Positions 1-64,000 of a stretch of DNA of 64,000 nucleotides are shown here, piece after piece. Numbering within the stretch: position 1 is the first letter of the stretch; every line of letters starts with the position of its first letter. The position numbers and the translations under genes were made by a program. Below the pieces are notes generated by a model. The model was given only the letters and a program-made list of their open reading frames with translations. It searched no databases and was not told the origin of the DNA. Location: assembly GCA_947623865.1 (NCBI GenBank), contig CANQIC010000002.1:21041-85040 (forward strand). Reading direction: 5' to 3'. Source of the DNA: an uncultured Clostridia bacterium (GTDB lineage Bacteria; Bacillota; Clostridia; TANB77; CAG-508).

Positions 1-1528
1 ATATTAATGATTATGAGTTATTTTAGGAATGTGATAACAAGTAAATTTAAACTTAAAATAAATAGTAATGTAAAACTAGAGTTATATAGGCATGTTTTAA
101 ATTTAGAATATAAGAGTTATAACTCTTATGATAAAACTGAAATTTTACAAAGAATAACAGAAGACAGTGATATTTATTCTAACTTTTTTAACAATCAATT
201 TAATATGATAATAGATATTATATTCTTAAGTATATTTATAATAACAGAAACAATTAGTTTAAATATTGCAATAACAATATATTTTGTAATCACATTTTTT
301 ATTATGATTACATTTTCTTTATGGTATTTAAAAAGATTAGATAAACAAATAGATGAGTGCATTGCTACAAGAAAGAATTTATTAGGAACTACAATGCTAA
401 ATCTTAATAATTTTAAATTAATTAGAATGCTAAATAAACAAAATGAGGAAGAAAATAAGTATAAAAGACTAAACAAAGAATGTACTAAAAGCAATATTAA
501 ATTAATAAAATTAATTTTATTCTATGAGATAATGAGCGATCATATAACATATCTAAAAACTCCAATAATTTTTATAATAGGAGGAATATCTGTTATAAAT
601 GGAACAATGACTATTCGGAGGAATAACAGTATTATTAAATTATGCAGGAAAGATATTTGACTATTTTCTAGAATTAGGTGCAAATCTTGAATCAATTGAT
701 GACTTTTATGCTGTTAGTAAGAAAATAAGTAAAATGCTTAAGTTAAGAGAAGAAGACAAAAATAAAAAGTCATATAACTTAAATGGAGATATTATTTTTA
801 GCAATGTTAATATATATGCTGAAAATAAATTAATGCTTAGAGATTTGAATTTTATTATAAAAAAAGGTGAAAAAATTGCAATTATTGGAAATAATGGAAG
901 TGGAAAAAGTTTATTATCAAAAGCAATACTAAGATTTAATGATTACGATGGAAATATATATATAAATAATCATAATATAAATAGGTTAAACAAAAGCAAT
1001 ATTAGAGAATATGTTGATTTAGTAGAAGGAGATTCATATTTATTTAAAGGTACAATAATAGAAAATGTATTATTAAATGATAGTACTAATGAGAAAAAGT
1101 TAGTAATAGATAAAGTGCTTAAAGATTGTGAAGTATATGAAGATATTCAAAGATTCAAAGATAAAGAGAATACATTAATTGGAGAAAAGGGAACAAAACT
1201 TTCTGGAGGGCAAAAACAAAGAATATCAATTGCAAGAACCTTAGTAAAGGACAAGCCAATTCTTATATTTGATGAAGCATTAAATAAAATTGATAATTAT
1301 ACAAAAGAAAAGATATTAATGAATTTAATGAATAAATATAGTGAGAAGACAATGTTATTTATAACTCATGATTTAAGTATTATAGAATATGTAGATAGAA
1401 TCATATATATAGATAATAAAACGAGCAATGTAGGAGAACATGAAGAATTAATAAATAAGAATTCGAAATATAAAGAATTAGTAAAAATGAATTATAATAT
1501 AGGGGCAAAAGATGAAATTAAAAAATAA
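1..1528 (+). CDS. ABC exporter, fused permease/ATP-binding protein (5' end outside window); frame broken by extra C at 616
   Basis: ORF 7-660 is a 6-TM ABC permease domain; ORF 734-1528 has Walker A GNNGSGKS, signature LSGGQKQR and Walker B ILIFDEAL. Deleting C616 (attCggagg) joins them as ...GTMTIGGITVLLNYAGKIFDYF... Confidence 0.7.
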
Positions 1529-1560
1529 TAAATTGAGAGATTTAAATAAAATGTATAAGG

Positions 1561-3177
1561 ATGCACGGCCATCATAATAAGTTTATACAATTATTTTTAC
1601 TTATTGTAGCAACGGTAATTATTGAAATTATATTAGTTACATATCTTACAAAAAAAATTATAAATATTGAGATTCCAAATAGAAATATAAAAGGAGTAAT
1701 CATATATTCAATATTATATATTATAATCATATTAACACAAAGTTATATGGTTCTAAAGCATTGTGACATGAGATGTATTCTAGAAAGAATAATGCAGGGA
1801 GAATTAAGAGATAAAGTATTTAAAAAATTGCAAAAAATAAATACAAAGTTTTACGATGATAACTCAACAGGAACAATTTTACAGTTTATGCAAAATGATA
1901 TAAATGATGCAGGGAGGCTGTTCCCAGATATAATAGTAGAAATGTACTTTATGGGACTTGTAAGATTCTTAATTATAGCTTTTTTCTTAATGCTTATTGA
2001 TGTAAAAGTAACTTCATTAATTATGGGATTATACATAGTTGGATATGTAATAACTGTGTATTTTAACAAAAAAACGGTAAAAGAGATAAACGAAATAAGA
2101 AATATAAATATTCAAATTTATTCTTTAATAAATGAGGGAATACAGGGCTTTCTAACAATAAAAACATTAGAAATTATAAAAAAGAAAATTCAAGAACTAG
2201 AAAAAAAACTAAATGAATTTACATTAAAAAATAAAAACTTAGAGAAGATAGTTGGAATGTATAATAGTATATTTACATTTATAACATCTCTTGCAACACC
2301 TTTAATAATTATATTTACAGGAAATAACATCATTAAGGGTCTAGCAACATATGCAGAAATTATGTTATTAATTGACTATAGTTCAAACCTCAAATATGAA
2401 TTTAATTGGTTTATAAAACATTTAACAGATTTTAATAAGGCATTTATTTCATATTCAAAGATATTATCATTTTTAGAATTAGAAAATGTAGAAGATGTTA
2501 ATAAAGGACAAGAATTAAAAGAAATAAATTCTATAGAATTTAAAAATATAAATTTTTCATATAACGAAAATCAAAAAGCAATAAAAGAATTTAATTTAAA
2601 AATTAACGAAAATGACAAGATTGCTCTAGTTGGAAAAACTGGAAGTGGTAAAAGTACAATAACTAACTTATTGTGTAGATTTTATGAACCTACTGATGGG
2701 AAGATACTAATTAATGGGAACGATTATAGAAAATTTAGTATAGCTTCATTAAGAAATAATATAGGATATATAATGCAAGATGTACAAATAGTACCCTATA
2801 CAATAATTGATAATATAAGATATGTTAATAAAGAAATTAAAGAAAATGAAATAGAAACTATATTTAAGAAACTAAAATTACATGATAAAATAATGAGTTT
2901 AAAAGATGGATATAATACAAATATTTTTAATAATATAGACATACTATCAAGTGGAGAAAGACAACTTATAAGTTTTGCAAGAATTATGGCTATAAATCCA
3001 GATTTAATAATACTAGATGAGGTAACATCTAACTTAAGTTATAATTCAGAGATACTTGTTAAAAATGCAATAAAAGAAGTAACAAAAGGAAAGATAAGTA
3101 TAATTATAGCTCATAGATTAGAAACTATTAAGTTATGCAATAAGATTATTACTATGAAAGATGGAAAAATAGTATAA
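1561..3177 (+). CDS. ABC exporter, fused permease/ATP-binding protein
   Basis: 538 aa; N-terminal TM domain; Walker A GKTGSGKST, LSSGERQ signature, ILDE Walker B. Confidence 0.8.
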   Translation: MHGHHNKFIQLFLLIVATVIIEIILVTYLTKKIINIEIPNRNIKGVIIYSILYIIIILTQSYMVLKHCDMRCILERIMQGELRDKVFKKLQKINTKFYDDNSTGTILQFMQNDINDAGRLFPDIIVEMYFMGLVRFLIIAFFLMLIDVKVTSLIMGLYIVGYVITVYFNKKTVKEINEIRNINIQIYSLINEGIQGFLTIKTLEIIKKKIQELEKKLNEFTLKNKNLEKIVGMYNSIFTFITSLATPLIIIFTGNNIIKGLATYAEIMLLIDYSSNLKYEFNWFIKHLTDFNKAFISYSKILSFLELENVEDVNKGQELKEINSIEFKNINFSYNENQKAIKEFNLKINENDKIALVGKTGSGKSTITNLLCRFYEPTDGKILINGNDYRKFSIASLRNNIGYIMQDVQIVPYTIIDNIRYVNKEIKENEIETIFKKLKLHDKIMSLKDGYNTNIFNNIDILSSGERQLISFARIMAINPDLIILDEVTSNLSYNSEILVKNAIKEVTKGKISIIIAHRLETIKLCNKIITMKDGKIV

Positions 3178-3189
3178 AAAGGAGCTTTT

Positions 3190-3762
3190 ATGGAATTTAA
3201 AGAAGTAATAAATGAGAGACTAACAACATTAAAATACACAGATCAAAAAATAAAAAAAGAAGACTTAAATAAAATTATAAATAATGCTATAATTGCACCT
3301 TCTGCTAAAAACAGACAGCCCTGGAGATTTTATATATTAAATAAAAAAGAAAGAAATAAAATTGCAGATATGATGGATGCTTGGGAGAAAGGCATAAAAG
3401 AAAATGAGTTTGGAATAGTAACAACTATTCATAGGTCAGCAAACATAATGAGAACTGCAAGTGATGTAATACTTGTATATAAATATGGGGAGAAAGTTAT
3501 ATATAAAGAAACTGTAGATATACTTTCAATAGGAGCAGCAATAGAAAACATGATACTTACAGCAACTGATTTAGGAATAAGTAGTACTTGGCTTGCAGAT
3601 GTAAGATTTGTTTTATGTGATGTAAATAAATATTTGAAAATAGAGAATATGGATTTAATGAGTGGTATTGCATTTGGATATAGGGCAGAAAAGCCCAATA
3701 GAAAAGGACGCTATTCAAAAGAATATTTGATATTAAATAAAAAGGATGTAGAATATGAATAA
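3190..3762 (+). CDS. nitroreductase family protein
   Basis: 190 aa; IIAPSAKNRQPWRFYIL motif typical of the NADH/flavin nitroreductase fold. Confidence 0.7.
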   Translation: MEFKEVINERLTTLKYTDQKIKKEDLNKIINNAIIAPSAKNRQPWRFYILNKKERNKIADMMDAWEKGIKENEFGIVTTIHRSANIMRTASDVILVYKYGEKVIYKETVDILSIGAAIENMILTATDLGISSTWLADVRFVLCDVNKYLKIENMDLMSGIAFGYRAEKPNRKGRYSKEYLILNKKDVEYE

Positions 3763-5014
3763 GGATTTTATAGAAAGAATAAAAAATATGGAAAACTATA
3801 CTTACACACCTGAACTTCCAGAATTTTCTAAAGACATAGAATATAGGGCTAGAAAAATAATAGGAGATATGGATAAAAGATATAGAAATAACATTGTTGC
3901 AACAATGAAGGGAGATTCTACAATTATTCATGTCAGAGAAAACAACTATGATGGAAGGAAAGTTATACAATTTCAGGCAAGAACTTCTGGTTGTAATATG
4001 AAAAAATGTGGTTCTTGTTGGAATTGTAATTATGGTATAAAGGAAAAGAACACTATTGAACCAAAAGAATATATAAAAGAATTTGAAAAGCTTATAAATA
4101 AATATGAGGGTGATACAATAGTGATGGAGGCAATGGGAAGTGTTACTGATAAAAAAGAGTTTCCACGAGAGGCATTACTTGAAATGATTGATATTGTATT
4201 AAAAAAGGGTAGATTTAAAAGTTTAACTTTTGAGACACATATTACTCAAATAGATGAAGAACTTATTAAATACATAAACCAAAAAAATTTAGAATCATCA
4301 GAAAGAAAAATAATAGCCTTTGAAGTAGGAATTGAGGATTTTAATCCAGATAATAGAATTCTAATAAATAAAAAGGGAGTTACAAATGAAAAAATAAAAC
4401 AGGTTTATGATATGCTAGATAAATATGGAATTGAATTAGATATTAATTTAATTTATGGTTTTCCATTTCAAACAGAAGATGAAAGAATAGAAGCTATGGC
4501 TCAAAATATAAAATATGCCAAAGAAAATTTACCAAATGCAGGATTAATATTGTTTTTAATGAGTGTAAAAGATAATACAATAATGAATAATATGTATAAA
4601 TCTGGTTATTATAAATTACCTAATCCATGGGGGTTTGTAGAAGCGGCTAGAATAGCACTTAAAGAAGATAGAGAAGGATATATAGGATTTTCATGGTTTG
4701 GCGAAAAAGAAGATCCTATTGTAGGGCAGACAAAGGCATATTGTTGTCCAGATTGTCAAAGAATTATTATAGATGCACTAAAAAAAATTAATAAAACATA
4801 TAACAAATATAAAAGAAAAGAAATATTAGATGAGCTTTTATACAAGGCAAAGGAATTAGATTGTAAACATTATGAAAAATTTCAAAAGGAATTATATGAA
4901 ATTAAAAGTTCTAAAAGAAAATCATCAAAAGAAAGATTACATGATTATTATCAATATATAATAAATGAAAAAACAGGAGCTAAAATAGGTTATCCAGATG
5001 AACCAGAGTTATAG
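3755..5014 (+). CDS. radical-SAM-like protein with atypical Cx4Cx2C cluster, function unknown
   Basis: 419 aa; CNMKKCGSCWNC cysteine cluster; TIM-barrel-like alternation; no confident family call. Confidence 0.4.
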   Translation: MNKDFIERIKNMENYTYTPELPEFSKDIEYRARKIIGDMDKRYRNNIVATMKGDSTIIHVRENNYDGRKVIQFQARTSGCNMKKCGSCWNCNYGIKEKNTIEPKEYIKEFEKLINKYEGDTIVMEAMGSVTDKKEFPREALLEMIDIVLKKGRFKSLTFETHITQIDEELIKYINQKNLESSERKIIAFEVGIEDFNPDNRILINKKGVTNEKIKQVYDMLDKYGIELDINLIYGFPFQTEDERIEAMAQNIKYAKENLPNAGLILFLMSVKDNTIMNNMYKSGYYKLPNPWGFVEAARIALKEDREGYIGFSWFGEKEDPIVGQTKAYCCPDCQRIIIDALKKINKTYNKYKRKEILDELLYKAKELDCKHYEKFQKELYEIKSSKRKSSKERLHDYYQYIINEKTGAKIGYPDEPEL

Positions 5015-5216
5015 TGATATTATAATTTAACAGATTAATATAAAGTAAAATAATTTTGAATCACATTTCTAGCAAATAGGAGAAATGTGATTTTACTTTG
5101 TCAAAAACAAATACTTTTTTTTTTAATATTTATATGATATAACTATATAGTAGTAATTAGGAGAATATTAATGAATATAAAATAAATATATGTAGCAAAA
5201 AGAGGGTGTAGTAAAT

Positions 5217-6014
5217 ATGTTATTTAAAAGTGCTTATGAGGTAACTCCTTGTGGTATGTTTTCAGCAAAGCATTTTATACTATTTGTAATAACAATAATT
5301 TGTATAATAATTGCACTTAAATATACCAAGAATATGGAAAAAGATAAAGTAAAAAAATTAATTAAAAAAACTACTATTATTTTATGGATTTTGGAAATAA
5401 TAAAAATTATATATAATATTATAAATTATGGTTTCACAGCTATAAATAAATATGTACCATTATATTTTTGTAGTCTTATATTATATGCAGGAATATTTAG
5501 TGGATTTTGTAAAGGAATATTCAAGAAAATTGGAGATGTATTTTTATCTACTGGAGGAATTGTGGCAGGATTAATTTTTTTAATATCACCACTTACGTCA
5601 CTCACAGTCTATCCAGCACTTCATTTTATAAGCATACATAGCTTTGTATTGCATGGAACAATGGTGTATATAGGAATGTTAATGTTAATAACGAAATATA
5701 CTGAAATCAATAGAAAAGATATTATATATTATGCTTCAATAATAGTTACAATTAGTGTTATAGCATATATAGTAAATTTAATATTTGATAGTAATTTGAT
5801 GTTTATATCACAAAATTATCCAGGTACATTTATAGAAATAATATACAATTTATCAGGAAAATTATTTCCGATAGTGATGGTTGCATTACAAGCTACATTA
5901 CCATTCTATATTGTTTATGGAATATACAAAAAAATAAATGATAAAAATATTAAAAAAATTAATATTCAAATTGATTCAGATACTAAAGAAAAAGAAAAAA
6001 TATACATTAATTAG
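5217..6014 (+). CDS. polytopic membrane protein, unknown function
   Basis: 265 aa with about 7 hydrophobic segments; upstream 12-bp inverted-repeat terminator at 5061-5094. Confidence 0.4.
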   Translation: MLFKSAYEVTPCGMFSAKHFILFVITIICIIIALKYTKNMEKDKVKKLIKKTTIILWILEIIKIIYNIINYGFTAINKYVPLYFCSLILYAGIFSGFCKGIFKKIGDVFLSTGGIVAGLIFLISPLTSLTVYPALHFISIHSFVLHGTMVYIGMLMLITKYTEINRKDIIYYASIIVTISVIAYIVNLIFDSNLMFISQNYPGTFIEIIYNLSGKLFPIVMVALQATLPFYIVYGIYKKINDKNIKKINIQIDSDTKEKEKIYIN

Positions 6015-6037
6015 TATTAAACTAAGGAGGACAAAAT

Positions 6038-6346
6038 ATGAGTGTATTAAAAATAACTAGTAATAATTTCGAGAAAGAAATTTTAAATTCAAAAAAAACA
6101 ACAATTGTAGATTTTTATGCAGATTGGTGTACACCATGTAAAATGATGTCACCAATAATTGATAACATAGCAGAAGAAACTGATAATATTAATGTTGGTA
6201 AATTAAATGTTGATGAAGAGGAAAACATAGCTATCAAATATAACGTAATGAGTATACCAACTATAATAATATTTAAAGATGGAAAAGAAATAAAAAGATT
6301 TGTAGGAGTAACAAATAAAGAAGTTATATTAAATGAATTAAAATAA
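6038..6346 (+). CDS. trxA: thioredoxin
   Basis: 102 aa; WCTPCK active site; strong RBS AAGGAGG 10 nt upstream. Confidence 0.85.
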   Translation: MSVLKITSNNFEKEILNSKKTTIVDFYADWCTPCKMMSPIIDNIAEETDNINVGKLNVDEEENIAIKYNVMSIPTIIIFKDGKEIKRFVGVTNKEVILNELK

Positions 6347-6385
6347 TAGAAACAATACTTTTGTAAATTATAGACGAATAAAAAA

Positions 6386-6430
6386 GTAGGGTATGTGTAT
6401 GTATTATTACATTACCCTATTTTTATTTCA
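6386..6430 (+). terminator. rho-independent terminator after trxA
   Basis: gtagggta...taccctat stem followed by TTTTATTT. Confidence 0.6.
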
Positions 6431-6464
6431 TTTTTATGACAATTATTGCAGATAAAAAAGTAAT

Positions 6465-7790
6465 ATGCTAAAATTGTATCAGTTTGTGAAGAATATTAAA
6501 AATTTAGGGGATAAAATGGAAAAAGAAAAATATTTGAATAAATTCGTAAAAATATATCCAATATTAAAAGGTTTTACAGATGATTTACTATTTTTTATAG
6601 CAATAGATACATTGTTTTTTACTGTTGCAAAAGGATTATCTGCCCAGCAGATTGTATTTTTAACATCTATATCATCAATATTTTCATTAATATGTAGAGC
6701 AACACTAATAAGAACTATTGAAAAAATAGGAAATACAAAATCTGTTAGAATAGGAATGGGACTTTTATTATTATCAAGTATATTTATAACATTTGGAACA
6801 TCATATTTATGGATTATGATAGGTAAAGTAATTTACGAAATTGCATGGGTATTTAAGGATATGGAAAATGTAATTCTTAAAAATAATTTGATAGTTCTAG
6901 GAAAGGCAAATGATTACGCAAAAATATCAAACAAAGAAATGAATATATATGCATTTTTAACATTAATTGTTTCCTTGAGTTCTGGATTTTTATTTAATAT
7001 AAATCCGTATTTACCAATGTATCTATGTATAACAATTTGTATAGCTGCTTTCATAATGTATTTTAGTATGAAAGATGTATCAAATAATGATACTATAATT
7101 ACACAAAAAAATAATAATATAAAATTAAGATTTAGTAAAATAATATGGATTATTTTGCTAAGCTATGGAGTGTTTTATGGAGTGATAACATCTGGACAAC
7201 AAAATGGGAAATTATTAATTCAATATGAGCTATCTACTGCTTATGATACTGCTAAAGTTTCTATGTACTTGGGAGTAATTGTTGCTATTTCTCGTGTATC
7301 TAGATTAATAGGTAATATTATTTTTGGAAAGGTTTATTACAGAATAAAAGATAAAGCAGTATTAATTTTGACAACTATGCTATTCTCGTCTTTTATATTT
7401 ATAGTAATAGGATACTTTAGTAAACTTACACTACTAAGATTTATATTAATGGCAACAGGATTTTCCATAATACTCGCAGTTAGAGATCCTTTTAGACTAT
7501 ATACTACAGATACTATTTTAAAATTAGCAAAACCAGAAGAGCAACAAGAGGCGGTATCATATGTGCAGTTTGCAAGAAAAGCAGGAACTACAATTTGTAC
7601 TCTTCTAGTGTCAGCAGCATTATTAAAATGGCAAATAATATATGTAATAATCGGAATAGGTGTTTTAGCAATTATGGAAGTTTTTATAGCTATGAGATTA
7701 TATTCAATGTTAAACTTTATCCATAATAGTGAAACTAAAATTAATGATGTGGAAAGAGAGAAAACAATAAATGATAATATATATAATTAG
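6465..7790 (+). CDS. MFS-type transporter
   Basis: 441 aa; about 12 TM helices in a 6+6 arrangement. Confidence 0.55.
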   Translation: MLKLYQFVKNIKNLGDKMEKEKYLNKFVKIYPILKGFTDDLLFFIAIDTLFFTVAKGLSAQQIVFLTSISSIFSLICRATLIRTIEKIGNTKSVRIGMGLLLLSSIFITFGTSYLWIMIGKVIYEIAWVFKDMENVILKNNLIVLGKANDYAKISNKEMNIYAFLTLIVSLSSGFLFNINPYLPMYLCITICIAAFIMYFSMKDVSNNDTIITQKNNNIKLRFSKIIWIILLSYGVFYGVITSGQQNGKLLIQYELSTAYDTAKVSMYLGVIVAISRVSRLIGNIIFGKVYYRIKDKAVLILTTMLFSSFIFIVIGYFSKLTLLRFILMATGFSIILAVRDPFRLYTTDTILKLAKPEEQQEAVSYVQFARKAGTTICTLLVSAALLKWQIIYVIIGIGVLAIMEVFIAMRLYSMLNFIHNSETKINDVEREKTINDNIYN

Positions 7791-8316
7791 ACATGGGCAA
7801 ACAGAATGGAATATAACACATAAACTTCAAGGAAAATCAAATATACCATTAAATTCAGAAGGAATAAAACAAGCACAAAATGCAAAATTGAAATTTAATA
7901 ATATAGACATAGATTTTATAATCTGTAGTACTTTAGATAGAGCAAAAGAGACAGCTAGAATAATAAATACGGATAAAAATATACCAATTAAATATGATGA
8001 GAGAATTTGTGAGAGAGACTACGGAAAACTTGAAGGTGTTAATTTAAGAGATATAAATATTTTCGAATATATGAATTATTATATAGATAAGAAAGTAGAA
8101 GATGGAGAAAGTATAAAACAATTTTTTAAAAGAATATATAGTTTTTTAAGGGAATTAGAGAATAAATATAAAAATAAAAATAATGAAAAAATCTTATTAG
8201 TAACTCATGGAGATGTGTCAAGAGCGATTAACTGTTATTTTAATGGTATACCTAAGAATGGAAATGTTCAAAATTTAATGATAGATAATTGCGAAATAAA
8301 GGAGTACAAAAAATAA
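7771..8316 (+). CDS. histidine phosphatase (phosphoglycerate-mutase-like) family protein
   Basis: IIRHGQTEWN catalytic RHG motif. Confidence 0.7.
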   Translation: MIIYIIRHGQTEWNITHKLQGKSNIPLNSEGIKQAQNAKLKFNNIDIDFIICSTLDRAKETARIINTDKNIPIKYDERICERDYGKLEGVNLRDINIFEYMNYYIDKKVEDGESIKQFFKRIYSFLRELENKYKNKNNEKILLVTHGDVSRAINCYFNGIPKNGNVQNLMIDNCEIKEYKK

Positions 8317-9526
8317 ATGAAAGAATACTTATGTAAGAAGGAATACATATATTTATATTTAGGAGAATTTACATTTAGGTTCGGAAATGCATTAATAGAT
8401 ATATTTGGTACAGTAATGCTATACAAAACTGGAATGCCAATATCTTTAATATTATTAATATATGGAATTAGATTTGGAATAATGGGAGCCTTTTCACCAC
8501 TATTTATAAAGATTGCATCTAGATATGGAATAGCTTTTTGCAGATTTCTTGCAAATGTATGCAGGGTAATAAGCTGCTATATGCTAATTACTAATAAGTA
8601 TAATTTATTTATTTTTATTGTAACTATGGGATTAGCAGGTTCATTATCAAATCCAATAGCAAATTCAATTTCAGCACGATATATCGATGAAAAAAACAGA
8701 GGAAAATACAATGGCATAAGAACTATATCTAATATATTGGGAACAGCCTTAGCAACTACAACAATTGCAATGGGAATAGTGACAAACAATAATATACATA
8801 TACTTATTTTGGTAATAATAGCATTTAGCTTGCAAGTATATTTTGCAAAGAAATTAGATTATAAACCAGACAATAAATATAAAGGAACATACTTAGATTT
8901 ATTTAAAGACATAATAAAACTAAAAACTCCTGCAAAAAAGATATGTATTGCAAAGGCATTCGACATTATTGAAAGGTTTTTTGTACCATTATATATTTAT
9001 ATAGCACTTAATGACTTTGTTGCATTTTCAATAGTAGTTATTGTATCGTTAATTATACAAACTATAATACTGTTTGTTTCACGGAGTATGCATGGACAAG
9101 AATATGATAAAAACCAGTAGCGTTATATCAGTTTTAAAAGCAATAGTATCAGGAATATTTTTAGTTATTAAAAACAAGTTGTTTATATCATTAAATAATA
9201 TGATATATGATAACATACAAAAAATGTATGAAACAACATATACAACTGCTTTGCAAGCAATTATAAGGAAGTCATACATAGATAATGATAAATTATCTAC
9301 TCTGTCAGAAATGTGGCTTTGTTTTACAGAATTGATAGTACTTGTATTGCTATCAATAATTGCAATATATATAAAAGAAAAAATATTTATATTGATATTT
9401 ATAACAGAAATAATAGCAATATTTTATGCTAAAAAAACAATTAGTAAATATTATAAAGAGGATAACAAATATGATAGTAATAGTAATATTAAATGCATTT
9501 ATAAGTACAATAGCTCAATACATTGA
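8317..9526 (+). CDS. MFS-like membrane transporter; frame broken by extra C at 9082
   Basis: ORFs 8317-9120 and 9074-9526 are both polytopic membrane segments. Deleting C in tcaCggagt gives continuous ...ILFVSGVCMDKNMIKTSS... Confidence 0.5.
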
Positions 9527-10311
9527 TAAGCATTTAGTGAATAAAGGAATTACAAGGAAAGATTATTTTTATTATATGTGCTTATCTATGATACCATTTG
9601 CAGCAATTATGATTGTAATAGAAACAATAAACGGAAATGCAAAATTTGAATTTAATATAATACCAATAGCTTTACTAATAGTAGCTATGTTTTTAAGATA
9701 TAATAAACAACAAGCAGTTCAAGGAAGTATAAAATATTTAAATCCATATGAAGTATCTACATACCTTTCACTTCGGAGTAATTCTTGCATTTTTAGTAGA
9801 CACAATATTAGGAATAAAAGAATTTACAATTACAACAGCAGTTTCAATATTTTTAACATTGTTAGGAGTATTTATATTAGCTGATGTTAAATTAAAGATA
9901 AAACGACTACAAAAAGATTTAATGATTAGAATTATAGGTGAAGTTGCACTTGGATATGTTGCACATTACATGTTAAAGTATTGGTCAAATGCCATATACA
10001 TATTATTACTTAATTTATGCCTAACAGCAGTATTCTCAAGGAGATATACTTTTAAATATCATAAAGCTCACAAGAATATAATAAAATGGGTATTTATCCA
10101 ACAAACATTTGGATTTTTTACTATTTATTTAGGTAATTACTTATCTACCAACTCTGTAACATTGTATCAATATGTAAGACCAGTTGCTATTGTGTTTACA
10201 ATATTTGTAGCGTTTTTACTTAAAAACATAGACAGAAAGCCTAAATTAAAGGACTTGTTTGCTGTATGCTTAGTAGCTTTAGGACTATATATAATAAATA
10301 ACAACATATAA
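9470..10311 (+). CDS. EamA/DMT-family transporter; frame broken by extra C at 9774
   Basis: ORFs 9426-9884 and 9748-10311; deleting C in cttCggagta gives ...STYLSLGVILAFLVDTILG...; 10 TM pattern; RBS AAAGAGGA before ATG 9470. Confidence 0.55.
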
Positions 10312-10363
10312 GAAGGAAAGTAAAAATTGGACAATAAAAATAAGTAGTAAATATTTAATAAAA

Positions 10364-10411
10364 AAAGAACTTAGGGCTTATTATACTGACCATAATAAGT
10401 TCTTTTTTTAT
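10364..10411 (+). terminator. rho-independent terminator
   Basis: aaagaactta...taagttcttttttt. Confidence 0.6.
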
Positions 10412-10513
10412 TGTATATGAATAATAGATTTTTATATTATTTATAGAAATGAATTTATTATATTGTAAATAAAAATAACATATGATAAAATACAGATAAA
10501 ATGAGGTAATAAA

Positions 10514-11350
10514 ATGAAAAGATTAGTAACAATTCAAGATATATCATGTGTAGGAAAGTGTTCACTTACAGTAGCACTTCCAATAATATCATCAATGGGA
10601 GTAGAAACATCAGTTATTCCAACAGCTGTACTTTCAACTCATACAATGTTTAAAAGATTTACATTTAGAGATTTAAGTAGTGATATACCTGAAATTGCAA
10701 AACATTGGAAAGAAGAAAATATTAATTTTGAAGCAATATATACAGGTTATTTAGGATCAATTGAACAAATTGATATGTTAAAAGATTTTTTTAAACAATT
10801 TAAAACAAATGATAATTTTATTTTTATTGATCCAGTAATGGGGGATAATGGCAAATTGTATACTGGTTTCAATCAAAAATTTGCTTTAAAAATGAAAGAT
10901 TTATGTAAAATGGGTGATGTGATAGTACCAAATCTTACAGAAGCAAGCTATATGTTAGAAAGAGAATATAAAGAAAAGTATACAGAAGAAGAAATAAAAG
11001 AAATACTAATTAAATTGAGCAATTTAGGACCTAAACAAGTAATACTTACAGGTATTAGTTTTAATGATAATGAATTAGGGGTTATGTCATATAATAAAAA
11101 GACTAATGAATTTTTTACATATTTTAAAGAAAAAATACCTGTTAAATATCATGGAACAGGAGACATCTTTTCTAGTACATTAGTTGGGGCAATGGTAAAT
11201 GATAATTCTCTAGAAGAAAGTTTAAAAATTGCAGTAGACTATGTTTGGGAAACAATATTAGATACGTATAAAGAAAAAAAAGAAGATGCATATGGAGTTA
11301 ATTTTGAAACTAAAATACCATATTTAATAAGTAGAGCTAATAAATTATAA
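10514..11350 (+). CDS. pdxK: pyridoxal/pyridoxine/pyridoxamine kinase
   Basis: 278 aa ribokinase-fold; N-terminal DISCVGKCSL..PI and GTGD motif. Confidence 0.75.
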   Translation: MKRLVTIQDISCVGKCSLTVALPIISSMGVETSVIPTAVLSTHTMFKRFTFRDLSSDIPEIAKHWKEENINFEAIYTGYLGSIEQIDMLKDFFKQFKTNDNFIFIDPVMGDNGKLYTGFNQKFALKMKDLCKMGDVIVPNLTEASYMLEREYKEKYTEEEIKEILIKLSNLGPKQVILTGISFNDNELGVMSYNKKTNEFFTYFKEKIPVKYHGTGDIFSSTLVGAMVNDNSLEESLKIAVDYVWETILDTYKEKKEDAYGVNFETKIPYLISRANKL

Positions 11351-11390
11351 GAGAAAAAATTTAATAGTTAAATATTAATATATCTATTAT

Positions 11391-12566
11391 ATGGAGGATA
11401 ATATGAAAGAAAAAATGAAATCAAAATTTGAAGAATTATTTGGAGATTATGGGGATATTAGGGTATATTTTGCACCTGGAAGAGTGAATTTGATAGGTGA
11501 GCATACAGATTATAATGGTGGACATGTTTTTCCATGTGCACTTACAATGGGTACATATGCAGTTGCAAGAAAAAGAAATGACAATAAGTTAAGATTATAT
11601 TCAATGAACTTTGAAAAATTAGGAATTTTAGAAAGTAGTATAGAAGATTTGAAATATAAAAAAGAGGAGAAATGGATTAACTATCCTAAATCTATGATTT
11701 GGGCATTAAAAAGTGAAGAATATAATGTAGATAAAGGATTTGATATATTATATTATGGTAATATACCAAATGGTGCAGGACTTTCTTCATCAGCATCAAT
11801 AGAAGTATTAACAGGATTTGTATTAAAAGATTTATTTAATTTAGATATAGATATGGTAAAACTTGCTTTGCTTGGACAAAAGGCAGAGAACCAATATGTA
11901 GGTGTAAATTGTGGAATAATGGATCAATTCATAATAGCAAATGGAAAAAAGGATTGTGCAATATTTTTAGATACAGCAAATTTAGAATTTGAATATGCAC
12001 CAGTTAAATTAAAAAATGAAAAAATAGTAATAATGAACACAAACAAAAAGAGAGGACTTGGAGATTCTAAATACAACGAAAGAAGAGCAGAATGTGAAAA
12101 AGCGTTAGAAGAATTACAACAAGAACTAAATATAAAAACACTTGGAGAACTTTCTGAGGAAGAATTTGAAAAAAATAAACATCTAATTAAAGATAAAAAT
12201 AGAAAAAAAAGAGCAAAACACGCAGTATACGAAAACCAAAGAACAATAAAGGCAGTAAAAGCTCTTCAAGAAAATAAAATAGATTTACTAGGCAAATTAA
12301 TGATAGAATCACACAACTCACTAAGAGACGATTACGAAGTAACAGGAAAAGAATTAGATACATTAGTAGAAGAAAGCTTAAAGCAAGATGGAGTAGTTGG
12401 AGCAAGAATGACAGGAGCAGGATTTGGAGGATGTGCAGTAAGTATAGTAAAAAACGATAAAGTGGAGAAATTTATAGAAAATGTAGGCAAAGCCTACAAA
12501 GAAAAAATTGGTTATAATGCAGACTTTTATGTTGTAGAAATAGGAGATGGACCTAGAATAATTTAA
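11391..12566 (+). CDS. galK: galactokinase
   Basis: GHMP kinase; APGRVNLIGEHTDYNGG galactokinase signature and PNGAGLSSSAS motif. Confidence 0.85.
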   Translation: MEDNMKEKMKSKFEELFGDYGDIRVYFAPGRVNLIGEHTDYNGGHVFPCALTMGTYAVARKRNDNKLRLYSMNFEKLGILESSIEDLKYKKEEKWINYPKSMIWALKSEEYNVDKGFDILYYGNIPNGAGLSSSASIEVLTGFVLKDLFNLDIDMVKLALLGQKAENQYVGVNCGIMDQFIIANGKKDCAIFLDTANLEFEYAPVKLKNEKIVIMNTNKKRGLGDSKYNERRAECEKALEELQQELNIKTLGELSEEEFEKNKHLIKDKNRKKRAKHAVYENQRTIKAVKALQENKIDLLGKLMIESHNSLRDDYEVTGKELDTLVEESLKQDGVVGARMTGAGFGGCAVSIVKNDKVEKFIENVGKAYKEKIGYNADFYVVEIGDGPRII

Positions 12567-12591
12567 TAATATAACTAAGTTAGGGGTAAAG

Positions 12592-13386
12592 ATGAGTATT
12601 ATAGGAATTGATATAGGAAGTTCAACAACAAAGATAGTAGAATATGAAAATGGTAAAGTTCTAAATAAAGCCATTTCAGAAAATAAGAATTATGAATTTG
12701 TACTTTCAAATTTTATAAACCAAAATAATATAAAAGAAATAGATAAAATAGTTGTAACAGGAATAAATGCTAAAAAAATTAACCTAGAAAAATATAATGT
12801 ACCAGTTAATATAGTTGAAGAATTTATAGCAATAGGTACAGGTGGACTTTATTTAAGTAAAAAGAAAAAAGCTATTATTGCAAGTGTTGGTACAGGTACT
12901 GCATTAATTAGAGCCGAGAACGGAAAAGAATTTAAACATTTAGGAGGAACAGGAGTAGGAGCAGGAACCTTAACTAATCTTTGTAATAGATTTGTATACG
13001 CAAAATCTTTTGATGAAATAATTGAATTATCAAAAAAAGGTAATTTGAGCAATATAGATTTAAGAATTGCAGATTTAACAGATGAAAATATAAAAACATT
13101 GCCACCTGAACTTACTCTTGCAAACTTTGGAAAATTAAAAGAAGATGCAAGTAAAGCTGATATAGTAACAGGACTAGTAAATATGGTATTTGAAGTAATA
13201 GGAATGATGACAGCATTTGCAAGTATAAATGATAGTATAAAAGATGTAGTTCTAATAGGAAATATTGCAAGTATACCTGTTGTAAAAGATATTGTAAAAA
13301 AGATAGAAAAAACGCATGGAATTAATTTTATAATACCAGAAAATCCACAATATGCAGTTGTAATTGGTGCGATAGAAAGTTTGTAA
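12592..13386 (+). CDS. ASKHA-fold kinase, type II pantothenate-kinase-like
   Basis: IGIDIGSSTTK phosphate-1 motif; GGTGVGAGT phosphate-2 motif. Confidence 0.45.
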   Translation: MSIIGIDIGSSTTKIVEYENGKVLNKAISENKNYEFVLSNFINQNNIKEIDKIVVTGINAKKINLEKYNVPVNIVEEFIAIGTGGLYLSKKKKAIIASVGTGTALIRAENGKEFKHLGGTGVGAGTLTNLCNRFVYAKSFDEIIELSKKGNLSNIDLRIADLTDENIKTLPPELTLANFGKLKEDASKADIVTGLVNMVFEVIGMMTAFASINDSIKDVVLIGNIASIPVVKDIVKKIEKTHGINFIIPENPQYAVVIGAIESL

Positions 13387-13504
13387 TATAAAATTTATAA
13401 TATTTAACATTGACAAACTTATACTTTTAATAGATAATTAATATGTTGAATTGAAATATGAACATAAGAAGAAATTTAAAGTTACAAAGGAGGTACATGA
13501 ATAA

Positions 13505-16069
13505 ATGTACATATTTAATAAAATTACAGTAAACCCACAATTACCTAAAAAAATAGAAAAATTATCTGAAATATCAAATAATTTATGGTGGTCTTGGAAT
13601 ACAGAATTTTTAAAATTATTTAAGAAAATTGATATAGATTTATGGGAGAAAATAGGAAAAAATCCTGTAAAATTTTTAAAACAAGTTGATCAAGAAAAAC
13701 TAGAAAATGTAGCAGAAGATTCTGAATTTTTAAAAGAATATAATAAAAATATAGAGAATTTTGAAGGATATATAAATAGTAAAAATACTTGGTTTAATAA
13801 AACATATCCTGAAAATAAAAATGATTTAATTGCATATTTTTCAGCAGAATATGGATTAGATGAAATACTTCCAATATATTCTGGTGGACTTGGTATTCTT
13901 TCAGGAGATCATTTGAAATCTTCAAGTGATTTAGGACTTCCACTAGTTGCAGTAGGACTATTATATAAAAATGGATATTTCCATCAAAAAATAAATAATG
14001 TTGGTATGCAAGAGACAGAATACCATAATATAGATTTAAATAATCTACCAATAATTCCTGTAAAAAAAGAGACAGGAGAAGATTTAATAATATCTATTAA
14101 AATGCCTAATTCTAAAGTATATCTAAAAGTTTGGAAAATATCAGTAGGTAGAATTAATTTATATTTATTAGATTCTGATATTGAAGAGAATTCAGAAGAA
14201 TACAGAGGGATAACACTAAGACTTTATGGTGGAGACCAAGAAATGAGAATTCAGCAAGAAATTGTTTTAGGAATTGGTGGTGTTATTTTATTAAAGGAAT
14301 TAGGACTTGTTCCAACTGTTTATCATATGAATGAAGGACATTCATCCTTTTTAGTATTAGAATTAATAAAAAATGTAATGCAAGATAAAAAAGTTTCCTT
14401 CAATATAGCTAGAGATATAGTTACATCAAAAACTGTATTTACAACACACACACCAGTGCCAGCAGGAAATGATATATTCCCAACAACATTAGTGGAAAAA
14501 TATTTTAAAGATTTTTGGAAAAAACTTGGCCTTTCTAAAGAGGAATTTTTAGAGCTAGGAATGAAACCAAAAGAAGAAAACAAAACTACATTTAATATGG
14601 GAATATTAGCTTTAAAAATAGCAGGAAAGAAAAATGGAGTAAGTAAACTACATGGAGCAGTTTCAAGAGAATTATTTGGTGATGTATGGCCAGAAATTAC
14701 ACCAAATGAATCTCCAATCACATATGTAACAAATGGAGTGCATACTTGTACATGGCTTGCACCAACTTTAAAAGAGTTATATAACAAATATTTAACACCA
14801 TTTTGGCAAGATAAAATACATTTAAATGAAACATGGGAAAAGATAAACAACATTCCAGATAAAGAATTATGGAATGATCATCAACTAAGAAAACAAAAAT
14901 TATTGAGTTTAGTAAAACAAAATGTAACAGACAGACTAAGAAGAAATGGAATGCATTATGATGAAATTAAAGAAATTACATCAAAATTGAATCCAAATGC
15001 ATTAACAATAGGATTTGCAAGAAGATTTGCTACATACAAAAGAGCAACATTAATATTTAAGGATTTAGAAAGAATAACACAAATATTAAATGATGAATCA
15101 AGACCAGTACAGTTAATATTTGCGGGAAAGGCACATCCTAAAGATGTAGAAGGTCAAAATCTAATAAAAAGAATACATGAAATATCGATGATGCCACAAT
15201 TCAAAGGAAAAATATTCTTACTTGAGGGATATGATATGACTATGGCAAGGCATCTAATATCAGGAGTAGATGTATGGCTTAATAATCCAAGAAGACCAAT
15301 GGAAGCATCTGGAACGAGTGGAGAAAAAGCATCTGTAAATGGTGTTGTAAATTTTAGTATTTTAGATGGATGGTGGGCAGAAGGATACAATCAAAAAAAC
15401 GGTTGGGCAATTGGAACAAATGCAGAATATTATTCTTATGAAGAACAAGATAATGCAGATAGTGATAGTATATATAGCATATTAGAAAATAAAATTATAC
15501 CAGCATATTACAATAAAAAAGATGAAATTTCTGAAGAATGGATTAGATACATGAAAAACTCTATAATTTCAACGGGTGGAAATTACAGCATGGCAAGAAT
15601 GATTACAGATTATACTAGCAAATTATACATTCCTCTATGTAATTTAACTAATAAATATTTTAATAATTTGGAATTAGTTACTGAATATAATAAAATAAAA
15701 AATGATTTATATTCAAATTGGAATGATATTCAAATCACTCAAAACAATAATCTTGATAACATTTCAATGGATGCTGGAAAAAACATAGAAGTATCTTGTA
15801 ATGTAAAATTACCTAATATAAAAGCAGAAAATATTGAAGCACAGGTATACTATGGAAAAATACTTGATAATGGAACAATTGAAAATATAAGTATAATTCC
15901 AATGAATCTAGTTAACAGCAATAATGATGAAAAAGTATATACATATAATGCAAAAATAGAATTAAAAACAGGTGGAAATTATGGTTACACGTTTAGGGTA
16001 ATGCCTAAACATGAAATGCTATTAGATAGTGCTAACTTAAATTTAATAAAATGGATAACCAATAGATAG
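13505..16069 (+). CDS. glgP: alpha-glucan (glycogen/maltodextrin) phosphorylase, GT35
   Basis: 854 aa; EASGTSGEKASVNG pyridoxal-phosphate lysine region. Confidence 0.85.
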   Translation: MYIFNKITVNPQLPKKIEKLSEISNNLWWSWNTEFLKLFKKIDIDLWEKIGKNPVKFLKQVDQEKLENVAEDSEFLKEYNKNIENFEGYINSKNTWFNKTYPENKNDLIAYFSAEYGLDEILPIYSGGLGILSGDHLKSSSDLGLPLVAVGLLYKNGYFHQKINNVGMQETEYHNIDLNNLPIIPVKKETGEDLIISIKMPNSKVYLKVWKISVGRINLYLLDSDIEENSEEYRGITLRLYGGDQEMRIQQEIVLGIGGVILLKELGLVPTVYHMNEGHSSFLVLELIKNVMQDKKVSFNIARDIVTSKTVFTTHTPVPAGNDIFPTTLVEKYFKDFWKKLGLSKEEFLELGMKPKEENKTTFNMGILALKIAGKKNGVSKLHGAVSRELFGDVWPEITPNESPITYVTNGVHTCTWLAPTLKELYNKYLTPFWQDKIHLNETWEKINNIPDKELWNDHQLRKQKLLSLVKQNVTDRLRRNGMHYDEIKEITSKLNPNALTIGFARRFATYKRATLIFKDLERITQILNDESRPVQLIFAGKAHPKDVEGQNLIKRIHEISMMPQFKGKIFLLEGYDMTMARHLISGVDVWLNNPRRPMEASGTSGEKASVNGVVNFSILDGWWAEGYNQKNGWAIGTNAEYYSYEEQDNADSDSIYSILENKIIPAYYNKKDEISEEWIRYMKNSIISTGGNYSMARMITDYTSKLYIPLCNLTNKYFNNLELVTEYNKIKNDLYSNWNDIQITQNNNLDNISMDAGKNIEVSCNVKLPNIKAENIEAQVYYGKILDNGTIENISIIPMNLVNSNNDEKVYTYNAKIELKTGGNYGYTFRVMPKHEMLLDSANLNLIKWITNR

Positions 16070-16075
16070 CATAAA

Positions 16076-16131
16076 TAAATCTCCTTATTAATATATTATT
16101 TATATATTTATAGAAAGGAGATTTTTATTTT
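16076..16131 (+). terminator. terminator after glgP
   Basis: 10-bp perfect inverted repeat aaatctcctt/aaggagattt followed by TTTTATTTT. Confidence 0.6.
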
Positions 16132-16732
16132 GAAAAAAAGATTTTTTTTAATAATTTTTACTTTAACACTAGTTATTTTTACAGGAAATATTTTTGCAAC
16201 GAGTGCAGGTCCTAAAAGTAACAACTATAACTTTGATGTAGAATATACTGGCGATGTAGTTGCAGGGGAAGCAAAAAATGCTACTGTTATATTAGAAGGA
16301 ACAGATGCTACTCCTTATACAAATGTAAGAATAAAAGTTGAACTTGTTTCTGGACCGGCAACACCTACAATTATTGCTTATGATAGTAATGGTACAGGAT
16401 ATAATGTTCTTGATATTGGATATTGGGGACCAGATGAAGGGTTTGCAGTAGGAAATACTTTTAGAAATGAAACACCGGTTGTTGCTACATATCCAGAAGC
16501 CGGAACATATGTTACTAGATTGAGTCTTATCAATAAAAGTGAAGATGATGCAGTAATTACTTCTAAAGAATTTACAACAACTGTTCTTGAAGCACCAGCA
16601 ATTGATAATAATGTTGTTAATAATACAGTTGAAGAAATTCCACAAACAGGAGTTAGCATTTGGACATATCTAGTAACAATAGTTATAGCAATTGGGTTAA
16701 TATATGGAGCGAATAAGATTTTAAGAAAATAA
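16130..16732 (+). CDS. sortase-anchored surface protein (PQTG sorting signal)
   Basis: signal peptide; C-terminal EIPQTG, then hydrophobic segment, then KILRK tail. Confidence 0.55.
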   Translation: MKKRFFLIIFTLTLVIFTGNIFATSAGPKSNNYNFDVEYTGDVVAGEAKNATVILEGTDATPYTNVRIKVELVSGPATPTIIAYDSNGTGYNVLDIGYWGPDEGFAVGNTFRNETPVVATYPEAGTYVTRLSLINKSEDDAVITSKEFTTTVLEAPAIDNNVVNNTVEEIPQTGVSIWTYLVTIVIAIGLIYGANKILRK

Positions 16733-16817
16733 TTTTTTAGTCACCATTTGTAATTGTTTTTCATATTATATATGAGATTGAGATTGTTTAAGTTCATATA
16801 TAATTAAAAAAGTAAAG

Positions 16818-17471
16818 GTGATTAAATTGAAGAGTAGAATAATAGTGATTGATAATATAAAAATTATATCTATATTGTTAATTACTATTATTTTTATTAC
16901 TTTTATAGTAATAAAAATAATTAATAATAATGATATAGAAGAAATACAAAGTAATGATATACAACAGAAAGACTTAAAGATAGAAAATAAATATAATGAA
17001 ATTAATGTTATAAAAACAAATACCGAAACAAATAATAATGATGAAAATAAAATAGATTTTCCTACAGAATTAGAAGGAATTGAAGTTATAGGAAAAGTAG
17101 AAATACCTAAAATTAATTTAGTTACATATATATTAGCAGAAACTAGTAAAGAAACACTTAATAAATCAGTTACTAAATTATGTGGGCCAAAAGTGAATGG
17201 ATTAGGAAATTTATGTATAACAGGACATAACTACAATAATAAAAATATGTTTAAAGATTTAAAAGAACTAGATATAGGAGATAATATATTTATTACAGAT
17301 ACAAAGGGTAATAAAATAGAGTATTTAGTATATGATAAATATAAAGTTTATCCTAAAGAAACTGAATGTTTATCTCAGGAAACAGAAGGTGAAAGAGAAA
17401 TAACATTAATAACTTGTACATCAGGGGCTATAAAAAGATTAATAGTAAAAGCAACAGAATTTTATGATTAG
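16818..17471 (+). CDS. sortase (class B-like transpeptidase)
   Basis: N-terminal TM; catalytic TLITC motif; adjacent to substrate gene. Confidence 0.7.
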   Translation: MIKLKSRIIVIDNIKIISILLITIIFITFIVIKIINNNDIEEIQSNDIQQKDLKIENKYNEINVIKTNTETNNNDENKIDFPTELEGIEVIGKVEIPKINLVTYILAETSKETLNKSVTKLCGPKVNGLGNLCITGHNYNNKNMFKDLKELDIGDNIFITDTKGNKIEYLVYDKYKVYPKETECLSQETEGEREITLITCTSGAIKRLIVKATEFYD

Positions 17472-17544
17472 TATTGCAAAATAAAATATAAACAATATAT
17501 AATATAAAAGTATTTAATATTATAGATTAGGAAAAGGAGTAAAT

Positions 17545-18985
17545 ATGAGAAAAACTAAAATAGTATGTACTTTAGGACCAGCTACAGATGATCCCAAAGT
17601 ACTAAAAGAATTAATGAAAGCAGGTATGAATGTTGGAAGAATTAATTTTTCACATGGGAACTATAAAGATCAAGCAGGAAGAATCAATTTATTTAAATCA
17701 GTAAGAGATGAATTAGGTTTACCTATTCCACTTTTGCTGGATACACAAGGACCTGAGATAAGAATTGGAAAATTTAAAGAGTCAAAAGTATTGTTAAAAG
17801 AAGGAAAGACATTTACTTTATTAAATGAAGATGAATTAGGCGATGAAACAAAAGTATCTATAACATATAAAGATTTATATAAAGATGTAGAAAAAGGAAA
17901 AACAATCTTAATAAATGATGGAACAATAGAGCTAAAAGTAAAAGAAATAAAAGGTAAAGATATTGTTTGTGAGATTATACAAGGGGGATATCTAACAAAC
18001 AGAAAAAGTATAAATGTTCCAGATTTAATTTTAAATTTACCAAGTATAACTGACAAAGATATAGATGATATTAAATATGGTATAGCAGCAGGATTTGATT
18101 ATATTGCAGCATCTTTTGTTAGAAAACCACAAGATGTTTTAGCAATAAAAGAAGTTTTAAAAGAAAATGGTGGAGAAGATATAAAGGTTATATCTAAAAT
18201 TGAAAATAGAGAAGGAATAAATAATTTTGACGAAATTCTAGATGTATCAGATGGTATTATGGTAGCAAGAGGAGATTTGGGTGTTGAAATTCCAATGGAG
18301 GAGGTTCCAATATATCAAAAACAATTTATTAAAAAGACATATGCACAAGGAAAGCCAGTAATTACAGCGACTCAAATGTTAGAATCAATGATAACTAACT
18401 CAAAACCAACAAGGGCAGAGGTAAGTGATATAGCAAATGCAATATACGATGGTAGTAGTGCAATAATGCTTTCTCGGAGAAACTGCAACAGGGGAATATC
18501 CAGTAGAATGCGTAAAAGTAATGAATAAAGTTGCAATTGCAATAGAGAAATCTTTAAAGTACTGGAAGAGATTTAAAAATAGAAATTATAAATTAGAAAA
18601 ATTTGATTATAATTTCAATATGAATTATTCAGTATGTATGTCTGCTGCAAATATTAAAGCAAAAGCAATAGTTGCATATACAAACACAGGTAGTACATCA
18701 AGAACTGTATCTAGTTTTGGACCAGAGTGTCCAATATTTGCAATAACAGAAAATGAAAGAACATATAGACAACAGGGATTATGTTGGAATATAATACCTA
18801 AACTATTCCCGCACCAAGATACTATAGATAAACTAGTTTATTTAGGTATAGACACTTTAAAAAAAGAAGGATTTTTAGAAAAAGGTGATACAGTTGTGAT
18901 AGCAGGAGGAGCAAAAGCAGTTTCTGATTTGTCAATAGATGAAGCAAGTATAAATAATTCAATGGGGGGAATTGTTAAAATATAA
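17545..18985 (+). CDS. pyk: pyruvate kinase; frame broken by extra C at 18475
   Basis: ORFs 17545-18528 and 18521-18985. Deleting C in tctCggaga restores ...[32 protein letters not shown]..., which matches the conserved PK motif. Confidence 0.85.
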
Positions 18986-19008
18986 AATAAATATTAATAG
19001 TAGATATA

Positions 19009-19043
19009 GATAGTTCAACGATAAATTGAGCTATCTTTTTTTA
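19009..19043 (+). terminator. terminator after pyk
   Basis: gatagttcaa..ttgagctatc followed by TTTTTTTA. Confidence 0.55.
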
Positions 19044-19144
19044 TTGAATAGAAAAGTTCGAATTTACCTATTCGATAAATAGGTAACATTTTGGAGATAT
19101 TATCATAAAATGTAGTATATACGAAAAAAAAGGAGGAAAATTTA

Positions 19145-19516
19145 ATGTATAGAAATTATATGCAAAGAAGATCTTGTTCTTCATGTAATTGCTCATCTAA
19201 TAATAATTCATGTAATAAAAAAGATGAAGATATTATAGATGATACTTGCGAATGCGTACAAAGCGTAATGGATACTAGTGATTCGTGTGAATGTGGATTT
19301 GATGAAGAAGATAAATTGTTTCCTAGTAATCCTATGTTTGCTCAAAGCTATGTGCCATGGCAAACAATGGATAAAACATTTACTCCATGTGTAGGATTAA
19401 AAATGGGAACAATATTCCCAGAGTTAGTTAGTCCATATATGCCTGGACAATCGATGGAAGAAATTGAATATATTAGAAATGCAAATAAAATAGGAAAGGG
19501 GTGTAACAAATGTTAG
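19145..19516 (+). CDS. cotJA: spore coat associated protein CotJA-like
   Basis: Cys-rich N-terminus, then AQSYVPWQ...GTIFPELVSPY, which is the CotJA signature. Confidence 0.65.
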   Translation: MYRNYMQRRSCSSCNCSSNNNSCNKKDEDIIDDTCECVQSVMDTSDSCECGFDEEDKLFPSNPMFAQSYVPWQTMDKTFTPCVGLKMGTIFPELVSPYMPGQSMEEIEYIRNANKIGKGCNKC

Positions 19517-19848
19517 ACAATGATAAATGTGAATGTATGGAACGTAAACACAAAAATTCAAACAATGATAATTCATGTCCTAGAGATATGAGAAGACAAG
19601 AAATGATTGATCAAATAAAAAGTTTAGATTTTGCTATTATCGAACTTGGTCTATATTTGGATACACATCCTGAAGACCAAAGGGCATTATGCATGCATAG
19701 AGAATATTGCAAACAAGTAAAAGAATTAAAAGACAAATATCAAAAAATGTATGGACCACTTACTATATTCTATCCATGCAATAAATGGAGATGGTTAGAA
19801 GAGCCATGGGCTACGTTCAAAATGGAGGTAAAAATGATGATAGATTAA
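19510..19848 (+). CDS. cotJB: spore coat protein CotJB
   Basis: LDFAIIELGLYLDTHPEDQRAL...YGPLT matches the CotJB family core. Confidence 0.8.
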   Translation: MLDNDKCECMERKHKNSNNDNSCPRDMRRQEMIDQIKSLDFAIIELGLYLDTHPEDQRALCMHREYCKQVKELKDKYQKMYGPLTIFYPCNKWRWLEEPWATFKMEVKMMID

Positions 19849-19984
19849 AATTTGCAGAGAGATTGCTCTATGGAGAAATAACTGCGTTAATTGAAAAAAA
19901 TGAAAAGGCATATTAAATTTTAAAAAATATGTCTTTTTTTAGCGTTTTATGTAGAAACTTTATTCTTGCAAAAAAAACAGGTAA

Positions 19985-22900
19985 ATGATAGAATTAAAAA
20001 AAATATATTATAAGGAGAAAGATTTGGAAAAAGAATTGTATTGTATTACAGATGCACAAAAAACAATATGGAATACGGAAAAGTTTTATAAAGATAATCC
20101 TATAGTAAATATTTCTGGTACTTGTACAATTAATTGCAAAGTGAATTTTGAGTTATTAGAAAAAGCAATTAATCAAGTGGTGATGAATAATGATGCTCTT
20201 AGAACAAAAATAACAATAAAAAATGGAGAACCAGTGCAATATTTTGAGGATTATAATAAATTTAAAGTTAAAACTTATAATGTATTAAATGAAAAAGATC
20301 TTGAGCAATTAATAAAAAAGAATTTAAATAAACCATTATCATATAAAGAAGATAGTATGGTTAAGTTTATTATGTTTAAATTTCCAGATGGCACAGGAGG
20401 GGTAAATATAGTTATTAATCATATGATTTCAGATGCATGGTCTGCTATTTTAATATCAAGTGAGGTAGCAGGAACTTATGATAAACTTCTAAATAATGAA
20501 AAAGATACGGACAATATAGAAAGCTCATATATAAACTATATTGAATCTGAAAAAGAGTATAAGAATAGTGAAAAGTATAAAAAAGATAAGCTGTTTTGGG
20601 AGAGATATTTATCAGATTTACCAGAAGAAGTTGCTTCACTAAAACAAAAAGAGGAGATAAATACTTTAGATACTAAAGCAGAAAGAAAAGAAATATTAAT
20701 AAATAAATCAAATGCCGAAAAAATAAATAAGTATTGTAAGGATAATAAAATATCACAATATGTTTTCTTTTTAGGAATATATGCAATTTATTTATCAAAA
20801 TTTACATCTAATAAAAATATTATAATTAATACACCTATATTAAACAGAAAAAATATTAAAGAAAAAAATACAATAGGGATGTTTGTAAATTCATTACCTT
20901 TAAAAATAAATATAGATAGTAAAAAGACAATTCAAGAATTTTTTAATAAAATAGCACAGGACTCTTTGTCAATTTTTAGACATCAAAGATACTCTATATT
21001 TGAAATTTTAAATTATGTAAGAGAAAAGAATAAAAATAATTCAAGTATTTATGATATGGTATTTTCATACCAAAATGCAGTAAGTAAACCAACAACAAAT
21101 AATTTATCATATACATCAAAATGGTATTTTAATGGAAATATTACAGAAACAATGAATATACATGTTTCTGACTTGAATTTAAGTGGCGAATTTTATATTT
21201 ATTACGATTATAAAATTAGTCAACTATCTGATAAGGATATAATTAGAATGCACGAGAGAATTCTAAATATAATAGATCAAATTTTAGAAAACAATGATAA
21301 CAAATTAGAAGAAATAAGCATTTTAAGTAATAATGATATAAAGGAATTAAAGGAGTTAAACAATACAGGTAATATAGAGAAAAACGATAAAACTGTAAAC
21401 ACAATAATTGATGAAATATGCAAAGAATATAGTAATAATATTGCTATGAAATGTAAAAACGTAGAAATAACCTACAAAGTATTTTATGATAAAGTTAATT
21501 CATTGGCAGCATTTTTAAGAAAAAAGGGTGTAAAGCAAAATGTGCCTGTTGCAATTATGCTTGATAAAAGTATAGAGATGATAGTTGCAATGTTTGGAAT
21601 TATAAGAGCAGGTGGTTATTATATTCCAATATTACCAGATGAAGAACAAAAAAGAATAGATTATATAATATCAGATAGCAAACCAGTTTGTATTATAACA
21701 CAAAATAATTATAAATATAAAATAAAAGATGTTGAAATTATAGATATTTTTAATGAGCAATTTGCTCAGGAAAATGTAAAATCAATTAATAGACCAAATG
21801 ATGCTTTATATATGATTTATACTTCTGGGTCAACAGGAAATCCAAAAGGTACACAAGTAATGCACAAAAATGTTTGTGGGTTAATTGAGTCAATGAAATC
21901 AGATAAAACTTTAATACCAACAAGTAATGATATTTCTATGTCATTATTAAAATATTCATTTGATGCAAGCGGTATAGATATATATTCTTCTATACTTTCT
22001 GGGGGAAAATTATTATTAATAGATAAGGAAAACGAATTAAATCCACAAATAATAGTAAAAATAATGGAAAAAGAAAAAGTTACTAGAAGTTTTTTAATTC
22101 CTAAATGGGTTGAACAAATTGCTATAGAAGATCAAAGACAAGAAACAGATTTAAGCATGCTTAAAATACTAGGAACTGGAGGAGAAACTTTAAAACCTAA
22201 TACAGTTGAACACCTATTTACAAAATATCCAAAGCTAAAAATTTTAAATCTATATGGACCAACAGAAACAACAATGTTTACAACATATAAGGTACAAAGC
22301 GAAAATGAGTTTAAAGAAAATAACACATCAATAGGAAAGCCTATAAAACTTTCTAGATGTTTAATTTTAAACGAAGAAAATAATATATTACCACCAAAAG
22401 CAAAAGGTGAGCTTGTAATTTATGAAGATGACAGTTCTATAAAAAATATATCTAAAGGGTACTGGAATTTAGAAGAAGAAACTAAAAAAAGATTTATTAA
22501 TATATATAATCCAATAGTAGAAAAGAATGTTAGGATATATAAAACAGGAGATATAGTTAAATTAAACGAAAAATTAGATATAGAATACATTGGCAGAACT
22601 GATGATATGGTAAAAGTAAATGGTAGCTATTTAGTTGCTCTAAATGAAATTGAAAACATTATATATAGAATAATAAACAAACAAAATAGGGTATCGGTAG
22701 TAGCTGTTCCTCAAAATAATACAAAAATAATAGTAGCCTTTATAGAAGGAATAAAAAAGGAAGAGGTAAAGGGAATAGAAAAATATATAAATAAAAATAT
22801 TACTTTTTATATGAGACCCAAAAAAGTATTTGCTAAAGACGCTTTTCCAATAAATAATTCTGGCAAAATTGATAAAAAACTTCTTAAAGGAATTGCTATA

Positions 22901-24298
22901 GAAGAACTAAAAGCCATTAATAAAAAAATAGTAGAACCTAAAAAACAAACTGAACAGATTATATACAATATAATAAAATCAAATACTAATATTGAAGATT
23001 TTTCTATTAAAGATGATTTTATAAATGATTTAGGAATAGATTCATTAACAATATCTACAATTTTTTCTGAATTAGGCTTTTATAAACTTAAATTACAAGA
23101 TTTATATACATATTCAACTGTAGAAGACTTAGCAAAATTTATTGACACAGGTAGCAATGAAAAAAAAATTATAACATTTAGAGATGTAGAAGTAAAAAAT
23201 GATAGCAAGGAGTTTAATATATCTAATGTATTACTTACTGGTGCAACAGGATTTTTAGGAATACATTTACTTAAAGAATTACTATTAGAAAAGAAAGTAA
23301 AAAATATATATTGTATTATAAGAGACAAAGAATTTAAAACAGGAAATGAAAGATTAAAAGAGAGAATAGACTTTTATTTTGGAAAAAGAAATAAAGAAAT
23401 AAACAGTTTATTAAACAAAAAGGTAATAGTTTTAAATGGAAATATTACTAAAAATAATTTAGGATTAGATAATAACGAGTATATAGAATTAAGAAAAAAG
23501 ATTACCACAGTTATTAATTGCGGTGCAAATGTTAGGCATTATTGTAAACTAGAAGAACTTATAAAAGATAATGTGGATAGTGTAAAAAATATAATGGAGT
23601 TTTGCAAAAATAACATATATCTTGCACATATATCTACTTTATCAATCGCGGGATTTAAAAATGAGAAAACATTAAGCAAAGTATTTGATGAAAATACATT
23701 TTATATAAAACAAGACTTTAATAATAATCCATATCTTATAAGTAAATGTATGGCAGAACAATTACTTTTAGAAAGCAATATGTCAAATATAAAAATATTT
23801 AGACTTGGAAACATTATGCCGAGAACAAGTGATGGAAAATTCCAAATAAACTATAATAAAAATGCATTTATAAATGCATTTAGAAATATTATTATTTCTA
23901 AAAAAATTCCAGAGGAGATTATGGATACAATGATAGAATTTAGCCCTGTGGACGAATGTGCTAATTCTATAATTAAAATTATAAAAAGTGATTCTAATTC
24001 TAAAGTATTTCATATAGTAAGTGATAAGTTTATAACAATAAAAGAGCTATTTTATATTTTAAATAAGTTGTGCTATAATATCGACATAGTACCAATAAAT
24101 GATTTTATAAATGAATTAGATAAATATGACGAAATAGGAAAGCAGTATATTAAAGAATATATAATACAAAACAATATAAATGAATACTCAACCCAAAGTA
24201 CTATAAAGTTACTAAAAAAGAAGCATTTTAGATGGAGCAATATAGATAAAAAATATATAAAAAAGTTAACTAATTTAATAGACCAGAATAGGTGGTAG
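19985..24298 (+). CDS. single-module NRPS: condensation, adenylation, thiolation and terminal reductase domains
   Basis: 1437 aa; A-domain cores LYMIYTSGSTGNPKG and YKTGDIV; PCP GIDSL; C-terminal LLTGATGFLG NAD(P)-binding thioester-reductase fold. Confidence 0.8.
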   Translation: MIELKKIYYKEKDLEKELYCITDAQKTIWNTEKFYKDNPIVNISGTCTINCKVNFELLEKAINQVVMNNDALRTKITIKNGEPVQYFEDYNKFKVKTYNVLNEKDLEQLIKKNLNKPLSYKEDSMVKFIMFKFPDGTGGVNIVINHMISDAWSAILISSEVAGTYDKLLNNEKDTDNIESSYINYIESEKEYKNSEKYKKDKLFWERYLSDLPEEVASLKQKEEINTLDTKAERKEILINKSNAEKINKYCKDNKISQYVFFLGIYAIYLSKFTSNKNIIINTPILNRKNIKEKNTIGMFVNSLPLKINIDSKKTIQEFFNKIAQDSLSIFRHQRYSIFEILNYVREKNKNNSSIYDMVFSYQNAVSKPTTNNLSYTSKWYFNGNITETMNIHVSDLNLSGEFYIYYDYKISQLSDKDIIRMHERILNIIDQILENNDNKLEEISILSNNDIKELKELNNTGNIEKNDKTVNTIIDEICKEYSNNIAMKCKNVEITYKVFYDKVNSLAAFLRKKGVKQNVPVAIMLDKSIEMIVAMFGIIRAGGYYIPILPDEEQKRIDYIISDSKPVCIITQNNYKYKIKDVEIIDIFNEQFAQENVKSINRPNDALYMIYTSGSTGNPKGTQVMHKNVCGLIESMKSDKTLIPTSNDISMSLLKYSFDASGIDIYSSILSGGKLLLIDKENELNPQIIVKIMEKEKVTRSFLIPKWVEQIAIEDQRQETDLSMLKILGTGGETLKPNTVEHLFTKYPKLKILNLYGPTETTMFTTYKVQSENEFKENNTSIGKPIKLSRCLILNEENNILPPKAKGELVIYEDDSSIKNISKGYWNLEEETKKRFINIYNPIVEKNVRIYKTGDIVKLNEKLDIEYIGRTDDMVKVNGSYLVALNEIENIIYRIINKQNRVSVVAVPQNNTKIIVAFIEGIKKEEVKGIEKYINKNITFYMRPKKVFAKDAFPINNSGKIDKKLLKGIAIEELKAINKKIVEPKKQTEQIIYNIIKSNTNIEDFSIKDDFINDLGIDSLTISTIFSELGFYKLKLQDLYTYSTVEDLAKFIDTGSNEKKIITFRDVEVKNDSKEFNISNVLLTGATGFLGIHLLKELLLEKKVKNIYCIIRDKEFKTGNERLKERIDFYFGKRNKEINSLLNKKVIVLNGNITKNNLGLDNNEYIELRKKITTVINCGANVRHYCKLEELIKDNVDSVKNIMEFCKNNIYLAHISTLSIAGFKNEKTLSKVFDENTFYIKQDFNNNPYLISKCMAEQLLLESNMSNIKIFRLGNIMPRTSDGKFQINYNKNAFINAFRNIIISKKIPEEIMDTMIEFSPVDECANSIIKIIKSDSNSKVFHIVSDKFITIKELFYILNKLCYNIDIVPINDFINELDKYDEIGKQYIKEYIIQNNINEYSTQSTIKLLKKKHFRWSNIDKKYIKKLTNLIDQNRW

Positions 24299-24301
24299 CA
24301 A

Positions 24302-26276
24302 ATGGATAATAAAGAAAACCATGTAAAAAATTTAAAAAAATCTAAAATTAAATTTAATATAACTATTGTTTTAATAGACTTAATAACAGTTATTCTTACA
24401 TATTATATTATGCCAATTGTACAAAGCTTTCCACCTTTATCTGAAGATTTTGGCTTTCAAGAAAAGGTACAGGTATTAACTCACGTTCAGCAATACACAA
24501 TAGTCTTTATATTAGGTATTACTATCCATTTAACTTCTTTTAGTATTATAATGAGAAATATAAAAAAATATGTAAAAGAATATTCAAGCAACAAAGAAAT
24601 TTCTGATGAAGAAATTTTAGACATTAGAAAAGAATGCCAAAACATACCGTATAAAGTACTATTAGTACAGATGACATTGTTTATAAGTATAGGAATAATA
24701 TTTAATCTAATAATGCTAGTTAAATTTTTTACGATTGTAAAATTCACGTTAATGATTGTTGCTATTACTTCCATAGTATCACTTTTAACATTTATAACTA
24801 CACAAAGATATTTAAGTAAAATTTTAATTTCTACATACGATGTTACATTAACATACGAAAAGAACTTGGGATATAGAATAAGCAATATTAGAAGTTTGAT
24901 TATGCAAACAATTCCTTTTATTGCTGTAGTTTTAGTAATATTATCTTTAATAGGATATTCAAAGGCAATAGAACAAAAAGGACTAGCAAGTGCAAATTAT
25001 TATAAGGTATATTTAGCAAATCTTGCATTAGATGCAGAAAAAATTAATAAAAATAATTTAATAAAGGTATTAAATGAAATACCACTGAATAATGGAGAAG
25101 ATTCATATTTTATTATAAGTCCATACGAAAAAGAAAGATATAATTCAAAACAAGATAAGCCTATAACAGATTTTGCTTTAACCTATAGAGATTATTTTTA
25201 TGATGATTTTCAAGAGGGAATGTTATATGAAGAATTTGGATCTGATGAACAAATATATGCTAAAAAAGTTTTAGATTACAATGGTAATAGTTGGTATATA
25301 GGATTTAAATTTAGCATGGTTGATGAAGAATTATTGTTATATTATTTTGCAATAATATTATCATTAACATTAGTATCCCTAATAATTCTATATATTTGGG
25401 CAAAAAATATATCAAAAAATACTATAAGAATATCAGAGAATTTAAAAGAGATATTAGAAACAAATAAAATAAACAAAAACAATATACTTCCAATAATGTC
25501 AAATGACGAATTAGGAGACTTATCTTATTACTATAATAAAATACAAGAAAAGTTAATTAGTCAACAAGATATAATAAGTATACAATCAAAATTTTCTGCT
25601 ATAGGAGAAGTAGCAGCAGGAATGGCACATGATATTAATAGTCCAGCATCAGCTATAGAAGGAACAATAAATTTATTATATGACTTTAAAGTAGAATCTG
25701 ACGAAGAAGAATACAAACTTTTATTAGATAATATGAAAATAGCAATAGATAAGATACTAAAATTAGTTAATAATGCAAGAGAACAATTTAGAAATCATGA
25801 TAATTTAGATAAAAAGAGATTTACATTAAACGAACTTCTAATGAGTGTGAAGGTTGCAGAAGAACAAGCAATAATAAAAGAAAGATGCACAATTAGAATA
25901 AATATTGATAATGAAATAAGTATATACGGTATAAAAAGTAAATTATATCAAGTAATAGTTAATATAGTTAGAAATGCACTAAATGCATATAAAGATAATA
26001 ACTTGCAGGGCGAAATATTTATACAAGCAAAAGAAGAAAAAAGTGATATTATAATAGAAATAAAAGATACAGCAGGAGGAATTCCAGAAGAAGTAAAAGA
26101 TGAATTGTTTAGAAAAATATTAACCACAAGAGGTACAAAAGGAACTGGACTACGGACTATATTTGGCTGCTAATATTATAGAAACAGATTTTGCAGGTAA
26201 AATATATTTTGAAACTGTACAAAATAAAGGAACTACTTTTTATATAAAAATACCAAAAAACAAGGGGGAAAATTAG
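24302..26276 (+). CDS. membrane sensor histidine kinase; frame broken by extra C at 26153
   Basis: multi-TM N-terminus; H-box AAGMAHDINSP. Deleting C in ctaCggact restores GTGLGLYLAANIIETDFAGKIYFETVQNKGTTFYIKIP, i.e. the G2 box and C-terminus. Confidence 0.75.
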
Positions 26277-27278
26277 ATGGAAAAAGCAAATAAGGTAATG
26301 ATTATTGATGATGAACAAACTTTTATTGTGCCATTACAAATTGGATTAAAAAGAATGGAAATAGAGGTTGTTTCATTTACAGATCCAGAAGAAGCAATAG
26401 AATATTTAAAAAATAACAAAGTAAATGTTCTATTAACAGATTATCACATGGAACCTAATATTAATGGAGATGAAGTTATTCATAGAATAAGAGAATTTAA
26501 TAAAGATATCATAATATATCTCCAAACAGGATATGCTGAAAAGTTACCTGCAGAAGAGATGCTTGAAAAATATGATATTCAAGGATATATAGACAAAGGA
26601 GAAGGTCAAGAAAAGAATCTTAGATTAATTAAGTCTGCATTAAAGCATGCACAAACTTTAGAATTAGTGAAACAACAAGAAAAGAAATTAGATGCTCAAG
26701 AATATAGAAATCAGTTTTTAGGTAAATTCCTAAATATGCTTATGGGAGAAATAGGAGAAAAAAGTTTTGCAATGGCAGGAAATTTAATGTCTTTAAAGGA
26801 ATTAGAAGAAGAAATTTCTCCGAATGTAAGAGAAATATATAATAAAAATGTAAATAATATAAAAACATCAATTGAAAAATTAAATCAATTAATAAAATCG
26901 TTAGAGTTAGAAAAAGAAAACATAACCATATCTGAATTAAGAGATACTCTAATTAGTTTATTTGAGGTTACTTTTACAATAAAAGATATAAAATTAAATT
27001 TTAGAAATAATACTGATAATGATTATTTAATAATTCCATCTGATTCAAAAGTATTGGTATATATATTAGTAGATATAATAGAGTATTTAATAAAAAAACA
27101 AGAAAAGCAAATTGATATATTTTGTGAAAAAGAAGATAATAGCATAGTAATAAAGGTATGCAATGAAATTGAAAACGATGAATTATTTAATAAAATTGAG
27201 AAGTTAGCTATGTTTGATGAAGATATAGAAATTAAAAATAAATATAATCAAATTAAAGTAATTAGTAAATGCATATAA
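26277..27278 (+). CDS. response regulator with atypical C-terminal domain
   Basis: receiver domain (IIDDE...LLTDYHM...K); 200-aa C-terminal domain with no obvious DNA-binding HTH. Confidence 0.65.
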   Translation: MEKANKVMIIDDEQTFIVPLQIGLKRMEIEVVSFTDPEEAIEYLKNNKVNVLLTDYHMEPNINGDEVIHRIREFNKDIIIYLQTGYAEKLPAEEMLEKYDIQGYIDKGEGQEKNLRLIKSALKHAQTLELVKQQEKKLDAQEYRNQFLGKFLNMLMGEIGEKSFAMAGNLMSLKELEEEISPNVREIYNKNVNNIKTSIEKLNQLIKSLELEKENITISELRDTLISLFEVTFTIKDIKLNFRNNTDNDYLIIPSDSKVLVYILVDIIEYLIKKQEKQIDIFCEKEDNSIVIKVCNEIENDELFNKIEKLAMFDEDIEIKNKYNQIKVISKCI

Positions 27279-27508
27279 TAATTACGAACATCAAAAAATT
27301 AGGAATGATAAAAACCTGCTTACAGATTTATATACAAAACAGATAAAGAAAAATCAATTTAATAAAGATATTTAAAATTCAAGGAGTAAATCTTTGAATT
27401 TTATTTTTCTCAACTTTAATATATTTTAAATATAGAATAAATATTATTTATGATATATTGAATCATTAAAATATTAAAAAATAATATACATTGTATAGAG
27501 GTGATTAG

Positions 27509-27647
27509 TTTGGAATCTAATATTGAAGAACTTTATACAAAAGATGGCAAAGAATTATTTGAATTAATTCAAGAATGGATAAATGAAAATAATTCTTTTT
27601 TATATTATAAAAGTAGAGAGAAAGATGTAAAATATCGTTGTAGATAA
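27509..27647 (+). CDS. small ORF (46 aa) upstream of recombinase 1
   Basis: TTG start behind GAGGTGA Shine-Dalgarno; the same arrangement recurs before recombinases 2 and 3. Confidence 0.25.
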
Positions 27648-27682
27648 GTAGTTATTTATATAACTTGAGATAGGAGGTAAGA

Positions 27683-29281
27683 ATGTATGCGTTATATAAT
27701 AACTATTTCAATGTATTAGATGATATAGCATGGAAAGTAGCAATATATGTAAGATTGTCAAGAGAGGATGAAAAAGATGATAACTATAAAGGACAATCAG
27801 AAAGTATTGAAAACCAAATAAATTATTTAAAAACTATTGTAAAAGAAAAAAAGTGGGTTTTAGTAGATATATATAGAGATGATGGTTATACTGGAACAAA
27901 TTTTGATAGACCAGATTTTCAAAGAATGATTCAAGATATAGAACTTGGAAAAATAAATTTAGTTATAACTAAAGATTTATCAAGACTTGGAAGAGATTAT
28001 ATAGAAACAGGTAGATATGTAGAAAAATACTTTCCATCAAAAAATGTACGATACATTGCAGTCAATGATTACATTGATACATTTGATAAGAGAAATTCTA
28101 ATAATGATATAACACCTTTCAAATCAGTTATTAATGATATGTATGCAAAAGATATATCCAACAAAGTAAGAAGTGCTATTCTTACAAAAGCAACAGAGGG
28201 AGAATGTATAAAAGCATTCTTGCCTTATGGATATAAAAAGGATATATATGACAAGAACAATATATTAATAGATGAAAATGTTGCTGATAATGTAGTTTTG
28301 ATTTTTAACTTATATAAAAACGGAAAAAGTAAAACTCAAATTGCTAATCACTTGAATGAATTAGGAATAAAAACACCTCTGAAATACAAACATGAAACTA
28401 CAAATTACTTTAATCCTAATGAAACTTATACGTATAAATGGAATAGTACAATTATAAATAAAATATTGAGAGATAGAATATATGTAGGAGATTTGGTACA
28501 GTTAAAATATACAAAAATAAATTATAAGATTAAAAAAATGATTAAAGTACCAAAAGAACAACATGTTATAATATTAAATCACCATCCAGCAATTATAGAA
28601 AGAAATGTTTTTGAAACAGTACAAGAAATGTTAGACAGAAAAACAAATGAATGGAATTATTCAGGAAGAAAAAGACATTTATTATCAGGATTAGTCTTTT
28701 GTCAATGTGGAAGTAGAATCACTTATAATAAAAATCATGGCAAATATTTTAGATGTATATGTTCTAGTTATAAAAAGTATGGAAATCAGTTTTGTTCTAG
28801 TGTACATTTAAGAGAAGATGAATTAATAAGATTAGTAACAAATTCCTTAAAAGAAAATATATCTAAATATCTAAATATGGATAGTTTATCATATCAAAAT
28901 CAAAATATAGATAATGAATTAAAAAAAAATATATTAAACTTAAATAAAAAGAAAGAAGAATTAAATAAAATAATTAGTAATTTATATGAGGATAGACTAT
29001 CTGGGGTAATATCTCAAGACACTTTTACAGATTTAATAAAGAATTATGAAACTCAAAAAAAAGAATATGATAAAAAAATACAATTATTTCAAAGTGAAGA
29101 AAATAAAGCATTTTTACAGGATAATATAAATAATGAATTATTAAAAGAAACTATGAAAGAACTATTAACTTTTAATGATATAAATGAAGAAAATAGAAGT
29201 ATTGTGTTTAAATTAATAGATAAAATTATTATATACGATAGAGATATAAGTATAAAATATAAATTTAATATACCAGAATAA
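27683..29281 (+). CDS. large serine recombinase (SpoIVCA/CisA-like)
   Basis: N-terminal resolvase domain VAIYVRLSRED...; recombinase domain and Cys-rich zinc-ribbon; coiled-coil C-terminus. Confidence 0.85.
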   Translation: MYALYNNYFNVLDDIAWKVAIYVRLSREDEKDDNYKGQSESIENQINYLKTIVKEKKWVLVDIYRDDGYTGTNFDRPDFQRMIQDIELGKINLVITKDLSRLGRDYIETGRYVEKYFPSKNVRYIAVNDYIDTFDKRNSNNDITPFKSVINDMYAKDISNKVRSAILTKATEGECIKAFLPYGYKKDIYDKNNILIDENVADNVVLIFNLYKNGKSKTQIANHLNELGIKTPLKYKHETTNYFNPNETYTYKWNSTIINKILRDRIYVGDLVQLKYTKINYKIKKMIKVPKEQHVIILNHHPAIIERNVFETVQEMLDRKTNEWNYSGRKRHLLSGLVFCQCGSRITYNKNHGKYFRCICSSYKKYGNQFCSSVHLREDELIRLVTNSLKENISKYLNMDSLSYQNQNIDNELKKNILNLNKKKEELNKIISNLYEDRLSGVISQDTFTDLIKNYETQKKEYDKKIQLFQSEENKAFLQDNINNELLKETMKELLTFNDINEENRSIVFKLIDKIIIYDRDISIKYKFNIPE

Positions 29282-29349
29282 AGTATAAAAATGAGTTATA
29301 ATTCTTCCAAAATGAACGGTGGATGGCCATGGGAAAGGGGGAATTATTA

Positions 29350-29539
29350 ATGTGGACCTATAATAAGGTATTAGAATATCCAATAAATATAAAATGTCCA
29401 AATCCAAGACTTGCAAAATTTATAATATCACAATATGGTGGACCTGATGGAGAACTTGCAGCATCACTTAGATATCTATCGCAAAGATTTGGAATGCCAG
29501 ATCAAAAAGCAAAAGCTATATTAAATGATATAGGAACAG
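29350..29539 (+). CDS. cotJC: CotJC-like manganese catalase, segment 1 of 3
   Basis: MWTYNKVLEYPINIKCPNPRLAKFIISQYGGPDGELAASLRYLSQRF...DIGTE matches the Mn-catalase/CotJC N-terminus, then diverges into element sequence. Confidence 0.8.
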
Positions 29540-29922
29540 AAGATTATGTTCCAAAAAGGTTATCAATTAATTATAATTAAAGAGATATAAGTATTTTTTA
29601 ACTTAACTATATAATCTTATATCTCTTTATATTTAATTATTTTCATGAATTTTCTTTAAATAAAAACTTATTAATATATTTTTTTATATAAAAAAGTACT
29701 CCACCTCATATTTGACTCTTTCGACAATCCGTTTTAAGGCATTTTTATTATTTTATAGTATAATTTTATATCTTTGCGAATTAAAATGGATTAGAAACAA
29801 TCATCGCAAAGATTCAAATATCTATTAACGTTTTTGAATTTTTGTGTTAGAATGTAATGGTAATAAAAAAAATGGGAAAAATCCCATTTCTTTATATGAT
29901 TTTTTAATATCTTGTATTATAT

Positions 29923-31041
29923 TTACATTTTATCCATATACTCATCTACAATTTTTTTAGCTGTCTCCAAACTTAATCCCGCTTCATCTCTAACAGCTTT
30001 TATTATAGCTATTTTGTCATATCCATATAGTTGTATTTTATCCTCTATATTATACATATCATTATTTTCAATTTCTATATGTTCTTTACCATTTTCTAAA
30101 TCATCTTCATTATTTATAGTGTTTTGACTCTCCAATATTTTCTTTTTGCTTATTTCAAATTCTTCTTGTGTTATTGCTCCACTATCTTTTAATTTTGATA
30201 ATCTTTCTAATTGCTCAATAAAATCGCCATTATTTTGTACCATTTTTTTTACTCCTTCATTATTATTATCATTTATTATTGACATTACTGTTGCATACAC
30301 ATTATTAGCAAAATTCATTGCTCGTTTATATTCAATACTATCTTTTTTCGTTTCATTTTTTATTAATTTAATAGTGTATAATGATTTTGAAATGTCATTT
30401 GTTATAATTCTTAATTGTAAACTATTAGTTATATTCTGACTTTTTCTTGTATTCGCTCCAACTATTGCTCCAACTCCTCCTGCTAATGCTCCACCAACAA
30501 TAGCTCTGCCAACTCCACCTTTCATTATAGTATTGTTATCTTCTAATATTTCACAATCTATAATATCTGTAAATTTTAAAATATTTACTTTATTAGTAGG
30601 ATACATATCACAAATTGCAATTCTTTTATTTTGCATATCTATTCTAAACTGTTTTTTAGATTCAATTAAGCTAACTGCAATATTTTTAGATGTCTCGAAA
30701 TTTTTATCTTTTAATAATTTATCTATTTCGTTTATATTATTTTCCGTTTTTTCATTTTCTGTTCCTAATGACATAAAAAACATTACGAAAAGTGCTATTA
30801 CAATTACTGCTATACGAACTACCGCAAAAGGTTTTCCTAAAACTATATTCATAATCATAATGCATATTATTACAATACAAATTATTGTTATTACAGGATT
30901 GTAATTATTTTTTGCAATATTTGACTTGTTTTTTAATCGTTCTACTGTTTCAAACTCATTTATTTGATAATTACAATGAGGACAATTCTTTGCCTTATCA
31001 GAAACATCTCCATTGCATTTAGGACATTTAATAATTGCCAT
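29923..31041 (-). CDS. zinc-ribbon / TM / SHOCT / L7-L12-C-like domain protein
   Basis: KCPKCNGDV...CPHCNY ribbon; one TM; LERLSKLKDSGAITQEEFEISKK (SHOCT-like); C-terminal IKAVRDEAGLSLETAKKIVDE (ribosomal L7/L12 CTD-like). Confidence 0.5.
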   Translation of the reverse strand: MAIIKCPKCNGDVSDKAKNCPHCNYQINEFETVERLKNKSNIAKNNYNPVITIICIVIICIMIMNIVLGKPFAVVRIAVIVIALFVMFFMSLGTENEKTENNINEIDKLLKDKNFETSKNIAVSLIESKKQFRIDMQNKRIAICDMYPTNKVNILKFTDIIDCEILEDNNTIMKGGVGRAIVGGALAGGVGAIVGANTRKSQNITNSLQLRIITNDISKSLYTIKLIKNETKKDSIEYKRAMNFANNVYATVMSIINDNNNEGVKKMVQNNGDFIEQLERLSKLKDSGAITQEEFEISKKKILESQNTINNEDDLENGKEHIEIENNDMYNIEDKIQLYGYDKIAIIKAVRDEAGLSLETAKKIVDEYMDKM

Positions 31042-31057
31042 TTTAAAACCTCCAATT

Positions 31058-31369
31058 TTATTTTCTCACATTATTTTCTATATTTTGTAATTTTTGTATA
31101 ACTTCTGCTATTGCTAATAGCAATAAGGCTACTAATTCAAACATACAGTACACTAAAATTCCAACAAGTACACAGCCTAAATTTTCAATAAATTGAAATG
31201 TTAATAAAGCACATATTATTGCAATAATAATTCCAAAAATAGTAACACTTTTACTCCATTGTTTTAGATTAATTGCAATTGGATTTGAATAAAGTGCCTC
31301 TCCACAATGAGGGCATACACTAGCTTTATTTGATATTTCTTTGCCACAATTACTACATTTAATTATCAT
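31058..31369 (-). CDS. zinc-ribbon membrane protein
   Basis: KCSNCGKEI...CPHCGE followed by 2 TM. Confidence 0.45.
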   Translation of the reverse strand: MIIKCSNCGKEISNKASVCPHCGEALYSNPIAINLKQWSKSVTIFGIIIAIICALLTFQFIENLGCVLVGILVYCMFELVALLLLAIAEVIQKLQNIENNVRK

Positions 31370-31378
31370 ATAAACCTC

Positions 31379-31814
31379 CTAAGAAAAATGTATTATAATT
31401 GCAAATATTAATGGAAATAAATGAAACATAATAAGTAATATTGTAGATATCATTATAACTATTTTACCTATCTTTTTATTTCCCTTTTTTAGCAAAATAC
31501 CTATCCAAATTCCTATCACACAAAAAGGAGCTGTCCAAAATCTAAATCTATTTAGGAAATATGCTATTGTTCCTGTGTTTTGTGCTCCATACATTTCAAT
31601 ATATCTTTGTAGTTCCTCATTCTGCACCCCCATAATTAAAGAAGGAGCTGAATTTAAAAAAACTAAAACAGACAATATAGCTCCAAATATATAGAATTTA
31701 GAATTTTTATATCCAACAATATTTATTTTAAAATTTTTGTATCCGACAATGAGGACATACACTCAAGTTGCTATCATATTGTTTTTTACATTCTTTACAA
31801 ATAATTTGTTCCAT
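31379..31814 (-). CDS. zinc-ribbon membrane protein; frame broken by extra C (plus-strand ccg 31743-31745)
   Basis: MEQIICKECKKQYDSNLSVCPHC then, after skipping C of CGG, GYKNFKINIVGYKN... joins the listed 127-aa ORF; paralog of the two upstream genes. Confidence 0.45.
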
Positions 31815-31828
31815 TTTTTCCACCATTC

Positions 31829-32098
31829 TCATTTATTTTTTATATCTTGCAATAACTGTATGATTTCTCCTAAAGCATAAGTAAAAATTCCTGAAACTAT
31901 ACTTAAAATAATAATTAAAATAGCATAGTCGACTTTATCTATCAAATAAAATCCATACATACTAAAAATTATTGTAAAAATAACAGCTAAAACTTTTATT
32001 AACATTGCAACAGTATTATTTTTAGCATTTGAATTATTATTTTTCTTATAGTTATTATTTGTTATACCAATTGCATTTAAAACATTTTTATCTTGCAT
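31829..32098 (-). CDS. small membrane protein
   Basis: 89 aa, 2 TM. Confidence 0.3.
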   Translation of the reverse strand: MQDKNVLNAIGITNNNYKKNNNSNAKNNTVAMLIKVLAVIFTIIFSMYGFYLIDKVDYAILIIILSIVSGIFTYALGEIIQLLQDIKNK

Positions 32099-32632
32099 TT
32101 ATTTTTCCTCCTTCAAGAGAATATAATAGTTGAAAAAGTACGGTGTAATTAATAGGTATGAAAAATATTGTATGTAAAGGTAATTTATTTCTCCAGCTGT
32201 ATTATGCTGATTAATTTGGATTATATTAAAACTAATGTAAATTAATATAGCTAATAAAAATATTATATTATTAATAAAAGTATTTTTCTTAAATAAAATA
32301 TTAATAAAATAAAGAGAGATTAAGAAAAAACATATAAAGCCAATAAAATTTTTTGCCGTTAATAATAATAAATCCCATATTATTAAACTAATGAATAATA
32401 TCATATTAGTTACGGTTAAATTTCCCTTATTAAAGAAAATTCTTATCGAAATTAGTATAAAATATATTATCATTCCTATTTTTAATATATTATCAATTAC
32501 AAACGTGCTTATTATAATTTCTTCAAACTCACTATTATACATGTAATATCCATAAAACATTAATACTACACCTATAATTCCTAACAAAACTGTAATTTTA
32601 GGATTAAGCAAAGTTTCTTTTATTTTTTCCAT
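32099..32632 (-). CDS. polytopic membrane protein
   Basis: 177 aa, 5-6 TM. Confidence 0.35.
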   Translation of the reverse strand: MEKIKETLLNPKITVLLGIIGVVLMFYGYYMYNSEFEEIIISTFVIDNILKIGMIIYFILISIRIFFNKGNLTVTNMILFISLIIWDLLLLTAKNFIGFICFFLISLYFINILFKKNTFINNIIFLLAILIYISFNIIQINQHNTAGEINYLYIQYFSYLLITPYFFNYYILLKEEK

Positions 32633-32665
32633 TTCATCACCACCTTTTACTTTAATAATCCGCTT

Positions 32666-32920
32666 CTAACCAGTATTTTTATTGCTTGAACAATTATAAT
32701 TACTACACCATTTACAATAAGTGTCATAAAAATAATAATATGTATTTTTACAGTTTTTCTCTGTTGCTCCGTCAATATTATTTATTTCTATTTGAATATA
32801 TTGTTTGGCTTCGTATAAAAAGTTATTTTCTAATAAATTTCGTATATTTTTTAGTATTTCCAACAGTTTTAATTCTTCCATTATTTTTTCCTTTTTCGAT
32901 ATTTTTCTACATTTTATCAT
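32666..32920 (-). CDS. hypothetical protein
   Basis: 84 aa ORF with Cys-rich tail. Confidence 0.3.
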   Translation of the reverse strand: MIKCRKISKKEKIMEELKLLEILKNIRNLLENNFLYEAKQYIQIEINNIDGATEKNCKNTYYYFYDTYCKWCSNYNCSSNKNTG

Positions 32921-33000
32921 TCTTTGTTGGCACGTGCAAGTGCTACTTTTATAAGTGTCAGTATTATAAAATCCTTTTAGTAAGGGAAAGAAGGTATTTT

Positions 33001-33216
33001 ATGATAATTTTAAATGTAGAAAAAATATTAAAAGAGCAAGGTAAATCGAAAGAATGGTTATGCAATGAAATGGATATATCTCACTATAATCTTAATAAGG
33101 CAATAAAAGGTAATGCAAAATCCATATCATACAAATACCTACAGTCTTTTTGCAAAGCTCTAAACTGCTCTTTTAATGAATTGATGACTATTGTTGAAGA
33201 TGAAAAGGAAACCTAA
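33001..33216 (+). CDS. XRE-family helix-turn-helix transcriptional regulator
   Basis: 71 aa; LKEQGKSKEWLCNEMDISHYNLNKAIKG HTH. Confidence 0.6.
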   Translation: MIILNVEKILKEQGKSKEWLCNEMDISHYNLNKAIKGNAKSISYKYLQSFCKALNCSFNELMTIVEDEKET

Positions 33217-33240
33217 TTACTAAATATTTTTTTTAATTTT

Positions 33241-33462
33241 TTATCTATCTTCTTGTTCATTTTTATTGTTTTGCTTCCGATTTTCCCCATATTTTTTTAT
33301 ACATTTGTTTTGTGAATTTATCATTTTATTTATTTTAGGACTTGTAGCAAGTTCTAAATTTTTTTGATAAATATCTAATGTTTTTATTCCCGCTTCTTTT
33401 CCGTTCTTTAAAGATTTTTTTATATCCTCAAGTATTGAAATTGCAACTTCTTTTTCTACCAT
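33241..33462 (-). CDS. hypothetical protein
   Basis: 73 aa; contains an in-frame CGG near the C-terminus, so the true end is ambiguous. Confidence 0.3.
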   Translation of the reverse strand: MVEKEVAISILEDIKKSLKNGKEAGIKTLDIYQKNLELATSPKINKMINSQNKCIKKYGENRKQNNKNEQEDR

Positions 33463-33604
33463 CTTAAACCTCGTTTTCGCTTATATTATAGCAAAAATGA
33501 AAATATTTCAATAGTTTTGGTTTATTTTATGATTTATTTATTAAACTATACATATTTTAAATCAATTTATAAAATACTAATAAATGTAAAAAATGGTTTA
33601 AAAG

Positions 33605-33805
33605 GTGGTGGAAATAATGGCTTTTAAAATTCCAAGAGGCATTAATAAAGTTCCATTTTCTATTAGAGTTGATGAGAATGATTTTGAAATCATAGATAAA
33701 TTATCAAAGAAAAATAAAAAATCATATAATTATATTGTTAATTGCATGATAAAGTATGCTATAGAAAACATGGATATGAAAGATATAAAAAACATAGAAA
33801 TATGA
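33605..33805 (+). CDS. small ribbon-helix-helix-like regulator
   Basis: 66 aa; KVPFSIRVDENDFEIIDKL pattern. Confidence 0.35.
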   Translation: MVEIMAFKIPRGINKVPFSIRVDENDFEIIDKLSKKNKKSYNYIVNCMIKYAIENMDMKDIKNIEI

Positions 33806-33924
33806 TTTTGAATAGCTGACAAAACTAGCCTCTTACTCATATTAAACAAAAAATCTATTTAAACACTTAAAGTAGGACGGGCTATAAAAAAGGACTAGCT
33901 TTAAAACTAGCCCATTTTTTATTT

Positions 33925-34180
33925 TTAAAAATCTAAAATGATTTTTTGATTATCAATTATAAAGGTTAATGTATTAATTTCAATATCTGTCACATAGTCT
34001 AAACTTAATATAAATTCTTCATTTTTTGTGTCAGTTATAATTAAACTATGATTACTTATTAAAATCTTCGCATTATGTATTGCAAAATTTGTTATTATAG
34101 CTCCGTTTCATTATCACAGTAACATCTTTATCTAAAAAATTATTAAATAGTTTTTCTTCTAACATTTCTAAATCTTTCAT
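33925..34180 (-). CDS. hypothetical protein (about 84 aa); frame broken by extra C (plus ccg 34103-34105)
   Basis: MKDLEMLEEKLFNNFLDKDVTVIMK then, skipping C of CGG, GAIITNFAIHNAKILISNHSLIITDTKNEEF... Confidence 0.35.
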
Positions 34181-34195
34181 ACTTTTATTTCTCCT

Positions 34196-34758
34196 TTAAA
34201 TTTCAAAATCATTATAAGCCTCGTCAATCTCGTCTTGTTCTATTCCAATATAGCGAAGTGTTATTGAAGGGCTAGAATGGTTAAATAATTTCTGTAACAT
34301 TGCAATATCTTTTGATTTCTTATAAAAGTGATAACCGAAATGTTTTTCTTAATGTATGTGTTCCAATTTCTTCTAATCCCATCTTTGAAGCTACTTCATT
34401 TAATAGTCTATACGCTTGTATACGTGTAATAGGATTATTTATTCCTTTTCTGCTAGTAAATAAATAATCTGTCATTTTCATATTTTTTGTATATTCTAAT
34501 AGCTCTCTTGATACTGTATCATTTATTCTAAATCTTTTTTCTTTATTTGTTTTTTGTTCTTTTATGCAAATATGAGATTTTATACTTCTATCTTCGTTTA
34601 AGACATCTAAAGCTTTTAATTTTATTATATCTGATATGCGAAGTCCTGTATTTATACCTACTATAAATAATAAGTAATCTCTTGTTCCGCTTCTTTCTTA
34701 ATTCAACTTTCATTTCATTTATTTTATTTTTATCTCTTATAGGCTGTACGATTTTCAT
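34196..34758 (-). CDS. small tyrosine recombinase (phage-integrase family, about 186 aa); two extra-C frame breaks
   Basis: Minus-strand translation gives ...GINTGLRISDIIKLK...GTHTLRKTFGYHFYKK...LGH (R..H-x-x-R..Y catalytic residues) once the C's at plus ccg 34687-34689 and 34334-34336 are skipped. Confidence 0.6.
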
Positions 34759-35095
34759 TTTAAAATACCTCCTTATTTTCTATTTTTGTTACATTAAAAG
34801 TAACACTATAATTCAATATGATACATTCAAATTGTTTTATTTGAGAAAAAGTTACTAAAAAGTCTTATTTTTCAATACATCTTGCTTTTTTATTGAATGT
34901 AACAAAATAAGTATTGTGTTACATTCACTCATTATGAAAATATTTTTTTGCATAAAAAATACTTTTCAATGATATTTCTAAATAATTATTGAAAAGTAAA
35001 GCAAATTCATCTATAATAAAAATAGAATGACTTTTCAATAAGTTATTCGGTTTGTGATATAGTGTGCGACGCCAATCAAAGCACTATATCACTTT

Positions 35096-35305
35096 TTATT
35101 TTTCTTGTTTAGTTATAGTTATTTTTCCTTTTTGATATTTTACATTCAATTCGTCATCTTTATTAAATCCTGTTGTTTCAATTCCAGATTTTTTTAATGA
35201 TATTCTATAACCTTTTACAAATGCTGTATTATCCTTTCTATATTCTTTAATTTCTTGTAATCTAGCCATCTTCACTCCTTTCTTAACTTCATCCATATTA
35301 TACAA
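35096..35305 (-). CDS. small AbrB/MazE-like DNA-binding protein
   Basis: 69 aa; swapped-hairpin-like pattern; tentative. Confidence 0.3.
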   Translation of the reverse strand: MYNMDEVKKGVKMARLQEIKEYRKDNTAFVKGYRISLKKSGIETTGFNKDDELNVKYQKGKITITKQEK

Positions 35306-35446
35306 CGTGTGCTACGTTGTGTCAACATTTTATTTGTTTTCTTTTTTCTGAAGCATAAATATATTGAAATAGCTACTTTTTATACATTATGATATTATAA
35401 AAATTTCCTCGAATTCTTATACCAAATTAACTATATCTTTTATATA

Positions 35447-36259
35447 CTATTTATTTTTCATTCTACTTTTTTGTTTTCTTAACTTATCTTTCTCTTGTTC
35501 GGAATGTCTACAACAAAATTTTCTCTTTCCATTAAATGTAGCAAATTGTTCATGACATATTGAACAGACTTTTATCTTTACATTTCTTGCGTCACAGTCC
35601 ATTAATCCCTCTTCCGATAAAAACAAGAAATTAAATTGTAAAAAAGCTATATCAATTAGTTTATGACAATAATATATAAATTCATATTTATCGTTCTTCT
35701 CATTATAATTAAAAGTCAAAGTTACAGAATTCAAGTCATAATCCCAAACTTCTAATGGCACTATATTTCTTTTTATTTCTTGAATTGTCCTATATTTAGT
35801 ACCTAATACCTCGTTCGCTCCTTCAATATCTTCTTCATCTCCTGATATTAAAATCCATGCTCTAAATCTACAATACATACTATATGCTATAAAAGAAAAA
35901 TCATATATTTCAAGTCTATCTGTTTTCCCATTAGGCATACCATATTTTTTACATAATTGCATAATTTTATCACTTAATCTAATTGCTTCCTCATCTGTCC
36001 TTTTAAACATAGGATTATGTTTATTATCTCTACTAAAATTTTTATAAATATATTCTCCTATATGTAATATATCATACAAAACTGATATATCATTGCTTTC
36101 ATAATGCTTACTATTCTTGTTAAAGTTTATTCCCTGTATATAATAAGTTTTTTCTCCATTTGAAGCGCCTATTTTTCTTTCATAATTTTCAAATTGTATT
36201 GTTTCAGTTCCAATTATTTTAGGCATACTTATTTGCTTTGGTTCAAAGTCTAAAATCAT
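35447..36259 (-). CDS. hypothetical protein with C-terminal zinc finger
   Basis: 270 aa; CSICHEQF...CCRH cluster. Confidence 0.35.
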   Translation of the reverse strand: MILDFEPKQISMPKIIGTETIQFENYERKIGASNGEKTYYIQGINFNKNSKHYESNDISVLYDILHIGEYIYKNFSRDNKHNPMFKRTDEEAIRLSDKIMQLCKKYGMPNGKTDRLEIYDFSFIAYSMYCRFRAWILISGDEEDIEGANEVLGTKYRTIQEIKRNIVPLEVWDYDLNSVTLTFNYNEKNDKYEFIYYCHKLIDIAFLQFNFLFLSEEGLMDCDARNVKIKVCSICHEQFATFNGKRKFCCRHSEQEKDKLRKQKSRMKNK

Positions 36260-36553
36260 ATTTATTTCATCTCCTATTTAAAAGTCACAATAAATGTCAC
36301 ATTCACATTTAAAAAAAAATTTTAATGTCACGTTTATTTTATATTTTTTTATTTAGCAAAGCTATAAGATAAGTTCATAAAAAGAAACTAGTTTCCCTTG
36401 TTTTCTACTATTTTAGCATAATCTCAAAACATTTAAAAGTAGAAATTGAACATTGAAAATTAAATATTTTTTGATTAGATAAACTTTTTTAGTGCGTTGC
36501 ACACATACCTATCAAATGGCTTAAATAAAAAAATTTTTAAGGAGGTATAAATT

Positions 36554-37591
36554 ATGGTAGATACAATAACTGTACAGTTTAATTTTAACTATGATGTCAA
36601 CCAAATTGTACAATCAAAAATTAAAGAAGGAATAATTCCTATTAAAAAAAAGCCATATATAAATGGCAAAAGTGTTTTCGGTATTTATGTTGGAAGCAGT
36701 AGAATTTTTCCTAGTATTTATTACAATGCTAGATTTGGCTACGTTCTTATTACAATTAATACTAGGCTTCTTTTAGGACATGAACCAACTCCAAGTAATA
36801 TTACTTATATTGAAAAAGAGGTAATAGCTTTTTTTGAAAAGACCTTCGATATTTCTATGAATTACATTGATGCTCTTACTCTTAATAGAATAGATTACAA
36901 AGTAGATTTTAAAAGCAAATTTGGAGTAGAATCACAAATTTTTTACGAATTAAGAGATATTTTATCAGATACTTTAAATGGAATTGAAAAAAATATAGAA
37001 AAAAATAGCGTAAGCTATTGCCCAAAGAAAGGTTATATTGAATTGATTTCATATAACAAAGAAAATGAACTATATGAAAAAATGAAACATAAAAAAAATG
37101 ATGAAATATTCGCTAATAATGAAAGTATGAAAAATTACCTAGGAGTAATTAGAACGGAAGTACGAGTGAAAAATAAAAAATTAAATTATACAAAAAAATC
37201 ATTAGGTTTAGCAAAAGAGCTTCAAAATTATCTTGACGATTATATTGCTAACTATTTTTTTGAAAGCTATGCCCAAAAAATTTGGTATAAAGAGCCATTC
37301 TACAGAATTGATATTGCAATGAAAAAAATAAATATGGCAGAAAACATAAAACCTATGATGAAAGAAAAACTTAAAAATTTAATCTTTATGATACACAATA
37401 CTGGTATTACTAACACTAAAAAATTTTACAATAAAAAATATACCAGTTCAACATTTATCAGTCATATAAAAAAAATCAGAGATTTAGGTATAAACCCTCT
37501 AACTTTTAGTAAAAAATATGACGTTGAACAAATTGAAAATTTTGCTGTGTATAAATCAAATATTGTTAATGATTTACATACAATTAATTAA
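36554..37591 (+). CDS. hypothetical protein, possibly replication/initiator-like
   Basis: 345 aa, no recognisable motif; sits beside the recombinase module of the element. Confidence 0.3.
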   Translation: MVDTITVQFNFNYDVNQIVQSKIKEGIIPIKKKPYINGKSVFGIYVGSSRIFPSIYYNARFGYVLITINTRLLLGHEPTPSNITYIEKEVIAFFEKTFDISMNYIDALTLNRIDYKVDFKSKFGVESQIFYELRDILSDTLNGIEKNIEKNSVSYCPKKGYIELISYNKENELYEKMKHKKNDEIFANNESMKNYLGVIRTEVRVKNKKLNYTKKSLGLAKELQNYLDDYIANYFFESYAQKIWYKEPFYRIDIAMKKINMAENIKPMMKEKLKNLIFMIHNTGITNTKKFYNKKYTSSTFISHIKKIRDLGINPLTFSKKYDVEQIENFAVYKSNIVNDLHTIN

Positions 37592-37604
37592 AGAGGTGTA
37601 TCTT

Positions 37605-37745
37605 ATGGAAGTTAAGGAAATTTGCATTGATAATACAACGATAAAGTTTTTTGATAATTGTATTTTAGAATCAATGAAAGAAGCTAATTTAAGTAGTTTT
37701 GAAACTATCTTATTAGATTCTATAAAAAAAATAGAGAAATTGTAA
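37605..37745 (+). CDS. small ORF (46 aa) upstream of recombinase 2
   Basis: AAGAGGTG Shine-Dalgarno then ATG; same arrangement as at 27509 and 42292. Confidence 0.3.
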   Translation: MEVKEICIDNTTIKFFDNCILESMKEANLSSFETILLDSIKKIEKL

Positions 37746-37782
37746 TTTTCTTCAAAAGCATATATAATAGCACATAGTCAAA

Positions 37783-39372
37783 ATGAAAATTATGAGGAAA
37801 GGAGGAAATTTGGAAAGTGACGAATACGCTATATATTTAAGAAAGTCAAGAGAAGATAGAGATTTGGAAAAATATTGTGTCGGTGAAACACTTGCAAGGC
37901 ATGAAAAAACATTATTAAATCTGGCTCAAAACATGCATCTGCATATTGGAAAAATTTATCGTGAAGTTGTAAGTGGAGAAACAATTTCCGAACGAGAAGA
38001 AATGAAAAAGCTATTAAAAGACGTTGAAGAATGTAAGTGGTCTGGTGTTCTTGTTATGGAAGTTGAAAGATTAGCTCGTGGAGATCCATCCGACCAAGGA
38101 ATTGTTGCAACGGCTTTTAAGTCTTCCTCTACCAAAATAATTACTCCAAATAGAATATATGACCCTAATAATGAGTTCGATGAAGAATTTTTTGAATTTG
38201 GTTTATTTATGGCTAGACGAGAATATAAAACAATAAATAGAAGACTTCAACGAGGCAGAACAACCTCAATAAATGAAGGAAAATATGTAGGAAGTATTCC
38301 CCCATTTGGCTATGAGCGAAAAAAAATAGATAATGCAAAAGGTTATACATTAGTACCTAATGAAAAAGAAGCAAAAATCGTAAAAAAAATATTTGAATTA
38401 TACTCTTATGAAGATGTTTCATTAAACAGCGTTGCTAATAAAATGAACGAATTGGGATTAAAACCTATGAAGGCAGATAGTTGGTCTATCTCCTCTATTA
38501 AAGATATTTTAAATAATCCTGTTTATATCGGTAAAATAAGATGGAATTCAAGAAAACAAGTAATAAAATCAAAGAATGGTCAGAGAATTATTACAAGACC
38601 CAGAAACAATGACGTTACTATTATAGATGGTTTGCATGAACCTATTATAGATGAAAATCTTTGGAACATTGTAAAAAATAAGAGGAATTGTAATACTCCT
38701 CCTGTGCAACATAATAATGTTGTACAAAATCCACTTATGGGAATTGTCTTTTGTGAAAAATGTGGTAAACCAATGCAACGAAGGCCATATAATTTAAAAG
38801 GAAAACCAGCTACCTTAATGTGTAGTAATCCAAAGTGTGATAATATTAGCTCTAAGTTACATATTGTTGAAGAAAAGATTTTAGAAGCAATCGAAATATG
38901 GTTAAAAAACTATACTATAGATTATTCAAAGTTGAATAACAAAAAAAGAACAAAAACGTTTGATGAACTACAAGAATTAAAAGAATTAGAAAATAAATTA
39001 AAAAAAGAAAAAGAAAAATTAAATAAAGTTTATGAGTTATTAGAAGATGGTATTTATACAAAAGAAGATTTTTCTGAACGTTCAAAAACATTAAAAAATA
39101 GTATTACATTAATTGAAGCAGATATAAAAAAAGCTAAGGATAATGTAAACAAAATGAAAGAAATCGAAAAAAGAAAGGATATAATAATTCCTAAATTTAA
39201 AAATGTAATTGAAGTATATGATAAATTAGAAACAAGTGAGGAAAAGAATACTTTGTTAAAAAGCATTCTAGAAAAGGTTACATATTTAAAAACCGAAAAA
39301 GCTATAAAAAAGAATTCTGACCCTACAAAGTTTACTATTTGCATATATCCTAAAATTGCAAAAATTAATTAA
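37783..39372 (+). CDS. large serine recombinase (SpoIVCA-like)
   Basis: YAIYLRKSREDRD catalytic-serine region; recombinase and zinc-ribbon domains (CEKCGKPM...CSNPKCDN); coiled-coil; ends 60 bp before the right junction. Confidence 0.85.
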   Translation: MKIMRKGGNLESDEYAIYLRKSREDRDLEKYCVGETLARHEKTLLNLAQNMHLHIGKIYREVVSGETISEREEMKKLLKDVEECKWSGVLVMEVERLARGDPSDQGIVATAFKSSSTKIITPNRIYDPNNEFDEEFFEFGLFMARREYKTINRRLQRGRTTSINEGKYVGSIPPFGYERKKIDNAKGYTLVPNEKEAKIVKKIFELYSYEDVSLNSVANKMNELGLKPMKADSWSISSIKDILNNPVYIGKIRWNSRKQVIKSKNGQRIITRPRNNDVTIIDGLHEPIIDENLWNIVKNKRNCNTPPVQHNNVVQNPLMGIVFCEKCGKPMQRRPYNLKGKPATLMCSNPKCDNISSKLHIVEEKILEAIEIWLKNYTIDYSKLNNKKRTKTFDELQELKELENKLKKEKEKLNKVYELLEDGIYTKEDFSERSKTLKNSITLIEADIKKAKDNVNKMKEIEKRKDIIIPKFKNVIEVYDKLETSEEKNTLLKSILEKVTYLKTEKAIKKNSDPTKFTICIYPKIAKIN

Positions 39373-39434
39373 AGTAATATCAATAGTTGGAATTATAATT
39401 TTTATTTTGACTATTGATAACTTTAATGGAACAG

Positions 39435-39651
39435 TCGAACTTGCTCACTTAGAAATGGTTGGAACAATAGTTCACCAATTAACAGATGGAGTAGATGCTC
39501 AAGAATTAGAAAAGGCAGGATTAGGAGCATATTATACAGATCATGGTGTAGGAGTATATCCTCAAGCAGCAGCAGGATGGCCATGGAATGCAGCAACTAT
39601 AGCTGTAAAAGGTGATCCAATTGCAGATTTACAAGAAGACTTAGCTGCAGA
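39435..39651 (+). CDS. cotJC: CotJC-like manganese catalase, segment 2 of 3
   Basis: ELAHLEMVGTIVHQLTDGVDAQELEKAGLGAYYTDHG...AAGWPWNAATIAVKGDPIADLQEDLAA is the Mn-catalase central region; it diverges after cttagctgcaga at 39640-39651. Confidence 0.8.
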
Positions 39652-39847
39652 CACTGCACTCTTGAAAGCACAACATCAATAAAATGCAGTAAAATGAACC
39701 AATATTAAATAATTGCACTTACAATTTTGTAAGTGTTTTTTTGTTGGAAATCAAAATTGTTTAATTTTATTAGTATGTAACAATAGAATGTAAAATTAGT
39801 ATTTCGTGTACTAACTACTTACATTCTTTTTTATATCAAAGGGAGAT

Positions 39848-40111
39848 ATGATTATGGATAATCTTACAGTTGAAAGACTTACCCATTTCCCCAAGAATGA
39901 AAAACTATATCATAAAAGGAAAGGCATTAAAGTACCACCAAAAGAAAAGATGAAATATAAAGAATGCCCAGAATATGAATCAACAGAGCATACAAGAATA
40001 TCAAGTAAAACATATATGATAAAGAATTTGCAAAGTGATAAAATTGTAAATACCATATCAACAGACATTTATAAAAAGACTATATCAAAAAATCAAGACC
40101 AGGATTTATAA
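39848..40111 (+). CDS. hypothetical protein
   Basis: 87 aa ORF with RBS AAGGGAGA. Confidence 0.3.
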   Translation: MIMDNLTVERLTHFPKNEKLYHKRKGIKVPPKEKMKYKECPEYESTEHTRISSKTYMIKNLQSDKIVNTISTDIYKKTISKNQDQDL

Positions 40112-40698
40112 CACAACCTACCACACCAACAGTAGAAACATCAACTACAAAGAAATCAAGAATTATAGAAATAATAGAAAAACAAAAACAACCAAGTGAA
40201 ACAGTGTTTTGGGAATTCTTTTAAATACAATTAAAATATTAATAGATAACTATAATAAAAGGGGTGTTATTAGACCAAATTAGCTTGAACTTACAAATAG
40301 AAATATAAAAAGGGGATATTAAATTAAAGAGTTAGAATTCTTGGAACTATAAGAGATAGATTTAGAAGAAATTATTTCATATTTAAAATTAAATAATAGC
40401 CCAACAATTACAATACTTGATGACCTTAACTATGATTTGTTTAATCAACTTGTTGCGTATGCAGAAACATTAAAGTTGATATTCTTTATAGTAAAAGGAA
40501 CATATAAGATAGCCGTAATTTGTAATAGATAAATTGCATTAAAGATAGCCCAAATATTCAAGATAAAAGCACAGATTATGTTTTATAGTAATCTAAAACC
40601 TAGAAAGTTATATTGATACAAATATTAAAAAAGTATATACTTGAAAAATAGACTTTAAAAGCAATTCCAGTTGCAACCCCAGTTGCACAAGCAAAAAT

Positions 40699-40727
40699 TT
40701 GCATTTTACGTGAATCTGTGTTATAAT
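40699..40727 (+). promoter_or_regulatory. sigma-A-type promoter
   Basis: TTGCAT, 17-bp spacer, TATAAT upstream of 40795. Confidence 0.5.
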
Positions 40728-40794
40728 ATATATAATATTCGTGGGTACAGCGAACTATAACAAATGTACCATCTTGTAAGAAACTTTCAAGATT

Positions 40795-41181
40795 TTGGAG
40801 GTCAAAATGAGAACACGGAAATTTTCCAGAATTGCAGTCGTAATAATTATGGTTGTTGTGGTGGTGGCTCTCGCTATAATAGCCAGCGTATTCACTTCAT
40901 TTAACGACCATACCTATACGGCGACCGTTACAGACAAAGAGCGGATTGTTAAAAATGACGATGGAGATGTTGATTCCTACTACTTGATTTTTTGCAAAGA
41001 TGATGGGGGAAATTACTATGAATTTAAGAACGAGGATAATTTACTCCGTTTAAAATTTAACTCATCTTCTGTCTATAATCAGATTGAAGTAGGAGAAACA
41101 TACCAATTTACCGTTGTTGGTTTCCGCATCGGACTGTTCTCATGGTATGAAAATATCATTAAATTTGAAAAGATTAATTGA
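40795..41181 (+). CDS. membrane-anchored DUF1093/YxeA-like protein, foreign composition
   Basis: 128 aa; N-terminal TM. GC is locally much higher than the surroundings and there are two in-frame CGG Arg codons that are not frame breaks. Terminator follows at about 41205-41240. Confidence 0.45.
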   Translation: MEVKMRTRKFSRIAVVIIMVVVVVALAIIASVFTSFNDHTYTATVTDKERIVKNDDGDVDSYYLIFCKDDGGNYYEFKNEDNLLRLKFNSSSVYNQIEVGETYQFTVVGFRIGLFSWYENIIKFEKIN

Positions 41182-41371
41182 ATGTTTTCTACCAACCAAA
41201 AAGAATGTATTTTCTTTTCCCCTTATGGGGTTTCTTTTTTTGACCTTTGAATGTAATACAATATACATTTTAAAAATTGATTAAGTATACTTGTATCAAT
41301 GCCTTCACAAAATAGCACTTATTCCCCTATCAAGAAAATATAATATACTGTATTAACATATAACATTTAAT

Positions 41372-41656
41372 ATGGAACAAGAACAATATTTATTTCCAAG
41401 ACAAAAGCGTACAAATAGACCTATAACAACAGTACAAGCATATCGAATATTAAATAAAGCCGGAGCAAATATAGGACTTGCAGAAATTGCTACACATACA
41501 ATGCGAAAAACTTTTGGTTACCACCACTACCAACAGAATAAAGATGTAGCCATTTTACAAGAAATATTTAATCATTCAGCCCCAAGCATAACTTTAAAAT
41601 ATATAGGAATAAACCAAGATAACATAGACCAAGCATATAAAAATTTTAGACTATAA
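41372..41656 (+). pseudogene. truncated tyrosine recombinase (C-terminal catalytic fragment)
   Basis: ...ATHTMRKTFGYHHYQQ...LKYIGI... is homologous to the C-terminal half of the 34196-34758 integrase; the N-terminal domain is missing. Confidence 0.55.
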
Positions 41657-42291
41657 ATCAAAAGAGTACTAGATAGAATACATCTAGTACTTTTACTTTT
41701 TAAGCAATACCCAAAACGACCATTTTTGGTACTATTTTCTATTCATATAAGCATTTACAGATTTCTTAAATAAGTAGTAAATTTCCCTTTGAACAGAGCA
41801 ACTACATTCAAAAATAATATTGTCTTTTGTTTTTTTATCTGTTACATCTTTAAGTTGAGCAATAGCATTTTCAATTTGTATAGCAAATACATCTAACAGA
41901 TTAGATTTAGAAATAATATTATTTAATACATCATTTTTATGTTATTATCAATTTCACTTAGTATTTGTCTTGAATTAGAATCTAAATGAAATTTGTTAAA
42001 GTTAGGGTCATCAGTTGGTTCAGTAAAAAGGCATCCCAGAAAATTTTATAAAAATCATTAAATACAGAATAATGATACTTTTACCCAGCCACAGACATCG
42101 CAATGGGGGGTAATCTTGTAAAAGAGCAAGAAGATGGAATTCCTATGTACTGTAGAAGCAGTAGTTTAATGATTAGTTACACCTAGAGAATACAACGTGG
42201 CATTCATTAGATATAACACAATATTACTAGAATATGAGTGCATAAGTGTTTTATTTCGTGAATAGATTTAATTAAGAGAGGTGTATTAAAT

Positions 42292-42402
42292 ATGGACTCA
42301 ATAGTATGTGAGAATGTATTTGTTTCAGCAAATGAAACAGAAAAAAGCCAAGCATTCAATGAAGTTTGGCAAATGGTAGTAAATATGATAATAAATAAAT
42401 AA
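42292..42402 (+). CDS. small ORF (36 aa) upstream of recombinase 3
   Basis: AAGAGAGGTG Shine-Dalgarno then ATG. Confidence 0.25.
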   Translation: MDSIVCENVFVSANETEKSQAFNEVWQMVVNMIINK

Positions 42403-42475
42403 ATTTAGTGAAACCAGTTTACAAGAGCCAAGATTATGTGTTATAAAATGTAGCAGATAATATTGGTTCTTTTTA

Positions 42476-44068
42476 TTGTTTTCTGTAAGGGGGAAAATAG
42501 AAATGAAAAGAACAAAACCACTAGTTGCAATATATTGCAGATTATCACAAGAAGATAGAGATAAGAAATCAAGGGAGGACGATAGCGAGAGCATTAAAAA
42601 TCAAAAGATAATGTTAACAGAATATGCAAATGACCAAGATTGGGACATATATGGAATATATAGTGATGATGATTACACTGGAACGGATAGAAATAGACCT
42701 GCATTCAATGAAGTTATAGAACTTGCAAAACAAAAGAAAATTGATATTATTCTATGCAAAAGTCAAAGTAGATTTGCAAGAGAGTTAGAAATAGTGGAAA
42801 TGTATATAAATCGTTTATTTCTTGACTGGGGTATAAGGTTTGTAAGTGTAACAGACAATATAGATACTGCAATAGAAGGAACTACTGTAATGAGGCAAAT
42901 GAATGGTATTATGGATGAAAGATATGTTGAAAATTTATCAGTAAGTATAAAATCAGCATTAAAGACTAAAAGAGCAAATGGCGAATATACTGGTGGATTA
43001 CCACTATATGGTTATAAAAAAGATCCGAACCAAAAAGGACATCTAATTATAGACCCAGAGCCAGCAAAAGTTGTAAGAAGAGTATTTTCTTTATATAATC
43101 AAGGATATGGAAAAACAGCAATAGCAAGAATACTAAATAACGAGGGTATACCCAATCCAACCCAATATAAATTTGAAAAAGGTGTCAAATACAAGACACC
43201 ACCTAATAAACTTGGAACATATTGGAAATACTTTGCAATATCAGATATGTTATGCAATGAAATGTACATAGGAAATATGGTACAAGGAAAATATGGAACT
43301 ATTTCTTATAAGACACATAAGAATAGACCTAAACCACCAGAACAATGGGTTAGAGTTGAAGGAACACACGAACCTATTATAGAAATGGACTTATGGAATA
43401 GTGTACAAAACAAAATCAACAGTAACTTTAAACCATACAAAAATGGAAAAATAGGTTTGTTTGCAAGAAAATGTAAGTGTATGTATTGTAATTATACAAT
43501 GAAATCTAGTAAATCACATGGAGATAGATATTTAAGGTGTAGTACAAAACATGTTTCAAAAGATAGTTGCCAAGGTAGTTTTGTATCAGAGAAAGCACTT
43601 GAAAGGGTAGTCTTGAAAGAACTAAATCATTTAATAGAAAAATATCTAAACATAAGTGAATTTGAAAAAAATATTGTTTTGAAACAATATAGAAATAATA
43701 AAGAAGAATTGCAACAAGAGATTTCAAAGCATCAAAATAAGATAAATGCATATTCAAAAGCATTAAAGGACTTATATATGGACAAAACAAATGAAATTAT
43801 AAGTCAAGAAGAATTTATAGCATTAAGCAATGATATTAGAAAAGATAAGGAAACAGTCGAAGCATTAGTAACAGAAAGAAAAAAACAGTTGTTAGAACTT
43901 AATAATGAACAAGACTTATTAAAAACTAAAAAGCAATTATTAGAAAAATACATAAATGTAGAACAACTTTCAAGAGAAATGGTAGATAATTTAATAGATT
44001 ATATAGAAGTTGGTAGAAAAGACACCAAAACTAAACAACTGCCTATAAAAATTCATTGGAAAATTTAA
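42476..44068 (+). CDS. large serine recombinase
   Basis: VAIYCRLSQEDRD catalytic-serine region; recombinase domain; zinc ribbon (CKCMYCNY...CSTKHVSKDSC); coiled-coil. True start is probably ATG 42503 behind AAGGGGGAAAA. Stop lies 24 bp before the junction. Confidence 0.85.
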   Translation: MFSVRGKIEMKRTKPLVAIYCRLSQEDRDKKSREDDSESIKNQKIMLTEYANDQDWDIYGIYSDDDYTGTDRNRPAFNEVIELAKQKKIDIILCKSQSRFARELEIVEMYINRLFLDWGIRFVSVTDNIDTAIEGTTVMRQMNGIMDERYVENLSVSIKSALKTKRANGEYTGGLPLYGYKKDPNQKGHLIIDPEPAKVVRRVFSLYNQGYGKTAIARILNNEGIPNPTQYKFEKGVKYKTPPNKLGTYWKYFAISDMLCNEMYIGNMVQGKYGTISYKTHKNRPKPPEQWVRVEGTHEPIIEMDLWNSVQNKINSNFKPYKNGKIGLFARKCKCMYCNYTMKSSKSHGDRYLRCSTKHVSKDSCQGSFVSEKALERVVLKELNHLIEKYLNISEFEKNIVLKQYRNNKEELQQEISKHQNKINAYSKALKDLYMDKTNEIISQEEFIALSNDIRKDKETVEALVTERKKQLLELNNEQDLLKTKKQLLEKYINVEQLSREMVDNLIDYIEVGRKDTKTKQLPIKIHWKI

Positions 44069-44091
44069 TAGTTGTACTATCAGAGGTATAA

Positions 44092-44322
44092 CAGAGCAAA
44101 AGGCTAGGGCAACTTATGAAAAATTAATAGATTTATGCAAGGATGACCAAGATGTTATTGACCCACTTCGTTTCTTAAGAGAAAGAGAAGTAGTTCACTT
44201 CCAAAGATTTGGAGAAGCATTACGTGGAGTACAAGATAAACTTGCAGAGAAGAAATTTTATATGAATAATAACAATGATATGAAATGTAGATAAAGAAAA
44301 AGTCCCATAGGGACTTTTTCTT
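44092..44322 (+). repeat. direct repeat copy 1: cotJC 3' end (last 66 codons) plus terminator
   Basis: 231 bp, one mismatch to 46040-46270; encodes EQKARATYEKLIDLCKDDQDVIDPLRFLREREVVHFQRFGEAL... Confidence 0.85.
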
Positions 44323-44349
44323 TATACCATGTGATAAATCTTTAGATGA

Positions 44350-45159
44350 TTAATAATTTAAAAATTTTATTAAACTACTATTGAATTCATCTTTAACATC
44401 ATAAAAAGCTCCATGACCAGCATTTTTAAATGGATATAAAATTGAAGAACGAATATTATTATGCATAATTTCTGCCATAGGAAAAGGACATATTTTATCT
44501 TCTTTTCCATGAAAAATAGCTGTTGGAACATGGATATATTTTAACGAATCAAATATATCTTCATCCCTAAGAGTAATTAAAGAATTCATTTCTCCTATTC
44601 CAGAAGCACTATTACTTAAATTTTGAAACCAGTTTTTAAATGCTATCGAAGGTTTTTTGTAAAAAAACATATTTCCGAAATTTTCATTTAAAGCTGGTCT
44701 GTCATTATATCCTAGCTTTATTAAATCATTGGTAGATTCTATTTTTTGACCATATGGATTATTTGTTGTTTTAGAATATGAAGGAACAGCAGAATCAAGC
44801 AAGCATAATTTTCTAACGCCATACCCATTATACATTTGCATGTATTTTGTAGCAATTGTTCCTCCCATTGAAAAACCTAGTAAATCAAAATTTGATAAAT
44901 TTAAAGCATATATTACATAATATAAATCAGTTGCAAATTGATTATAATTATATCCATTACTTGTTTCATCAGAATTTCCAAATCCTCTTATATCAATACT
45001 TATAATTCTATATCCATTTTTTATTAAATCTGGTAATTGGTATTCAAACATCTTATGTGATAAAGGCCAACCATGAATTAAAACAATTGTCTTATATGCA
45101 TTTGGATTTAATTGGTAAACCGCTATATTTGCATTATCATTTGATGGAATAAAAAACAT
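44350..45159 (-). CDS. alpha/beta-hydrolase fold protein
   Basis: 269 aa; HGWPLSHKMF; GFSMGG nucleophile elbow. Confidence 0.7.
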   Translation of the reverse strand: MFFIPSNDNANIAVYQLNPNAYKTIVLIHGWPLSHKMFEYQLPDLIKNGYRIISIDIRGFGNSDETSNGYNYNQFATDLYYVIYALNLSNFDLLGFSMGGTIATKYMQMYNGYGVRKLCLLDSAVPSYSKTTNNPYGQKIESTNDLIKLGYNDRPALNENFGNMFFYKKPSIAFKNWFQNLSNSASGIGEMNSLITLRDEDIFDSLKYIHVPTAIFHGKEDKICPFPMAEIMHNNIRSSILYPFKNAGHGAFYDVKDEFNSSLIKFLNY

Positions 45160-45326
45160 TAAAATCTCCTTCTTTCATAAATAGTAATATATAATATGGA
45201 AATATAAAAAATTAGTGATAAAAAAGATATTCATAATTGTCTGATTTTCTTAAAAAGTCTTGATTTTGTAAATAAAATGCAGTATAATAAATATAATAAT
45301 AGTGGATATTTAATATCTACTATAAT

Positions 45327-45435
45327 TAAAAATGTGAGTCGCAACCCTATTTGCGTCGAATAAATGGATAGGTGAAAAAATGTGAACCGCAACCCTGCTT
45401 GCGAGATATAAATGCGCAGGTGAAAAAATGTTAAT
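45327..45435 (+). ncRNA. ToxI-like antitoxin RNA: two 48-nt tandem repeats plus a partial third
   Basis: aaaaatgtgaGTcgcaaccctATttgcgTCGaAtaaatgGATaggtg then aaaaaatgtgaACcgcaaccctGCttgcgAGAtataaatgCGCaggtg. Each has an internal cgcaa/ttgcg hairpin; period is 48. Confidence 0.5.
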
Positions 45436-45448
45436 TATAGTAAAATGT

Positions 45449-45483
45449 GGGGTCTATAAAATTAATTTAGATCCCATATTTTC
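45449..45483 (+). terminator. leaky terminator between the RNA repeats and the toxN-like gene
   Basis: ggggtcta..tagatccc stem followed by ATATTTTC. Confidence 0.5.
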
Positions 45484-45504
45484 ATAAAAAGGAGTTAAAT
45501 AATA

Positions 45505-45990
45505 ATGATAATAGAAGATGGAAAATTTTATTTTATAAAAGATGAATTTTTTGATATATTTAAAGATTATAAATTGATGGAAAACAAAGAAGGTGGAAAT
45601 AAAAGACCTTGTTACTTTTGTTTTAGAGATAGAAAAAATAAAGAAATAATATGGTTTGTTCCAATATCGACTAAATATGATAAATATAAGAAGATATATG
45701 ATAATAAAAAATTAAAAATTGGAAATAAACCAGTATATAATTTTGTTTTTGGTAATGTGTTAGGCAAAAAAGCTGTATTTTTAATACAAAATATATTTCC
45801 AACAACAGAAGAATATATATTAGAAAAATATACAAATTCAAATATAGATGTAGAAATACCTACAGTAGTAAAAAACGAAATTATAACTACTGCATTAAGA
45901 GTTGTGAGGCTTGCAGAAGAAGACATACATATTCCATTTTATGATATTGTTGAAATGAGAAATGTTTTATTAAAAGATAAAAATAATTGA
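45505..45990 (+). CDS. ToxN/AbiQ-family endoribonuclease toxin (type III TA)
   Basis: 161 aa; N-terminal GKFYFIKDEFF...KRP...IWFVPISTK resembles the ToxN/AbiQ N-terminus; gene order is repeats, terminator, toxin. Confidence 0.5.
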   Translation: MIIEDGKFYFIKDEFFDIFKDYKLMENKEGGNKRPCYFCFRDRKNKEIIWFVPISTKYDKYKKIYDNKKLKIGNKPVYNFVFGNVLGKKAVFLIQNIFPTTEEYILEKYTNSNIDVEIPTVVKNEIITTALRVVRLAEEDIHIPFYDIVEMRNVLLKDKNN

Positions 45991-46039
45991 ACTGGAAAAA
46001 ATCTTACTAGTTCAAAATGTTACAGCCAATACTTAGCTG

Positions 46040-46270
46040 CAGAGCAAAAGGCTAGGGCAACTTATGAAAAATTAATAGATTTATGTAAGGATGACCAAGA
46101 TGTTATTGACCCACTTCGTTTCTTAAGAGAAAGAGAAGTAGTTCACTTCCAAAGATTTGGAGAAGCATTACGTGGAGTACAAGATAAACTTGCAGAGAAG
46201 AAATTTTATATGAATAATAACAATGATATGAAATGTAGATAAAGAAAAAGTCCCATAGGGACTTTTTCTA
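46040..46270 (+). repeat. direct repeat copy 2 (retains the full cttagctgcaga core, so it is the likely genuine cotJC 3' end)
   Basis: identical to 44092-44322 except C/T at one position. Confidence 0.85.
46042..46242 (+). CDS. cotJC: CotJC-like manganese catalase, segment 3 of 3
   Basis: With segment 2 it reads ...DLQEDLAAEQKARATYEKLIDL..., the conserved Mn-catalase C-terminus; a bidirectional terminator aaaaagtcccatagggacttttt follows. Confidence 0.75.
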   Translation, partial: EQKARATYEKLIDLCKDDQDVIDPLRFLREREVVHFQRFGEALRGVQDKLAEKKFYMNNNNDMKCR

Positions 46271-46273
46271 ACA

Positions 46274-46889
46274 TTACATAATACTTCTAATTTTTTCTAT
46301 AATCATATTTAATGCAACTTCATTTTGTCCACCTTCTGGAACTATGATATCTGCAAATTTTTTACTAGGTTCTACAAATTGTTCGTGCATAGGTTTTACA
46401 ATTGTACAATATTCTGATACAACAGTATTTAATGTACCACCTCTTTTTTCAACATCACGAAGTAATCTTCTTATAAATCTAATGTCAGCATCAGTATCAA
46501 CGAATATTTTTATATCCATCATATCTCTTAACTCTTTATTTTCAAATATTAAAATTCCTTCTAAAATAATAACCTTTTTTGGAATAACTTCAACAGTTTC
46601 AGATTCTCTTTTACGTTCAAGAAATGAATATTTAGGTCTATATATTGTATGACCCTTTTTTAATTCTTCTAAATGTTTAATTAAAAGATTTGTTTCAAAA
46701 GAATTGGGATGATCATAATTAAGTTTAACTCTTTCTTCAAAAGGTAGATTAGAATGATCATTATAATAAGAATCATGTGAAATCATAGTAATATTATTAT
46801 CAAATTCTTTTTTTATATTTTCTGCAAGAGTAGTTTTCCCGTGAACCAGAACCACCTGCTATACCAATTATAATAGGATTTAATCCCAT
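46274..46889 (-). CDS. udk: uridine kinase; frame broken by extra C (plus ccg about 46839-46841)
   Basis: Minus-strand MGLNPIIIGIAGGSGS then, skipping C of CGG, GKTTLAENIKKEF... gives the Walker A GSGSGKTT. Confidence 0.8.
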
Positions 46890-47038
46890 TTGCGTAACCT
46901 CCAAATTAAAATTCTTATATATATTTTAAAATAATATTTTAATAAAAGCAAGAAAAACTGACAAAATAAGATAAAAAATGAAGTTGCAATTATTTTTAAA
47001 TAGAAATATAATATATAAAATTAAAAGTAGGTGTTAAT

Positions 47039-47411
47039 ATGGTATTAATAGGAAAAGTAAAAAGTGGACTTCGGGGAAGCAAGTTATTGGATGAAAAAAG
47101 CAGAAAGTGCGTTTGAGAAAAAAATAGGATTAAAATTATTTCATGGAACACTGAACATTGAATTAGAAAATGAATATGTATTAAGTGGAAACTTAGAAGT
47201 TTTACATAAAGAAGAATATGGAGGAATTCAAGAGGTATATATTAAAGAGTGCGAAGTGCTAGGAAATAAATCATATATATTAAGAACAAGTAAAAACATG
47301 ACAAATAATGGAGATCATCCATTAAATATACTAGAGATAATTTCAGACATAAATTTTAGAGAAAAATACAAACTTAAAGATGGAGATAAAATTCAAATTT
47401 CAATTAAATAA
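47039..47411 (+). CDS. CTP-dependent (archaeal-type) riboflavin kinase-like protein; frame broken by extra C at 47072
   Basis: MVLIGKVKSGL then, skipping C of cttCgggga, GEASYWMKKAES...HGTLNIEL... matches the RibK/DUF120 family. Confidence 0.6.
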
Positions 47412-47431
47412 ATTGTAATTTGTTTGTGAGA

Positions 47432-47500
47432 GGAAAATCCTAGGGACTGTCCCTAAAAATCACCAATTTTGGGGATTTTTGGGACTGTCCTGAATTTTCC
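47432..47500 (+). promoter_or_regulatory. GC-rich palindromic leader element upstream of spoIIIA
   Basis: 15-bp perfect palindrome TAGGGACTGTCCCTA (47441-47455); second copy GGGACTGTCC (47481-47490); flanking complementary ggaaaatcc / ggatttt / gaattttcc segments. Confidence 0.35.
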
Positions 47501-47601
47501 GAACATGAAACAAACAACAATTTATTTGCTTTTTAGTTCTAATTTTTTTTAATCAGCATATATATATTAAAAGGACAAGTTACGTATAAGGAGAAAAGTA
47601 T

Positions 47602-48550
47602 ATGCTAATTTCTAACCTTCTTACATATTTTCCAGAAGAAATTTTTAAAATTATAGGAGATTACTTTAAAGAGGATACAGAAGAAAAAAATAAATCAATA
47701 GAAGAAATACGTTTAAGAGCGGAAAAACCACTAATATTAAAATTCAATAAAAAAGAAATAGCTTTTAAAATGAATGTGACTCAAGAAATGATTTTACAAA
47801 CTTTGCAGAGGGTTTGCGATAATTCTATATATTCATTTCAAAACCAAATTAGAGAAGGATTTATTACTGTAAAAGGTGGGCATAGAGTAGGAATTACTGG
47901 TAATTGTGTAATAGAAGATAATCGAGTGTCTAATATTAATTACATATCCAGTCTTAATTTTAGAATAGCAAAAGAAATAAAAGGATGTAGTAATAAACTT
48001 TTGAAATTTGTATTAGATTTAGAAAATAATAATATTTATAATACACTTATTGTATCTCCTCCTGGAGTACGGAAAAACAACAATTTTGCGAGATTTAATC
48101 CGAAAAATTAGTACAGGCATAGAAAAGTTAAATTTTCATGGAATAAATGTTGGACTAGTTGATGAAAGAGGGGAACTTGCTGCTATGTACAAAGGGATAC
48201 CTCAAAATGATATAGGGTTAAGAACAGATGTACTCGATAACATACCAAAATCTATAGGAATGAGAATGCTTATAAGATCTATGTCACCAAAAGTCATTTC
48301 AGCAGATGAAATAGGCAATGAAAATGAAATAGAAGCTATAAATTATTCGATATGTTCAGGAATTAAAGGGATATTTACTGCACATGGAGCAAGCTTAGAA
48401 GAGATATCAATAAATCCTACTTTAAAATCATTGTTAAATTTACATGTTTTTGAAAGAATAATTTTTCTAACTGATAAAAAAAGAAAAGCAGAGATTAAAA
48501 CTGTTTATAATTTAAATAGAAAAACATCAGAATATTCAATTATGGAGTGA
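47602..48550 (+). CDS. spoIIIAA: stage III sporulation protein AA (ATPase); frame broken by extra C at 48070
   Basis: Deleting C in gtaCggaaa restores the Walker A SPPGVGKTTILRDLIRKIS. Confidence 0.8.
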
Positions 48551-48554
48551 TTTT

Positions 48555-49064
48555 ATGCTAATAATCAAAATTATAATATATTCATTTATATTTTTATCAT
48601 GTTCATTAATTGGAATACTAATTTCCAGAAAATATGTAAATAGAGTAAATGAATTAAAAGAATTTAGGAATGCATTAAATATATTTAAAACTAAAATAAG
48701 ATATACATATGAACCATTACCAGAAATATTTTCAGAAATATCAGAAAGTGTTAATCCAAATATATCAACGGTATTTAAAAAAGCAGCAGAAAAGATGAAG
48801 ATTTGTGCAGCAGGAGAAGCATGGGATTTTGCTTTAAAAATAGAAGATTTAAGCATTGATGATGAAGATAGGAATGCATTAAAAAATCTCAGTAAATTAC
48901 TAGGAAAAACAGATTTAGAAGGACAACTTAATCAAATAGAAATGACATCAGATTTTTTAGATAAACAAATTAGAAAAGCTGAAATTCAGAAGGATAAAAG
49001 TGAAAAAATGTATAGAACACTTGGAATGATAATGGGAATGCTAATAGTAATTATACTTGTTTAA
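48555..49064 (+). CDS. spoIIIAB: stage III sporulation protein AB
   Basis: 169 aa; position in operon; N-terminal TM. Confidence 0.65.
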   Translation: MLIIKIIIYSFIFLSCSLIGILISRKYVNRVNELKEFRNALNIFKTKIRYTYEPLPEIFSEISESVNPNISTVFKKAAEKMKICAAGEAWDFALKIEDLSIDDEDRNALKNLSKLLGKTDLEGQLNQIEMTSDFLDKQIRKAEIQKDKSEKMYRTLGMIMGMLIVIILV

Positions 49065-49075
49065 AGGAGATACAT

Positions 49076-49270
49076 ATGAATATAGATTTATTATTTAAAA
49101 TAGCTGCAATAGGAATATTGGTTGCAGTTTTGCATCAGGTTTTAGTAAGAGCTGGAAGAGAAGATCAAGCAATGATGACAACATTAGCAGGTTTAGTAAT
49201 TGTACTTACAATGGTTATAAAAGAAATAAGTACATTGTTTAATACAGTAAGAACTATATTTGGACTATAA
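49076..49270 (+). CDS. spoIIIAC: stage III sporulation protein AC
   Basis: 64 aa two-TM protein. Confidence 0.7.
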   Translation: MNIDLLFKIAAIGILVAVLHQVLVRAGREDQAMMTTLAGLVIVLTMVIKEISTLFNTVRTIFGL

Positions 49271-49352
49271 AACTATATTTTTTCTTTTTTTGATGAAGTA
49301 GATTTATTTTTTAAAAAATGCTAGATTTACTCCATCTAAAAAAGAAAAAGAA

Positions 49353-49763
49353 TTGAATAGAAAGGTGAATTTTAGTTTGGAAATAGTAAAAATAATAGGT
49401 GTAGGGATAACTGCACTTATAATAATTATTATATTAAAACAGTACAAGCCTGAATTTACAATATATGTATCAATAATAACAGGAATAATTATTCTTATTA
49501 TGGTTATGGATCAGTTAAATGCAGTAGTTAAAGTTTTAACAAATCTTGCGAATAAAACTGGGACAGGAAGTACATTTTTAAAGATACTCTTAAAAATTAC
49601 TGGCATTGCAATACTCACTGAATTTGCAGTAAGTATTTGCAAAGATTCAGGAGAAAGTGCTATTGCTAGTAAAATTGATTTAGGTGGAAAAATATTAATT
49701 ATAAGTATATCGATTCCAATAATTACAGCATTGTTAGAATTAATTATAAACATATTACCATAA
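49353..49763 (+). CDS. spoIIIAD: stage III sporulation protein AD
   Basis: about 130 aa, 4 TM; start may be the downstream TTG at 49377. Confidence 0.65.
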   Translation: MNRKVNFSLEIVKIIGVGITALIIIIILKQYKPEFTIYVSIITGIIILIMVMDQLNAVVKVLTNLANKTGTGSTFLKILLKITGIAILTEFAVSICKDSGESAIASKIDLGGKILIISISIPIITALLELIINILP

Positions 49764-49783
49764 TAATTTATTAGGGAGAATAA

Positions 49784-50931
49784 ATGATAAAGAAAATTAC
49801 AATTTTGTTTATTTTAATATATCTAATTATATTTCCTAAATCATATGCAACTGATGAAATTATTTCATCACAAATGGATTCATTGAATATATCCTCGTTT
49901 ATAGATGAAGGAGAAAAATATACAGAAGATGTATTCCCTGATACGAATTTAAATGACTTTTTAAATTCGGCAATTAAAGGTGAGATTGACAATAAAAGCA
50001 TATATAAAGGTATTTTGTCGATATTTGGTGATGAAATAGTATCAGCAATATCTCTTTTAGGAAGTATTTTGATAATCATAATAATACATAGTATATTAAA
50101 GAATTTTACTGAAAATCTAAGCAATAGCGAAGGAATAGGTCAAATAGCATATTATGTAGAATATATTATGATTGTTACACTAATAATGGCTAACTTTTCA
50201 AACATAATTAATATGATAAAAGAATCTATTGCAAATTTAGTTGGTTTTGTAAACTGTTTAGTCCCAATTTTACTTGCTCTAATGTATGCTACTCGGAAAT
50301 GTTGCATCAGTTACTTTAATACAACCATTAATAATATTTTCAGTTGTATTTATATCAAATGCAATAACACTATTTGTTTTACCAATTTCTCTGATTGCTA
50401 CAGCATTAGGAATAATATCAAACTTATCAGAAAAAGTTCAAATAGGAAAATTATCTAAATTTTTAAAATCAGGAATAACTTGGTTTTTAGGAGTAGTAAT
50501 AACTATATTTATAAGCATATTATCATTAGAAGGAAGCCTAACTAGTAATGTAGATCGGTCTTGCAGCAAAGGGAATAAAAGCTGCTACATCTACTTTTAT
50601 ACCAGTAGTAGGTAAAGCATTGGGAGAATCAGTAGATATGGTAATTGGGTCAACTTCTATATTAAAAAATTCTATTGGAATTGTAGGTATGTTTGTGGTA
50701 ATTGGAATATGTGTTATGCCTATAATTAAATTAACAATACTAACTATTACATATCATTTTGCATCTGCAATATGTGAACCATTAGCAGATAAGAAAATAG
50801 TATCGTTATTAGATCAAATGGGTGGAACATTTAAAGTCCTTTTAGGAATTATGTTTTTTGTAGCAGTACTCTTAATTGTTGGACTAGCTATGTGTATAAA
50901 GATATCTAATAACGGAATGATGTATAGGTAG
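49784..50931 (+). CDS. spoIIIAE: stage III sporulation protein AE; two extra-C frame breaks at 50294 and 50556
   Basis: Three ORFs (49784-50458, 50286-50615, 50620-50931) join as ...LMYATGNVASVTLIQ... and ...SNVDGLAAKGIKAATSTFIPVVGKALGESVDMV..., i.e. the SpoIIIAE permease-like fold. Confidence 0.75.
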
Positions 50932-51582
50932 GTGAAAAATTTGATTAGTTTCATAAATTCATGGGCTAAAGGGATAATATTAGCAGTAGTAATTGCAACA
51001 ATAATTGAAATTATTTTACCTGAAGGAAATAATAAAAAATATGTGAAGACAATTATAGGAATTTATATTATGTTTGTTATGATATATCCATTAATATCAA
51101 AAATATCAAATAAAAATATAAATATTGAAGGGATTATAGAAAACACAACAAATGAAATGAGAAAATTTGAAACGGATAATAATATAGCAATAGAAACTAA
51201 TACCTATATAGAAGAAACCTATAAACAAAAACTAGAAAATGATATGAGAGAAAAAACAAAAGAAAAGGGATATGAAATCAATTCTTTAGATTTATACATA
51301 GAAACACAAAATAATGAAAGTTATGGACAAATAAATACTATTGTTATGCAAATATCTAAAACAGAAAAAACAGACGAAGATATCACTACAACAGATAATA
51401 ACATTATAAAAAATGATGTTGATAATATACAAAATGTTGAGATAAAAATATTAAATAATAATACAAAAAATAATAATAACATACAAAATGAAAACATCTC
51501 TAAAGAAGAAATAGAAAACTTAAAAGATTATTTCAATTCTATTTATGGAGTTGAAAAAGAAAAAATATATATTAATGAGTAG
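50932..51582 (+). CDS. spoIIIAF: stage III sporulation protein AF
   Basis: GTG start; N-terminal TM; operon position. Confidence 0.6.
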   Translation: MKNLISFINSWAKGIILAVVIATIIEIILPEGNNKKYVKTIIGIYIMFVMIYPLISKISNKNINIEGIIENTTNEMRKFETDNNIAIETNTYIEETYKQKLENDMREKTKEKGYEINSLDLYIETQNNESYGQINTIVMQISKTEKTDEDITTTDNNIIKNDVDNIQNVEIKILNNNTKNNNNIQNENISKEEIENLKDYFNSIYGVEKEKIYINE

Positions 51583-52224
51583 GTGAAAATTATGTTTAAG
51601 GATAGGTTAAAAAATTTAAAATCTAAATTCATAAAAAAATCAGAGGGAAATAATAAAAGAAAAATAGAAAATTTAGTAGTCTTTTTAATTCTTTTAATAA
51701 TTACAGTAGTTGCAATAAATACAATCTGGGGAGATAAAAAGCAAGATGTAAAACAAGACGATACCAATACTTCATATAAAGAATTAGCTCAATCTATAGA
51801 TAATAATATTGATAGTAATAATCAGCAATTAAATGAATATAATTTAGAACAAAGCTTAGAGGACATACTATCTAAAATTTCGGGAGTTGGAAAAGTAGAA
51901 GTATTAGTTACATATTCAGAAACAAGCGAAGTTGTTGCAATGTACAATGAAACATATACTGCAAGTAACACTGAGGAAACAGACACAAATGGGGGTGTAA
52001 GAAAAATTGAAGAAACAGATACAAATAAAGAGATAATATTCGAGGATGACAATGGAGAGAAAACTCCTATTACTCAAAAAGTAGTAATGCCTAAAATAGA
52101 AGGAGCTATTATTACAGCAGAGGGAGCTGGAAATATAGATATAAAAACAAATATTATTCAAGCAGTTTCTGCTGCAACAGGTTTATCTAGTTATAGAATA
52201 CAGGTATTTGAAATGTCTAGTTAA
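51583..52224 (+). CDS. spoIIIAG: stage III sporulation protein AG
   Basis: 213 aa; TM anchor; C-terminal YscJ/FliF-like ring domain pattern. Confidence 0.6.
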   Translation: MKIMFKDRLKNLKSKFIKKSEGNNKRKIENLVVFLILLIITVVAINTIWGDKKQDVKQDDTNTSYKELAQSIDNNIDSNNQQLNEYNLEQSLEDILSKISGVGKVEVLVTYSETSEVVAMYNETYTASNTEETDTNGGVRKIEETDTNKEIIFEDDNGEKTPITQKVVMPKIEGAIITAEGAGNIDIKTNIIQAVSAATGLSSYRIQVFEMSS

Positions 52225-52245
52225 AACATGTGAAAATTAGATTTA

Positions 52246-52965
52246 TTGATAAAAAGGAGAAATGTATTTATGAAAATTTTAAAGAGAAATCAATTAATTA
52301 TTTTAGTAGTATCATTAATGTTAATAACTGCAGGATATTTAAATTTTACTACTAATCAAGAAAATGTTCAAACAAGTACAATTGCTGATAGAGATGACAA
52401 CACAATTGGAGATGCACAGCTTGTAAGCACAATACCAGATGATAATGAGAATAATACGATAGAAAATCTTGTGACTGGACAAACAGATTTAAATGAAACA
52501 GAAAGTGAAATTGAACAAAATGAAATAGAAAATGAATTAGTTGAAAATGAAACTCCAACAAGTAGTATAGCTGACAATGAAGGAAATGATGTTGATAGTA
52601 ATGAAGATGAGTCAAAAGATTATTATTTTACAACTTCTAAGCTAGAAAGAAATACGATGTATTCAGAACTTTTAGAAACATATCAAGAGATGTATAATAA
52701 CACAAATGCTACAGCTAATCAAAAGTCAGAGGCTTTAGAAAAAATAAATAATATTAATAATACAAAAAATGCAATAATGATAGCAGAAAATTTAATAATG
52801 GCAAAAGATTTTGAAGATGCAGTTATATTCGTAAATGAGGAAAGCGTTAGTGTAATCATAAAATCTGAAGAACTAAAAGGAGAAGAAGTAGCACAGATAC
52901 AAAATATAGTTTCAAGAGAATTAAATGTAAAAGCAGAAACAATTCATATTAGCAATAAATATTAA
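52246..52965 (+). CDS. spoIIIAH: stage III sporulation protein AH
   Basis: 239 aa; TM anchor; acidic linker; C-terminal domain; operon position. Confidence 0.6.
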   Translation: MIKRRNVFMKILKRNQLIILVVSLMLITAGYLNFTTNQENVQTSTIADRDDNTIGDAQLVSTIPDDNENNTIENLVTGQTDLNETESEIEQNEIENELVENETPTSSIADNEGNDVDSNEDESKDYYFTTSKLERNTMYSELLETYQEMYNNTNATANQKSEALEKINNINNTKNAIMIAENLIMAKDFEDAVIFVNEESVSVIIKSEELKGEEVAQIQNIVSRELNVKAETIHISNKY

Positions 52966-53221
52966 ACCCAATGTAAATAAAATAATAAAAACTATGTAGA
53001 ATTTATATGTCTGCATAGTTTTTTATATAATAGGTATAATAGAAAATTCGACTTTTCTATTATGTAAAAATGTTATAACTACTATAGCCAAAGTGTGGCA
53101 AAGCTACTTTTCTTGGTACATAAAAATAGGAATAATCATATAATAAAATAATTAGATAAAAAAGCAGATGTGTCCCAAATGCGACAATAATGCCCGCTGG
53201 GGACTGCCCTCAGGAGGAAAA

Positions 53222-53741
53222 ATGAAACAGCTATATTTAGATGCAAAAAATATTATGATTAAAGATCCGGCTGCAAGAAATATTTTAGAGGTAATAATTT
53301 TATATCCTGGTTTTCATATTCTTGTATTTCACAGATTTGCTCATTTTTTATATCGACATAAACTTTTTTTTATTGCAAGGTTAATTTCTCAAATTGGTAG
53401 GCTTTTTACAGGAATAGAAATCCATCCAGGAGCAAAGATAGGAAAAAGACTATTTATAGATCATGGAATGGGAATAGTTATAGGAGAAACAGCAGAGGTT
53501 GGAAATGATTGTACAATATATCATGGAGTAACACTGGGTCGGAACAGGTAAAGATAAAAATAAAAGGCATCCTACAGTAGGAAATAATGTCATGATAGGT
53601 GCTGGTTCTAAAGTACTTGGACCTATAAAAATAGGAAATAATGTAAAAATAGGTGCAGGTGCAGTTGTATTACATGATATAGAAAAAAATTCAACAGCAG
53701 TTGGTGTTCCTGTTGATAGAGTAATAAAAAAAACAATTTAA
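53222..53741 (+). CDS. cysE: serine O-acetyltransferase; frame broken by extra C at 53540
   Basis: Hexapeptide repeats [27 protein letters not shown]. Deleting C in ggtCggaac restores [43 protein letters not shown]; RBS AGGAGG. Confidence 0.8.
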
Positions 53742-53902
53742 TAGAAGAAAAGTTTTACCTAAAATATTTACAAATACCTTGTAAATATTTTTTTTATTGG
53801 TATAATAGTATAGTATATATTAATTTTATATTAGTTAAGAATAAAAAGTGAATAGTTAATAGTACAAAATTTGCTTTAGCAAATTTTGAAGGAGGAAAAA
53901 GA

Positions 53903-55040
53903 ATGGTAAAAAAGGTTGCTATAATTACGAATGGTGGAGATTGTCCAGGATTAAATGCAGTAATCCGTGCAATTGTCAAAACTGCTGAAACTCATGGAGT
54001 AGAGTGCTATGGATATATAGAAGGATATAAAGGACTTTTAGAAAACAACTATATGAAACTTGAATCAAATGGTTCTGCATCTGGATTGCTTCACAGAGGT
54101 GGAACAATTATTGGTGCATCAAATAGTACAAATTTATTTAATTATCCAGTAGAAGAAAATGGAGAGATAGTATATAAGGATATGTCATATAAAGCTGTAG
54201 AAAATGTAAAACAAGCAGGATTTGATTGTATATTTACATTAGGAGGAGATGGAACACAAAAATCTGCAAGAGATTTCACATTAAGAGGATTAAATATAAT
54301 AGGAGTACCAAAAACAATAGACAATGATGTTGCACATTCAGAAATAACATTTGGATATAATACAGCAGTATCTGTTGCAACAGAAGCTTTAGATAGATTG
54401 CATTCAACAGCAGAATCACATCATAGAATAATGACATTAGAAGTAATGGGAAGATATGCAGGATGGATAGCATTAGAATCTGCTATAGCAGGTGGAGCAG
54501 ATGCTGCAATAATTCCAGAAATACCATATGATATAAATAAAATAGTTGAAAAAATAAATAAAAGAAAAGAAGAAGGTAAAAAATTCAGTATAATTGTTGT
54601 ATCTGAAGGTGCTAAACCAAAAGATGGAGATATGATAATTAAGAAAACATTAAATGACGGTAAAGGATTAGATAATATAAGACTTGGAGGAATAGGAGAA
54701 AAACTATCAAGAGATTTAGAAGAACTAACAGGAATGGTATCAAGAAATACTGTTTTAGGATATGTACAAAGAGGTGGAACTCCAACAGCATATGATAGAG
54801 TATTATCTACAAAATATGGTTCTAAAGCAATGGAACTTGCATTAGAAGGAAAATTTAATGTATTAGTTACATTAAAAAATGGAAAATTAGATTCAGTACC
54901 ATTAGAAGACGTAGTAGGAAATAACAAAGAAATAGGAGCTCGTTCACGGAGGAACAGAAAGTACAAATATTAAAAGAGTGACAATGGATGATGATCTAGT
55001 AAAAATTGCAAGAGACCTAGACATCTGCTTGGGAGATTAA
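53903..55040 (+). CDS. pfkA: 6-phosphofructokinase; frame broken by extra C at 54947
   Basis: GGDCPGLNAVIRA and GGDGT motifs. Deleting C in tcaCggagg extends the C-terminus as ...GARSGGTESTNIKRVTMDDDLVKIARDLDICLGD. Confidence 0.8.
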
Positions 55041-55050
55041 GGAGAAATAT

Positions 55051-56760
55051 ATGATTAATTTTAAAAAAGAAATAGCAACTAAGATTGCAAAAGTAACAAA
55101 TTTGAATGAAGAAGAATTAGAAAAATATATAGAAGTACCACCAAATATCGATTTAGGAGATTATGCTTTTCCATGTTTTAAACTTGCAAAAGATTTAAAA
55201 AAATCACCATCAATAATTGCAAATGAAATAAAAGAAAATATTGAAATAGATAAAAACATTATACAAAGAATAGATGTTATAGGAGGATATTTAAATATAT
55301 ATATAAATAAAGAAGTATTAATAAAAACTGTATTAGAAGAAGTTGCGAAAAAAAATGAAAAATACGGTTATTCAAATATTGGGGAAGGCAAAACAGCTGT
55401 AATAGAGTATTCATCACCTAACATTGCAAAACCATTTCATATAGGACATTTACGTACAACTGTAATAGGAGGAGCTTTATACAAAATATATAATTTCCTT
55501 GGATATAATACGATTGGTTTAAACTATTTAGGAGATTGGGGACTACAATTTGGAAAAGTTATTGCAGGTATTTCACTATGGAAAGAAGAATATGATTTTC
55601 AAAATGATGAAATGGGTAGTATACTAAAAATATATATAAGATTTAATAAAGAAGAAAAAGAAAATCCAGAACTTACAGAAATGGCAAGAGAATATTTTAA
55701 AAAGTTAGAAAAAGGTGAACCAGAAATTGTAAAACAATGGGAACATATTAGAAAAATAAGCATAGATAATTATCAAAAAACATATAAACTTTTAAATTCA
55801 AAATTCGATTCATATGATGGAGAAGCATACTATAATGATAAAATGGATGCCATAATTAATGAATTAAAAAATAAAGGATTATTAGAAGAATCACAAGGTG
55901 CAAAAATAGTTGACTTAGAAGAATATGATATGCCACCATGTATAGTCGTTACATCTGCGGGAACAACTATCTATGCAACAAGAGATTTAGCTGCATTAAA
56001 GGATAGAATAAATAGATATAATTTTGATAAATTAGTTTATGTAGCAGGAAGTGAACAACAATTACATTTTAAACAAGTTTTTAAGGTAATGGAATTAATG
56101 GGATATGAAGAGTATGTTTCAAAGTGTACACATGTTCCATTTGGATTAATAGTAGATAAGACAGGAGAGAAAATAGGATCAAGAAAAGGAAATTCTGTGT
56201 TTTTAGAAGATATATTAAATGAATCAATAGATAAAGTAAAAAATATCATTAATGAAAAAAATCCGGAATTTGAAGATAAAGATGCAATTGCAAGAAAAGT
56301 TGGAGTAGGAGCAATAATATTTAATGATTTATCAAATAGTAGAATAAAAGATGAAATATTTGACTGGGATACACTCCTTAATTTTCAGGGCGAAACTGGT
56401 CCATATATTCAATATATTTATGTAAGAACTAAAAGTCTATTAAATAAAGCAGGATACATTCCTAAAATAGAAGCAATTGATTTTAATATGTTAAAAGAAA
56501 AAGAAGCAATAGAAATATTAAAAATTATATATATGTTTAGTGAAACAATTCAAAACGCAGCAGATAAAAATGAACCATCAATACTTGCTAGATACTTAAT
56601 TGATTTAAGTCAAAGTTTTAGTACATTTTATAATGGATACAAAATAATTACAGAAGATAAGACTGTGCAAGATGCAAGACTATTTCTAACATATGTTGTT
56701 GGAATTGTATTAAAAACAGGAACTGAATTATTAGGTATGGAAATGCCTGAAAGAATGTAA
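55051..56760 (+). CDS. argS: arginine--tRNA ligase
   Basis: 569 aa; HIGH-type motif PNIAKPFHIGHLR; class I core; DALR anticodon-binding C-terminus. Confidence 0.85.
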   Translation: MINFKKEIATKIAKVTNLNEEELEKYIEVPPNIDLGDYAFPCFKLAKDLKKSPSIIANEIKENIEIDKNIIQRIDVIGGYLNIYINKEVLIKTVLEEVAKKNEKYGYSNIGEGKTAVIEYSSPNIAKPFHIGHLRTTVIGGALYKIYNFLGYNTIGLNYLGDWGLQFGKVIAGISLWKEEYDFQNDEMGSILKIYIRFNKEEKENPELTEMAREYFKKLEKGEPEIVKQWEHIRKISIDNYQKTYKLLNSKFDSYDGEAYYNDKMDAIINELKNKGLLEESQGAKIVDLEEYDMPPCIVVTSAGTTIYATRDLAALKDRINRYNFDKLVYVAGSEQQLHFKQVFKVMELMGYEEYVSKCTHVPFGLIVDKTGEKIGSRKGNSVFLEDILNESIDKVKNIINEKNPEFEDKDAIARKVGVGAIIFNDLSNSRIKDEIFDWDTLLNFQGETGPYIQYIYVRTKSLLNKAGYIPKIEAIDFNMLKEKEAIEILKIIYMFSETIQNAADKNEPSILARYLIDLSQSFSTFYNGYKIITEDKTVQDARLFLTYVVGIVLKTGTELLGMEMPERM

Positions 56761-56769
56761 ATAAAAATT

Positions 56770-56815
56770 AAACACCAGATAGACAAATAAACTTGTTTAT
56801 CTGGTGTTTAATTTA
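56770..56815 (+). terminator. terminator after argS
   Basis: aaacaccagata..tatctggtgttt stem followed by AATTTAAT. Confidence 0.55.
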
Positions 56816-57136
56816 ATATAAATAATATTATAAAGTTTGTTAAATTTATTTTATTTAATATTGCATACATAAACAAAGGTAAGAATATAATTAATATAAA
56901 ATTAAAAATCATATATATTGAAAATAGATTATTCTGATTTAATAATTTTATAAGCAAGTACATAAAAAAATAGTATAGACATTAATTATAAAAATTATTA
57001 TTTTACATGGAAATAACTTAAGATGTCAAGAATTGTCATAAAACGAAAAATAAATTTAAAAAATATGCTAAATATATTGCAATTTTAGAATTAAACAATA
57101 TATAATATGAAAGTAATCATATGAGGGGGAATTACT

Positions 57137-58502
57137 TTGAGAAAATATTTTGGAACAGATGGTATTAGAAGAATTGCTAATACTGAATTGACACCAGAAT
57201 TAGTATATAAAGTTGCAAAAGCAGGTGCATATGTTTTAGCAAAACATTCAGATCATGCACCAACAATTTTAATAGGAAGAGATACAAGACTTTCTGGAAC
57301 TTTAATAGAAAGTGCTATGACAGCCGGATTTTTAAGCTATGGTGCTAATGTAAAATTGTTAGGAGTTATGCCAACACCAGCTGTAGCATATTTAACAAAA
57401 AAATTAAAAGCAGATGCGAGTGTTGTTATTTCTGCATCACATAATACTTTTGAATTTAATGGAGTAAAATATTTTAGCAATAAAGGTATGAAAATATCTG
57501 ATGAGATAGAAGAAGAGATAGAGGAAGTTATGGACTCTGGGAAAATTGATGAGCTAAATGCTGTACATAATAAAATAGGAACATCTGAAGATGCCACTTC
57601 ATTAGTAGAAGAATACATATTTTTATTTAGAAAAATATTTGAAGATAACATAGAAGGTAATATAAGAGAAGACTTCATAGTTGGATTGGATGTAGCAAAT
57701 GGTGCAACATATAAAGTAGCAGAAGAAGTATTTAAAAAATTAGGAATAAAATACAAAATAATAAATAATAACCCAAATGGAATAAATATAAATGAGAACT
57801 GTGGATCAACGCATTTAGAAGGATTAAAAAAGTTTGTTACGGATAATAAATTGAGTTTAGGAATTGCATATGATGGAGATGGAGATAGATGCCTTGCAAT
57901 AGATGAAAAAGGAAATGAAATTGATGGAGATATGCTTCTTGCAATATTTTCAAAATATCTAAAAGAAAAAGGGAAATTAAATAATGATACTATAGTTGCC
58001 ACAATCATGAGTAATTTAGGATTAAAGAAGTTTGCTGAAAAAAATGGATTAACTCTAAAACAAACAAAAGTAGGAGATAGATATGTTCTAGAAGAAATGT
58101 TAAAGAATGGATACAACTTAGGTGGAGAACAATCAGGACATATAATAATGATTGACCATAATCCAACAGGAGATCGGAATACTCACTTCTTTAATGTTAA
58201 TACAAATTTTATTAGAAAAAAGTATTCCAGTATCAGAACTTTGTGATATAATGCAAGTATATCCACAAGTTTTGATAAATGCAAAAGTAAATACAAACAG
58301 AAAGAGTGATTATGAAAAAGACAAAGATATAAAAAATATGGTAGAAAAACTAAAAGAAGAATTTTTAAGTGAAGGAAGAGTAATAATAAGGCCATCCGGA
58401 ACTGAACCATTGATAAGAGTAATGATAGAAGGAAAAGATATAGAAAAAATTACTAGAAAAGCTCAGGAATTAGTAACTCTTATAGAAAAAAAATTAAATT
58501 AG
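57137..58502 (+). CDS. glmM: phosphoglucosamine mutase; frame broken by extra C at 58175
   Basis: Active-site SASHNT; deleting C in gatCggaat restores [28 protein letters not shown]... Confidence 0.85.
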
Positions 58503-58548
58503 GTTATTAAAAAATAATATAAAATTATACAAAGGAGGAAGAAGTTAA

Positions 58549-58890
58549 ATGTATATTTTTAATGTAACAGATCCAATAACATTAGTATTATTACTTGCAG
58601 CTACAATACTATTAATCTTTTTAGGAAAGGAAATAAAAAAGCCACAAGCATCAGTAATACCATTAATATTCTTCTTAGTATTAGTATTAATACATAGTGT
58701 AGAACTTGCAGTTATACCTGAAATAGGATATGAATATTACTATTCAATAATATTAAGATGCATAACTGTAGACTTAGTAATGATATTTATTACGTTCTTT
58801 GGATATCTCTGGGTTGATGATATAGCATGTAAATTTTATAAAAAGAAAAGCATTGATAACAGTTTAGACTGGTTTTGGAAACAAGTATAA
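58549..58890 (+). CDS. small membrane protein
   Basis: 113 aa, 3 TM. Confidence 0.35.
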   Translation: MYIFNVTDPITLVLLLAATILLIFLGKEIKKPQASVIPLIFFLVLVLIHSVELAVIPEIGYEYYYSIILRCITVDLVMIFITFFGYLWVDDIACKFYKKKSIDNSLDWFWKQV

Positions 58891-59002
58891 TTTAATTTTA
58901 AAATTAAAGTAGCAAGTTTATATTTTATAACTTGCTATTTTAATATGATTATGATAGAATTCTAAAAGTCAAAATTATTGATTATAAAGGAGAGCATGTT
59001 TT

Positions 59003-60580
59003 ATGAGCGAAAAATATTATATAACAACACCAATATACTATCCAAGTGGGAAATTTCATATAGGAACAGCATATACAACAACACTTGCAAATACAATAAA
59101 AAAATATAGACAAATGAGAGGATATGATGCATATTTATTAACTGGATTAGATGAGCATGGGCAAAAAATACAAGATGTTGCTATATCTAGAGGAAAAACT
59201 CCACAAGATCATGTTGATGAAATGGCAGATGTTGCAAAAAAATTATGGGCAAAAATGAAAATTGATTATGATGATTTCATTAGAACAACAGATAAAAGAC
59301 ATGAAAAGATTGTAGAGCAAATATTTGAGAAATTTATGAAAAATGGAGATATATATAAAGGAGAATATGAAGGATGGTATTGCGTGCCATGCGAAACATA
59401 TTTTACACCAACACAATTAGTAGATGGAAAATGCCCTGATTGTGGAAGAGAAGTTAAAAAAATGAAAGAAGAAGCATACTTCTTTAATATGAAAAAATAT
59501 CAAGATAGACTTATAAAATTCTATGAAGAAAATCCAAATTTTATTGAACCGGCTTTTAGAAAAAATGAACTGTTTAATAATTTCATAAAACCAGGATTAG
59601 AAGATTTATGTGTAACTCGTACCACATTTGATTGGGGTATAAAAGTAAAAGGCGATGAAAAACATGTAATATACGTTTGGCTAGATGCGCTTACAAATTA
59701 TATTACAGCATTAGGATATATGTCAGATGATGAAACAAAATTTAATAAATATTGGCCAGCAGATTTACAAATAGTTGGTAAAGATATAATAAGATTTCAC
59801 GGTATTTATTGGCCTATATTCTTAATGGCTCTTGATTTACCAATGCCTAAAAAATTATTTGCACATGGATGGATAATGATGAAAGACGGAAAAATGTCTA
59901 AATCGAAAGGAAATGTTATATATCCAGAAACATTAATAGAAAGATATGGGTTAGATGCTACCAAGTATTTTTTGTTAAAAGAATTATCTGTAGGACAAGA
60001 TGGATTATTTACTCCAGAGGGATTTGTAGAAAGATTTAACTCAGACTTATGTAATGATTTAGGTAATTTATTAAATAGAACTATTGGTATGATAAATAAA
60101 TACTTTAAGGGTGAGATTCCAAGCAAACCACAAAATTTAACTGATTTAGATATTGAACTAGAAAACTTTGTAAATAATAAGATAGAGCATGTAGAAAAAG
60201 AAATGGATGAAGTGCATGTAAGTAATTCCTTAGAAGAAATCTGGCAAATCATATCAAGAACAAATAAATACATTGATGAAACTATGCCATGGATATTATA
60301 TAAAGAAGAAAAAGTAGAAGAATTAAAAAATGTAATGTATCATTTAGTAGAAAATTTAAGGAAAATAGCAATATTGATTAGACCTTACATGGAAGAAACA
60401 TCACCTAAGATGTTTAATCAACTAGGAATGAGTGATACTGAATTAATGACATGGGATAGTATGAAAGAATATCCAGAATACAAAAATAATCTAAGAGTTG
60501 TAGAAAAAGGAGAACCTTTATTTATAAGACTAGACTTAGATGAAGAAATAGAGTTTTTGAAGAATGAAATGAATAAATAA
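59003..60580 (+). CDS. metG: methionine--tRNA ligase
   Basis: PIYYPSGKFHIGTAYT HIGH motif; zinc knuckle CVPCETYF...CPDCGR; KMSKS. Confidence 0.85.
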   Translation: MSEKYYITTPIYYPSGKFHIGTAYTTTLANTIKKYRQMRGYDAYLLTGLDEHGQKIQDVAISRGKTPQDHVDEMADVAKKLWAKMKIDYDDFIRTTDKRHEKIVEQIFEKFMKNGDIYKGEYEGWYCVPCETYFTPTQLVDGKCPDCGREVKKMKEEAYFFNMKKYQDRLIKFYEENPNFIEPAFRKNELFNNFIKPGLEDLCVTRTTFDWGIKVKGDEKHVIYVWLDALTNYITALGYMSDDETKFNKYWPADLQIVGKDIIRFHGIYWPIFLMALDLPMPKKLFAHGWIMMKDGKMSKSKGNVIYPETLIERYGLDATKYFLLKELSVGQDGLFTPEGFVERFNSDLCNDLGNLLNRTIGMINKYFKGEIPSKPQNLTDLDIELENFVNNKIEHVEKEMDEVHVSNSLEEIWQIISRTNKYIDETMPWILYKEEKVEELKNVMYHLVENLRKIAILIRPYMEETSPKMFNQLGMSDTELMTWDSMKEYPEYKNNLRVVEKGEPLFIRLDLDEEIEFLKNEMNK

Positions 60581-60591
60581 AAGGAGAAAAA

Positions 60592-61263
60592 ATGGGAAAA
60601 TTATTTGTAATAGATGGAACAGATGCAAGTGGAAAACAAACACAATTTGAGAAATTGCAAGAAAGATTAAACAAAGAAAATATAGATTATAAAGTAATAT
60701 CTTTTCCTAATTATGATAGTCCATCATCTTCACTTGTAAAAATGTATTTATCAGGAGAATTTGGAGAAAATGCAAAAGATATAAGTCCATATATTGCTTC
60801 AACATTTTATGCAGTTGATAGATACGCAACATTTAAAAAAGAATTAGAGGAATACTATAACAATGGAGGTATAATACTTGCTGATAGATATACAACAGCA
60901 AATATGGTTCACCAGGCAGGAAAAATAGATAATAAAAGTGAAAGAGAAAAATTCTTAGAATGGCTTTGGGATTTTGAATTTAATTTATATAAGTTACCAA
61001 TACCAAGTAAAGTGTTTTTCTTAAATATGCCACCAGAATATGCATTTAAACTAATGGAAAATAGAGAAAATAAATTTACACATGAATTAAAAAAGGATAT
61101 TCATGAAAGTGATAAAAGCCATATAATAGATAGTTATAATGCTGCATGTGAAGTCGCAGATAAATATAATTGGTCAAAAATAGAATGTGTAAAAAATAAT
61201 AAAATTAGGACAATAGAAGAAATACATGAAGATATATATAAACAAATAAAAAATATAATTTAA
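60592..61263 (+). CDS. dTMP-kinase-like nucleoside/nucleotide kinase
   Basis: P-loop FVIDGTDASGKQTQ. Confidence 0.55.
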   Translation: MGKLFVIDGTDASGKQTQFEKLQERLNKENIDYKVISFPNYDSPSSSLVKMYLSGEFGENAKDISPYIASTFYAVDRYATFKKELEEYYNNGGIILADRYTTANMVHQAGKIDNKSEREKFLEWLWDFEFNLYKLPIPSKVFFLNMPPEYAFKLMENRENKFTHELKKDIHESDKSHIIDSYNAACEVADKYNWSKIECVKNNKIRTIEEIHEDIYKQIKNII

Positions 61264-61313
61264 ACAAAAATTCCAAACTTAATTTATACTCAGAAAGGAA
61301 ATAAAAGTTTAAA

Positions 61314-61844
61314 GTGGAAAGAGTCGGTTTTTTTGGGGGATGTTTTAATCCACCAACAAATGTACATATAAATATTGTAAATAATTTAATAAAACAAGGA
61401 AAATTAGACAAAGTAGTATTTGTTCCAGTTAATAATTACTATAAAAAAGAAGGATTAATTGAAGCAAAACATAGGTATAACATGCTTAAATTAATTACAA
61501 AAAATCAAAAAAATTTAGAAGTTGATGATATTGAAATAAAAGAAAACAGAGAATTATTTGCTGTAGATGCATTTAAACTTATTGAGAACAGTCCATATCA
61601 AGCAAAATGCTGTATAGAGAAAACGTTTATGATTATGGGATCTGATAATTATAATAAAATGCCAAAATGGAAAGATTATGATAAAATAAAAAATAGATAT
61701 AATTATATAATTATAGATAGAGATGAAAAGGAAATTTCATCAACACAAATAAGAAAAATGATAAAGAACAATGATAAAAAAGTAATAGAATATTTACCTA
61801 AAGAAGTATATAAATATATAATAAAAAATGAATTATATAAATGA
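61314..61844 (+). CDS. nadD: nicotinate-nucleotide adenylyltransferase
   Basis: GFFGGCFNPPTNVHINI, i.e. the (H/T)xGH-type nucleotidyltransferase motif. Confidence 0.65.
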   Translation: MERVGFFGGCFNPPTNVHINIVNNLIKQGKLDKVVFVPVNNYYKKEGLIEAKHRYNMLKLITKNQKNLEVDDIEIKENRELFAVDAFKLIENSPYQAKCCIEKTFMIMGSDNYNKMPKWKDYDKIKNRYNYIIIDRDEKEISSTQIRKMIKNNDKKVIEYLPKEVYKYIIKNELYK

Positions 61845-61921
61845 TGTCAATAAATATAAGATGACATCATTTATTTATTGACATTTAAGAACAAACGTTC
61901 TATAATAAAACAAGGTGATAA

Positions 61922-63125
61922 TATGGAAAGACAAATTATGCATATAGATGTAAATAATGCATTTTTATCATGGTTTGCAATCTGGAGATTAAAAAATGGT
62001 GAAGAAATTGATATAAGAGAAATACCTTCAATAATTGGCGGAGATGAATCAAGAAGGGCTGGTATTGTACTTGCAAAAAGCAATATTGCTAAACAATTTG
62101 GAATAGTTACAGGGGAAACTATATTTCAAGCTAGAAAGAAATGTCCAAATGTTAAAGTATTTCAAGGAGACTATAAAATATATAGGGAATATTCAGATAA
62201 ACTATATAAACTATTATTAGATTATACTGATAAAATAGAAAGATATTCGGTAGATGAATGTTTTTTGGACATGACTGAATATTTGATGAAATCAACTCTA
62301 ATGGATAAGGCAAAAGAAATTAGAAAAAGAGTAAATGAAGAATTAGGATTCACTGTAAATATAGGATTAAGTTCAAATAAATTACTAGCAAAAATGGCAT
62401 CAGATTTTGAAAAACCTAATAAAATACATACATTATACACAAATGAAATTGAAGAAAAAATGTGGACACTACCCATTAGAGATTTATTTATGCTTGGAAG
62501 AAAAACAGTTCCTAAGTTATACAATATGAATATAAAAACAATAGGAGATTTAGCTAAAGCTGATATTGAGCAACTTATTAATAAATTTGGAAAGCATGGA
62601 AAAATAATGTGGGAATATGCAAATGGGATAGATTTATCAGATGTTGCATACAAATATGAAGAACCTAAGAGTATAGGCAATTCAACTACACTAGCAAAAG
62701 ATATTCAAGATTTAGAATCATTAAATGAAGTTCTTTTGGCATTAGCAGAACATGTAGCATATAGATTAAGAAAATATAATATGATAGCAAATGTTATAAA
62801 TGTGGGATTAAGAACAAAAGATTTTAAAGATTTTTCACATCAAGGTAAATTATATATACCAACAGCAAACACAAAAGATATATATTTAAAATCGAAAGAG
62901 CTTTTAAATTCAATGTATAAAGGAGAAGCAATAAGATTAATATCTTTAAGAGCAGATAAATTAATAAATAAAAATGAAGGACAAATTTCATTATTTAATA
63001 CAAAAGATGAAAAGAAACAAGAAAAACTTGATAAAACATTAGATGAATTAAAAGAAAAATATGGATATTTAAGTATTACCAGGGCAGGAAAATTGGGAAT
63101 AGAAAAGAATATAAAATTTAAGTAA
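61922..63125 (+). CDS. dinB: DNA polymerase IV (Y-family)
   Basis: IMHIDVNNAFLSW...DECFLDMT, the UmuC/DinB palm signature. Confidence 0.8.
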
Positions 63126-63211
63126 AATTTTATTATAAAACTATTGATTTTTTAATATTATTTTAATAAACTATATATAAAATAAAAAATATTATTTAAG
63201 GGAGTGTACAT

Positions 63212-64000: not shown

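Follow-up and report, generated by a model that had tools for sequence, protein, structure and literature searches.

The skin element residing in sigK of C. difficile carries the gene for recombinase CD1231, which is expressed from a sigma-A promoter, and encodes the 72-aa directionality factor CD1234, which is expressed from a sigma-E promoter (PMC5025042). It represents a large serine recombinase element located inside a mother-cell sporulation gene, the reading frame of which is precisely restored upon removal, and the same applies to the locus described here, namely the cotJ spore-coat operon of an uncultured gut Clostridium, in which cotJB and cotJC are interrupted at three exact sites. 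In what follows, the window refers to the whole stretch of 64,000 nucleotides analyzed. Element B resembles skin (PMC5025042) in featuring a recombinase gene with a sigma-A-like promoter and, nearby, a small ORF with a putative sigma-E-like -10, a promoter layout likewise matched by phi3T in kamA (PMC6957869). In contrast to this locus, skin is a single element targeting a regulator gene, whereas three elements encoding unrelated recombinases occupy structural coat genes of one operon here; moreover, for skin there is proof of excision and of what the small protein does, both of which are predicted for the present elements.

The layout attL ... rdf-int-attR is shared by SPbeta in spsM and phi3T in kamA, for which a constitutive integrase, a sporulation-induced rdf, and a short core with imperfect inverted repeats were described (PMC4191935, PMC5499854, PMC6957869); for the locus studied, such induction is presumed. 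SPbeta and phi3T are 130-kb active prophages, whereas the present elements are far too small and lack phage genes among the ORFs scanned. Closer in this respect is gin in gerE of B. cereus ATCC 10987, a non-prophage element with non-phage cargo, the serine recombinase GirC, and the helper GirX (PMC5595907), which differs in being one 28.6-kb element with three internal recombinase genes compared to three elements of 4.4–9.9 kb with one recombinase each. Furthermore, the integrase of the P. larvae phage phiIBB_Pl23 (KF010834) shares 47% identity with recombinase B across 98% of its length, and the attP of this phage, located directly 3′ of the integrase gene, comprises the arm motif and GGTACAGAAGA core as found at the cotJC site; however, phiIBB_Pl23 is a complete temperate phage of another class (Bacilli). 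Among the three recombinase lineages, phage relatives are known for that of recombinase B only. In Anabaena, several heterocyst elements (nifD, fdxN/XisF, and hupL) are excised in the terminally differentiated cell, rebuilding the genes concerned, and XisF is a large serine recombinase; these belong to other organisms and another developmental program.

A preliminary description had regarded several elements stacked in cotJC as a new instance of this architecture. As to the target, this claim goes too far, since a preprint (bioRxiv 10.1101/2021.11.22.469490) lists cotJC among the frequent targets of integration and credits this to Abe et al. (2013, Mol Microbiol 90:415). As to the stacking, the literature search yielded neither a report of multiple elements within one cotJ operon nor of the recurrence of such stacking, and no description of cotJB as a target or of an experimental cotJC rearrangement.

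Layout of the interrupted cotJ operon

Three predicted non-phage integrative elements, A, B, and C, are arranged in series within the cotJ operon as independent insertions (Table 1). Their targets are cotJB, with a Pfam CotJB match, and cotJC, located 3′ of cotJA-cotJB and matching Pfam Mn_catalase, i.e., mother-cell genes as judged from B. subtilis, in which the mother cell transcribes this operon.

Of the genes proposed to be intact in the preliminary description, cotJA was confirmed as such by its Pfam match and its synteny, whereas cotJB turned out to be split by element A: the ORF at 19510–19848 consists of cotJB codons 1–100 followed by 12 foreign codons, and the last seven codons are located beyond the element. 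Rejoined cotJB encodes 107 aa, equal in length to its counterparts in the uninterrupted operons of L005 and L042. The proposed division of cotJC into three pieces proved correct for segments 1 and 2 (29350–29543 and 39439–39651), while segment 3, placed at 46042–46242, was the wrong copy of a duplicated 3′ end; instead, the coding part of the proximal copy 3a (44096–44294) would be the piece to be joined upon excision of element C, and 3a matches the empty-site contig L042 with 99.6% identity. The residue at the first junction, previously read as E or V, is E, the crossover GA being located at 29542–29543. As expected from the earlier reading, the pieces rebuild an Mn catalase of about 200 aa, the rejoined CotJC comprising 201 aa with an Mn_catalase match of 2.9e-53 (Pfam) and 97% full-length identity to intact 201-aa proteins. 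The elements had also been considered nested; such element-within-element insertion was ruled out, because host segments (29327–29543 and 39439–39651) part the three and each possesses its own attL/attR pair in host DNA, leaving a serial arrangement at three separate sites.

Table 1. Features of the interrupted cotJ operon and its elements (positions counted from the first letter of the window).
Feature	Position	Strand	Remarks
cotJA	19145–19516	+	intact; Pfam CotJA 3.7e-14; syntenic with uninterrupted operons of L005 and L042
cotJB 5′ part, codons 1–100	19510–19809	+	Pfam CotJB; homology to L005/L042 stops at 19809
Element A attL core ATGG	19806–19809		crossover TG within ATGG
Element A, 9.5 kb	19810–29326	+	in cotJB at codon 100
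One-module NRPS	19985–24298		C-A-T-reductase; Pfam
Histidine kinase	24302–26173		Pfam
Response regulator	26277–27278		Pfam
Small ORF A, 45–48 aa	27501–27647	+	immediately 5′ of recombinase A; candidate directionality factor
Recombinase A	27683–29281	+	Resolvase, Recombinase, Zn_ribbon_recom domains
Element A attR core ATGG	29323–29326
cotJB 3′ part	29327–29350	+	last 7 codons (PWERGNY) and stop; overlaps cotJC start codon
cotJC segment 1	29350–29543	+	codons 1–64 plus 2 nt of codon 65; 98% identical to L005 (nt); delimited by empty-site comparison
Element B left crossover GA	29542–29543
Element B, 9.9 kb	29544–39438	+	at cotJC codon 64/65, within metal-binding motif GTEELAH
Element B cargo			membrane, zinc-ribbon, and SHOCT proteins; HTH regulator
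Conserved 345-aa protein (element B)	36554–37591
CATACAAT, putative sigma-E-type -10 box	37577–37584	+	21 nt before the start codon of small ORF B
Small ORF B, 46 aa	37605–37745	+	candidate directionality factor
Recombinase B	37783–39372	+	Resolvase, Recombinase, Zn_ribbon_recom domains
Element B attR crossover GA	39437–39438
cotJC segment 2, codons 65–135	39439–39651	+	crossover core CAGA 39648–39651
Element C, 4.4 kb	39652–44095	+	in cotJC at codon 135; carries small ORFs
Tyrosine-integrase C-terminal fragment	41372–41656		Pfam
pemK-like RNA motif	42069–42148		Rfam
Small ORF C, 36 aa	42292–42402	+	candidate directionality factor
Recombinase C	42476/42503–44068	+	Resolvase, Recombinase, Zn_ribbon_recom domains
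Element C attR core CAGA	44092–44095		crossover GA within CAGA
cotJC segment 3, proximal copy 3a	44096–44321	+	stop codon at 44294, then terminator hairpin to 44321
Islet	44322–46030	none	without recombinase
Alpha/beta hydrolase (islet)	44350–45159	-	Pfam
CptI-like repeats (islet)	45328–45431		48 nt x 2.2 tandem; antitoxin RNA of type III toxin-antitoxin pair
CptN toxin (islet)	45505–45990	+	type III toxin-antitoxin pair
Distal cotJC 3′ copy and terminator, 3b	46031–46269	+	third CotJC-like piece, 46040–46242

Attachment sites, recombinases, and small ORFs

Comparison of the window with L005, a relative featuring the same flanks and an uninterrupted cotJA-cotJB-cotJC operon, resulted in four collinear blocks with breaks at 19809/29323, 29543/39428, and 39651/44092. 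An uninterrupted cotJC, the search for which had been suggested previously, was thus found in L005 and also in L042, a contig of an element-free strain being 98–99% identical, in which the sequence at all three sites corresponds to the predicted attB. The exact joined 201-aa CotJC is represented in the public collection by protein P0121, encoded on L042. Most junctions are repeated in other assemblies (L001 with 99.7%, L008 with 99.5%, and L007 and L009 with 100% identity). At the level of sequence, the insertions are shown to be precise site-specific events, and their removal would restore cotJB and cotJC, both conserved genes, exactly and in frame.

The crossover cores comprise 2–4 bp (TG within ATGG, GA, and GA within CAGA). 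Each rebuilt attP contains a dyad centered on the predicted crossover, scoring 12/21 for element A (TG), 15/21 for element B (GA), and 11/21 for element C (GA) compared to a background of 6.25 +/- 2.1 (P = 0.01, 0.00025, and 0.03, respectively). The attP of element B was rebuilt as TTGATAACTTTAATGGAAC-AGTCGATTAT-GTTCCAAAAAGGTTATCAA; in its relatives at the same site, the GA crossover is surrounded by a nearly perfect inverted repeat of 19 bp, and the attP of site-A relatives is likewise palindromic. Imperfect inverted-repeat arms around a crossover dinucleotide common to attP and attB, as found here, are characteristic of large serine recombinases.

The recombinases of elements A, B, and C, being 521–532 aa long, matched PF00239, PF07508, and PF13408 above the cut-offs, and the catalytic-serine motif A-I-Y-x-R-x-S-x-E-D is invariant in their alignment (S26, recombinase A numbering), placing all three in the large serine recombinase family by domains and catalytic serine. 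Mutual identities amount to only 27–32%, and the NCBIfam XisF model scored 77–112 bits, far under its cut-off of 375. Each gene is located at the right end of its element and reads toward the junction, the stop codon lying 42 (A), 65 (B), and 24 bp (C) away, in agreement with the earlier notion of two such genes ending close to the right junctions and a third directly upstream of the cotJC start. Among the ORFs scanned, no phage structural, packaging, or lysis genes were found, and PHROGs matches were restricted to regulators or unknown functions; on this basis, the elements, 4.4–9.9 kb in size, are not classed as prophages or prophage remnants.

In all three families, a conserved ORF of 36–48 aa precedes the recombinase gene. 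Family searches returned no match of these small ORFs to any named family; from their position, they are candidates for directionality factors. Small ORF A is kept upstream of recombinase-A relatives in L022, L021, and L012, and small ORF C upstream of recombinase-C relatives in L031–L036. ORFs of 42–47 aa homologous to small ORF B directly precede the recombinase gene in 13 out of 15 relatives examined, and its exact protein is present in the public collection. Sigma-A-like promoters were detected ahead of the recombinase B and C genes, while a sigma-E-like -10 was convincing for small ORF B alone among the three elements. The assignment of CATACAAT as a sigma-E-type -10 is suggestive only: CATAAAT occurs at the aligned position in 9 out of 12 relatives and is absent from the other three, and a similar 8-mer occurs about once per 6.4 kb per strand. 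The skin/SPbeta-type architecture proposed earlier was recovered, in fuller form than first outlined, in the end-located recombinases, short cores, palindromic attP, restored frames, empty-site strain, and recurrent sites, with the promoter likeness applying to element B.

Recurrence, predicted excision, and competing explanations

Site B is occupied by recombinase-B relatives (56–70% identical) at the identical cotJC position in 16 other species-level MAGs, site A in four MAGs (L012, L015, L021, and L022), and site C in five metagenome contigs; downstream of recombinase-C relatives (55–80% identical; L032–L036), cotJC residues 133–200 begin at a distance of 23–38 bp. The cotJ operon of L012 also holds three recombinase elements, and similar stacking was found in gut Clostridia sampled from rabbit, mouse, and human. 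In L020, the cotJC 5′ fragment was covered by two tblastn HSPs, read as a putative 1-nt frameshift.

Precise insertions, empty sites, recurrence, and the skin-like promoter layout of element B make excision in the sporulating mother cell the likeliest mechanism, and we consider it fairly probable. The recombinases would be made constitutively, and mother-cell sigma factors would switch on the small ORFs, as putative directionality factors, during sporulation. Elements A, B, and C would then leave the chromosome of the terminally differentiated mother cell, while the forespore chromosome would retain them; the three excisions would render cotJA-cotJB-cotJC transcribable and translatable for coat assembly. 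Joined sites from the same strain occurred on no contig, and look-ups for ORFs spanning the predicted circle junctions found none.

A less likely explanation, to be taken seriously nonetheless, is that ordinary serine-integrase mobile elements have an attB which happens to lie in conserved, dispensable cotJB and cotJC, that carriers simply lose both genes, and that excision is rare or serves transfer, unlinked to sporulation. The elements are indeed horizontally mobile and have not diverged in step with the host gene: identities of the recombinases and of cotJC are uncorrelated (Spearman 0.09), near-identical cargo modules (96% and 93% nt identity) are found in otherwise diverged species, and empty-site and carrier strains coexist. 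Owing to this mobility, intact frames may merely reflect recent insertions. For other species, coat formation has been reported not to require CotJ proteins (PMC11222575), so that simple loss could be tolerated; the coat catalases of C. difficile were reported as dispensable or redundant, and the L020 fragment also fits gene loss. However, all of the 11 cotJC 3′ fragments examined from split genomes, as well as the segments in the window, keep open frames and intact metal ligands, the fragments with a median dN/dS of 0.14, and the codon differences in cotJC between the window and the empty-site strain L042 are all synonymous (8/8). Moreover, at least four different recombinase lineages have settled on a single mother-cell operon of 1 kb, as in proven sporulation-excised elements, and the arrangement of a sigma-A-driven recombinase gene next to a conserved small ORF preceded by a sigma-E-like -10 mirrors C. 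difficile skin.

Quite improbable is low-frequency excision and re-integration in vegetative cells, creating subpopulations with and without functional cotJ and thus heterogeneous coats, instead of an event programmed in the mother cell. The apparently constitutive sigma-A-like promoters of the recombinase genes are compatible with it, and some clostridial large serine recombinases (TnpX, TndX) perform helper-free excision with a GA crossover. However, an excised element without replication functions would vanish from dividing cells, the small ORF conserved ahead of the recombinase gene in every family points to directionality being controlled, and three independent switches would rarely all be "on" together. 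Finally, a chimeric assembly, a decayed pseudogene, or a set of unrelated catalase remnants, conceivable for a window of uncultured, metagenome-derived sequence with low-coverage relatives, is effectively refuted by most of the junctions being repeated in other assemblies (L001, L008, L007, and L009), the same sites being split in 16 other species, and the joined segments matching an actual protein exactly.

In a clade of gut Clostridia, the cotJ operon might serve as a common "parking lot" used by four or more unrelated serine-recombinase mini-elements, with sites at cotJB codon 100 and cotJC codons 64, about 102, and 135. Up to three orthogonal, timed mother-cell splicing reactions would take place per coat operon, and each unit of recombinase, small helper, and attL/attR would act as a natural, mutually orthogonal, sporulation-triggered excision switch; our confidence in this wider picture is evenly balanced. 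If excision is confirmed, no denser case of programmed gene rebuilding would be known from a spore former than the three recombinations required for this one 1-kb operon, and structural coat genes, besides the regulators sigK and gerE, would be favored havens for selfish elements exploiting the disposable mother cell. From the locus, three recombinases can be taken together with their attB, attP, and candidate helper, the sites being mapped to a 2–4-bp core and backed by naturally empty counterparts; for genome engineering, orthogonal serine integrases whose sites are known are sought after. Since automated annotation is expected to label cotJB and cotJC as pseudogenes or fragments, the sporulation gene sets of these MAGs would be understated.

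Duplicated cotJC 3′ end and the adjacent islet

The cotJC 3′ piece is present twice (44092–44321 and 46040–46269), the copies differing by 1 nt. The proximal copy, starting 24 bp past the recombinase C stop codon, is the predicted true junction partner of recombinase C. Rebuilding attP with 3b yielded no centered dyad, its left edge is not an att site, and 3b is probably a leftover duplicate.

The CptN assignment in the islet is based on a match to PDB 4rmo (2e-17) and on 157 bits for the NCBIfam CptIN equivalog (cut-off 90), and the toxin gene is preceded by tandem repeats, as in CptIN type III toxin-antitoxin systems. The islet and the second cotJC 3′ end (44322–46269) would lie outside the rebuilt gene and look like debris of an older insertion. 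The toxin module of the islet shares 96% nt identity with L012 and L018.

Mapping of the split cotJ operon

The split structure of the cotJ operon in the window (G+C content of about 25%) is real, and it could be precisely mapped by comparison with the related metagenome contig L005, with which the regions 17.5-19.5 kb and 46.3 kb onward were found to be collinear. L005 encodes a sortase, a two-part pyruvate kinase, cotJA, cotJB (107 aa), cotJC (201 aa), a uridine-kinase-like gene (opposite strand), a riboflavin kinase, and the spoIIIA operon. The cotJ operon of the window corresponds to L005 in four collinear blocks and is therefore interrupted three times, namely by element A in cotJB and by elements B and C in cotJC, each featuring its own large serine recombinase gene. 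As proposed in the preliminary description, cotJA is intact and matched the Pfam family CotJA. The same had been assumed for cotJB, whose ORF (19510-19848) indeed matched Pfam CotJB but represents a fusion: similarity to uninterrupted relatives ends at 19809 (codon 100, ...EEPW), and the missing end PWERGNY-stop is located at 29327-29350, overlapping the cotJC ATG at 29350, so that cotJB is also split.

Regarding cotJC, two of the three segments previously described were recovered as such (29350-29543 and 39439-39651), but the third piece is present twice, at 44092-44321 (proximal copy) and 46040-46269 (distal copy), the two copies differing by a single base and both including the terminator hairpin. 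Joining of segments 1, 2, and the 3' piece rebuilt the expected Mn catalase of about 200 aa, yielding a protein of 201 aa (Mn_catalase, 2.9e-53) that is 97% identical, from end to end, to intact proteins of the same length. The three recombinase genes were likewise confirmed, Resolvase, Recombinase, and Zn_ribbon_recom domains being detected in each; the catalytic serine motif is common to all of them, and their pairwise identity amounts to only 27-32%. Exact look-up of recombinases B and C as translated from the longest ORF start returned no match on record, and recombinase C was on record only when started at the ATG at 42503. Other assemblies, namely L001 (99.7% identity), L008 (99.5%), L007, and L009 (both 100%), reproduce attL-A, attR-A, attR-B, attL-C, attR-C, and the stretch between the two cotJC 3' copies; attL-B lies just outside the L001 DNA compared.

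To characterize the crossover sites, attP was rebuilt from the two ends of each element, and dyad symmetry was scored over 21 positions per arm, with random window positions serving as background (6.25 +/- 2.14). The scores achieved were 12/21 for element A (centre TG), 15/21 for element B (centre GA), and 11/21 for element C (centre GA), values reached by random fractions of 0.010, 0.00025, and 0.029, respectively, and the best dyad centre fell exactly on the core in all three cases. The distance from the recombinase stop codon to the right-hand core was 42 bp (A), 65 bp (B), and 24 bp (C). Judged by their sequence features, the three junctions are genuine serine-integrase att sites.

Positions of collinear blocks, crossover cores, and small ORFs in the window and in contig L005
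Feature	Position in window	Second position in window	Position in L005	Remark
Collinear block 1	19086-19809		9269-9977	
Collinear block 2	29323-29543		9974-10194	
Collinear block 3	39428-39651		10184-10407	
Collinear block 4	44092-44295	46028-46243	10404-10607	second position is a second copy
Element A core ATGG	19806-19809 (attL)	29323-29326 (attR)		
Element B core GA	29542-29543 (attL)	39437-39438 (attR)		
Element C core CAGA	39648-39651 (attL)	44092-44095 (attR)		
Small ORF A	27501-27647			immediately before recombinase A
Small ORF B	37605-37745			immediately before recombinase B
Small ORF C	42292-42402			immediately before recombinase C

Empty and occupied sites in other genomes

An exact-sequence look-up of the joined 201-aa CotJC identified the public protein P0121, encoded on L042, a 1,235-bp contig from a different sample that harbors the cotJA end, a 107-aa cotJB, and cotJC, all uninterrupted. 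Since its DNA is 98-99% identical to that of the window, L042 represents a closely related element-free strain rather than the window's own strain after excision. An uninterrupted cotJC in relatives, the comparative check suggested in the preliminary description, is thus present in both L005 and L042. At all three sites, the L042 sequence equals the predicted attB exactly, which settles the junction codon as GAA (Glu; DIGTEELAH) and the CotJB end as EEPWPWERGNY. The alternative junction reading DIGTV was ruled out in favor of DIGTE by this empty-site sequence and by the position of the palindrome centre. All eight codon differences between the window and L042 in cotJC are synonymous, four of them being derived on the window branch with L005 as outgroup.

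A scan of a species-representative genome collection revealed relatives of recombinase B (44-70% identity) in 17 uncultured-Clostridia MAGs labeled as originating from rabbit, mouse, human, and other sources. In the 16 relatives with 56-70% identity, the recombinase adjoins a cotJC fragment and, wherever the junction lay within the DNA examined, the 5' fragment ends at position 868 and the 3' fragment starts at position 857 of the cotJC reference. These site-B elements are 3.3-11 kb long, and their attP forms a near-perfect palindrome, ATTGACAACATCATGGTAC-AGAAGAATGT-GTACCATGATGTTGTCAAT, with the GA of the window at its centre. Most of them are oriented opposite to the window element; those in L022 and L026 share its orientation. 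The cotJB site is also occupied in four MAGs (L012, L015, L021, and L022), attP being palindromic there too.

For recombinase C, the metagenome scan identified relatives with 55-80% identity; on five contigs, cotJC residues 133-200 begin 23-38 bp past the recombinase stop codon, across a CAGA junction. Site C is therefore a recurrent target as well, and element C belongs with the proximal copy (44096-44294). A fourth break in cotJC, unused in the window, was found in L012 and L018 at reference position 981 (codon ~102), where the host sequence ends with GATCATGGGGTGGG. In L012, whose cotJ operon holds three recombinase genes, a recombinase 38% identical to recombinase C is located about 1 kb from this break.

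The Paenibacillus larvae phage phiIBB_Pl23 has an integrase 47% identical to recombinase B and, directly after the integrase gene, an attP with the same arms and the same GGTACAGAAGA core as the site-B elements; the site-B lineage therefore descends from temperate-phage integrases. In Clostridioides difficile R20291, the prophage phi027 adjoins the CotJC-like manganese catalase gene CDR20291_1465, which was lost along with phi027 in a deletion mutant (PMC11222575).

The duplicated 3' end of cotJC

The stretch between the two cotJC 3' copies encodes a hydrolase of the alpha/beta type along with a type III toxin-antitoxin pair (CptIN), whose toxin scored 157 bits against the NCBIfam CptIN model, matched PDB entry 4rmo, and is preceded by a 48-nt repeat present 2.2 times. 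No recombinase gene was detected there. Before the distal copy lie nine further cotJC-like bases, ACTTAGCTG, and before those TTACAGCCAATA; the latter motif also occurs in the site-B elements of L012 and L018, some 35 nt inward from their right end. The left edge of the distal copy is therefore not an att site. The distal copy, which the preliminary description had taken as the third segment, was rejected as the partner of element C on three grounds: this left edge, the lack of a centred dyad in an attP rebuilt from it, and the recombinase-C relatives, in all of which the recombinase is followed directly by the gene fragment. Were element C excised, cotJC would terminate at position 44294, with a terminator of its own, and would have no need of the distal copy.

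In the 99.5%-identical strain L008, different DNA follows beyond the hydrolase, and we interpret the 3'-end stretch as a variable islet remaining from some earlier event. Two origins were considered, namely Campbell-type integration of a circular molecule bearing a copy of the cotJC 3' end, and an older element followed by a deletion; neither could be established. The CptI-CptN module (45246-45986) is 96% identical at the nucleotide level to its counterparts in L012 (7203-7944) and L018 (1241-1982), despite the recombinase B genes of these two being only ~70% identical, and the hydrolase gene is 93% identical (nt) to that of L010. Both look like recently exchanged cargo cassettes.

Proposed excision, cargo, and possible retention of the split gene

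Sporulation gene-intervening elements that are excised by serine recombinases in the mother cell represent a known kind (examples are skin, SPbeta, vfbin, vrin, gin, phi3T, and yin), of which the cotJ case would be an unusually dense new member. The small ORFs preceding the recombinase genes, candidates for directionality factors, are each conserved among relatives of their own recombinase family and had no match to any named family. Comparative alignments of these relatives, on which the promoter calls rest, revealed a conserved sigma-A-like promoter between the small ORF and the recombinase gene in the B family (TTGTAA-N17-TATAAT) and in the C family (TTTACA-N18-TATAAA). Upstream of small ORF B, the 8-mer CATACAAT (37577-37584) fits the Bacillus subtilis sigma-E -10 consensus, CATACAnT; it is weak on its own, with 20 occurrences across both strands of the window. 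Nine of 12 relatives feature CATAAAT at the aligned position and, 14 nt upstream of it, a conserved GTATTT. No consistent CATA-type box emerged from the alignments in the regions upstream of small ORFs A and C. Strict regular-expression scans of the window for sigma-E and sigma-K promoters returned nothing at the expected places, the patterns being too strict, as they missed the cotJA upstream region too.

This layout, most clearly that of element B, mirrors the C. difficile skin element, where the recombinase CD1231, made in vegetative cells, is transcribed from a sigma-A promoter and the 72-aa directionality factor CD1234, with a sigma-E promoter, confines excision to the mother cell (PMC5025042). 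It likewise resembles phi3T in kamA, featuring a constitutive integrase and a sporulation-induced rdf (PMC6957869). Developmental excision is the best-supported mechanism for the elements and is rather probable. ORFs predicted across the circular attP junctions of elements A, B, and C had no exact public match, a control ORF of the integrated form being absent from the collection too.

The cargo of element A (19985-27278) starts with a single-module NRPS with condensation, adenylation, carrier, and terminal reductase domains; next come a histidine kinase and a response regulator in which no output domain could be recognised. The relatives inserted at this cotJB site lack such cargo. Element B encodes small membrane and zinc-ribbon proteins, an HTH regulator, and a conserved 345-aa protein without assigned function. 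Element C contains small ORFs, a C-terminal fragment of a tyrosine integrase, and a pemK-type RNA motif (RF02913, 42069-42148, plus strand) scoring 34.5 bits, just below the Rfam gathering score of 34.8; this motif precedes small ORF C and recombinase C by about 150 nt. Among the cargo ORFs scanned, neither phage structural genes (PHROGs) nor defence systems (PADLOC) were assigned, and the 161-aa toxin ORF showed weak matches to PHROGs of unknown function. Overall, the elements are closer to the non-prophage gin element of B. cereus gerE (PMC5595907) than to skin or SPbeta. The novelty suggested previously is overstated: cotJC was already named as a frequent integration target (Abe et al. 2013, as conveyed in bioRxiv 10.1101/2021.11.22.469490), but the literature searches turned up no account of insertions into cotJB, of more than one element stacked in the cotJ operon, or of an experimental cotJC rearrangement.

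In split genomes, including the window, 11 of 11 cotJC 3' fragments are open and have kept the ELAHLE and REREVVHFQRFGE motifs, with a median pairwise dN/dS of 0.14 (dS ~1.1). As a sign of possibly retained cotJC function, the open frames and the low dN/dS are supportive but not decisive; the purifying selection could largely predate each insertion. In L020, one of the MAGs compared, the cotJC 5' fragment was represented by two tblastn HSPs, a putative frameshift. A co-divergence test for long residence revealed no correlation between recombinase and cotJC identity (Spearman 0.09), which leaves no basis for claiming that the split was inherited vertically over the long term; together with the near-identical cargo in diverged hosts, this indicates that the elements move horizontally.

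Further split genes were observed in the neighborhood. Pyruvate kinase (window 17545-18985, L005 7654-9094) is divided between two ORFs, one for the PK barrel (327 aa) and one for the PK_C domain (154 aa), which overlap by 8 nt in the window and are also separate in the 84%-identical L005; this looks like a conserved gene fission. The spoIIIAA and spoIIIAE genes are each called as two ORFs (L005 12140-13088 and 14390-15534; L007 2459-3407 and 4641-5788; window ~47.6-50.9 kb), the split calls being common to the strain of the window and L005, and could be real fissions or recurrent frameshifts. Finally, an intergenic sequence of about 120 bp (47407-47525) matches L005 at 14263-14378 (inverted) and 17581-17701, which points to a small repeat dispersed within the spoIIIA region.

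Follow-up and report, generated by a model that had tools for sequence, protein, structure and literature searches.

Why cotJB and cotJC, neighbouring genes of a spore coat operon, should lie some 9.5 kb apart in an uncultured gut Clostridia bacterium is the question raised by the locus described here. In B. subtilis the cotJ operon is sigma-E-dependent and mother-cell-specific. In the window analysed (the whole 64,000-nucleotide stretch GCA_947623865.1 CANQIC010000002.1:21041-85040), cotJA (19145-19516, + strand) is followed by an interrupted cotJB open reading frame, cotJB' (19510-19848, +), and 9,517 bp, referred to here as E1, separate the cotJB and cotJC sequences. A first-pass annotation had described a 9.5-kb insert containing genes for a nonribosomal peptide synthetase (NRPS), a sensor kinase, a response regulator, a small ORF and a serine recombinase; all of these genes were confirmed, each on the + strand. 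Its proposal that the insert lies between cotJB and cotJC held with regard to the insert and failed with regard to the intergenic position, comparison with empty sites having placed the insertion within codon W100 of cotJB.

The empty sites are provided by three contigs of the same species (L003, L005, and L006), in which cotJB and cotJC are contiguous, as the annotation had proposed to check in relatives, with stop and start codons overlapping as TAATG. Against these, the insertion point is a TG dinucleotide in codon W100, and the true ends of E1 are the TG crossovers at 19807-19808 and 29324-29325, in agreement with the family alignment and with blastn breakpoints at 19809 and 29323; these replace the limits of 19849 and 29349 originally assigned. 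The last seven codons of cotJB are therefore removed from the gene. The remaining host part, codons 1 to 100 (19510..19809, +), matches the Pfam CotJB profile over positions 2-73 of 76 (E 4e-24) and is 100% identical by tblastn over residues 1-100, after which the reading frame continues into E1. Translation of the element-encoded continuation (19810..19848, +) gives ATFKMEVKMMID followed by a stop codon, a tail shared with P0017 and P0014, so that CotJB in the integrated state ends in 12 foreign residues where PWERGNY would otherwise stand. The detached end, encoding PWERGNY and the stop codon (29327..29350, +), is equal to the end of P0010, P0011, and other intact alleles and overlaps the cotJC ATG at 29350, from which a first cotJC fragment (amino acids 1 to 65; 29350..29544, +) extends as far as the next element; the fragment matches positions 1-66 of the Pfam Mn_catalase profile and, by tblastn, is 98% identical to residues 1-65 of intact CotJC.

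Joining of the two junctions in silico yields ...EEPW-PWERGNY and a stop codon overlapping the cotJC ATG, a product which matches the intact alleles P0010 and P0011 and the DNA of L003 and L006. The exact junction sequence occurs in a conspecific strain whose flanks are 98.6% identical, the empty sites being those of other strains of the species rather than of the strain carrying E1, which tempers the case for excision. E1 is thus located inside the coding sequence of a sporulation gene, its precise removal in silico gives an intact in-frame allele, and its presence differs among strains of one species. The window derives from a metagenome assembly and contains nearby repeats, properties that might favor an assembly or binning chimera. 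Such an artifact is scarcely credible, given that attL, the whole of E1, and attR recur at 99.8 to 100% identity in independent assemblies from other samples (L007, L008, and L103), each spanning both junctions, and that the same architecture is found in 25 other genomes. Counting L102 as well, no fewer than four further assemblies obtained independently contain E1, and its junctions, wherever a contig reaches them, are unchanged. The repeats in question comprise a duplicated 3' end of cotJC; an exact-protein look-up of the alpha/beta hydrolase returned nothing as to its origin.

The first-pass annotation could not find an att core, which is now identified as the crossover dinucleotide TG, flanked by the inverted arms of an attP. 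The attL site (19776..19841, +), defined by the empty sites, the family alignment, and blastn, consists of the host half-site ...GAAGAGCCA, the TG at 19807-19808, and the element arm GGCTACGTTCAAAATGGAGG, while attR (29292..29357, +), defined by the empty sites and the family alignment, consists of the element arm TTCTTCCAAAATGAACGGTGGA, the TG at 29324-29325, and the host half-site GCCATGGGAAAGG. The corresponding attB of the E1 strain is GGTTAGAAGAGCCATGGCCATGGGAAAGGGGG and the attP of E1 is AAAATGAACGGTGGATGGGCTACGTTCAAAATGG, the reconstructed attP having the TG at its center between imperfect inverted arms (TTCCAAAATGAACG...CGTTCAAAATGG). Across 16 family members, 10 to 20 of 24 positions in the reconstructed attP are dyad symmetric around an invariant TG, a symmetry absent from attB in the same comparison. 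With 13 of 24 symmetric positions, the E1 arms are among the less symmetric in the family, and they agree with the family consensus. Short att sites, a dyad-symmetric attP, and a 2-bp crossover, as read from junction sequences rather than from cleavage mapping, place E1 among substrates of serine integrases. A generic repeat search missed the arms, being ill suited to repeats so short and imperfect. A conserved TATAAT-like motif is also present at the right end of the element and points toward cotJC. A search for the excised form with a degenerate attP pattern returned only two unrelated GC-rich matches from JGI metagenome contigs and none from IMG/VR.

As annotated, the last gene before cotJC encodes a recombinase, whose stop codon precedes the cotJC ATG at 29350 by 68 nt. 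This large serine recombinase (532 amino acids; 27683..29281, +) matches the Pfam families Resolvase, Recombinase, and Zn_ribbon_recom and a PHROG integrase (E 5e-98). Its catalytic domain is of the resolvase type (PF00239, E 5e-22), with R24, S26, D98, R101, and R104 invariant across 10 homologs of 54 to 87% identity, and is followed by recombinase and zinc-ribbon domains (PF07508 and PF13408), of which Cys340, 342, 360, and 371 are likewise invariant. A coiled coil inserted at residues 409 to 496, typical of the family, is predicted by AF2 as helices 409-440 and 445-496 (pLDDT 80 to 90, in a model whose overall pLDDT is only 64). The enzyme is intact and full length, with all invariant residues retained. 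Its nearest named relatives are TnpX (N-terminal domain, E 2.5e-27) and TndX (34% identity), and a match to the XisF model (E 1e-21) falls under that model's cutoff. E1 is a non-phage mobile element inserted by a large serine recombinase.

Large serine recombinases recombine attP with attB unaided and require a directionality factor for recombination of attL with attR. A candidate for the latter role is encoded directly upstream of the recombinase by a conserved small ORF of 45 codons from a TTG start (27510..27647, alternative start at 27501, +), the product of which contains the motif YTKDGKxLxELIQEWINEN. This ORF is full length in E1, occupies the same position in 34 of 34 family sequences (44 to 48 amino acids; HMM E values of 1e-16 to 1e-25), and is absent elsewhere. 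Differences by codon position (1618/765/2351) follow a coding pattern, and gene callers nearly always miss it, with just four homologs among the proteins called in the database. Searches of Pfam, NCBIfam, and PHROG assigned the product to no family, and it shows no homology to known directionality factors; its candidacy is based on position, size, and co-occurrence with the recombinase. Apart from the ribosome-binding site AGAGGTGA, the family alignment revealed nothing upstream of the small ORF beyond an AT-rich motif, AATATATAtT. No sigma-E or sigma-K promoter could be assigned there; as matches to a sigma-E-like TCATTAA-N15-TATACATT arrangement were weak, no sigma-E promoter is claimed. A sigma-70 scan gave no more sites than shuffled sequence did.

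The recombinase defines a clade that appears to be dedicated to this one site. Among the best 80 genome matches, recombinases of 65 to 83% identity are encoded by 25 species-level gut genomes (metagenome-assembled), the next best match reaching no more than 44%. All members for which flanks were available have cotJC 50 to 170 bp downstream and cotJB, ending at residue 100 or 101, 3.3 to 10.5 kb upstream, and further members at this site were found in metagenome contigs (87 to 100% recombinase identity) and in one viral-catalogue contig. The reading of the insert as an intervening element is supported accordingly, in that excision in silico restores the exact CotJB C terminus of relatives and close recombinase homologs all occupy the same site; no relative carries the NRPS and two-component genes here without a recombinase. 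The constant parts of the family are the two att arms, the ORF of 44 to 48 amino acids, and the recombinase at the right end, between which the cargo varies, and in no member does it comprise phage structural or conjugation genes. A phage or plasmid origin was considered and rejected: no recombinase relative above 35% identity was found in the phage collection (50,697 phage records) or in the plasmid collection, and the one IMG/VR contig with a 70% identical relative proved to be a cotJB-cotJC locus of chromosomal origin, in which cotJC holds a second element. Between species the recombination module is 87 to 90% identical at the nucleotide level, compared with 79 to 88% for most host flanks, which suggests horizontal spread. 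Given the single site, the shared att arms and small ORF, and the varied non-phage cargo, members of the E1 family are site-specific, horizontally spread cotJB-intervening elements, closest to gin and skin, and the family is previously undescribed.

The principal cargo gene of E1 encodes a single-module NRPS (19985..24298, +) with Pfam Condensation, AMP-binding, PP-binding, and NAD_binding_4 domains, i.e., a C-A-T-R order ending in a thioester reductase. Translation is likely to start at the TTG at 20024; the database gene call (P0149) is 1,424 amino acids long. Against NCBIfam, the protein aligns end to end with MxcG (positions 5-1372 of 1442) and with the thioester reductase model TIGR01746, in both cases below equivalog cutoffs, and also with the A-T-R part of AusA. 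Its relatives are gut Clostridia enzymes of C-A-T-R (1,420 amino acids) or two-module C-A-T-C-A-T-R (2,470 amino acids) organization. An MxcG-like domain order with a terminal thioester reductase is that of the peptide-aldehyde/pyrazinone type, and the enzyme is predicted to release its product reductively, an N-acyl or amino aldehyde being expected.

Downstream of the NRPS gene lies that of a sensor histidine kinase (24302..26276, +) with HisKA and HATPase_c domains, the latter matching only positions 3-75 of 111. Frame translations indicate that a 1-nt insertion near position 26152 shortens the protein by approximately 40 amino acids: the ORF stops at 26173, and the missing end of the ATPase domain is present in another frame to 26275. 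Up to the motif GTGL, the product is 57% identical to a 653-amino-acid kinase of L095, and an identical 623-amino-acid product is called in L007, L008, and L103. The response regulator gene (26277..27278, +) encodes a receiver domain (Pfam Response_reg, E 2.7e-15) and a C-terminal domain of approximately 200 amino acids, with only partial NCBIfam matches. At the left end, a 22-amino-acid ORF tail, KFAERLLYGEITALIEKNEKAY and a stop codon (19849..19917, +), is identical at 11 of 17 positions to residues 26-42 of the HTH_36-family protein of L130 (E 6e-6), the product of the gene that opens a related element whose attL is identical to that of E1. The "KFAERLLYGEITAL" tail is thus an N-terminal remnant of an HTH_36 gene. 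Its faint likeness to the RFGEAL region of Mn-catalase, which the first-pass annotation had pointed out, is attributable to chance, a Mn-catalase relic having been rejected when BLASTP against intact CotJC gave no alignment. A terminator-like hairpin with a T-run (19902..19945, +; -10.5 kcal/mol, z-score -3.2 relative to shuffles) lies just past the cotJB' stop, and no Rfam family was found in the window.

The kinase frameshift shows that part of the E1 cargo is decaying, which weighs against the excision reading favored below. Together with the reduction of the HTH_36 gene to a relic and the lower symmetry of the E1 attP arms, it would suit a fixed remnant that has lost the ability to excise, in a lineage whose cotJ operon is turning into a pseudogene. 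That outcome is highly improbable in view of the full-length recombinase and small ORF with all invariant residues, the conformity of the att arms to the family consensus, the intact cotJA, cotJB, and cotJC pieces, and the variable presence of E1 among strains of the same species.

It is instead likely that E1 is a cotJB element inserted by a large serine recombinase, with exchangeable cargo, which is excised in the sporulating mother cell to restore the cotJB-cotJC arrangement. In the integrated state, a hairpin terminator lies beyond the altered cotJB, 9.5 kb separate cotJC from the cotJ promoter, and cotJC is itself split in the window by two further elements, each with a recombinase of its own clade. 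The interrupted cotJB and cotJC pieces contain no stop codons or frameshifts and retain 96 to 100% protein identity to uninterrupted alleles, so the gene remains under selection. We infer that excision occurs in the mother cell, with removal probably taking place during spore formation. In the proposed sequence of events, the small protein would serve as directionality factor and, with the recombinase, would recombine attL with attR, releasing a circle bearing attP and regaining the native cotJB end and its cotJC overlap. The forespore would retain E1, by which the element would be inherited, and a complete cotJC would also require excision of the two other elements, each by its own unrelated recombinase. 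That the host is an uncultured metagenome-assembled genome weighs against this reading.

An unlikely alternative is that E1 is an integrative element for which the conserved end of cotJB is a safe landing site, with excision being stochastic or for transfer rather than linked to sporulation, and with carriers either lacking normal CotJB/CotJC or expressing cotJC from element promoters. Insertion at the extreme 3' end of cotJB (the last seven codons) resembles that of many damage-limiting elements, the nearest named relatives of the recombinase (TnpX and TndX) are transposon recombinases, the TATAAT-like motif is directed at cotJC, no sporulation promoter was identified, and another element, within cotJC of a relative (L001), carries a Mob_Pre relaxase. 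In E1, however, no relaxase, oriT-associated, or conjugation genes or domains were found by Pfam, NCBIfam, or PHROGs (an oriT not being excludable by sequence alone), and family loci share one target rather than the several expected of a mobilizable, conjugative, or Tn4451-type element. Moreover, with two further elements interrupting cotJC as well, the gene is not expressible without excision, yet its three pieces are stop-free and 96 to 99% identical to the intact allele; the presence of five separate sites within a single mother-cell operon, every one served by a different recombinase clade, fits the germline/soma logic of sporulation better than it fits neutral landing sites.

Mother-cell excision of E1 would have precedents: for skin, SPbeta, gin, and yin, a large serine recombinase acting with a small directionality factor removes the element from a sporulation gene of the mother cell (PMC5595907, PMC5025042, PMC4191935, PMC10747680). 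The class of sporulation-gene intervening elements also includes vfbin and vrin. A close parallel is gin, located in gerE of Bacillus cereus ATCC 10987 and excised by the GirC recombinase with the 42-amino-acid directionality factor GirX (PMC5595907). Like E1, gin is small and non-phage and interrupts a short sporulation gene of the mother cell; it likewise encodes a large serine recombinase and a very small ORF without known motif, and its att sites form an imperfect inverted repeat about a short core. E1 differs in its target (cotJB codon 100), its host (uncultured gut Clostridia), its single recombinase as opposed to three, the unrelated sequence of its small ORF, its NRPS and two-component cargo, and the inferred nature of its excision. 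The skin elements of sigK, with SpoIVCA in B. subtilis and CD1231 with the directionality factor CD1234 in C. difficile (PMC5025042), likewise interrupt a mother-cell gene, carry the recombinase at one end, and have their direction set by a small factor. Unlike E1, skin is prophage-like and interrupts a regulatory gene, whereas E1 lies in the last codons of a structural coat operon gene and lacks phage structural, lysis, and replication genes, with PHROG matches confined to the integrase and to kinase and receiver families that are generic and of unknown function. The elements yin, in yabG of C. botulinum (PMC10747680), and SPbeta, in spsM (PMC4191935), also occupy Firmicutes spore-envelope genes, vary in presence by strain, and are excised by a serine recombinase; they are, however, prophages or prophage-like and much larger, and yin was seen in a single strain, in contrast to the E1 clade in at least 25 species-level genomes. 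A skin-like element mentioned in passing in cotJC of Laceyella sacchari (bioRxiv 10.1101/2022.02.25.481979) targets the same operon, but in cotJC rather than cotJB and in the Bacilli, with no family, att site, or cargo described there. No report of cotJB as an element target was found in the literature searched.

Tn4451 and Tn5397, with TnpX and TndX, are transposons, mobilizable or conjugative, that carry resistance cargo and are less strict in their choice of target, in contrast to the single site and lack of mobilization genes of the E1 clade. Cyanobacterial heterocyst elements in nifD, fdxN, and hupL (XisA, XisF, and XisC) leave the chromosome only in cells that have differentiated terminally. 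As in the cotJ case, genes of one operon are occupied by several elements that are independent of one another and have separate recombinases, in a different phylum, developmental program, and cargo context from those of E1.

With cotJB, the few sporulation genes known to be interrupted by excisable elements probably gain a further member. The data also define a family, in at least 25 species-level gut genomes, whose recombination module is reduced to two genes, one of them encoding a new candidate directionality factor, and whose attP and attB sites are mapped. They further indicate that such elements can bear secondary-metabolite and housekeeping-type cargo in place of phage genes, and that a single coat operon can house three or more independent elements. 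More tentatively, it is possible that the cotJ operon of gut Clostridia is a landing pad that offers five or more distinct sites (codon 100 of cotJB and codons ~35, 65, 104, and 136 of cotJC), with a recombinase clade for each, and that small, cassette-like elements carrying exchangeable non-phage cargo (NRPS, tRNA-synthetase paralogs, SUF operon, ECF sigma factors, and toxin genes) persist there via the germline/soma split. Were this so, up to three or four elements would have to leave before one coat protein is made, and the operon might function as a multi-input gate or generate heterogeneity in the spore coat. The recombinase, small ORF, and att sites together form a compact and apparently highly specific serine-integrase system of possible use as a genome-engineering tool.

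The window, whose G+C content is approximately 25%, harbors cotJA (19145-19516) and a cotJB ORF (19510-19848) which follows the Pfam CotJB profile as far as position 73 of 76 before diverging, the end of the ORF beyond the profile match reading ...EEPW-ATFKMEVKMMID before its stop codon. These are followed, likewise on the plus strand, by a 1,437-aa NRPS ORF (19985-24298; Condensation, AMP-binding, PP-binding, and NAD_binding_4 domains), a frameshifted histidine kinase gene (24302-26173), a response regulator gene (26277-27278) encoding a receiver domain and approximately 200 unassigned residues, a small ORF (approximately 27510-27647) which represents a candidate directionality factor, and a gene for a 532-aa large serine recombinase (27683-29281; Resolvase, Recombinase, and Zn_ribbon_recom domains), with the ATG of cotJC at 29350, 68 nt past the recombinase stop codon. 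The ORFs and Pfam domains thus bear out the gene inventory of the first-pass annotation, and the 9.5-kb insert that it described is present; it is not, however, situated between cotJB and cotJC, as that annotation had it, but lies inside cotJB, at codon W100.

This placement is based on the joined junctions, the empty alleles, and the alignment to an uninterrupted relative. The left junction of the element (E1) reads GAAGAGCCATGG/GCTACG and the right junction GGTGGATGG/CCATGGGAAAGGGGGAATTATTAATG (the slash marks the boundary), and their in silico joining yields ...EEPW-PWERGNY with a stop codon that overlaps the cotJC ATG. Six CotJB alleles of 106 to 107 aa, from the 90%-identity cluster of the window CotJB, end exactly in EEPWPWERGNY; in three contigs carrying such an allele (L003, L005, and L006), cotJA, cotJB, and cotJC are contiguous, the empty-site DNA reads ...GAAGAGCCATGGCCATGGGAAAGGGGGAATTATTAATGTGG, and cotJC encodes 201 aa in the two which reach far enough (L003 and L006). 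Contig L003 is 98.6% identical to the window across 2.3 kb of left flank, and its alignment jumps in the window from 19809 to 29323, from 29543 to 39428, and from 39651 to 44092/46028. The tetranucleotide ATGG is common to attL, attR, and attB (19806-19809 and 29323-29326), and E1 measures 9,517 bp from crossover to crossover. E1 was found again, at 99.8 to 100% identity, in independent assemblies of other samples, among which L007 and L103 extend across both junctions, L008 takes in attR and the right-hand part, and a fourth, short contig (L102) covers part of the element; the arrangement is not an artefact. E1 is a site-specific insertion and a within-species presence/absence polymorphism, whose removal on paper restores the reading frame exactly and whose target-gene pieces are intact. 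Further upstream, pyruvate kinase (17545-18985) is encoded by two overlapping ORFs, a 327-aa PK and a 154-aa PK_C, a split that is also called in six independent contigs of relatives (L001-L005 and L103), while a more distant relative (L013) has a single 481-aa gene; this is either a frameshift that has been conserved or a gene that is truly split.

Homologs of the E1 recombinase number in the thousands, the nearest named proteins being TndX and TnpX. A scan of one genome per species returned 25 genomes with a relative of 65 to 83% identity, the next-best relative being at most 44% identical, and the hosts of this clade are all uncultured MAGs of Clostridia or Bacilli, recovered from the guts of rabbits, mice, goats, sheep, and humans. 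When CotJA, CotJB, and CotJC were mapped onto all loci, every clade locus with flanks was found to carry the recombinase as the last gene, 50 to 170 bp ahead of cotJC codon 1, with cotJB ending at residue 100 or 101, 3.3 to 10.5 kb upstream. The same cotJB site is occupied in members of 87 to 90% identity from Logan and ENA assemblies (L009-L014) and in an IMG/VR contig (L104). No relative above 35% identity was present among 50,697 phage records or 72,556 plasmid records.

Both the recombination module and the att arms are conserved across the family. Its attL reads host ...GAAGAACCATGG/GCTTCGTTCATTTTGGAAG and its attR TTCCAAAATGAACGnAGGGTGG/CCATGGGAA. In the attP reconstructed for 16 members, two arms of approximately 18 bp (consensus CTTCCAAAATGAACGAAG) lie in inverted orientation around GG-TG-GG, with 10 to 20 of 24 positions dyad symmetric (13 of 24 in the window); the reconstructed attB is without such symmetry. 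The first-pass annotation could not identify an att core, for which the family junctions and the attP symmetry now provide a candidate: based on this symmetry and the shared identity, we infer that the TG at 19807-08 and 29324-25, invariant in all reconstructed attP sequences, is the crossover dinucleotide. Because the attB sequence codes for EPWPWE, a conserved CotJB motif, the site is stable across species. A motif, GAGTTATAAT(TC), with a perfect TATAAT inside, faces cotJC at 29292-29303 and is kept, 20 to 31 nt inside the right end, in nearly all members (L009-L038, L082, and L104); it may serve as an outer contact for the recombinase or as a promoter directed outward, which, following excision, would read across attP into the cargo.

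A 44- to 48-aa ORF is located directly upstream of the recombinase in 34 of 34 family sequences and contains the motif ..YTKDGKxLxELIQEWINEN.. Its pairwise differences at codon positions 1, 2, and 3 (1618/765/2351) are as expected for a translated gene. It matched no Pfam, NCBIfam, or PHROG family, its HMM gave nothing significant elsewhere in the 130 loci, and only four homologs are called among 5.8 billion database proteins. Its position, size, and strict co-occurrence make it a candidate directionality factor, comparable to GirX, the 42-aa directionality factor of gin (PMC5595907). No promoter could be assigned by promoter scan and family alignment in the region upstream of this ORF.

The neighboring cotJC gene is itself in three pieces, encoding aa 1-65 (29350-29544), 62-136 (39428-39652), and 135-201 (44091-44291). 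E2 (29544-39428; approximately 9.9 kb) interrupts it at aa 65, with GA as the common identity of attL and attR, mostly small membrane, zinc-ribbon, and SHOCT proteins as cargo, and its own recombinase (37783-39372) as the last gene. The third element (39651-44092; approximately 4.4 kb) lies at aa 136 with a shared core of CAGA, and its recombinase (42476-44068) has a TTG start and a weak DUF4368 match; it also holds a 94-aa tyrosine integrase fragment (41372-41656). Pairwise identity among these two recombinases and the E1 enzyme is only 24 to 31%. Relatives carry the cotJ elements independently of one another: only the third is present in L002 (99.4% identity), L001 has a different element at cotJC aa 104, and L003 has none. 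Separate recombinase types match separate cotJC cut sites, E2-type enzymes (56 to 70% identity) being present in every fetched locus cut at aa 65 and L001-type enzymes (81 to 92%) where the cut is at aa 104, and the cotJ operon is thus a multi-site hot spot. Relatives of the E1 recombinase at 38 to 44% identity lie in or beside cotJC cut at aa 33 to 37 (L041, L042, L043, L044, L047, L048, L051, L052, L054, and L056) in Oscillospiraceae, Ruminococcus, Acutalibacteraceae, and other hosts, and the operon is therefore a widespread target beyond the E1 clade.

The element that interrupts cotJC at aa 136 in L104 (2866-5951) encodes, on the opposite strand, a tandem pair of large serine recombinases, which are only 27 to 30% identical to the third-element recombinase that occupies this site in the window. 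The cotJC 3' end and terminator occur twice in the window (44092-44325 and 46031-46269; approximately 235 bp each, 1 nt different), separated by 1.7 kb containing an alpha/beta hydrolase gene (44350-45159, minus strand) and a 161-aa ORF. The second copy begins 12 nt upstream of the crossover of the third element, and synteny with L015 shows that the chromosome continues from it; the duplication has the appearance of a scar left by a further insertion, in which the incoming DNA carried a gene-end copy of its own.

Given the known behavior of skin, SPbeta, gin, and yin (PMC5025042, PMC4191935, PMC5595907, and PMC10747680), which serves as our model, the recombinase and the small protein are proposed to excise E1 in the mother cell; this would restore cotJB and its translational coupling to cotJC, while the forespore would keep the element. 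The excision product was not found by an attP pattern scan of JGI metagenome contigs and IMG/VR. The mechanism is of a known kind, and the literature searched describes sigK, spsM, spoVFB, spoVR, gerE, and yabG as interrupted genes, and a skin-like element is mentioned there in passing for cotJC of Laceyella sacchari, and another for spoIIID; neither cotJB as a target nor the E1 recombinase clade nor its small ORF was found to be reported. New, at the level of detail, are the target, the family with its cargo, and the presence of three interruptions in a single operon.

Regarding cargo, the E1 NRPS has the domain order C-A-T-R, as in MxcG, with a thioester-reductase end, and its relatives are the reductase-terminated NRPSs, with one or two modules, of gut Clostridia, some of which have been shown to make peptide aldehydes (PMC12327764). 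Outside cotJB elements, the NRPS-kinase-regulator trio is found as a conserved unit that lacks a recombinase, in L096 (52% identity) and L095 (63%); the two-component pair is probably functionally tied to the NRPS. In L096 (10001-17602), the trio neighbors relA and hisS, and the output domain of its regulator is of the HD type. The E1 kinase frameshift, after GTGL, results from a 1-nt insertion (CTA-C-GGA) at approximately 26152 (within 26140-26276) and removes the last approximately 40 residues of the ATPase domain, the remainder of which can be read in a different frame; gene calls in independent assemblies give the same truncated product. Other family members carry an S51 peptidase, two class-II aminoacyl-tRNA synthetase paralogs (L017 and L038), an ECF sigma factor with a DUF4179 anti-sigma-like protein, transglutaminase-like and LRR proteins, a helicase-sigma fusion, a complete SUF Fe-S operon (L031, 3346-11664; DtxR-like repressor, SufC, SufB, SufD, and SufS), a MacB-type ABC transporter, a dockerin-bearing glycan-binding protein, and ToxN, Bro-N, and HTH_36 proteins. 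The SUF and synthetase genes are housekeeping-type cargo, and no phage structural or conjugation genes were present in the cargo of these members.

The short tail that follows cotJB, KFAERLLYGEITALIEKNEKAY and its stop codon (19849-19917), had been noted as faintly resembling the RFGEAL region of Mn-catalase; it gave no alignment with CotJC, and an origin as a relic of that gene was rejected. The tail instead matches residues 26 to 42 of an HTH_36 protein (11 of 17 identical; E value of 6e-6 in a single comparison) encoded by the first gene of a related element (L130) whose attL is identical to that of E1, and we read it as a relic of an HTH_36 gene. It is followed by a hairpin and T-run (-10.5 kcal/mol; z of -3.2).

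Follow-up and report, generated by a model that had tools for sequence, protein, structure and literature searches.

The window analysed here, a stretch of 64,000 nucleotides from an uncultured Clostridia bacterium, holds a spore-coat gene, cotJC of the Mn-catalase family, that is split by an integrated element (element 2). The locus raises the question of where exactly the element joined the gene, and whether its departure would be part of sporulation. Our explanation, to which we give a probability of roughly three in four, is that a large serine recombinase (LSR) inserted a non-phage element at att sites centred on the dinucleotide GA, and that excision in the mother cell would restore cotJC. 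The gene follows cotJA and cotJB and lies on the + strand in three pieces. Piece 1 (29350..29543) carries codons 1-64 and the GA of codon Glu65, and by blastn is 98% identical to an intact cotJC (L001, 5001-5194). Piece 2 (39437..39651; 93.8%, L001 5184-5407) runs from codon 65 through the second base of codon Glu136, its 3' end being attL of element 3, and piece 3 (44094..44295), directly 3' of element 3, runs from codon 136 to the stop and completes a 201-aa protein. Rejoined in silico, CotJC has 97% amino acid identity to uninterrupted homologues and a Pfam Mn_catalase match (8.9e-52); the pieces contain no stops or indels, and dN/dS against the intact homologue is 0.07. This low dN/dS could mostly be older than the insertion. 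Mother-cell expression of cotJC is known from B. subtilis. In C. difficile, cotJ-type operons are mother-cell (sigma-K) genes (PMC3789822). By analogy with these two species, cotJC of the present organism is presumably expressed in the mother cell. To our knowledge, CotJC is dispensable for sporulation in model species.

An earlier note on this DNA had placed the att sites at two junctions sharing GGAACAG (29533-29539 and 39428-39434), and the junction sequences it quoted are indeed there: on the left gatataGGAACAGaagattatgttcc (29527-29552), in which GGAACA (29533-38) and TGTTCC (29547-52) stand either side of an 8-bp spacer, and on the right aactttaatGGAACAGtcgaacttgct (39419-39445). Its view that these are attL and attR of an LSR-carrying element is borne out by the recombinase's Pfam Resolvase, Recombinase and Zn_ribbon_recom domains (PF00239, 3.3e-13; PF07508, 1.4e-23; PF13408, zinc-ribbon, 7e-8). 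Both arms of its rebuilt attP, GATAAC (39416-21) and GTTATC (29559-64), were also found; the dyad extends to ATTGATAAC and GTTATCAAT, and the site is an imperfect palindrome. The note further took GGAACAG as the crossover core. Strand exchange inside this 7-mer predicts attB GGAACAGTCGAACTT and attP GGAACAGAAGATTATG, a circle carrying ...aatggaacagAAgattatgttcc... and a restored gene encoding DIGTVELAH. No uninterrupted identity between attL and attR is longer than GGAACAG, and a join there keeps the frame. Nevertheless, exchange at this position is highly improbable when the junctions are compared with the intact gene. attL equals intact cotJC (L001, 97% amino acid identity) only up to GGAACAGAAGA, and attR only from GAACTTGCT onward. 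Exchange is therefore confined to GA, the sole identity overlap of attL and attR with attB, which lies 2 bp right of GGAACAG at 29542..29543 in attL and 39437..39438 in attR (both + strand). The two bases after GGAACAG in attR are TC, whereas the intact gene has AA; these bases and the P-arm copy (39428..39434, + strand) are thus element rather than host DNA, and exchange lies to their right. The B-arm copy (29533..29539, + strand) is host sequence, codons Gly62-Thr63 plus G. The contexts GGAACAG-AA-GA in attL and GGAACAG-TC-GA in attR accordingly differ: two unshared bases separate the common 7-mer from the exchange point.

The symmetry of attP gave the same position. The rebuilt site is tATTGATAACtttaatGGAACAgtc-GA-ttaTGTTCCaaaaagGTTATCAATt, with TC, not AA, just left of GA, and its dyad is centred on GA, 3 bp right of the 7-mer, with arms matching at 15/21 and 18/25; symmetry collapses at every other centre. 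Matches of at least 15/21 occurred at 17 of 63,956 window positions and in 34 of 200,000 random chimeras (~1.7e-4). The axis of the earlier note's own 44-bp attP falls on GA at positions 22-23, and the 8-bp spacer of its attL palindrome, GAAG|ATTA, is also centred on GA. The window contains 15 copies of GGAACAG where shuffled sequence would give 2.8, and a shared GGAACAG is by itself weak evidence for att sites; support beyond chance comes from the base-precise flank join relative to the intact homologue and from the attP dyad. A GA crossover predicts attB GGAACAGAAGAACTT and attP GGAACAGTCGATTATG, at odds with the GGAACAG prediction, and puts the crossover in the first two bases of codon Glu65, within the conserved EELAH motif. 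attB then reads ...aatgatataGGAACAgaa-GA-acttgctcacttagaaatgg... (gat ata gga aca gaa GAa ctt, DIGTEEL). Because exchange is at GA, the excision product would be DIGT-E-ELAH, not DIGT-V-ELAH: joining the flanks at GA is predicted to yield DIGTEELAH, exactly as in uninterrupted homologues. The GGAACAG crossover instead puts Val64 beside EELAH, where all 13 intact CotJC homologues aligned have Glu64. Thus the proposal that the flanks rejoin in frame stands, and the DIGTVELAH product does not.

If GGAACAG is not the exchange point, it still has a place in the site. Half-site alignment put GGWAC at -9 to -5 in the B, P and P' arms, with GGWACA spanning -9 to -4, and GGWACA is found at this position in every P arm, that of the window element as well as those of 10/10 relatives. 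In three relatives (L013, L015, L027) the GGWACA block is not the same in attL as in attR, yet GA(A) stays common to both. On this alignment GGAACA(G) is the predicted inner recombinase-binding motif common to the B, P and P' half-sites, not the point of exchange. The sites are ~50 bp long and centred on GA: attL (29518..29567, + strand) comprises the host B arm, GA and the element P' arm (ttaTGTTCCaaaaagGTTATCAAT), and attR (39413..39462, + strand) the element P arm (ATTGATAACtttaatGGAACAgtc), GA and the host B' arm. As computed, they have the form of LSR att sites, ~40-50 bp with a non-palindromic 2-bp crossover at the attP dyad centre. Half-site alignment has been experimentally validated as a predictor of LSR crossovers (PMC12286644), and the same procedure returned a unique centre for both other LSR elements in the operon. 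We consider this att-site anatomy, with its GA crossover, very probably correct.

Relatives of the element agree with this assignment. Ten diverged relatives with both junctions were found in gut Clostridia MAGs and metagenome contigs, their LSRs being 59-79% identical. Across these ten and the window element, the identity overlaps intersect at GA, the dyad centre falls at offset 0, and the rebuilt attB region reads GTEELAH in every case. At 15 of 17 genome loci whose LSR is 44-70% identical to that of element 2 (LSR2), a cotJC piece is broken at residues 62-67. The source genome appears to be metagenome-derived and attL of element 2 was not recovered in an independent assembly, as might be expected were the junctions chimeric joins of unrelated contigs. 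Such an artefact is, however, exceedingly improbable. The junctions show recombinase-site symmetry, the same-base split recurs in ten relatives from unrelated studies, and three independent assemblies of other samples, two of them 100% and one 99.6% identical to the window, contain attR2, attL3 and attR3. The attR2 junction itself is identical in L024 and L026 and is also present inside L025, the assembly that is 99.6% identical overall.

The body of element 2 extends from 29544 to 39436, 9,895 bp from crossover to crossover. The LSR gene (37810..39372, + strand; open frame from 37783) has a TTG start and encodes 520 aa, 100% identical to a database protein (P0121). Tyr9, Arg11 and Ser13 of its YxRxS motif and the conserved arginines are invariant with 12 relatives, and Cys315, Cys318 and Cys338 of the zinc-ribbon region are likewise invariant with relatives. 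Its coding sequence stops 65 bp short of the attR crossover, so that the element carries its own recombinase near one end. Directly upstream of the LSR gene is an acidic 46-aa ORF (37605..37745, + strand; pI 4.65), without a family match in Pfam, PHROGs or NCBIfam, that is annotated as a gene in the independent assemblies L024-L026. Homologous ORFs of 46-49 aa precede the LSR gene by 13-128 nt in 16/16 related genome loci with sequence there, and L027 has a 49-aa ORF in the same slot. Given this conserved position just upstream of the LSR gene, the ORF is a likely candidate for a recombination directionality factor.

Next to this pair is a 345-aa protein (36554..37591, + strand) that gave no Pfam or other sequence-family match. 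Its AF2 model (pLDDT 88) suggests the fold of a rolling-circle replication initiator or relaxase; the top Foldseek matches were RepD/RepDE/RepSTK1 (4cwc, 4cwe, 4cij; E 2e-7 to 3e-6), at TM scores of only 0.33-0.49. Homologues of this Rep_trans-like protein adjoin the LSR in L015 and L027. The gene suggests that the excised circle could replicate by rolling circle or be mobilised, and no oriT or dso was identified for element 2. Besides this Rep-like/small ORF/LSR module, the cargo comprises zinc-ribbon/SHOCT membrane proteins, HTH and RHH regulators and a tyrosine-integrase pseudogene remnant. Scans of the element 2 ORFs with Pfam, PHROGs and NCBIfam found no phage capsid, portal, terminase, tail or lysin, and hence none of the structural, packaging or lysis genes of a prophage. 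Together with the Rep_trans-like gene, this absence points to a small non-phage integrative element.

We propose that the LSR inserted the 9,895-bp element into cotJC and would remove it by the mechanism of its family: LSR dimers on attL and attR would synapse, cut at GA with 2-nt overhangs, rotate by 180 degrees and religate to give an attP circle and a restored cotJC. The excision direction would need a directionality factor, for which the acidic 46-aa ORF is the candidate. If it behaves like skin, SPbeta/spsM, gin and yin, the element would leave the chromosome of the sporulating mother cell, a terminally differentiated cell, and stay in the germ line; we hold mother-cell specificity to be about evenly balanced between true and false. 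Element 2 lies inside the coding sequence of a sporulation gene, has its own recombinase and restores the frame in silico, like the known sporulation gene-intervening elements (skin, SPbeta, vfbin, vrin, gin, yin). The excised attP junction was absent from the viral and JGI metagenome contigs searched, and the homologue search turned up no 100%-identical intact cotJC of the same strain.

The same att anatomy could also belong to an element with no developmental role, an ordinary mobilisable or replicative integrative one whose insertion disrupted a dispensable coat gene and which excises just sporadically, for transfer, or no longer does so, an account that we regard as possible but rather doubtful. 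The Rep_trans-like gene would suit a transfer or replication lifestyle, and the cargo is partly decayed, as the tyrosine-integrase remnant indicates. An operon that stacks three or four insertions fits as well. A sporulation promoter for element 2 was not demonstrated: no convincing sigma-E or sigma-K promoter was found, the sole hint being a CATAnnnT box that precedes the small ORF at 13/16 loci. The element is found pointing either way with respect to cotJC, and transcription running in from the cotJ promoter is therefore not a general excision trigger. A 1-nt indel is present in the 5' cotJC piece of L013, L017 and L027, three of the nine rebuilt relatives; the split gene may be decaying in some lineages, or the indels may be MAG errors. 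On the other hand, the other six rejoin to a full-length cotJC, and the three pieces in the window keep a clean frame at low dN/dS. The LSR and small ORF are intact as a pair and conserved at 17 related loci. Finally, targeting strictly within a mother-cell gene is the signature of the experimental cases skin, SPbeta, gin and yin.

SPbeta is an active phage of 134 kb, and element 2 differs from it in having no phage structural genes. Like element 2, SPbeta has an LSR and a small directionality-factor gene (SprA/SprB; a candidate in element 2), and its excision from spsM makes this spore-envelope gene whole again in the mother cell (PMC4191935, PMC5499854). A close parallel is gin in gerE of B. 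cereus ATCC10987 (recombinase GirC, directionality factor GirX), also a non-prophage element in a short mother-cell sporulation gene, with a serine recombinase as excisionase (a predicted one in element 2), a short overlap in an imperfect inverted repeat and a precise in-frame junction; gin is 28.6 kb with three serine recombinases and a 9-bp overlap, compared with 9.9 kb, one LSR and a 2-bp overlap here (PMC5595907). Sporulation-specific excision of gin was shown by PCR and Southern blot (PMC5595907). Element 2 also differs in its Rep_trans-like gene and cotJC target, and is known here from sequence alone. The skin elements in sigK (B. subtilis SpoIVCA/Skr; C. difficile CD1231/CD1234) share with it a variable orientation, a non-conserved cargo and a small directionality factor, again a candidate in element 2 (PMC5025042, bioRxiv 10.1101/2022.02.25.481979). 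Their target is a regulator, so that their excision gates the whole late programme, whereas cotJC encodes a structural or enzymatic component of the coat.

Interruption of cotJC has precedents. According to bioRxiv 10.1101/2021.11.22.469490, Abe et al. 2013 already listed cotJC as a target of such elements, and a skin-like element was recognised in silico in cotJC of Laceyella sacchari (bioRxiv 10.1101/2022.02.25.481979). The reported cases share the target gene and in silico recognition but are from Bacilli, and the accounts compared here describe no att sites, crossover point, gut-Clostridia family or stacking of several elements in one operon. Element 2 is a further example of the known sporulation-gene-interrupting elements. 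Among the deposited phage and plasmid records searched, the best matches to LSR2 were 49% (a human faecal phage) and ~30% (plasmid-borne SprA), none close. Like the A118/LI, Bxb1 and phiC31 integrases, LSR2 would use a 2-bp central dinucleotide and an inner motif in four half-sites; unlike them it is not phage-borne, and its att sites are predicted ones. In the half-site table, the attB-arm sequence similar to the attP-arm outer motif ATTGAYAAC is AATGATAT, 5-6 bp closer to the centre, which we take to correspond to the published LSR shift. ATTGAYAAC itself matches phage LSR att architecture (Van Duyne and Rutherford model, used in PMC12286644).

Correcting the predicted excision product, with Glu64 retained in the gene and TC-GA on the circle, determines which primers, k-mers and substrates would suit any test of excision. 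The locus also supplies a compact set of LSR, attP, attB and candidate directionality factor with a 2-bp GA core, and natural LSR variants at 59-79% identity recognise the same attB; such sets could find use as recombinase tools and in work on half-site recognition by LSRs. Interrupted cotJC genes are common among uncultured gut Clostridia, and split cotJC or cotJB fragments should be checked for such elements before they are annotated as pseudogenes.

The cotJ operon of the window carries three unrelated LSR elements, one in cotJB and two in cotJC, and the predicted crossovers of elements 2 and 3 fall in Glu codons of conserved catalase motifs. Whole cotJB and cotJC would be obtained only if elements 1 and 3 excised too. 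It is a tentative, rather speculative idea that in a group of gut Clostridia the cotJ operon accumulates independent recombinase elements, that three timed mother-cell excisions are needed for the coat catalase, and that the 46-aa protein founds a new directionality-factor family. If true, this would be a multi-lock developmental rearrangement, not reported for spore formers in the published accounts compared, and three LSRs stacked in a small operon would, if excision is confirmed, make an unusual test of coordinated developmental DNA rearrangement. Three separate excisions would be needed for the whole operon. Since CotJC is dispensable in model species, simple inactivation could be tolerated. 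A toxin-antitoxin islet follows the stacked cotJ operon.

The exchange point of element 2, the insertion that splits the spore-coat gene cotJC, was placed by a three-way alignment of attL, attR and an intact cotJC. attL was identical to the empty site through ...GGAACAGAAGA, ending at window position 29543, and attR was identical to it from GAACTTGCT (39437) to the right; the dinucleotide GA was the sole stretch where attL and attR both still matched attB, the empty host site. The mechanism of large serine recombinases (LSRs) predicts a 2-bp overlap. From crossover to crossover, element 2 measures 9,895 bp. The rebuilt attP, or circle junction, is aatttttattttgactATTGATAACtttaatGGAACAgtc-GA-ttaTGTTCCaaaaagGTTATCAATtaatta, in which the arms match about GA at 15/21 and 18/25 positions, with low symmetry at all other centres. 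Of the 63,956 window positions, 17 had symmetry of at least 15/21, as did 34 of 200,000 random chimeras.

An earlier note had put the exchange inside a GGAACAG core, and its description of the junctions was borne out: both quoted junction strings are found in the window, GGAACAG is common to them (29533-29539 and 39428-39434), the left junction carries the GGAACA/TGTTCC inverted repeat with an 8-bp spacer, and GATAAC...GTTATC lies on the element side of both junctions, in longer form as ATTGATAAC...GTTATCAAT. The 44-mer attP proposed there even has its dyad axis on the same GA. GGAACAG itself, however, fails as the exchange core, the next two bases being AA in attL and the intact gene and TC in attR. 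Joining inside GGAACAG gives a product with GTVEL, while residue 64 is Glu in 13/13 intact homologues aligned; a join at GA reads gga aca gaa GAa ctt, or GTEEL, with the crossover GA as bases 1-2 of codon Glu65. With 15 occurrences in the window, where shuffles predict 2.8, GGAACAG is by itself weak evidence, and it stands at both junctions because GGWAC recurs in the half-sites, one copy belonging to the host B arm and the other to the element P arm. The two crossovers would be told apart by diagnostic k-mers, GATATAGGAACAGAAGAACTTGCTCAC (attB) and TTTAATGGAACAGTCGATTATGTTCC (attP) for GA and GATATAGGAACAGTCGAACTTGCT and TTTAATGGAACAGAAGATTATGTTCC for the earlier proposal.

Scanning a single genome from each species yielded 17 loci with an LSR 44-70% identical to LSR2, the element 2 recombinase, all in gut Clostridia or Lachnospiraceae MAGs. 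Fifteen of the 17 had a cotJC piece with its break at residues 62-67, and none was present in the 44% relative; LSR relatives above ~56% identity share the cotJC target. Both junctions were present in nine of these loci, in locus L027 (79% LSR identity) and in the window element, 11 in all. The attL/attR overlaps differed in length, from GA alone in the window through GAa (L015, L027) and GAat (L013) to aaGAa (L010), with GA as their intersection. The best dyad centre lay at offset 0 in 10/10 elements scored (the window element and nine relatives), the half-site alignment put the L027 arms in the same register as the others, and all rebuilt attB regions encode GTEELAH. The main subfamily has an attP with near-perfect arms, ATTGACAACATCATGGTACAgaa-GA-atgTGTACCATGATGTTGTCAAT. 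In the half-site alignment GGWAC occupied -9 to -5 of the B, P and P' arms, and B' had TGAGC; the attP arms have an outer motif, ATTGAYAAC, and the B arm a similar AATGATAT, 5-6 bp closer to the centre. Such alignment gave correct crossover points for the LSRs tested in PMC12286644.

Elements of the LSR2 family, about 3.3 to 11 kb in size, occupy the same GA in opposite orientations to cotJC. In most relatives (L005-L014 and L017) the LSR gene runs opposite to cotJC and adjoins attL; the window, L015, L019 and L027 have it codirectional with cotJC and bordering attR. Read in the orientation of the LSR gene, the central dinucleotide of most relatives is TC, and that of the window subfamily GA. 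Both orientations are consistent with the crossover, because a near-palindromic attP takes its orientation from the central dinucleotide alone. Since both occur, read-through from the cotJ promoter cannot be a general excision trigger.

The element 2 flanks, in a window of ~25% G+C, are pieces of CotJC, a Mn-catalase-family spore-coat protein, with cotJA and cotJB upstream. Rejoined CotJC (201 aa) has thousands of homologues, the nearest being uninterrupted proteins of 200-208 aa at 97% identity; one of these, at locus L001, is encoded in an intact cotJA-cotJB-cotJC operon that has the same synteny upstream and downstream as the window. We take Glu65 and His68 of CotJC to be metal ligands. The EELAH motif that holds them has its counterpart in solved Mn catalases: it aligns with EELAH of KatB (4r42/6j42), and L. 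plantarum 1jku was a further match. The three window pieces of cotJC join without stops or indels, and differ from the intact homologue by 20 synonymous and 6 non-synonymous changes; the resulting dN/dS of 0.07 is only a weak sign of post-insertion selection, because much of the divergence may predate insertion. Rejoining gave a full-length cotJC in 6/9 rebuilt relatives. In the other three (L013, L017 and L027) a 1-nt indel frameshifts the 5' piece, which may reflect either MAG assembly errors or real decay of the split gene.

The excised circle, AATGGAACAGNNGATTATGTTCC, was absent from the viral contigs and JGI metagenome contigs searched, and the relatives' attP, CATGGNACNGAAGAATNNGNNCCNTGATG, was absent from viral contigs. 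Three JGI matches to CATGGNACNGAAGAATNNGNNCCNTGATG all came from a single coding sequence (MELKNMFLDGE...) that lacks the outer arms, and were set aside as chance. A search for a same-strain empty site or excised attP saw none. LSR relatives in viral contigs were only 46% identical and give no attP check, because this is below the ~56% identity for a shared cotJC target. C. difficile cotJ-type operons are sigma-K-dependent mother-cell genes. From this, and by analogy, excision of element 2 would be timed to sporulation.

LSR2 (37810-39372) has a TTG start, which it shares with P0121, a database protein of 100% identity. It has all three LSR domains, with invariant catalytic-motif and zinc-ribbon residues, and shows just 24-25% identity to the other two window LSRs. 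Its best matches in phage and plasmid collections were a human faecal phage protein (49%) and a plasmid-borne SprA (~30%). Directly upstream is an acidic ORF of 46 aa (37605-37745; pI 4.65), for which a family search found no match. A homologous ORF of 46-49 aa lies 13-128 nt upstream of the LSR in 16/16 genome loci with sequence there, and in L027 a 49-aa ORF fills this slot. By analogy with SprB, GirX and CD1234, we propose the small ORF as a candidate directionality factor. No convincing -35/-10 pair was seen upstream of LSR2 or in the 36260-36553 intergenic region. A CATAnnnT box, however, stands 8-12 nt ahead of the ribosome-binding site of the small ORF in 13/16 loci, as CATACAAT in the window (~37578-37585) and CATAAATT in most relatives, where it is about 20-35 nt upstream of the ORF; a terminator hairpin (CAAGACAnnnTGTCTTGGG plus a T-run) precedes it in the main subfamily. 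To judge by sequence, the box may be a mother-cell-type -10 element, with no -35 assignable. In the conserved stretch ahead of the small ORF, GGTATTTTTTT was rejected as a -35 box, being the T-tract of a terminator hairpin in many relatives.

Upstream of the small ORF, a 345-aa protein without a Pfam match has a confident model (pLDDT 88) that resembles RepD-family rolling-circle initiators (E 2e-7, TM 0.33-0.49). The other cargo comprises membrane and zinc-ribbon proteins, HTH and RHH regulators, and a tyrosine-integrase remnant. The last consists of two short ORFs at 34320-34758, minus strand, that are tyrosine-recombinase fragments (Phage_integrase, 4.9e-5); by its sequence this second integrase is decayed. 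The ORFs scanned included no phage structural genes, which led to rejection of a prophage reading and marks element 2, by gene content, as a small non-phage integrative element, nearest in kind to gin; a defence-system reading of the cargo found no PADLOC matches. ATGTCAC occurs three times (aaATGTCACattcac..., taATGTCACgtt) at 36270-36340, in the divergent intergenic region between a 270-aa gene and the Rep-like gene, and may mark an operator or origin. This class of element is well established, and cotJC had already been named as an insertion target, by Abe et al. (2013), as cited elsewhere, and, in a separate source, for Laceyella sacchari; the present analysis adds an att map at base resolution, an attP/attB consensus for the whole family and the candidate directionality factor.

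Three unrelated LSR elements are stacked in this 1.3-kb cotJ operon. Element 1 (19807-8 / 29324-5; 9,517 bp) splits cotJB, with junctions ...GAGCCATGG|gctacg (attL) and ...ggtggATGGCCATGGG (attR), an identity overlap of ATGG and a predicted centre, the best dyad centre, at TG. Its recombinase, LSR1 (27683-29281), is 25-31% identical to the other two LSRs. The cargo consists of an NRPS of one module ending in a reductase (C-A-T-R, 1437 aa; 19985-24298), together with a histidine kinase and response regulator, and all of these genes run codirectionally with cotJ. Codon Glu65 is where element 2 interrupts cotJC, and element 3 (39650-1 / 44094-5; 4,444 bp) splits that gene again, with CAGA in common and its best dyad centre on GA, bases 1-2 of codon Glu136 in LAAEQKAR; it carries LSR3 (42476-44068) and a tyrosine-integrase fragment (41372-41656). 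Elements 2 and 3 both cross over in Glu codons within conserved catalase motifs, and these codons presumably encode metal ligands. Three independent assemblies of other samples contain attR2, attL3 and attR3, two of them at 100% and one at 99.6% identity to the window. The strain is present in the ENA samples with assemblies ERZ27249363, ERZ27249370 and ERZ27249377. Multiple occupancy recurs, since LSR1 relatives and a further LSR adjoin cotJ in other MAGs. Stacked loci were seen in L005 (4314-7004), L015 (3553-5136) and L014 (12355-13524). All three have LSR1 relatives (58-71% identical) adjoining cotJ; in L005 there is also a third LSR, with 38% identity to LSR3, and a piece of cotJC stops at residue 104.

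Behind element 3, the cotJC 3' end and terminator occur twice, at 44092-44322 and 46040-46270, one mismatch apart, with a 1.7-kb islet between them. The second copy begins 12 bp to the left of the crossover of element 3, and beyond this copy the host synteny picks up again. To judge from this arrangement, the duplication looks like either a Campbell-type single-crossover insertion or an element bringing a replacement 3' end. Within the islet (cargo at 44350-45990), the minus strand encodes an alpha/beta hydrolase (44350-45159), and a type III toxin of the CptIN family lies at 45505-45990 (157 bits in NCBIfam, where the cutoff is 90). Ahead of the toxin gene, a 48-nt tandem repeat (2.2 copies, 45328-45431) is probably the antitoxin RNA. 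In L015, a 176-aa ORF between the LSR and attR (9557-10087) appears by eye to resemble the islet toxin.

Follow-up and report, generated by a model that had tools for sequence, protein, structure and literature searches.

Two unrelated structures probably lie side by side at the 3' end of the spore-coat gene cotJC in the window (the whole stretch of DNA that was analysed, 64,000 nucleotides from an uncultured Clostridia bacterium). One is an excisable intervening element, Element 3. The other is a fossil, made up of a hydrolase/CptIN module (module M) and a second copy of the cotJC 3' end (copy 2). The split gene and the relic are instances of known mobile-element biology and involve no new mechanism.

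Table 1. Features of the cotJC 3' region (positions in the window)
Feature	Position	Strand	Characteristics
cotJC segment 2, ~codons 63-135	39437..39651	+	Maps to uninterrupted cotJC of L002, 10184-10407; translation
Element 3, 4.44-kb intervening element, apparently skin-like	39652..44091	+	CAGA core at both junctions
P' arm of attL (CACTGCACTCTTGAAAGCACAACATCAATAAAATGC...)	39652..39700	+	Conserved in L011, L013 (alignment A2)
Predicted secreted or membrane protein, 128 aa, Element 3 cargo	40795..41181	+	PHROG 301 'secreted protein', E = 9e-25
Tyrosine integrase C-terminal fragment, 94 aa, relic within Element 3	41372..41656	+	Pfam PF00589, PHROG 216 integrase
pemK-RNA-like motif upstream of recombinase 3	42069..42148	+	Rfam RF02913
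36-aa ORF with ribosome-binding site	42292..42402	+	ORF kept in L009-L013, conservative amino-acid changes
Large serine recombinase 3, 521 aa from ATG	42503..44068	+	Pfam Resolvase, Recombinase, Zn_ribbon_recom
P arm of attR (TAGTTGTACTATCAGAGGTATAA)	44069..44091	+	Conserved in L009, L011, L012, L013 (alignment A3)
Copy 1, cotJC 3' end	44092..44321	+	66 codons, stop 44292-44294, terminator hairpin 44291-44325
Module M	44322..46030	.	J1 at 44321/44322 in T-run; J2 at 46030/46031
Alpha/beta hydrolase, 269 aa	44350..45159	-	GFSMGG nucleophile elbow; Pfam Abhydrolase_1, E = 8e-26
cptI promoter, sigma-70-like, TTGATT-17-TATAAT	45260..45288	+	Within stretch aligning with L015, L016
cptI antitoxin, two 48-nt tandem repeats	45328..45423	+	Each repeat can form H-type pseudoknot
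Terminator-like hairpin between cptI repeats and toxin gene	45442..45482	+	-18.7 kcal/mol, z = -5.0
cptN toxin, 161 aa	45505..45990	+	NCBIfam NF047359, PDB 4RMO
Outer end motif of Element-2-site family, truncated (AAAATGTTACAGCCAATA)	46013..46031	+	Cut after AATA in window
Copy 2	46031..46269	+	9 nt of segment 2 end (ACTTAGCTG), then 230-nt repeat
udk (uridine kinase), native downstream neighbour of cotJC	46274..46855	-	Pfam PRK

Element 3 and its attachment sites

Uninterrupted orthologous loci have the order cotJA-cotJB-cotJC-udk, with neither elements nor module. The cotJC gene is intact in L002, L004 and L005, and the window segments map onto it end to end. In relatives it runs directly into udk, which follows cotJC in L002-L006, with the module absent between them. 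When the L002 gene was mapped on the window, matches at 29323-29543, 39428-39651, 44092-44295 and 46028-46243 reproduced every breakpoint. Element 3 thus sits inside the coding sequence of a mother-cell sporulation gene that relatives keep uninterrupted. Segment 2 ends at ...CTTAGCTGCAGA|CACTG (39640-39651), as the earlier note stated.

Homologues of recombinase 3, 78-79% identical at the amino acid level, were found in five MAGs (L009-L013), and in MAGs of other uncultured Clostridium, homologues of Element 3 are inserted at the identical cotJC codon. At that codon L011 is homologous to both the left end (39652-39745) and the right end (42093-44091) of Element 3; the left end recurs in L013 and the right end in L009, L010, L012 and L013. 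The L011 element lies between cotJC ...GCAGCAGA| and |CAGAACAAAAAGC, with P' and P arms conserved. Recombinase, P arm and cotJC 3' end follow one another in L009, L011, L012 and L013, all of which lack module M; no second cotJC 3'-end copy is present in L011 or L013, the two that extend past the gene. Element 3, proposed earlier as one of two possible units, is therefore real and self-contained, its right junction directly after recombinase 3 being matched by the ends of the homologues in these four MAGs.

The attL core is CAGA at 39648-39651, the last 4 nt of segment 2. P' and P arms appear to form a dyad: the L011 attP scores 18/26, matched by 1/500 shuffles, with its centre at the GA of CAGA. 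The ungapped dyad of the window attP scores 13/26, which is not significant; a 1-nt indel in one arm breaks the register.

Excision in silico, joining 39651 to 44096 at CAGA, gave a CotJC of 201 aa with 98% identity to P0001, an uninterrupted orthologue. Fixing the Element 3 junctions yields a predicted excision product and the identity of the working cotJC 3' end, which after excision would be copy 1. Recombinase 3, probably with a small cofactor, would recombine attL (39648-39651) with attR (44092-44095) at the CAGA core, so that the element would leave as a 4.44-kb circle and segment 2 would be fused to copy 1. Excision of Elements 1, 2 and 3 together would rebuild cotJB and cotJC; this presumably takes place in the sporulating mother cell. 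For annotation, cotJB and cotJC should not be labelled pseudogenes.

Element 3 appears to be a small and degraded skin-like (sporulation gene-intervening) element. Recombinase 3 matches PHROG 95 integrase (E = 1e-107); we used the ATG at 42503 as its start, while the ORF list starts it at the TTG of 42476. The 36-aa ORF upstream had no family match in profile searches and is a candidate excision cofactor (RDF). The tyrosine integrase fragment matches PF00589 (E = 9e-12) over profile positions 92-169 of 172 only. The pemK-RNA-like motif scores 34.5 bits (E = 0.002), just under the RF02913 gathering score of 34.8, and BLAST homology of this stretch to L009-L013 is limited to 42093-42148.

Two copies of the cotJC 3' end

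The 3' end of cotJC is indeed duplicated, but the previously given length and identity (231 bp, 230/231) need small corrections. The direct repeat comprises 230 nt (44092-44321 versus 46040-46269) with one mismatch, C at 44138 versus T at 46086 in a synonymous Cys codon. Position 231 differs as well (T versus A), so the identity is 229/230 or, counting this position, 229/231. A near-identical repeat of this length cannot have arisen by chance. Two further statements of the earlier note agree with our analysis. Copy 1 directly follows recombinase 3, starting 23 nt past its stop codon (44066-44068) at ...GGTATAA|CAGAGCAAAAGG, and both copies hold the last 66 cotJC codons plus the terminator. The latter is a strong hairpin followed by a T-run in either copy (-20.8 and -18.3 kcal/mol, z ~ -6.5).

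No in-frame start codon was found for copy 2, which is a dead cotJC 3' fragment, to be annotated as a pseudogene fragment. The Element 3 target core is uninterrupted in copy 2, which points to a parent allele that lacked Element 3.

An assembly artefact, in which the repeat was expanded or the contigs of two strains were joined through it, is highly improbable. The repeat does exceed the k-mers usually employed, the source appears to be a metagenome (4x coverage in L001), and junction J1, from copy 1 into the module, is seen in the window assembly only. Against this, the copies differ at one base, and L001, an independent metagenome contig 100% identical to 45144-55990, reproduces J2 and the link from copy 2 to udk, confirming the order module, copy 2, udk. 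Moreover, the fragment to the right of the module is 5'-truncated, so that another, complete 3' end has to be present elsewhere, and reads leading into the module from the left have to emerge from cotJC terminator sequence.

The 12-mer at the end of segment 2 was rightly said to recur before the last part of the gene, at 46032-46043 rather than 46033-46044. The shared identity is a 13-mer, ACTTAGCTGCAGA, at 39639-39651 and 46031-46043. This direct repeat flanks the entire 6.4-kb stretch, and cores of about 13 nt occur in some serine integrase systems. It could be taken to mean that a single composite element spans 39652-46039, with its true attR at the second 13-mer and copy 1 as an internal decoy or spare 3' end. 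We give this reading very little credence. The homologous elements stop at recombinase and P arm. To the left of 46031 there is no P arm but DNA of another element family, and 11/26 dyad matches are obtained for the alternative junction 46039|39652. Serine integrase attB sites measure about 40 bp, and the 9 nt of one arm beside the copy 2 core are too few for a half-site.

Of the two options offered before, stacked elements or one element with an internal decoy, stacking is nearer the truth and the decoy is unsupported. The second unit (44323-46039) is, however, not an element, but a right-end fragment of the Element-2-site family.

Module M: content and origin

We found neither a recombinase nor an att-site pair in module M, which contains only the hydrolase gene, cptI and cptN. 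We rejected module M as an autonomous integrative element, as it has no recombinase and its right end is truncated without a P arm. The hydrolase is esterase-like.

The toxin was previously labelled ToxIN. It belongs instead to the CptIN family, with 157 bits against NF047359 (cutoff 90) and E = 2e-17 against CptN of PDB 4RMO; its product has no Pfam family match at E up to 10, ToxN_toxin included. The toxin-antitoxin pair as a whole would accordingly be classed, on sequence, as a type III system of the CptIN family. In the pseudoknot model of cptI, each repeat variant forms 10/10 pairs, 2 of which show covariation when repeats 1 and 2 are compared. The score was reached by 3/500 shuffles, with only 5 distinct repeats available. 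Across loci the cptI repeats are nearly invariant, with toxins merely 85-95% identical.

CptIN of Eubacterium rectale (PDB 4RMO; PMC4627078, PMC3401426) likewise has a CptN-family toxin, two tandem repeats upstream and a terminator before the toxin gene. The modelled H-type pseudoknot, in which loop 1 is 1 nt and loop 2 is long and A-rich, would be another shared feature. The module M cassette differs in its repeat unit (48 nt versus 45 nt) and in its chromosomal location within a recombinase-element relic.

Relatives of the cptIN cassette (95% nucleotide identity in L015, 87% in L016 and L022-L023) lie directly upstream of cotJC segment 2. In L023, a 5-kb element that encodes an LSR2-like recombinase lies between segment 1 and segments 2+3, and cptIN forms its right end. 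Relatives of the hydrolase gene (95.6% in L027, 89% in L028) also lie just upstream of segment 2. Elsewhere, both cargo modules are thus located at the right end of elements that occupy the Element 2 site of cotJC. In L015, L023 and L027 the end motif AAAATGTTACAGCCAATA is located 40-100 nt from attR and runs on into the P arm. The module identity of 95-96%, compared with 80-81% for the adjoining cotJC, shows horizontal mobility. Module M thus appears to be a mosaic of two cargo modules, neither a part of Element 3 nor autonomous. Our searches found no genome with the hydrolase gene and cptIN adjacent, nor, besides contig L001, one with J2; the parent element is for this reason one that we infer and have not seen.

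Both module junctions are illegitimate. The fossil would be the attR-proximal cargo of an Element-2-site cotJC element, still linked to the native 3' end of cotJC and to udk. At J2, the P arm of the parent element and all of segment 2 but 9 nt would have been deleted. At J1, a cotJC allele that excision can rebuild, ending in copy 1, would have been joined illegitimately to the left of the relic at the terminator T-run. Two points count against this history: it requires at least two illegitimate events, and the Element 3 core is just 9 nt away from J2, a proximity expected by chance in only ~5% of cases.

A Campbell-type insertion is an unlikely, though not negligible, alternative. A circle carrying the module and a 239-bp cotJC 3' fragment (ACTTAGCTG...terminator) would have entered an intact cotJC 3' end by homologous recombination or a since-lost integrase, duplicating the fragment and leaving the gene whole; Element 3 would later have entered the only complete attB. 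The topology matches exactly (full gene end, module, 5'-truncated copy), the uninterrupted core in copy 2 is expected if the duplication predates Element 3, and Element 3 would have taken the site with two full arms. However, the module has no integrase, both illegitimate junctions are still needed to make the circle, and the truncated Element-2-site end motif at J2 implies that the module was once joined to cotJC elsewhere. Such a circle or plasmid was looked for and not found. We therefore favor the derivation from an Element-2-site element.

On that derivation, module M would not leave with Element 3, and its only route of loss would be RecA-type recombination across the two 230-nt repeats. 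By geometry such recombination would drop the module without restoring cotJC, in agreement with the earlier note. A working CptIN pair would select against this loss and could also provide abortive-infection phage defence.

Related intervening elements and the cotJB-cotJC locus

The sigK-intervening skin elements of Bacillus subtilis and Clostridioides difficile, with recombinase SpoIVCA, also lie within a mother-cell sporulation gene (PMC5025042; bioRxiv 10.1101/2022.02.25.481979). Element 3 resembles skin in having a large serine recombinase gene at its border, next to and upstream of the 3' gene fragment, in its short core repeat, apparently with dyad-symmetric arms, in precise excision restoring the ORF (here in silico), and in its variable, degraded cargo. 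It differs in its target (cotJC, not sigK), in its size of only 4.4 kb, and in that the operon holds two further recombinase elements. Developmental excision is a property of skin; for Element 3 it is a prediction.

[quoted passage not shown] This species belongs to a different class of Firmicutes, and the likeness to Element 3 noted here is in the target gene; the passage on it reports neither multiple occupancy nor a relic duplication. Element 3 can also be likened to gin, which interrupts gerE of Bacillus cereus ATCC 10987, and to SPbeta, which interrupts spsM (SprA/SprB); both are excised under sporulation control by a serine recombinase acting with a small directionality factor (PMC5595907, PMC5499854, PMC4191935). 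These non-phage or prophage intervening elements occur one per gene and their excision factors were found experimentally, whereas here the 36-aa ORF is a candidate.

Genomic islands and prophages, for example those with tRNA- or tmRNA-targeting integrases, duplicate the 3' end of their target gene and keep the gene intact. Module M is similar in that a direct repeat of a gene 3' end flanks the insert and the gene stays whole. In islands and prophages, however, the repeats are att sites of the resident integrase, whereas module M has no integrase, a repeat of 230-239 nt, and one flank that is the truncated end of another family.

A tentative wider reading, which we consider somewhat less than evenly probable, is that serine-recombinase elements of these gut Clostridium lineages compete for the cotJB-cotJC operon as a landing pad, that the duplication marks the displacement of one element allele by another, and that the addictive CptIN survived. 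If so, expression of the spore-coat genes would depend on three separate excisions, acting as a developmental AND gate, and CptIN would be standard recombinase-adjacent cargo that makes elements, even wrecks, hard to lose. On the favored derivation itself, the fossil shows a type III toxin-antitoxin cassette outlasting its destroyed carrier element. Intervening elements turn over at this one sporulation gene, with cargo 95-96% identical across species in which cotJC is ~80% identical. Among the loci compared, at least five distinct cotJB-cotJC insertion sites were seen, and the window has elements in three at the same time.

Duplication of the cotJC 3' end in an interrupted operon

The order of the locus was built from ORFs, Pfam matches and joining tests. 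In addition to its recombinase, Element 1 has genes for a histidine kinase, a response regulator and an NRPS-like protein of 1437 aa. The rebuilt CotJC was 98% identical to uninterrupted 201-aa proteins. Two of the loci compared (L002, L004) have the order cotJA-cotJB-cotJC-udk with neither element nor module, and a BLAST comparison of L002 with the window recovered every window breakpoint. In two others (L005, L006) cotJC is intact, and the sole recombinase gene, which is Element-1-like, lies directly upstream.

Features of the cotJ locus, from left to right (window positions)
Feature	Position	Remarks
cotJA-cotJB-cotJC operon	19145-46270	three interruptions, each element with a large serine recombinase at its right edge
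Element 1	about 19811-29326	in cotJB 3' end; CCATGGG core
cotJB end and cotJC segment 1		between Elements 1 and 2
Element 2	about 29544-39436	in cotJC codon about 63; recombinase 2 at right edge
cotJC segment 2		between Elements 2 and 3
Element 3	39652-44091	in cotJC codon about 135; recombinase 3 at right edge
Copy 1 of cotJC 3' end	44092-44321	right of Element 3
Junction J1	44321/44322	left end of module
Module (1.7 kb)	44322-46030	hydrolase and cptIN
cptIN promoter	45260-45288
Two 48-nt repeats	45328-45423
Hairpin	45442-45482
Junction J2	46030/46031	right end of module
Copy 2 of cotJC 3' end	46040-46269
udk, then spoIIIA operon		right of copy 2

The features of the duplication described in an earlier note, made from the sequence alone, were all found, with small corrections. 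A repeat finder returned two 230-nt copies; base by base, these differ at a single synonymous position (44138 C, 46086 T) and the match stops at 44322/46270, so that the near-identical duplication stands, at 229/230 and not 230/231. Because relatives have either base at this position, the mismatch does not tell which copy is ancestral. Copy 2 is preceded by nine extra cotJC bases, ACTTAGCTG (46031-46039), and the 13-mer ACTTAGCTGCAGA is therefore common to the end of segment 2 (39639-39651) and to copy 2 (46031-46043); a shared site had been recognized here, but its placement at 46033-46044 is off by one.

Folding shows that a strong hairpin and then a T-run close both copies (-20.8 and -18.3 kcal/mol; z about -6.5). 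A consensus terminator scan of 43900-46400 returned none, probably due to stems that run into A/T tracts.

Extent of Element 3

Five uncultured Clostridium MAGs, identified in a scan of species-representative genomes, carry recombinase 3 homologues with 78-79% identity. The L011 element separates the 3' end from a cotJC segment 1+2 that is otherwise unbroken, and its ends align to 39652-39745 (left) and 42093-44091 (right) of the window. The attL alignment reads GCAGCAGA and then a conserved P' arm, P and P' being the element sides of the att sites. At attR (L009, L011, L012 and L013), a conserved P arm leads through CAGA directly into the cotJC 3' end. There is a single such end in L011 and L013, in both cases on sequence reaching beyond cotJC. 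The hydrolase and cptIN were absent from all recombinase 3-homologue loci compared.

When the two ends of the L011 element are joined, the resulting attP has a dyad of 18/26 with the GA of CAGA at its centre; among 500 shuffles, one reached this score. The window attP has a dyad of only 13/26 ungapped, because one arm carries a 1-nt indel, and the alternative junction 46039|39652 gives 11/26. The earlier note had considered either two stacked elements or one element with an internal decoy copy of the gene's 3' end. The composite, decoy-bearing element was rejected on both the comparative and the att-site evidence. From these comparisons we conclude that Element 3 ends directly before copy 1, which would be the 3' end that joins the restored gene.

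Element 3 belongs with the known skin-like elements of sporulation genes, whose excision by serine recombinases is well documented (PMC5025042, PMC4191935, PMC5499854, PMC5595907). In Laceyella sacchari, cotJC has been noted to contain a skin-like element (bioRxiv 10.1101/2022.02.25.481979).

The Element-3-like element is 98-100% identical among L009-L013, MAGs of different GTDB species with several base differences between their cotJC 3' ends, a pattern suggestive of recent horizontal spread. We also note, upstream of recombinase 3, a pemK-RNA-like structure (42069-42148) that at 34.5 bits falls just short of the RF02913 gathering score of 34.8; the BLAST homology to L009-L013 spans 42093-42148 of it. 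Upstream of recombinases 1 and 2, there was no RF02913 match.

Content and origin of the module

The toxin of the module has no Pfam family and no significant PADLOC match. It matches CptN (PDB 4RMO, E = 2e-17) and the NCBIfam CptIN equivalog (157 bits, cutoff 90). Promoter, repeats and hairpin around the toxin have the standard type III layout. The H-type pseudoknot modelled for each 48-nt repeat has a long A-rich loop 2 and a loop 1 of 1 nt, the same architecture as that described for CptI (PMC4627078). Two compensatory pair changes distinguish one repeat from the other, and the repeats are nearly invariant across loci with toxins merely 85-95% identical. On the grounds of the CptN matches, the layout and the CptI-like repeats, we identify the system as CptIN and not as ToxIN, the label it had been given. 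The second gene of the module encodes an alpha/beta hydrolase with a GxSxG elbow, for which an exact-protein look-up returned no record. No plasmid matched the module by blastn, and no phage matched CptN by tblastn.

In the genomic contexts compared, relatives of both parts of the module were found at the Element 2 site. For the cptIN cassette, nucleotide identity is 95% with L015 and 87% with L016 and L022-L023; in all of these loci it immediately precedes a cotJC fragment beginning at this site. The whole arrangement is visible in L023 and L024: cotJB and segment 1 (65 aa) are followed by an element of about 5 kb and then by segments 2+3. The right end of this element holds cptIN, and its LSR2-like recombinase (resembling recombinase 2) is encoded on the minus strand. 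For the hydrolase, identity is 95.6% with L027 and 89% with L028; in both, the gene is just upstream of segment 2, and in L028 it is flanked by an LSR2-like gene and a P arm. The cotJC adjoining these modules is merely about 80% identical to that of the window, indicating that the cptIN and hydrolase modules move horizontally. An AAAAT(G/T)(G/T)TACAGCCAATA motif, 40-100 nt from attR in L015, L023 and L027, runs on into the P arm. The module itself has neither recombinase nor att site. These comparisons identify it as a putative mosaic fragment from the right end of an Element-2-site element.

In the Element-2-site elements, palindromic motifs of the GTTCACTTAGTGAAC/GTACAC type flank cptIN (L015 2640-2700 and 3478-3520; L016 520-650 and 1580-1620), and L015 also has a hairpin (GTGCAATTTTTGCAC). 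The cptIN copy of the window has none of these motifs.

The junctions of the module are illegitimate on both sides. At J2, the window version of the motif (46013-46031) breaks off after AATA; cotJC sequence takes over at this point, nine bases to the left of the Element 3 core. At J1, about 25 nt separate copy 1 from the start of homology to the hydrolase flank of L027/L028; the join sits in the terminator T-run, as seen in the window assembly alone. The left flank of the module may also match the hydrolase flank of L028 at 17/19 nt, but MAFFT left this stretch unaligned and the match is weak evidence. The J2 sequence had no match in JGI metagenomes and IMG/VR.

Near-identical 12-mers occur at the Element 2 target (GAAGAATTAGCT in relatives; window 29533-29543 / 39428-39438) and immediately to the left of the Element 3 target (GAAGACTTAGCT, 39630-39651). 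In the Mn-catalase fold, the two 12-mers fall within the similar helix motifs TEELAH and QEDLAAE, and J2 falls exactly after the GAAGA of the second. J2 as a true attR of an Element-2-type recombinase acting at the look-alike was rejected, as there is no P arm and no GAAGA core. Microhomology at J2 was likewise rejected, with only 1 nt shared and a nearby TTTACA match lying off the junction.

Inferred history, consequences and wider element traffic

As in relatives, copy 2 runs on without a break to udk, and its Element 3 target core is uninterrupted, which argues for its derivation from an allele without Element 3. Since resident Element 2 has a complete right end of its own, the parent of the module should be a different element copy on a different cotJC allele. 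In the simplest accounts, two illegitimate events would be needed: a deletion of the P arm and segment 2 at J2, and a T-run join at J1 that would place a copy 1-ended, excision-restorable cotJC allele left of the relic. Alternatively, a circle with the module and a 239-bp fragment may have integrated by homologous recombination before Element 3 arrived. Both accounts fit these data. The module is an ordinary scar of element turnover.

After Element 3 excision, the module would stay downstream of a complete cotJC with its own terminator, and it would be lost only via homologous recombination between the 230-nt repeats. We agree with the earlier point that such recombination would leave cotJC unrestored. 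If functional, the CptIN pair would select against module loss. By analogy with other type III systems, for which abortive infection has been shown (PMC3401426), it may also confer abortive infection.

The setting stands out more than the duplication, with three elements in one two-gene operon, further insertion sites and recombinase-adjacent cptN. In L028 (reverse-complemented 10962-14500), segment 2 is split, near the equivalent of window 39595, by an element that encodes a 541-aa recombinase and a HepT/MNT toxin-antitoxin pair. In L033 (6053-8602), cotJC is broken after about aa 104, beside a recombinase 39% identical to recombinase 3. cotJC looks like an insertion hotspot with at least five sites.

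Among 80 metagenome loci with CptN relatives (L029-L108), 43 have a large serine recombinase gene 3' of cptN on the same strand. These recombinases are about 25% identical to those of the window, and the gap is mostly about 140-400 nt (1.1-1.65 kb in L092, L094, L095, L096, L097, L103 and L104). Judged by this gene order, cptIN appears to be common recombinase-adjacent cargo.

Similar C-terminal fragments of tyrosine integrases, at 34320-34481 (-) in Element 2 and 41372-41656 (+) in Element 3, are relics of other integrative DNA nested in these elements. Finally, about 120 nt between a riboflavin-kinase-like gene and spoIIIAA (47406-47527) match themselves in inverted orientation as well as two other intergenic sites of L002 (14263-14378 and 17581-17701), and therefore represent a small dispersed palindromic repeat.
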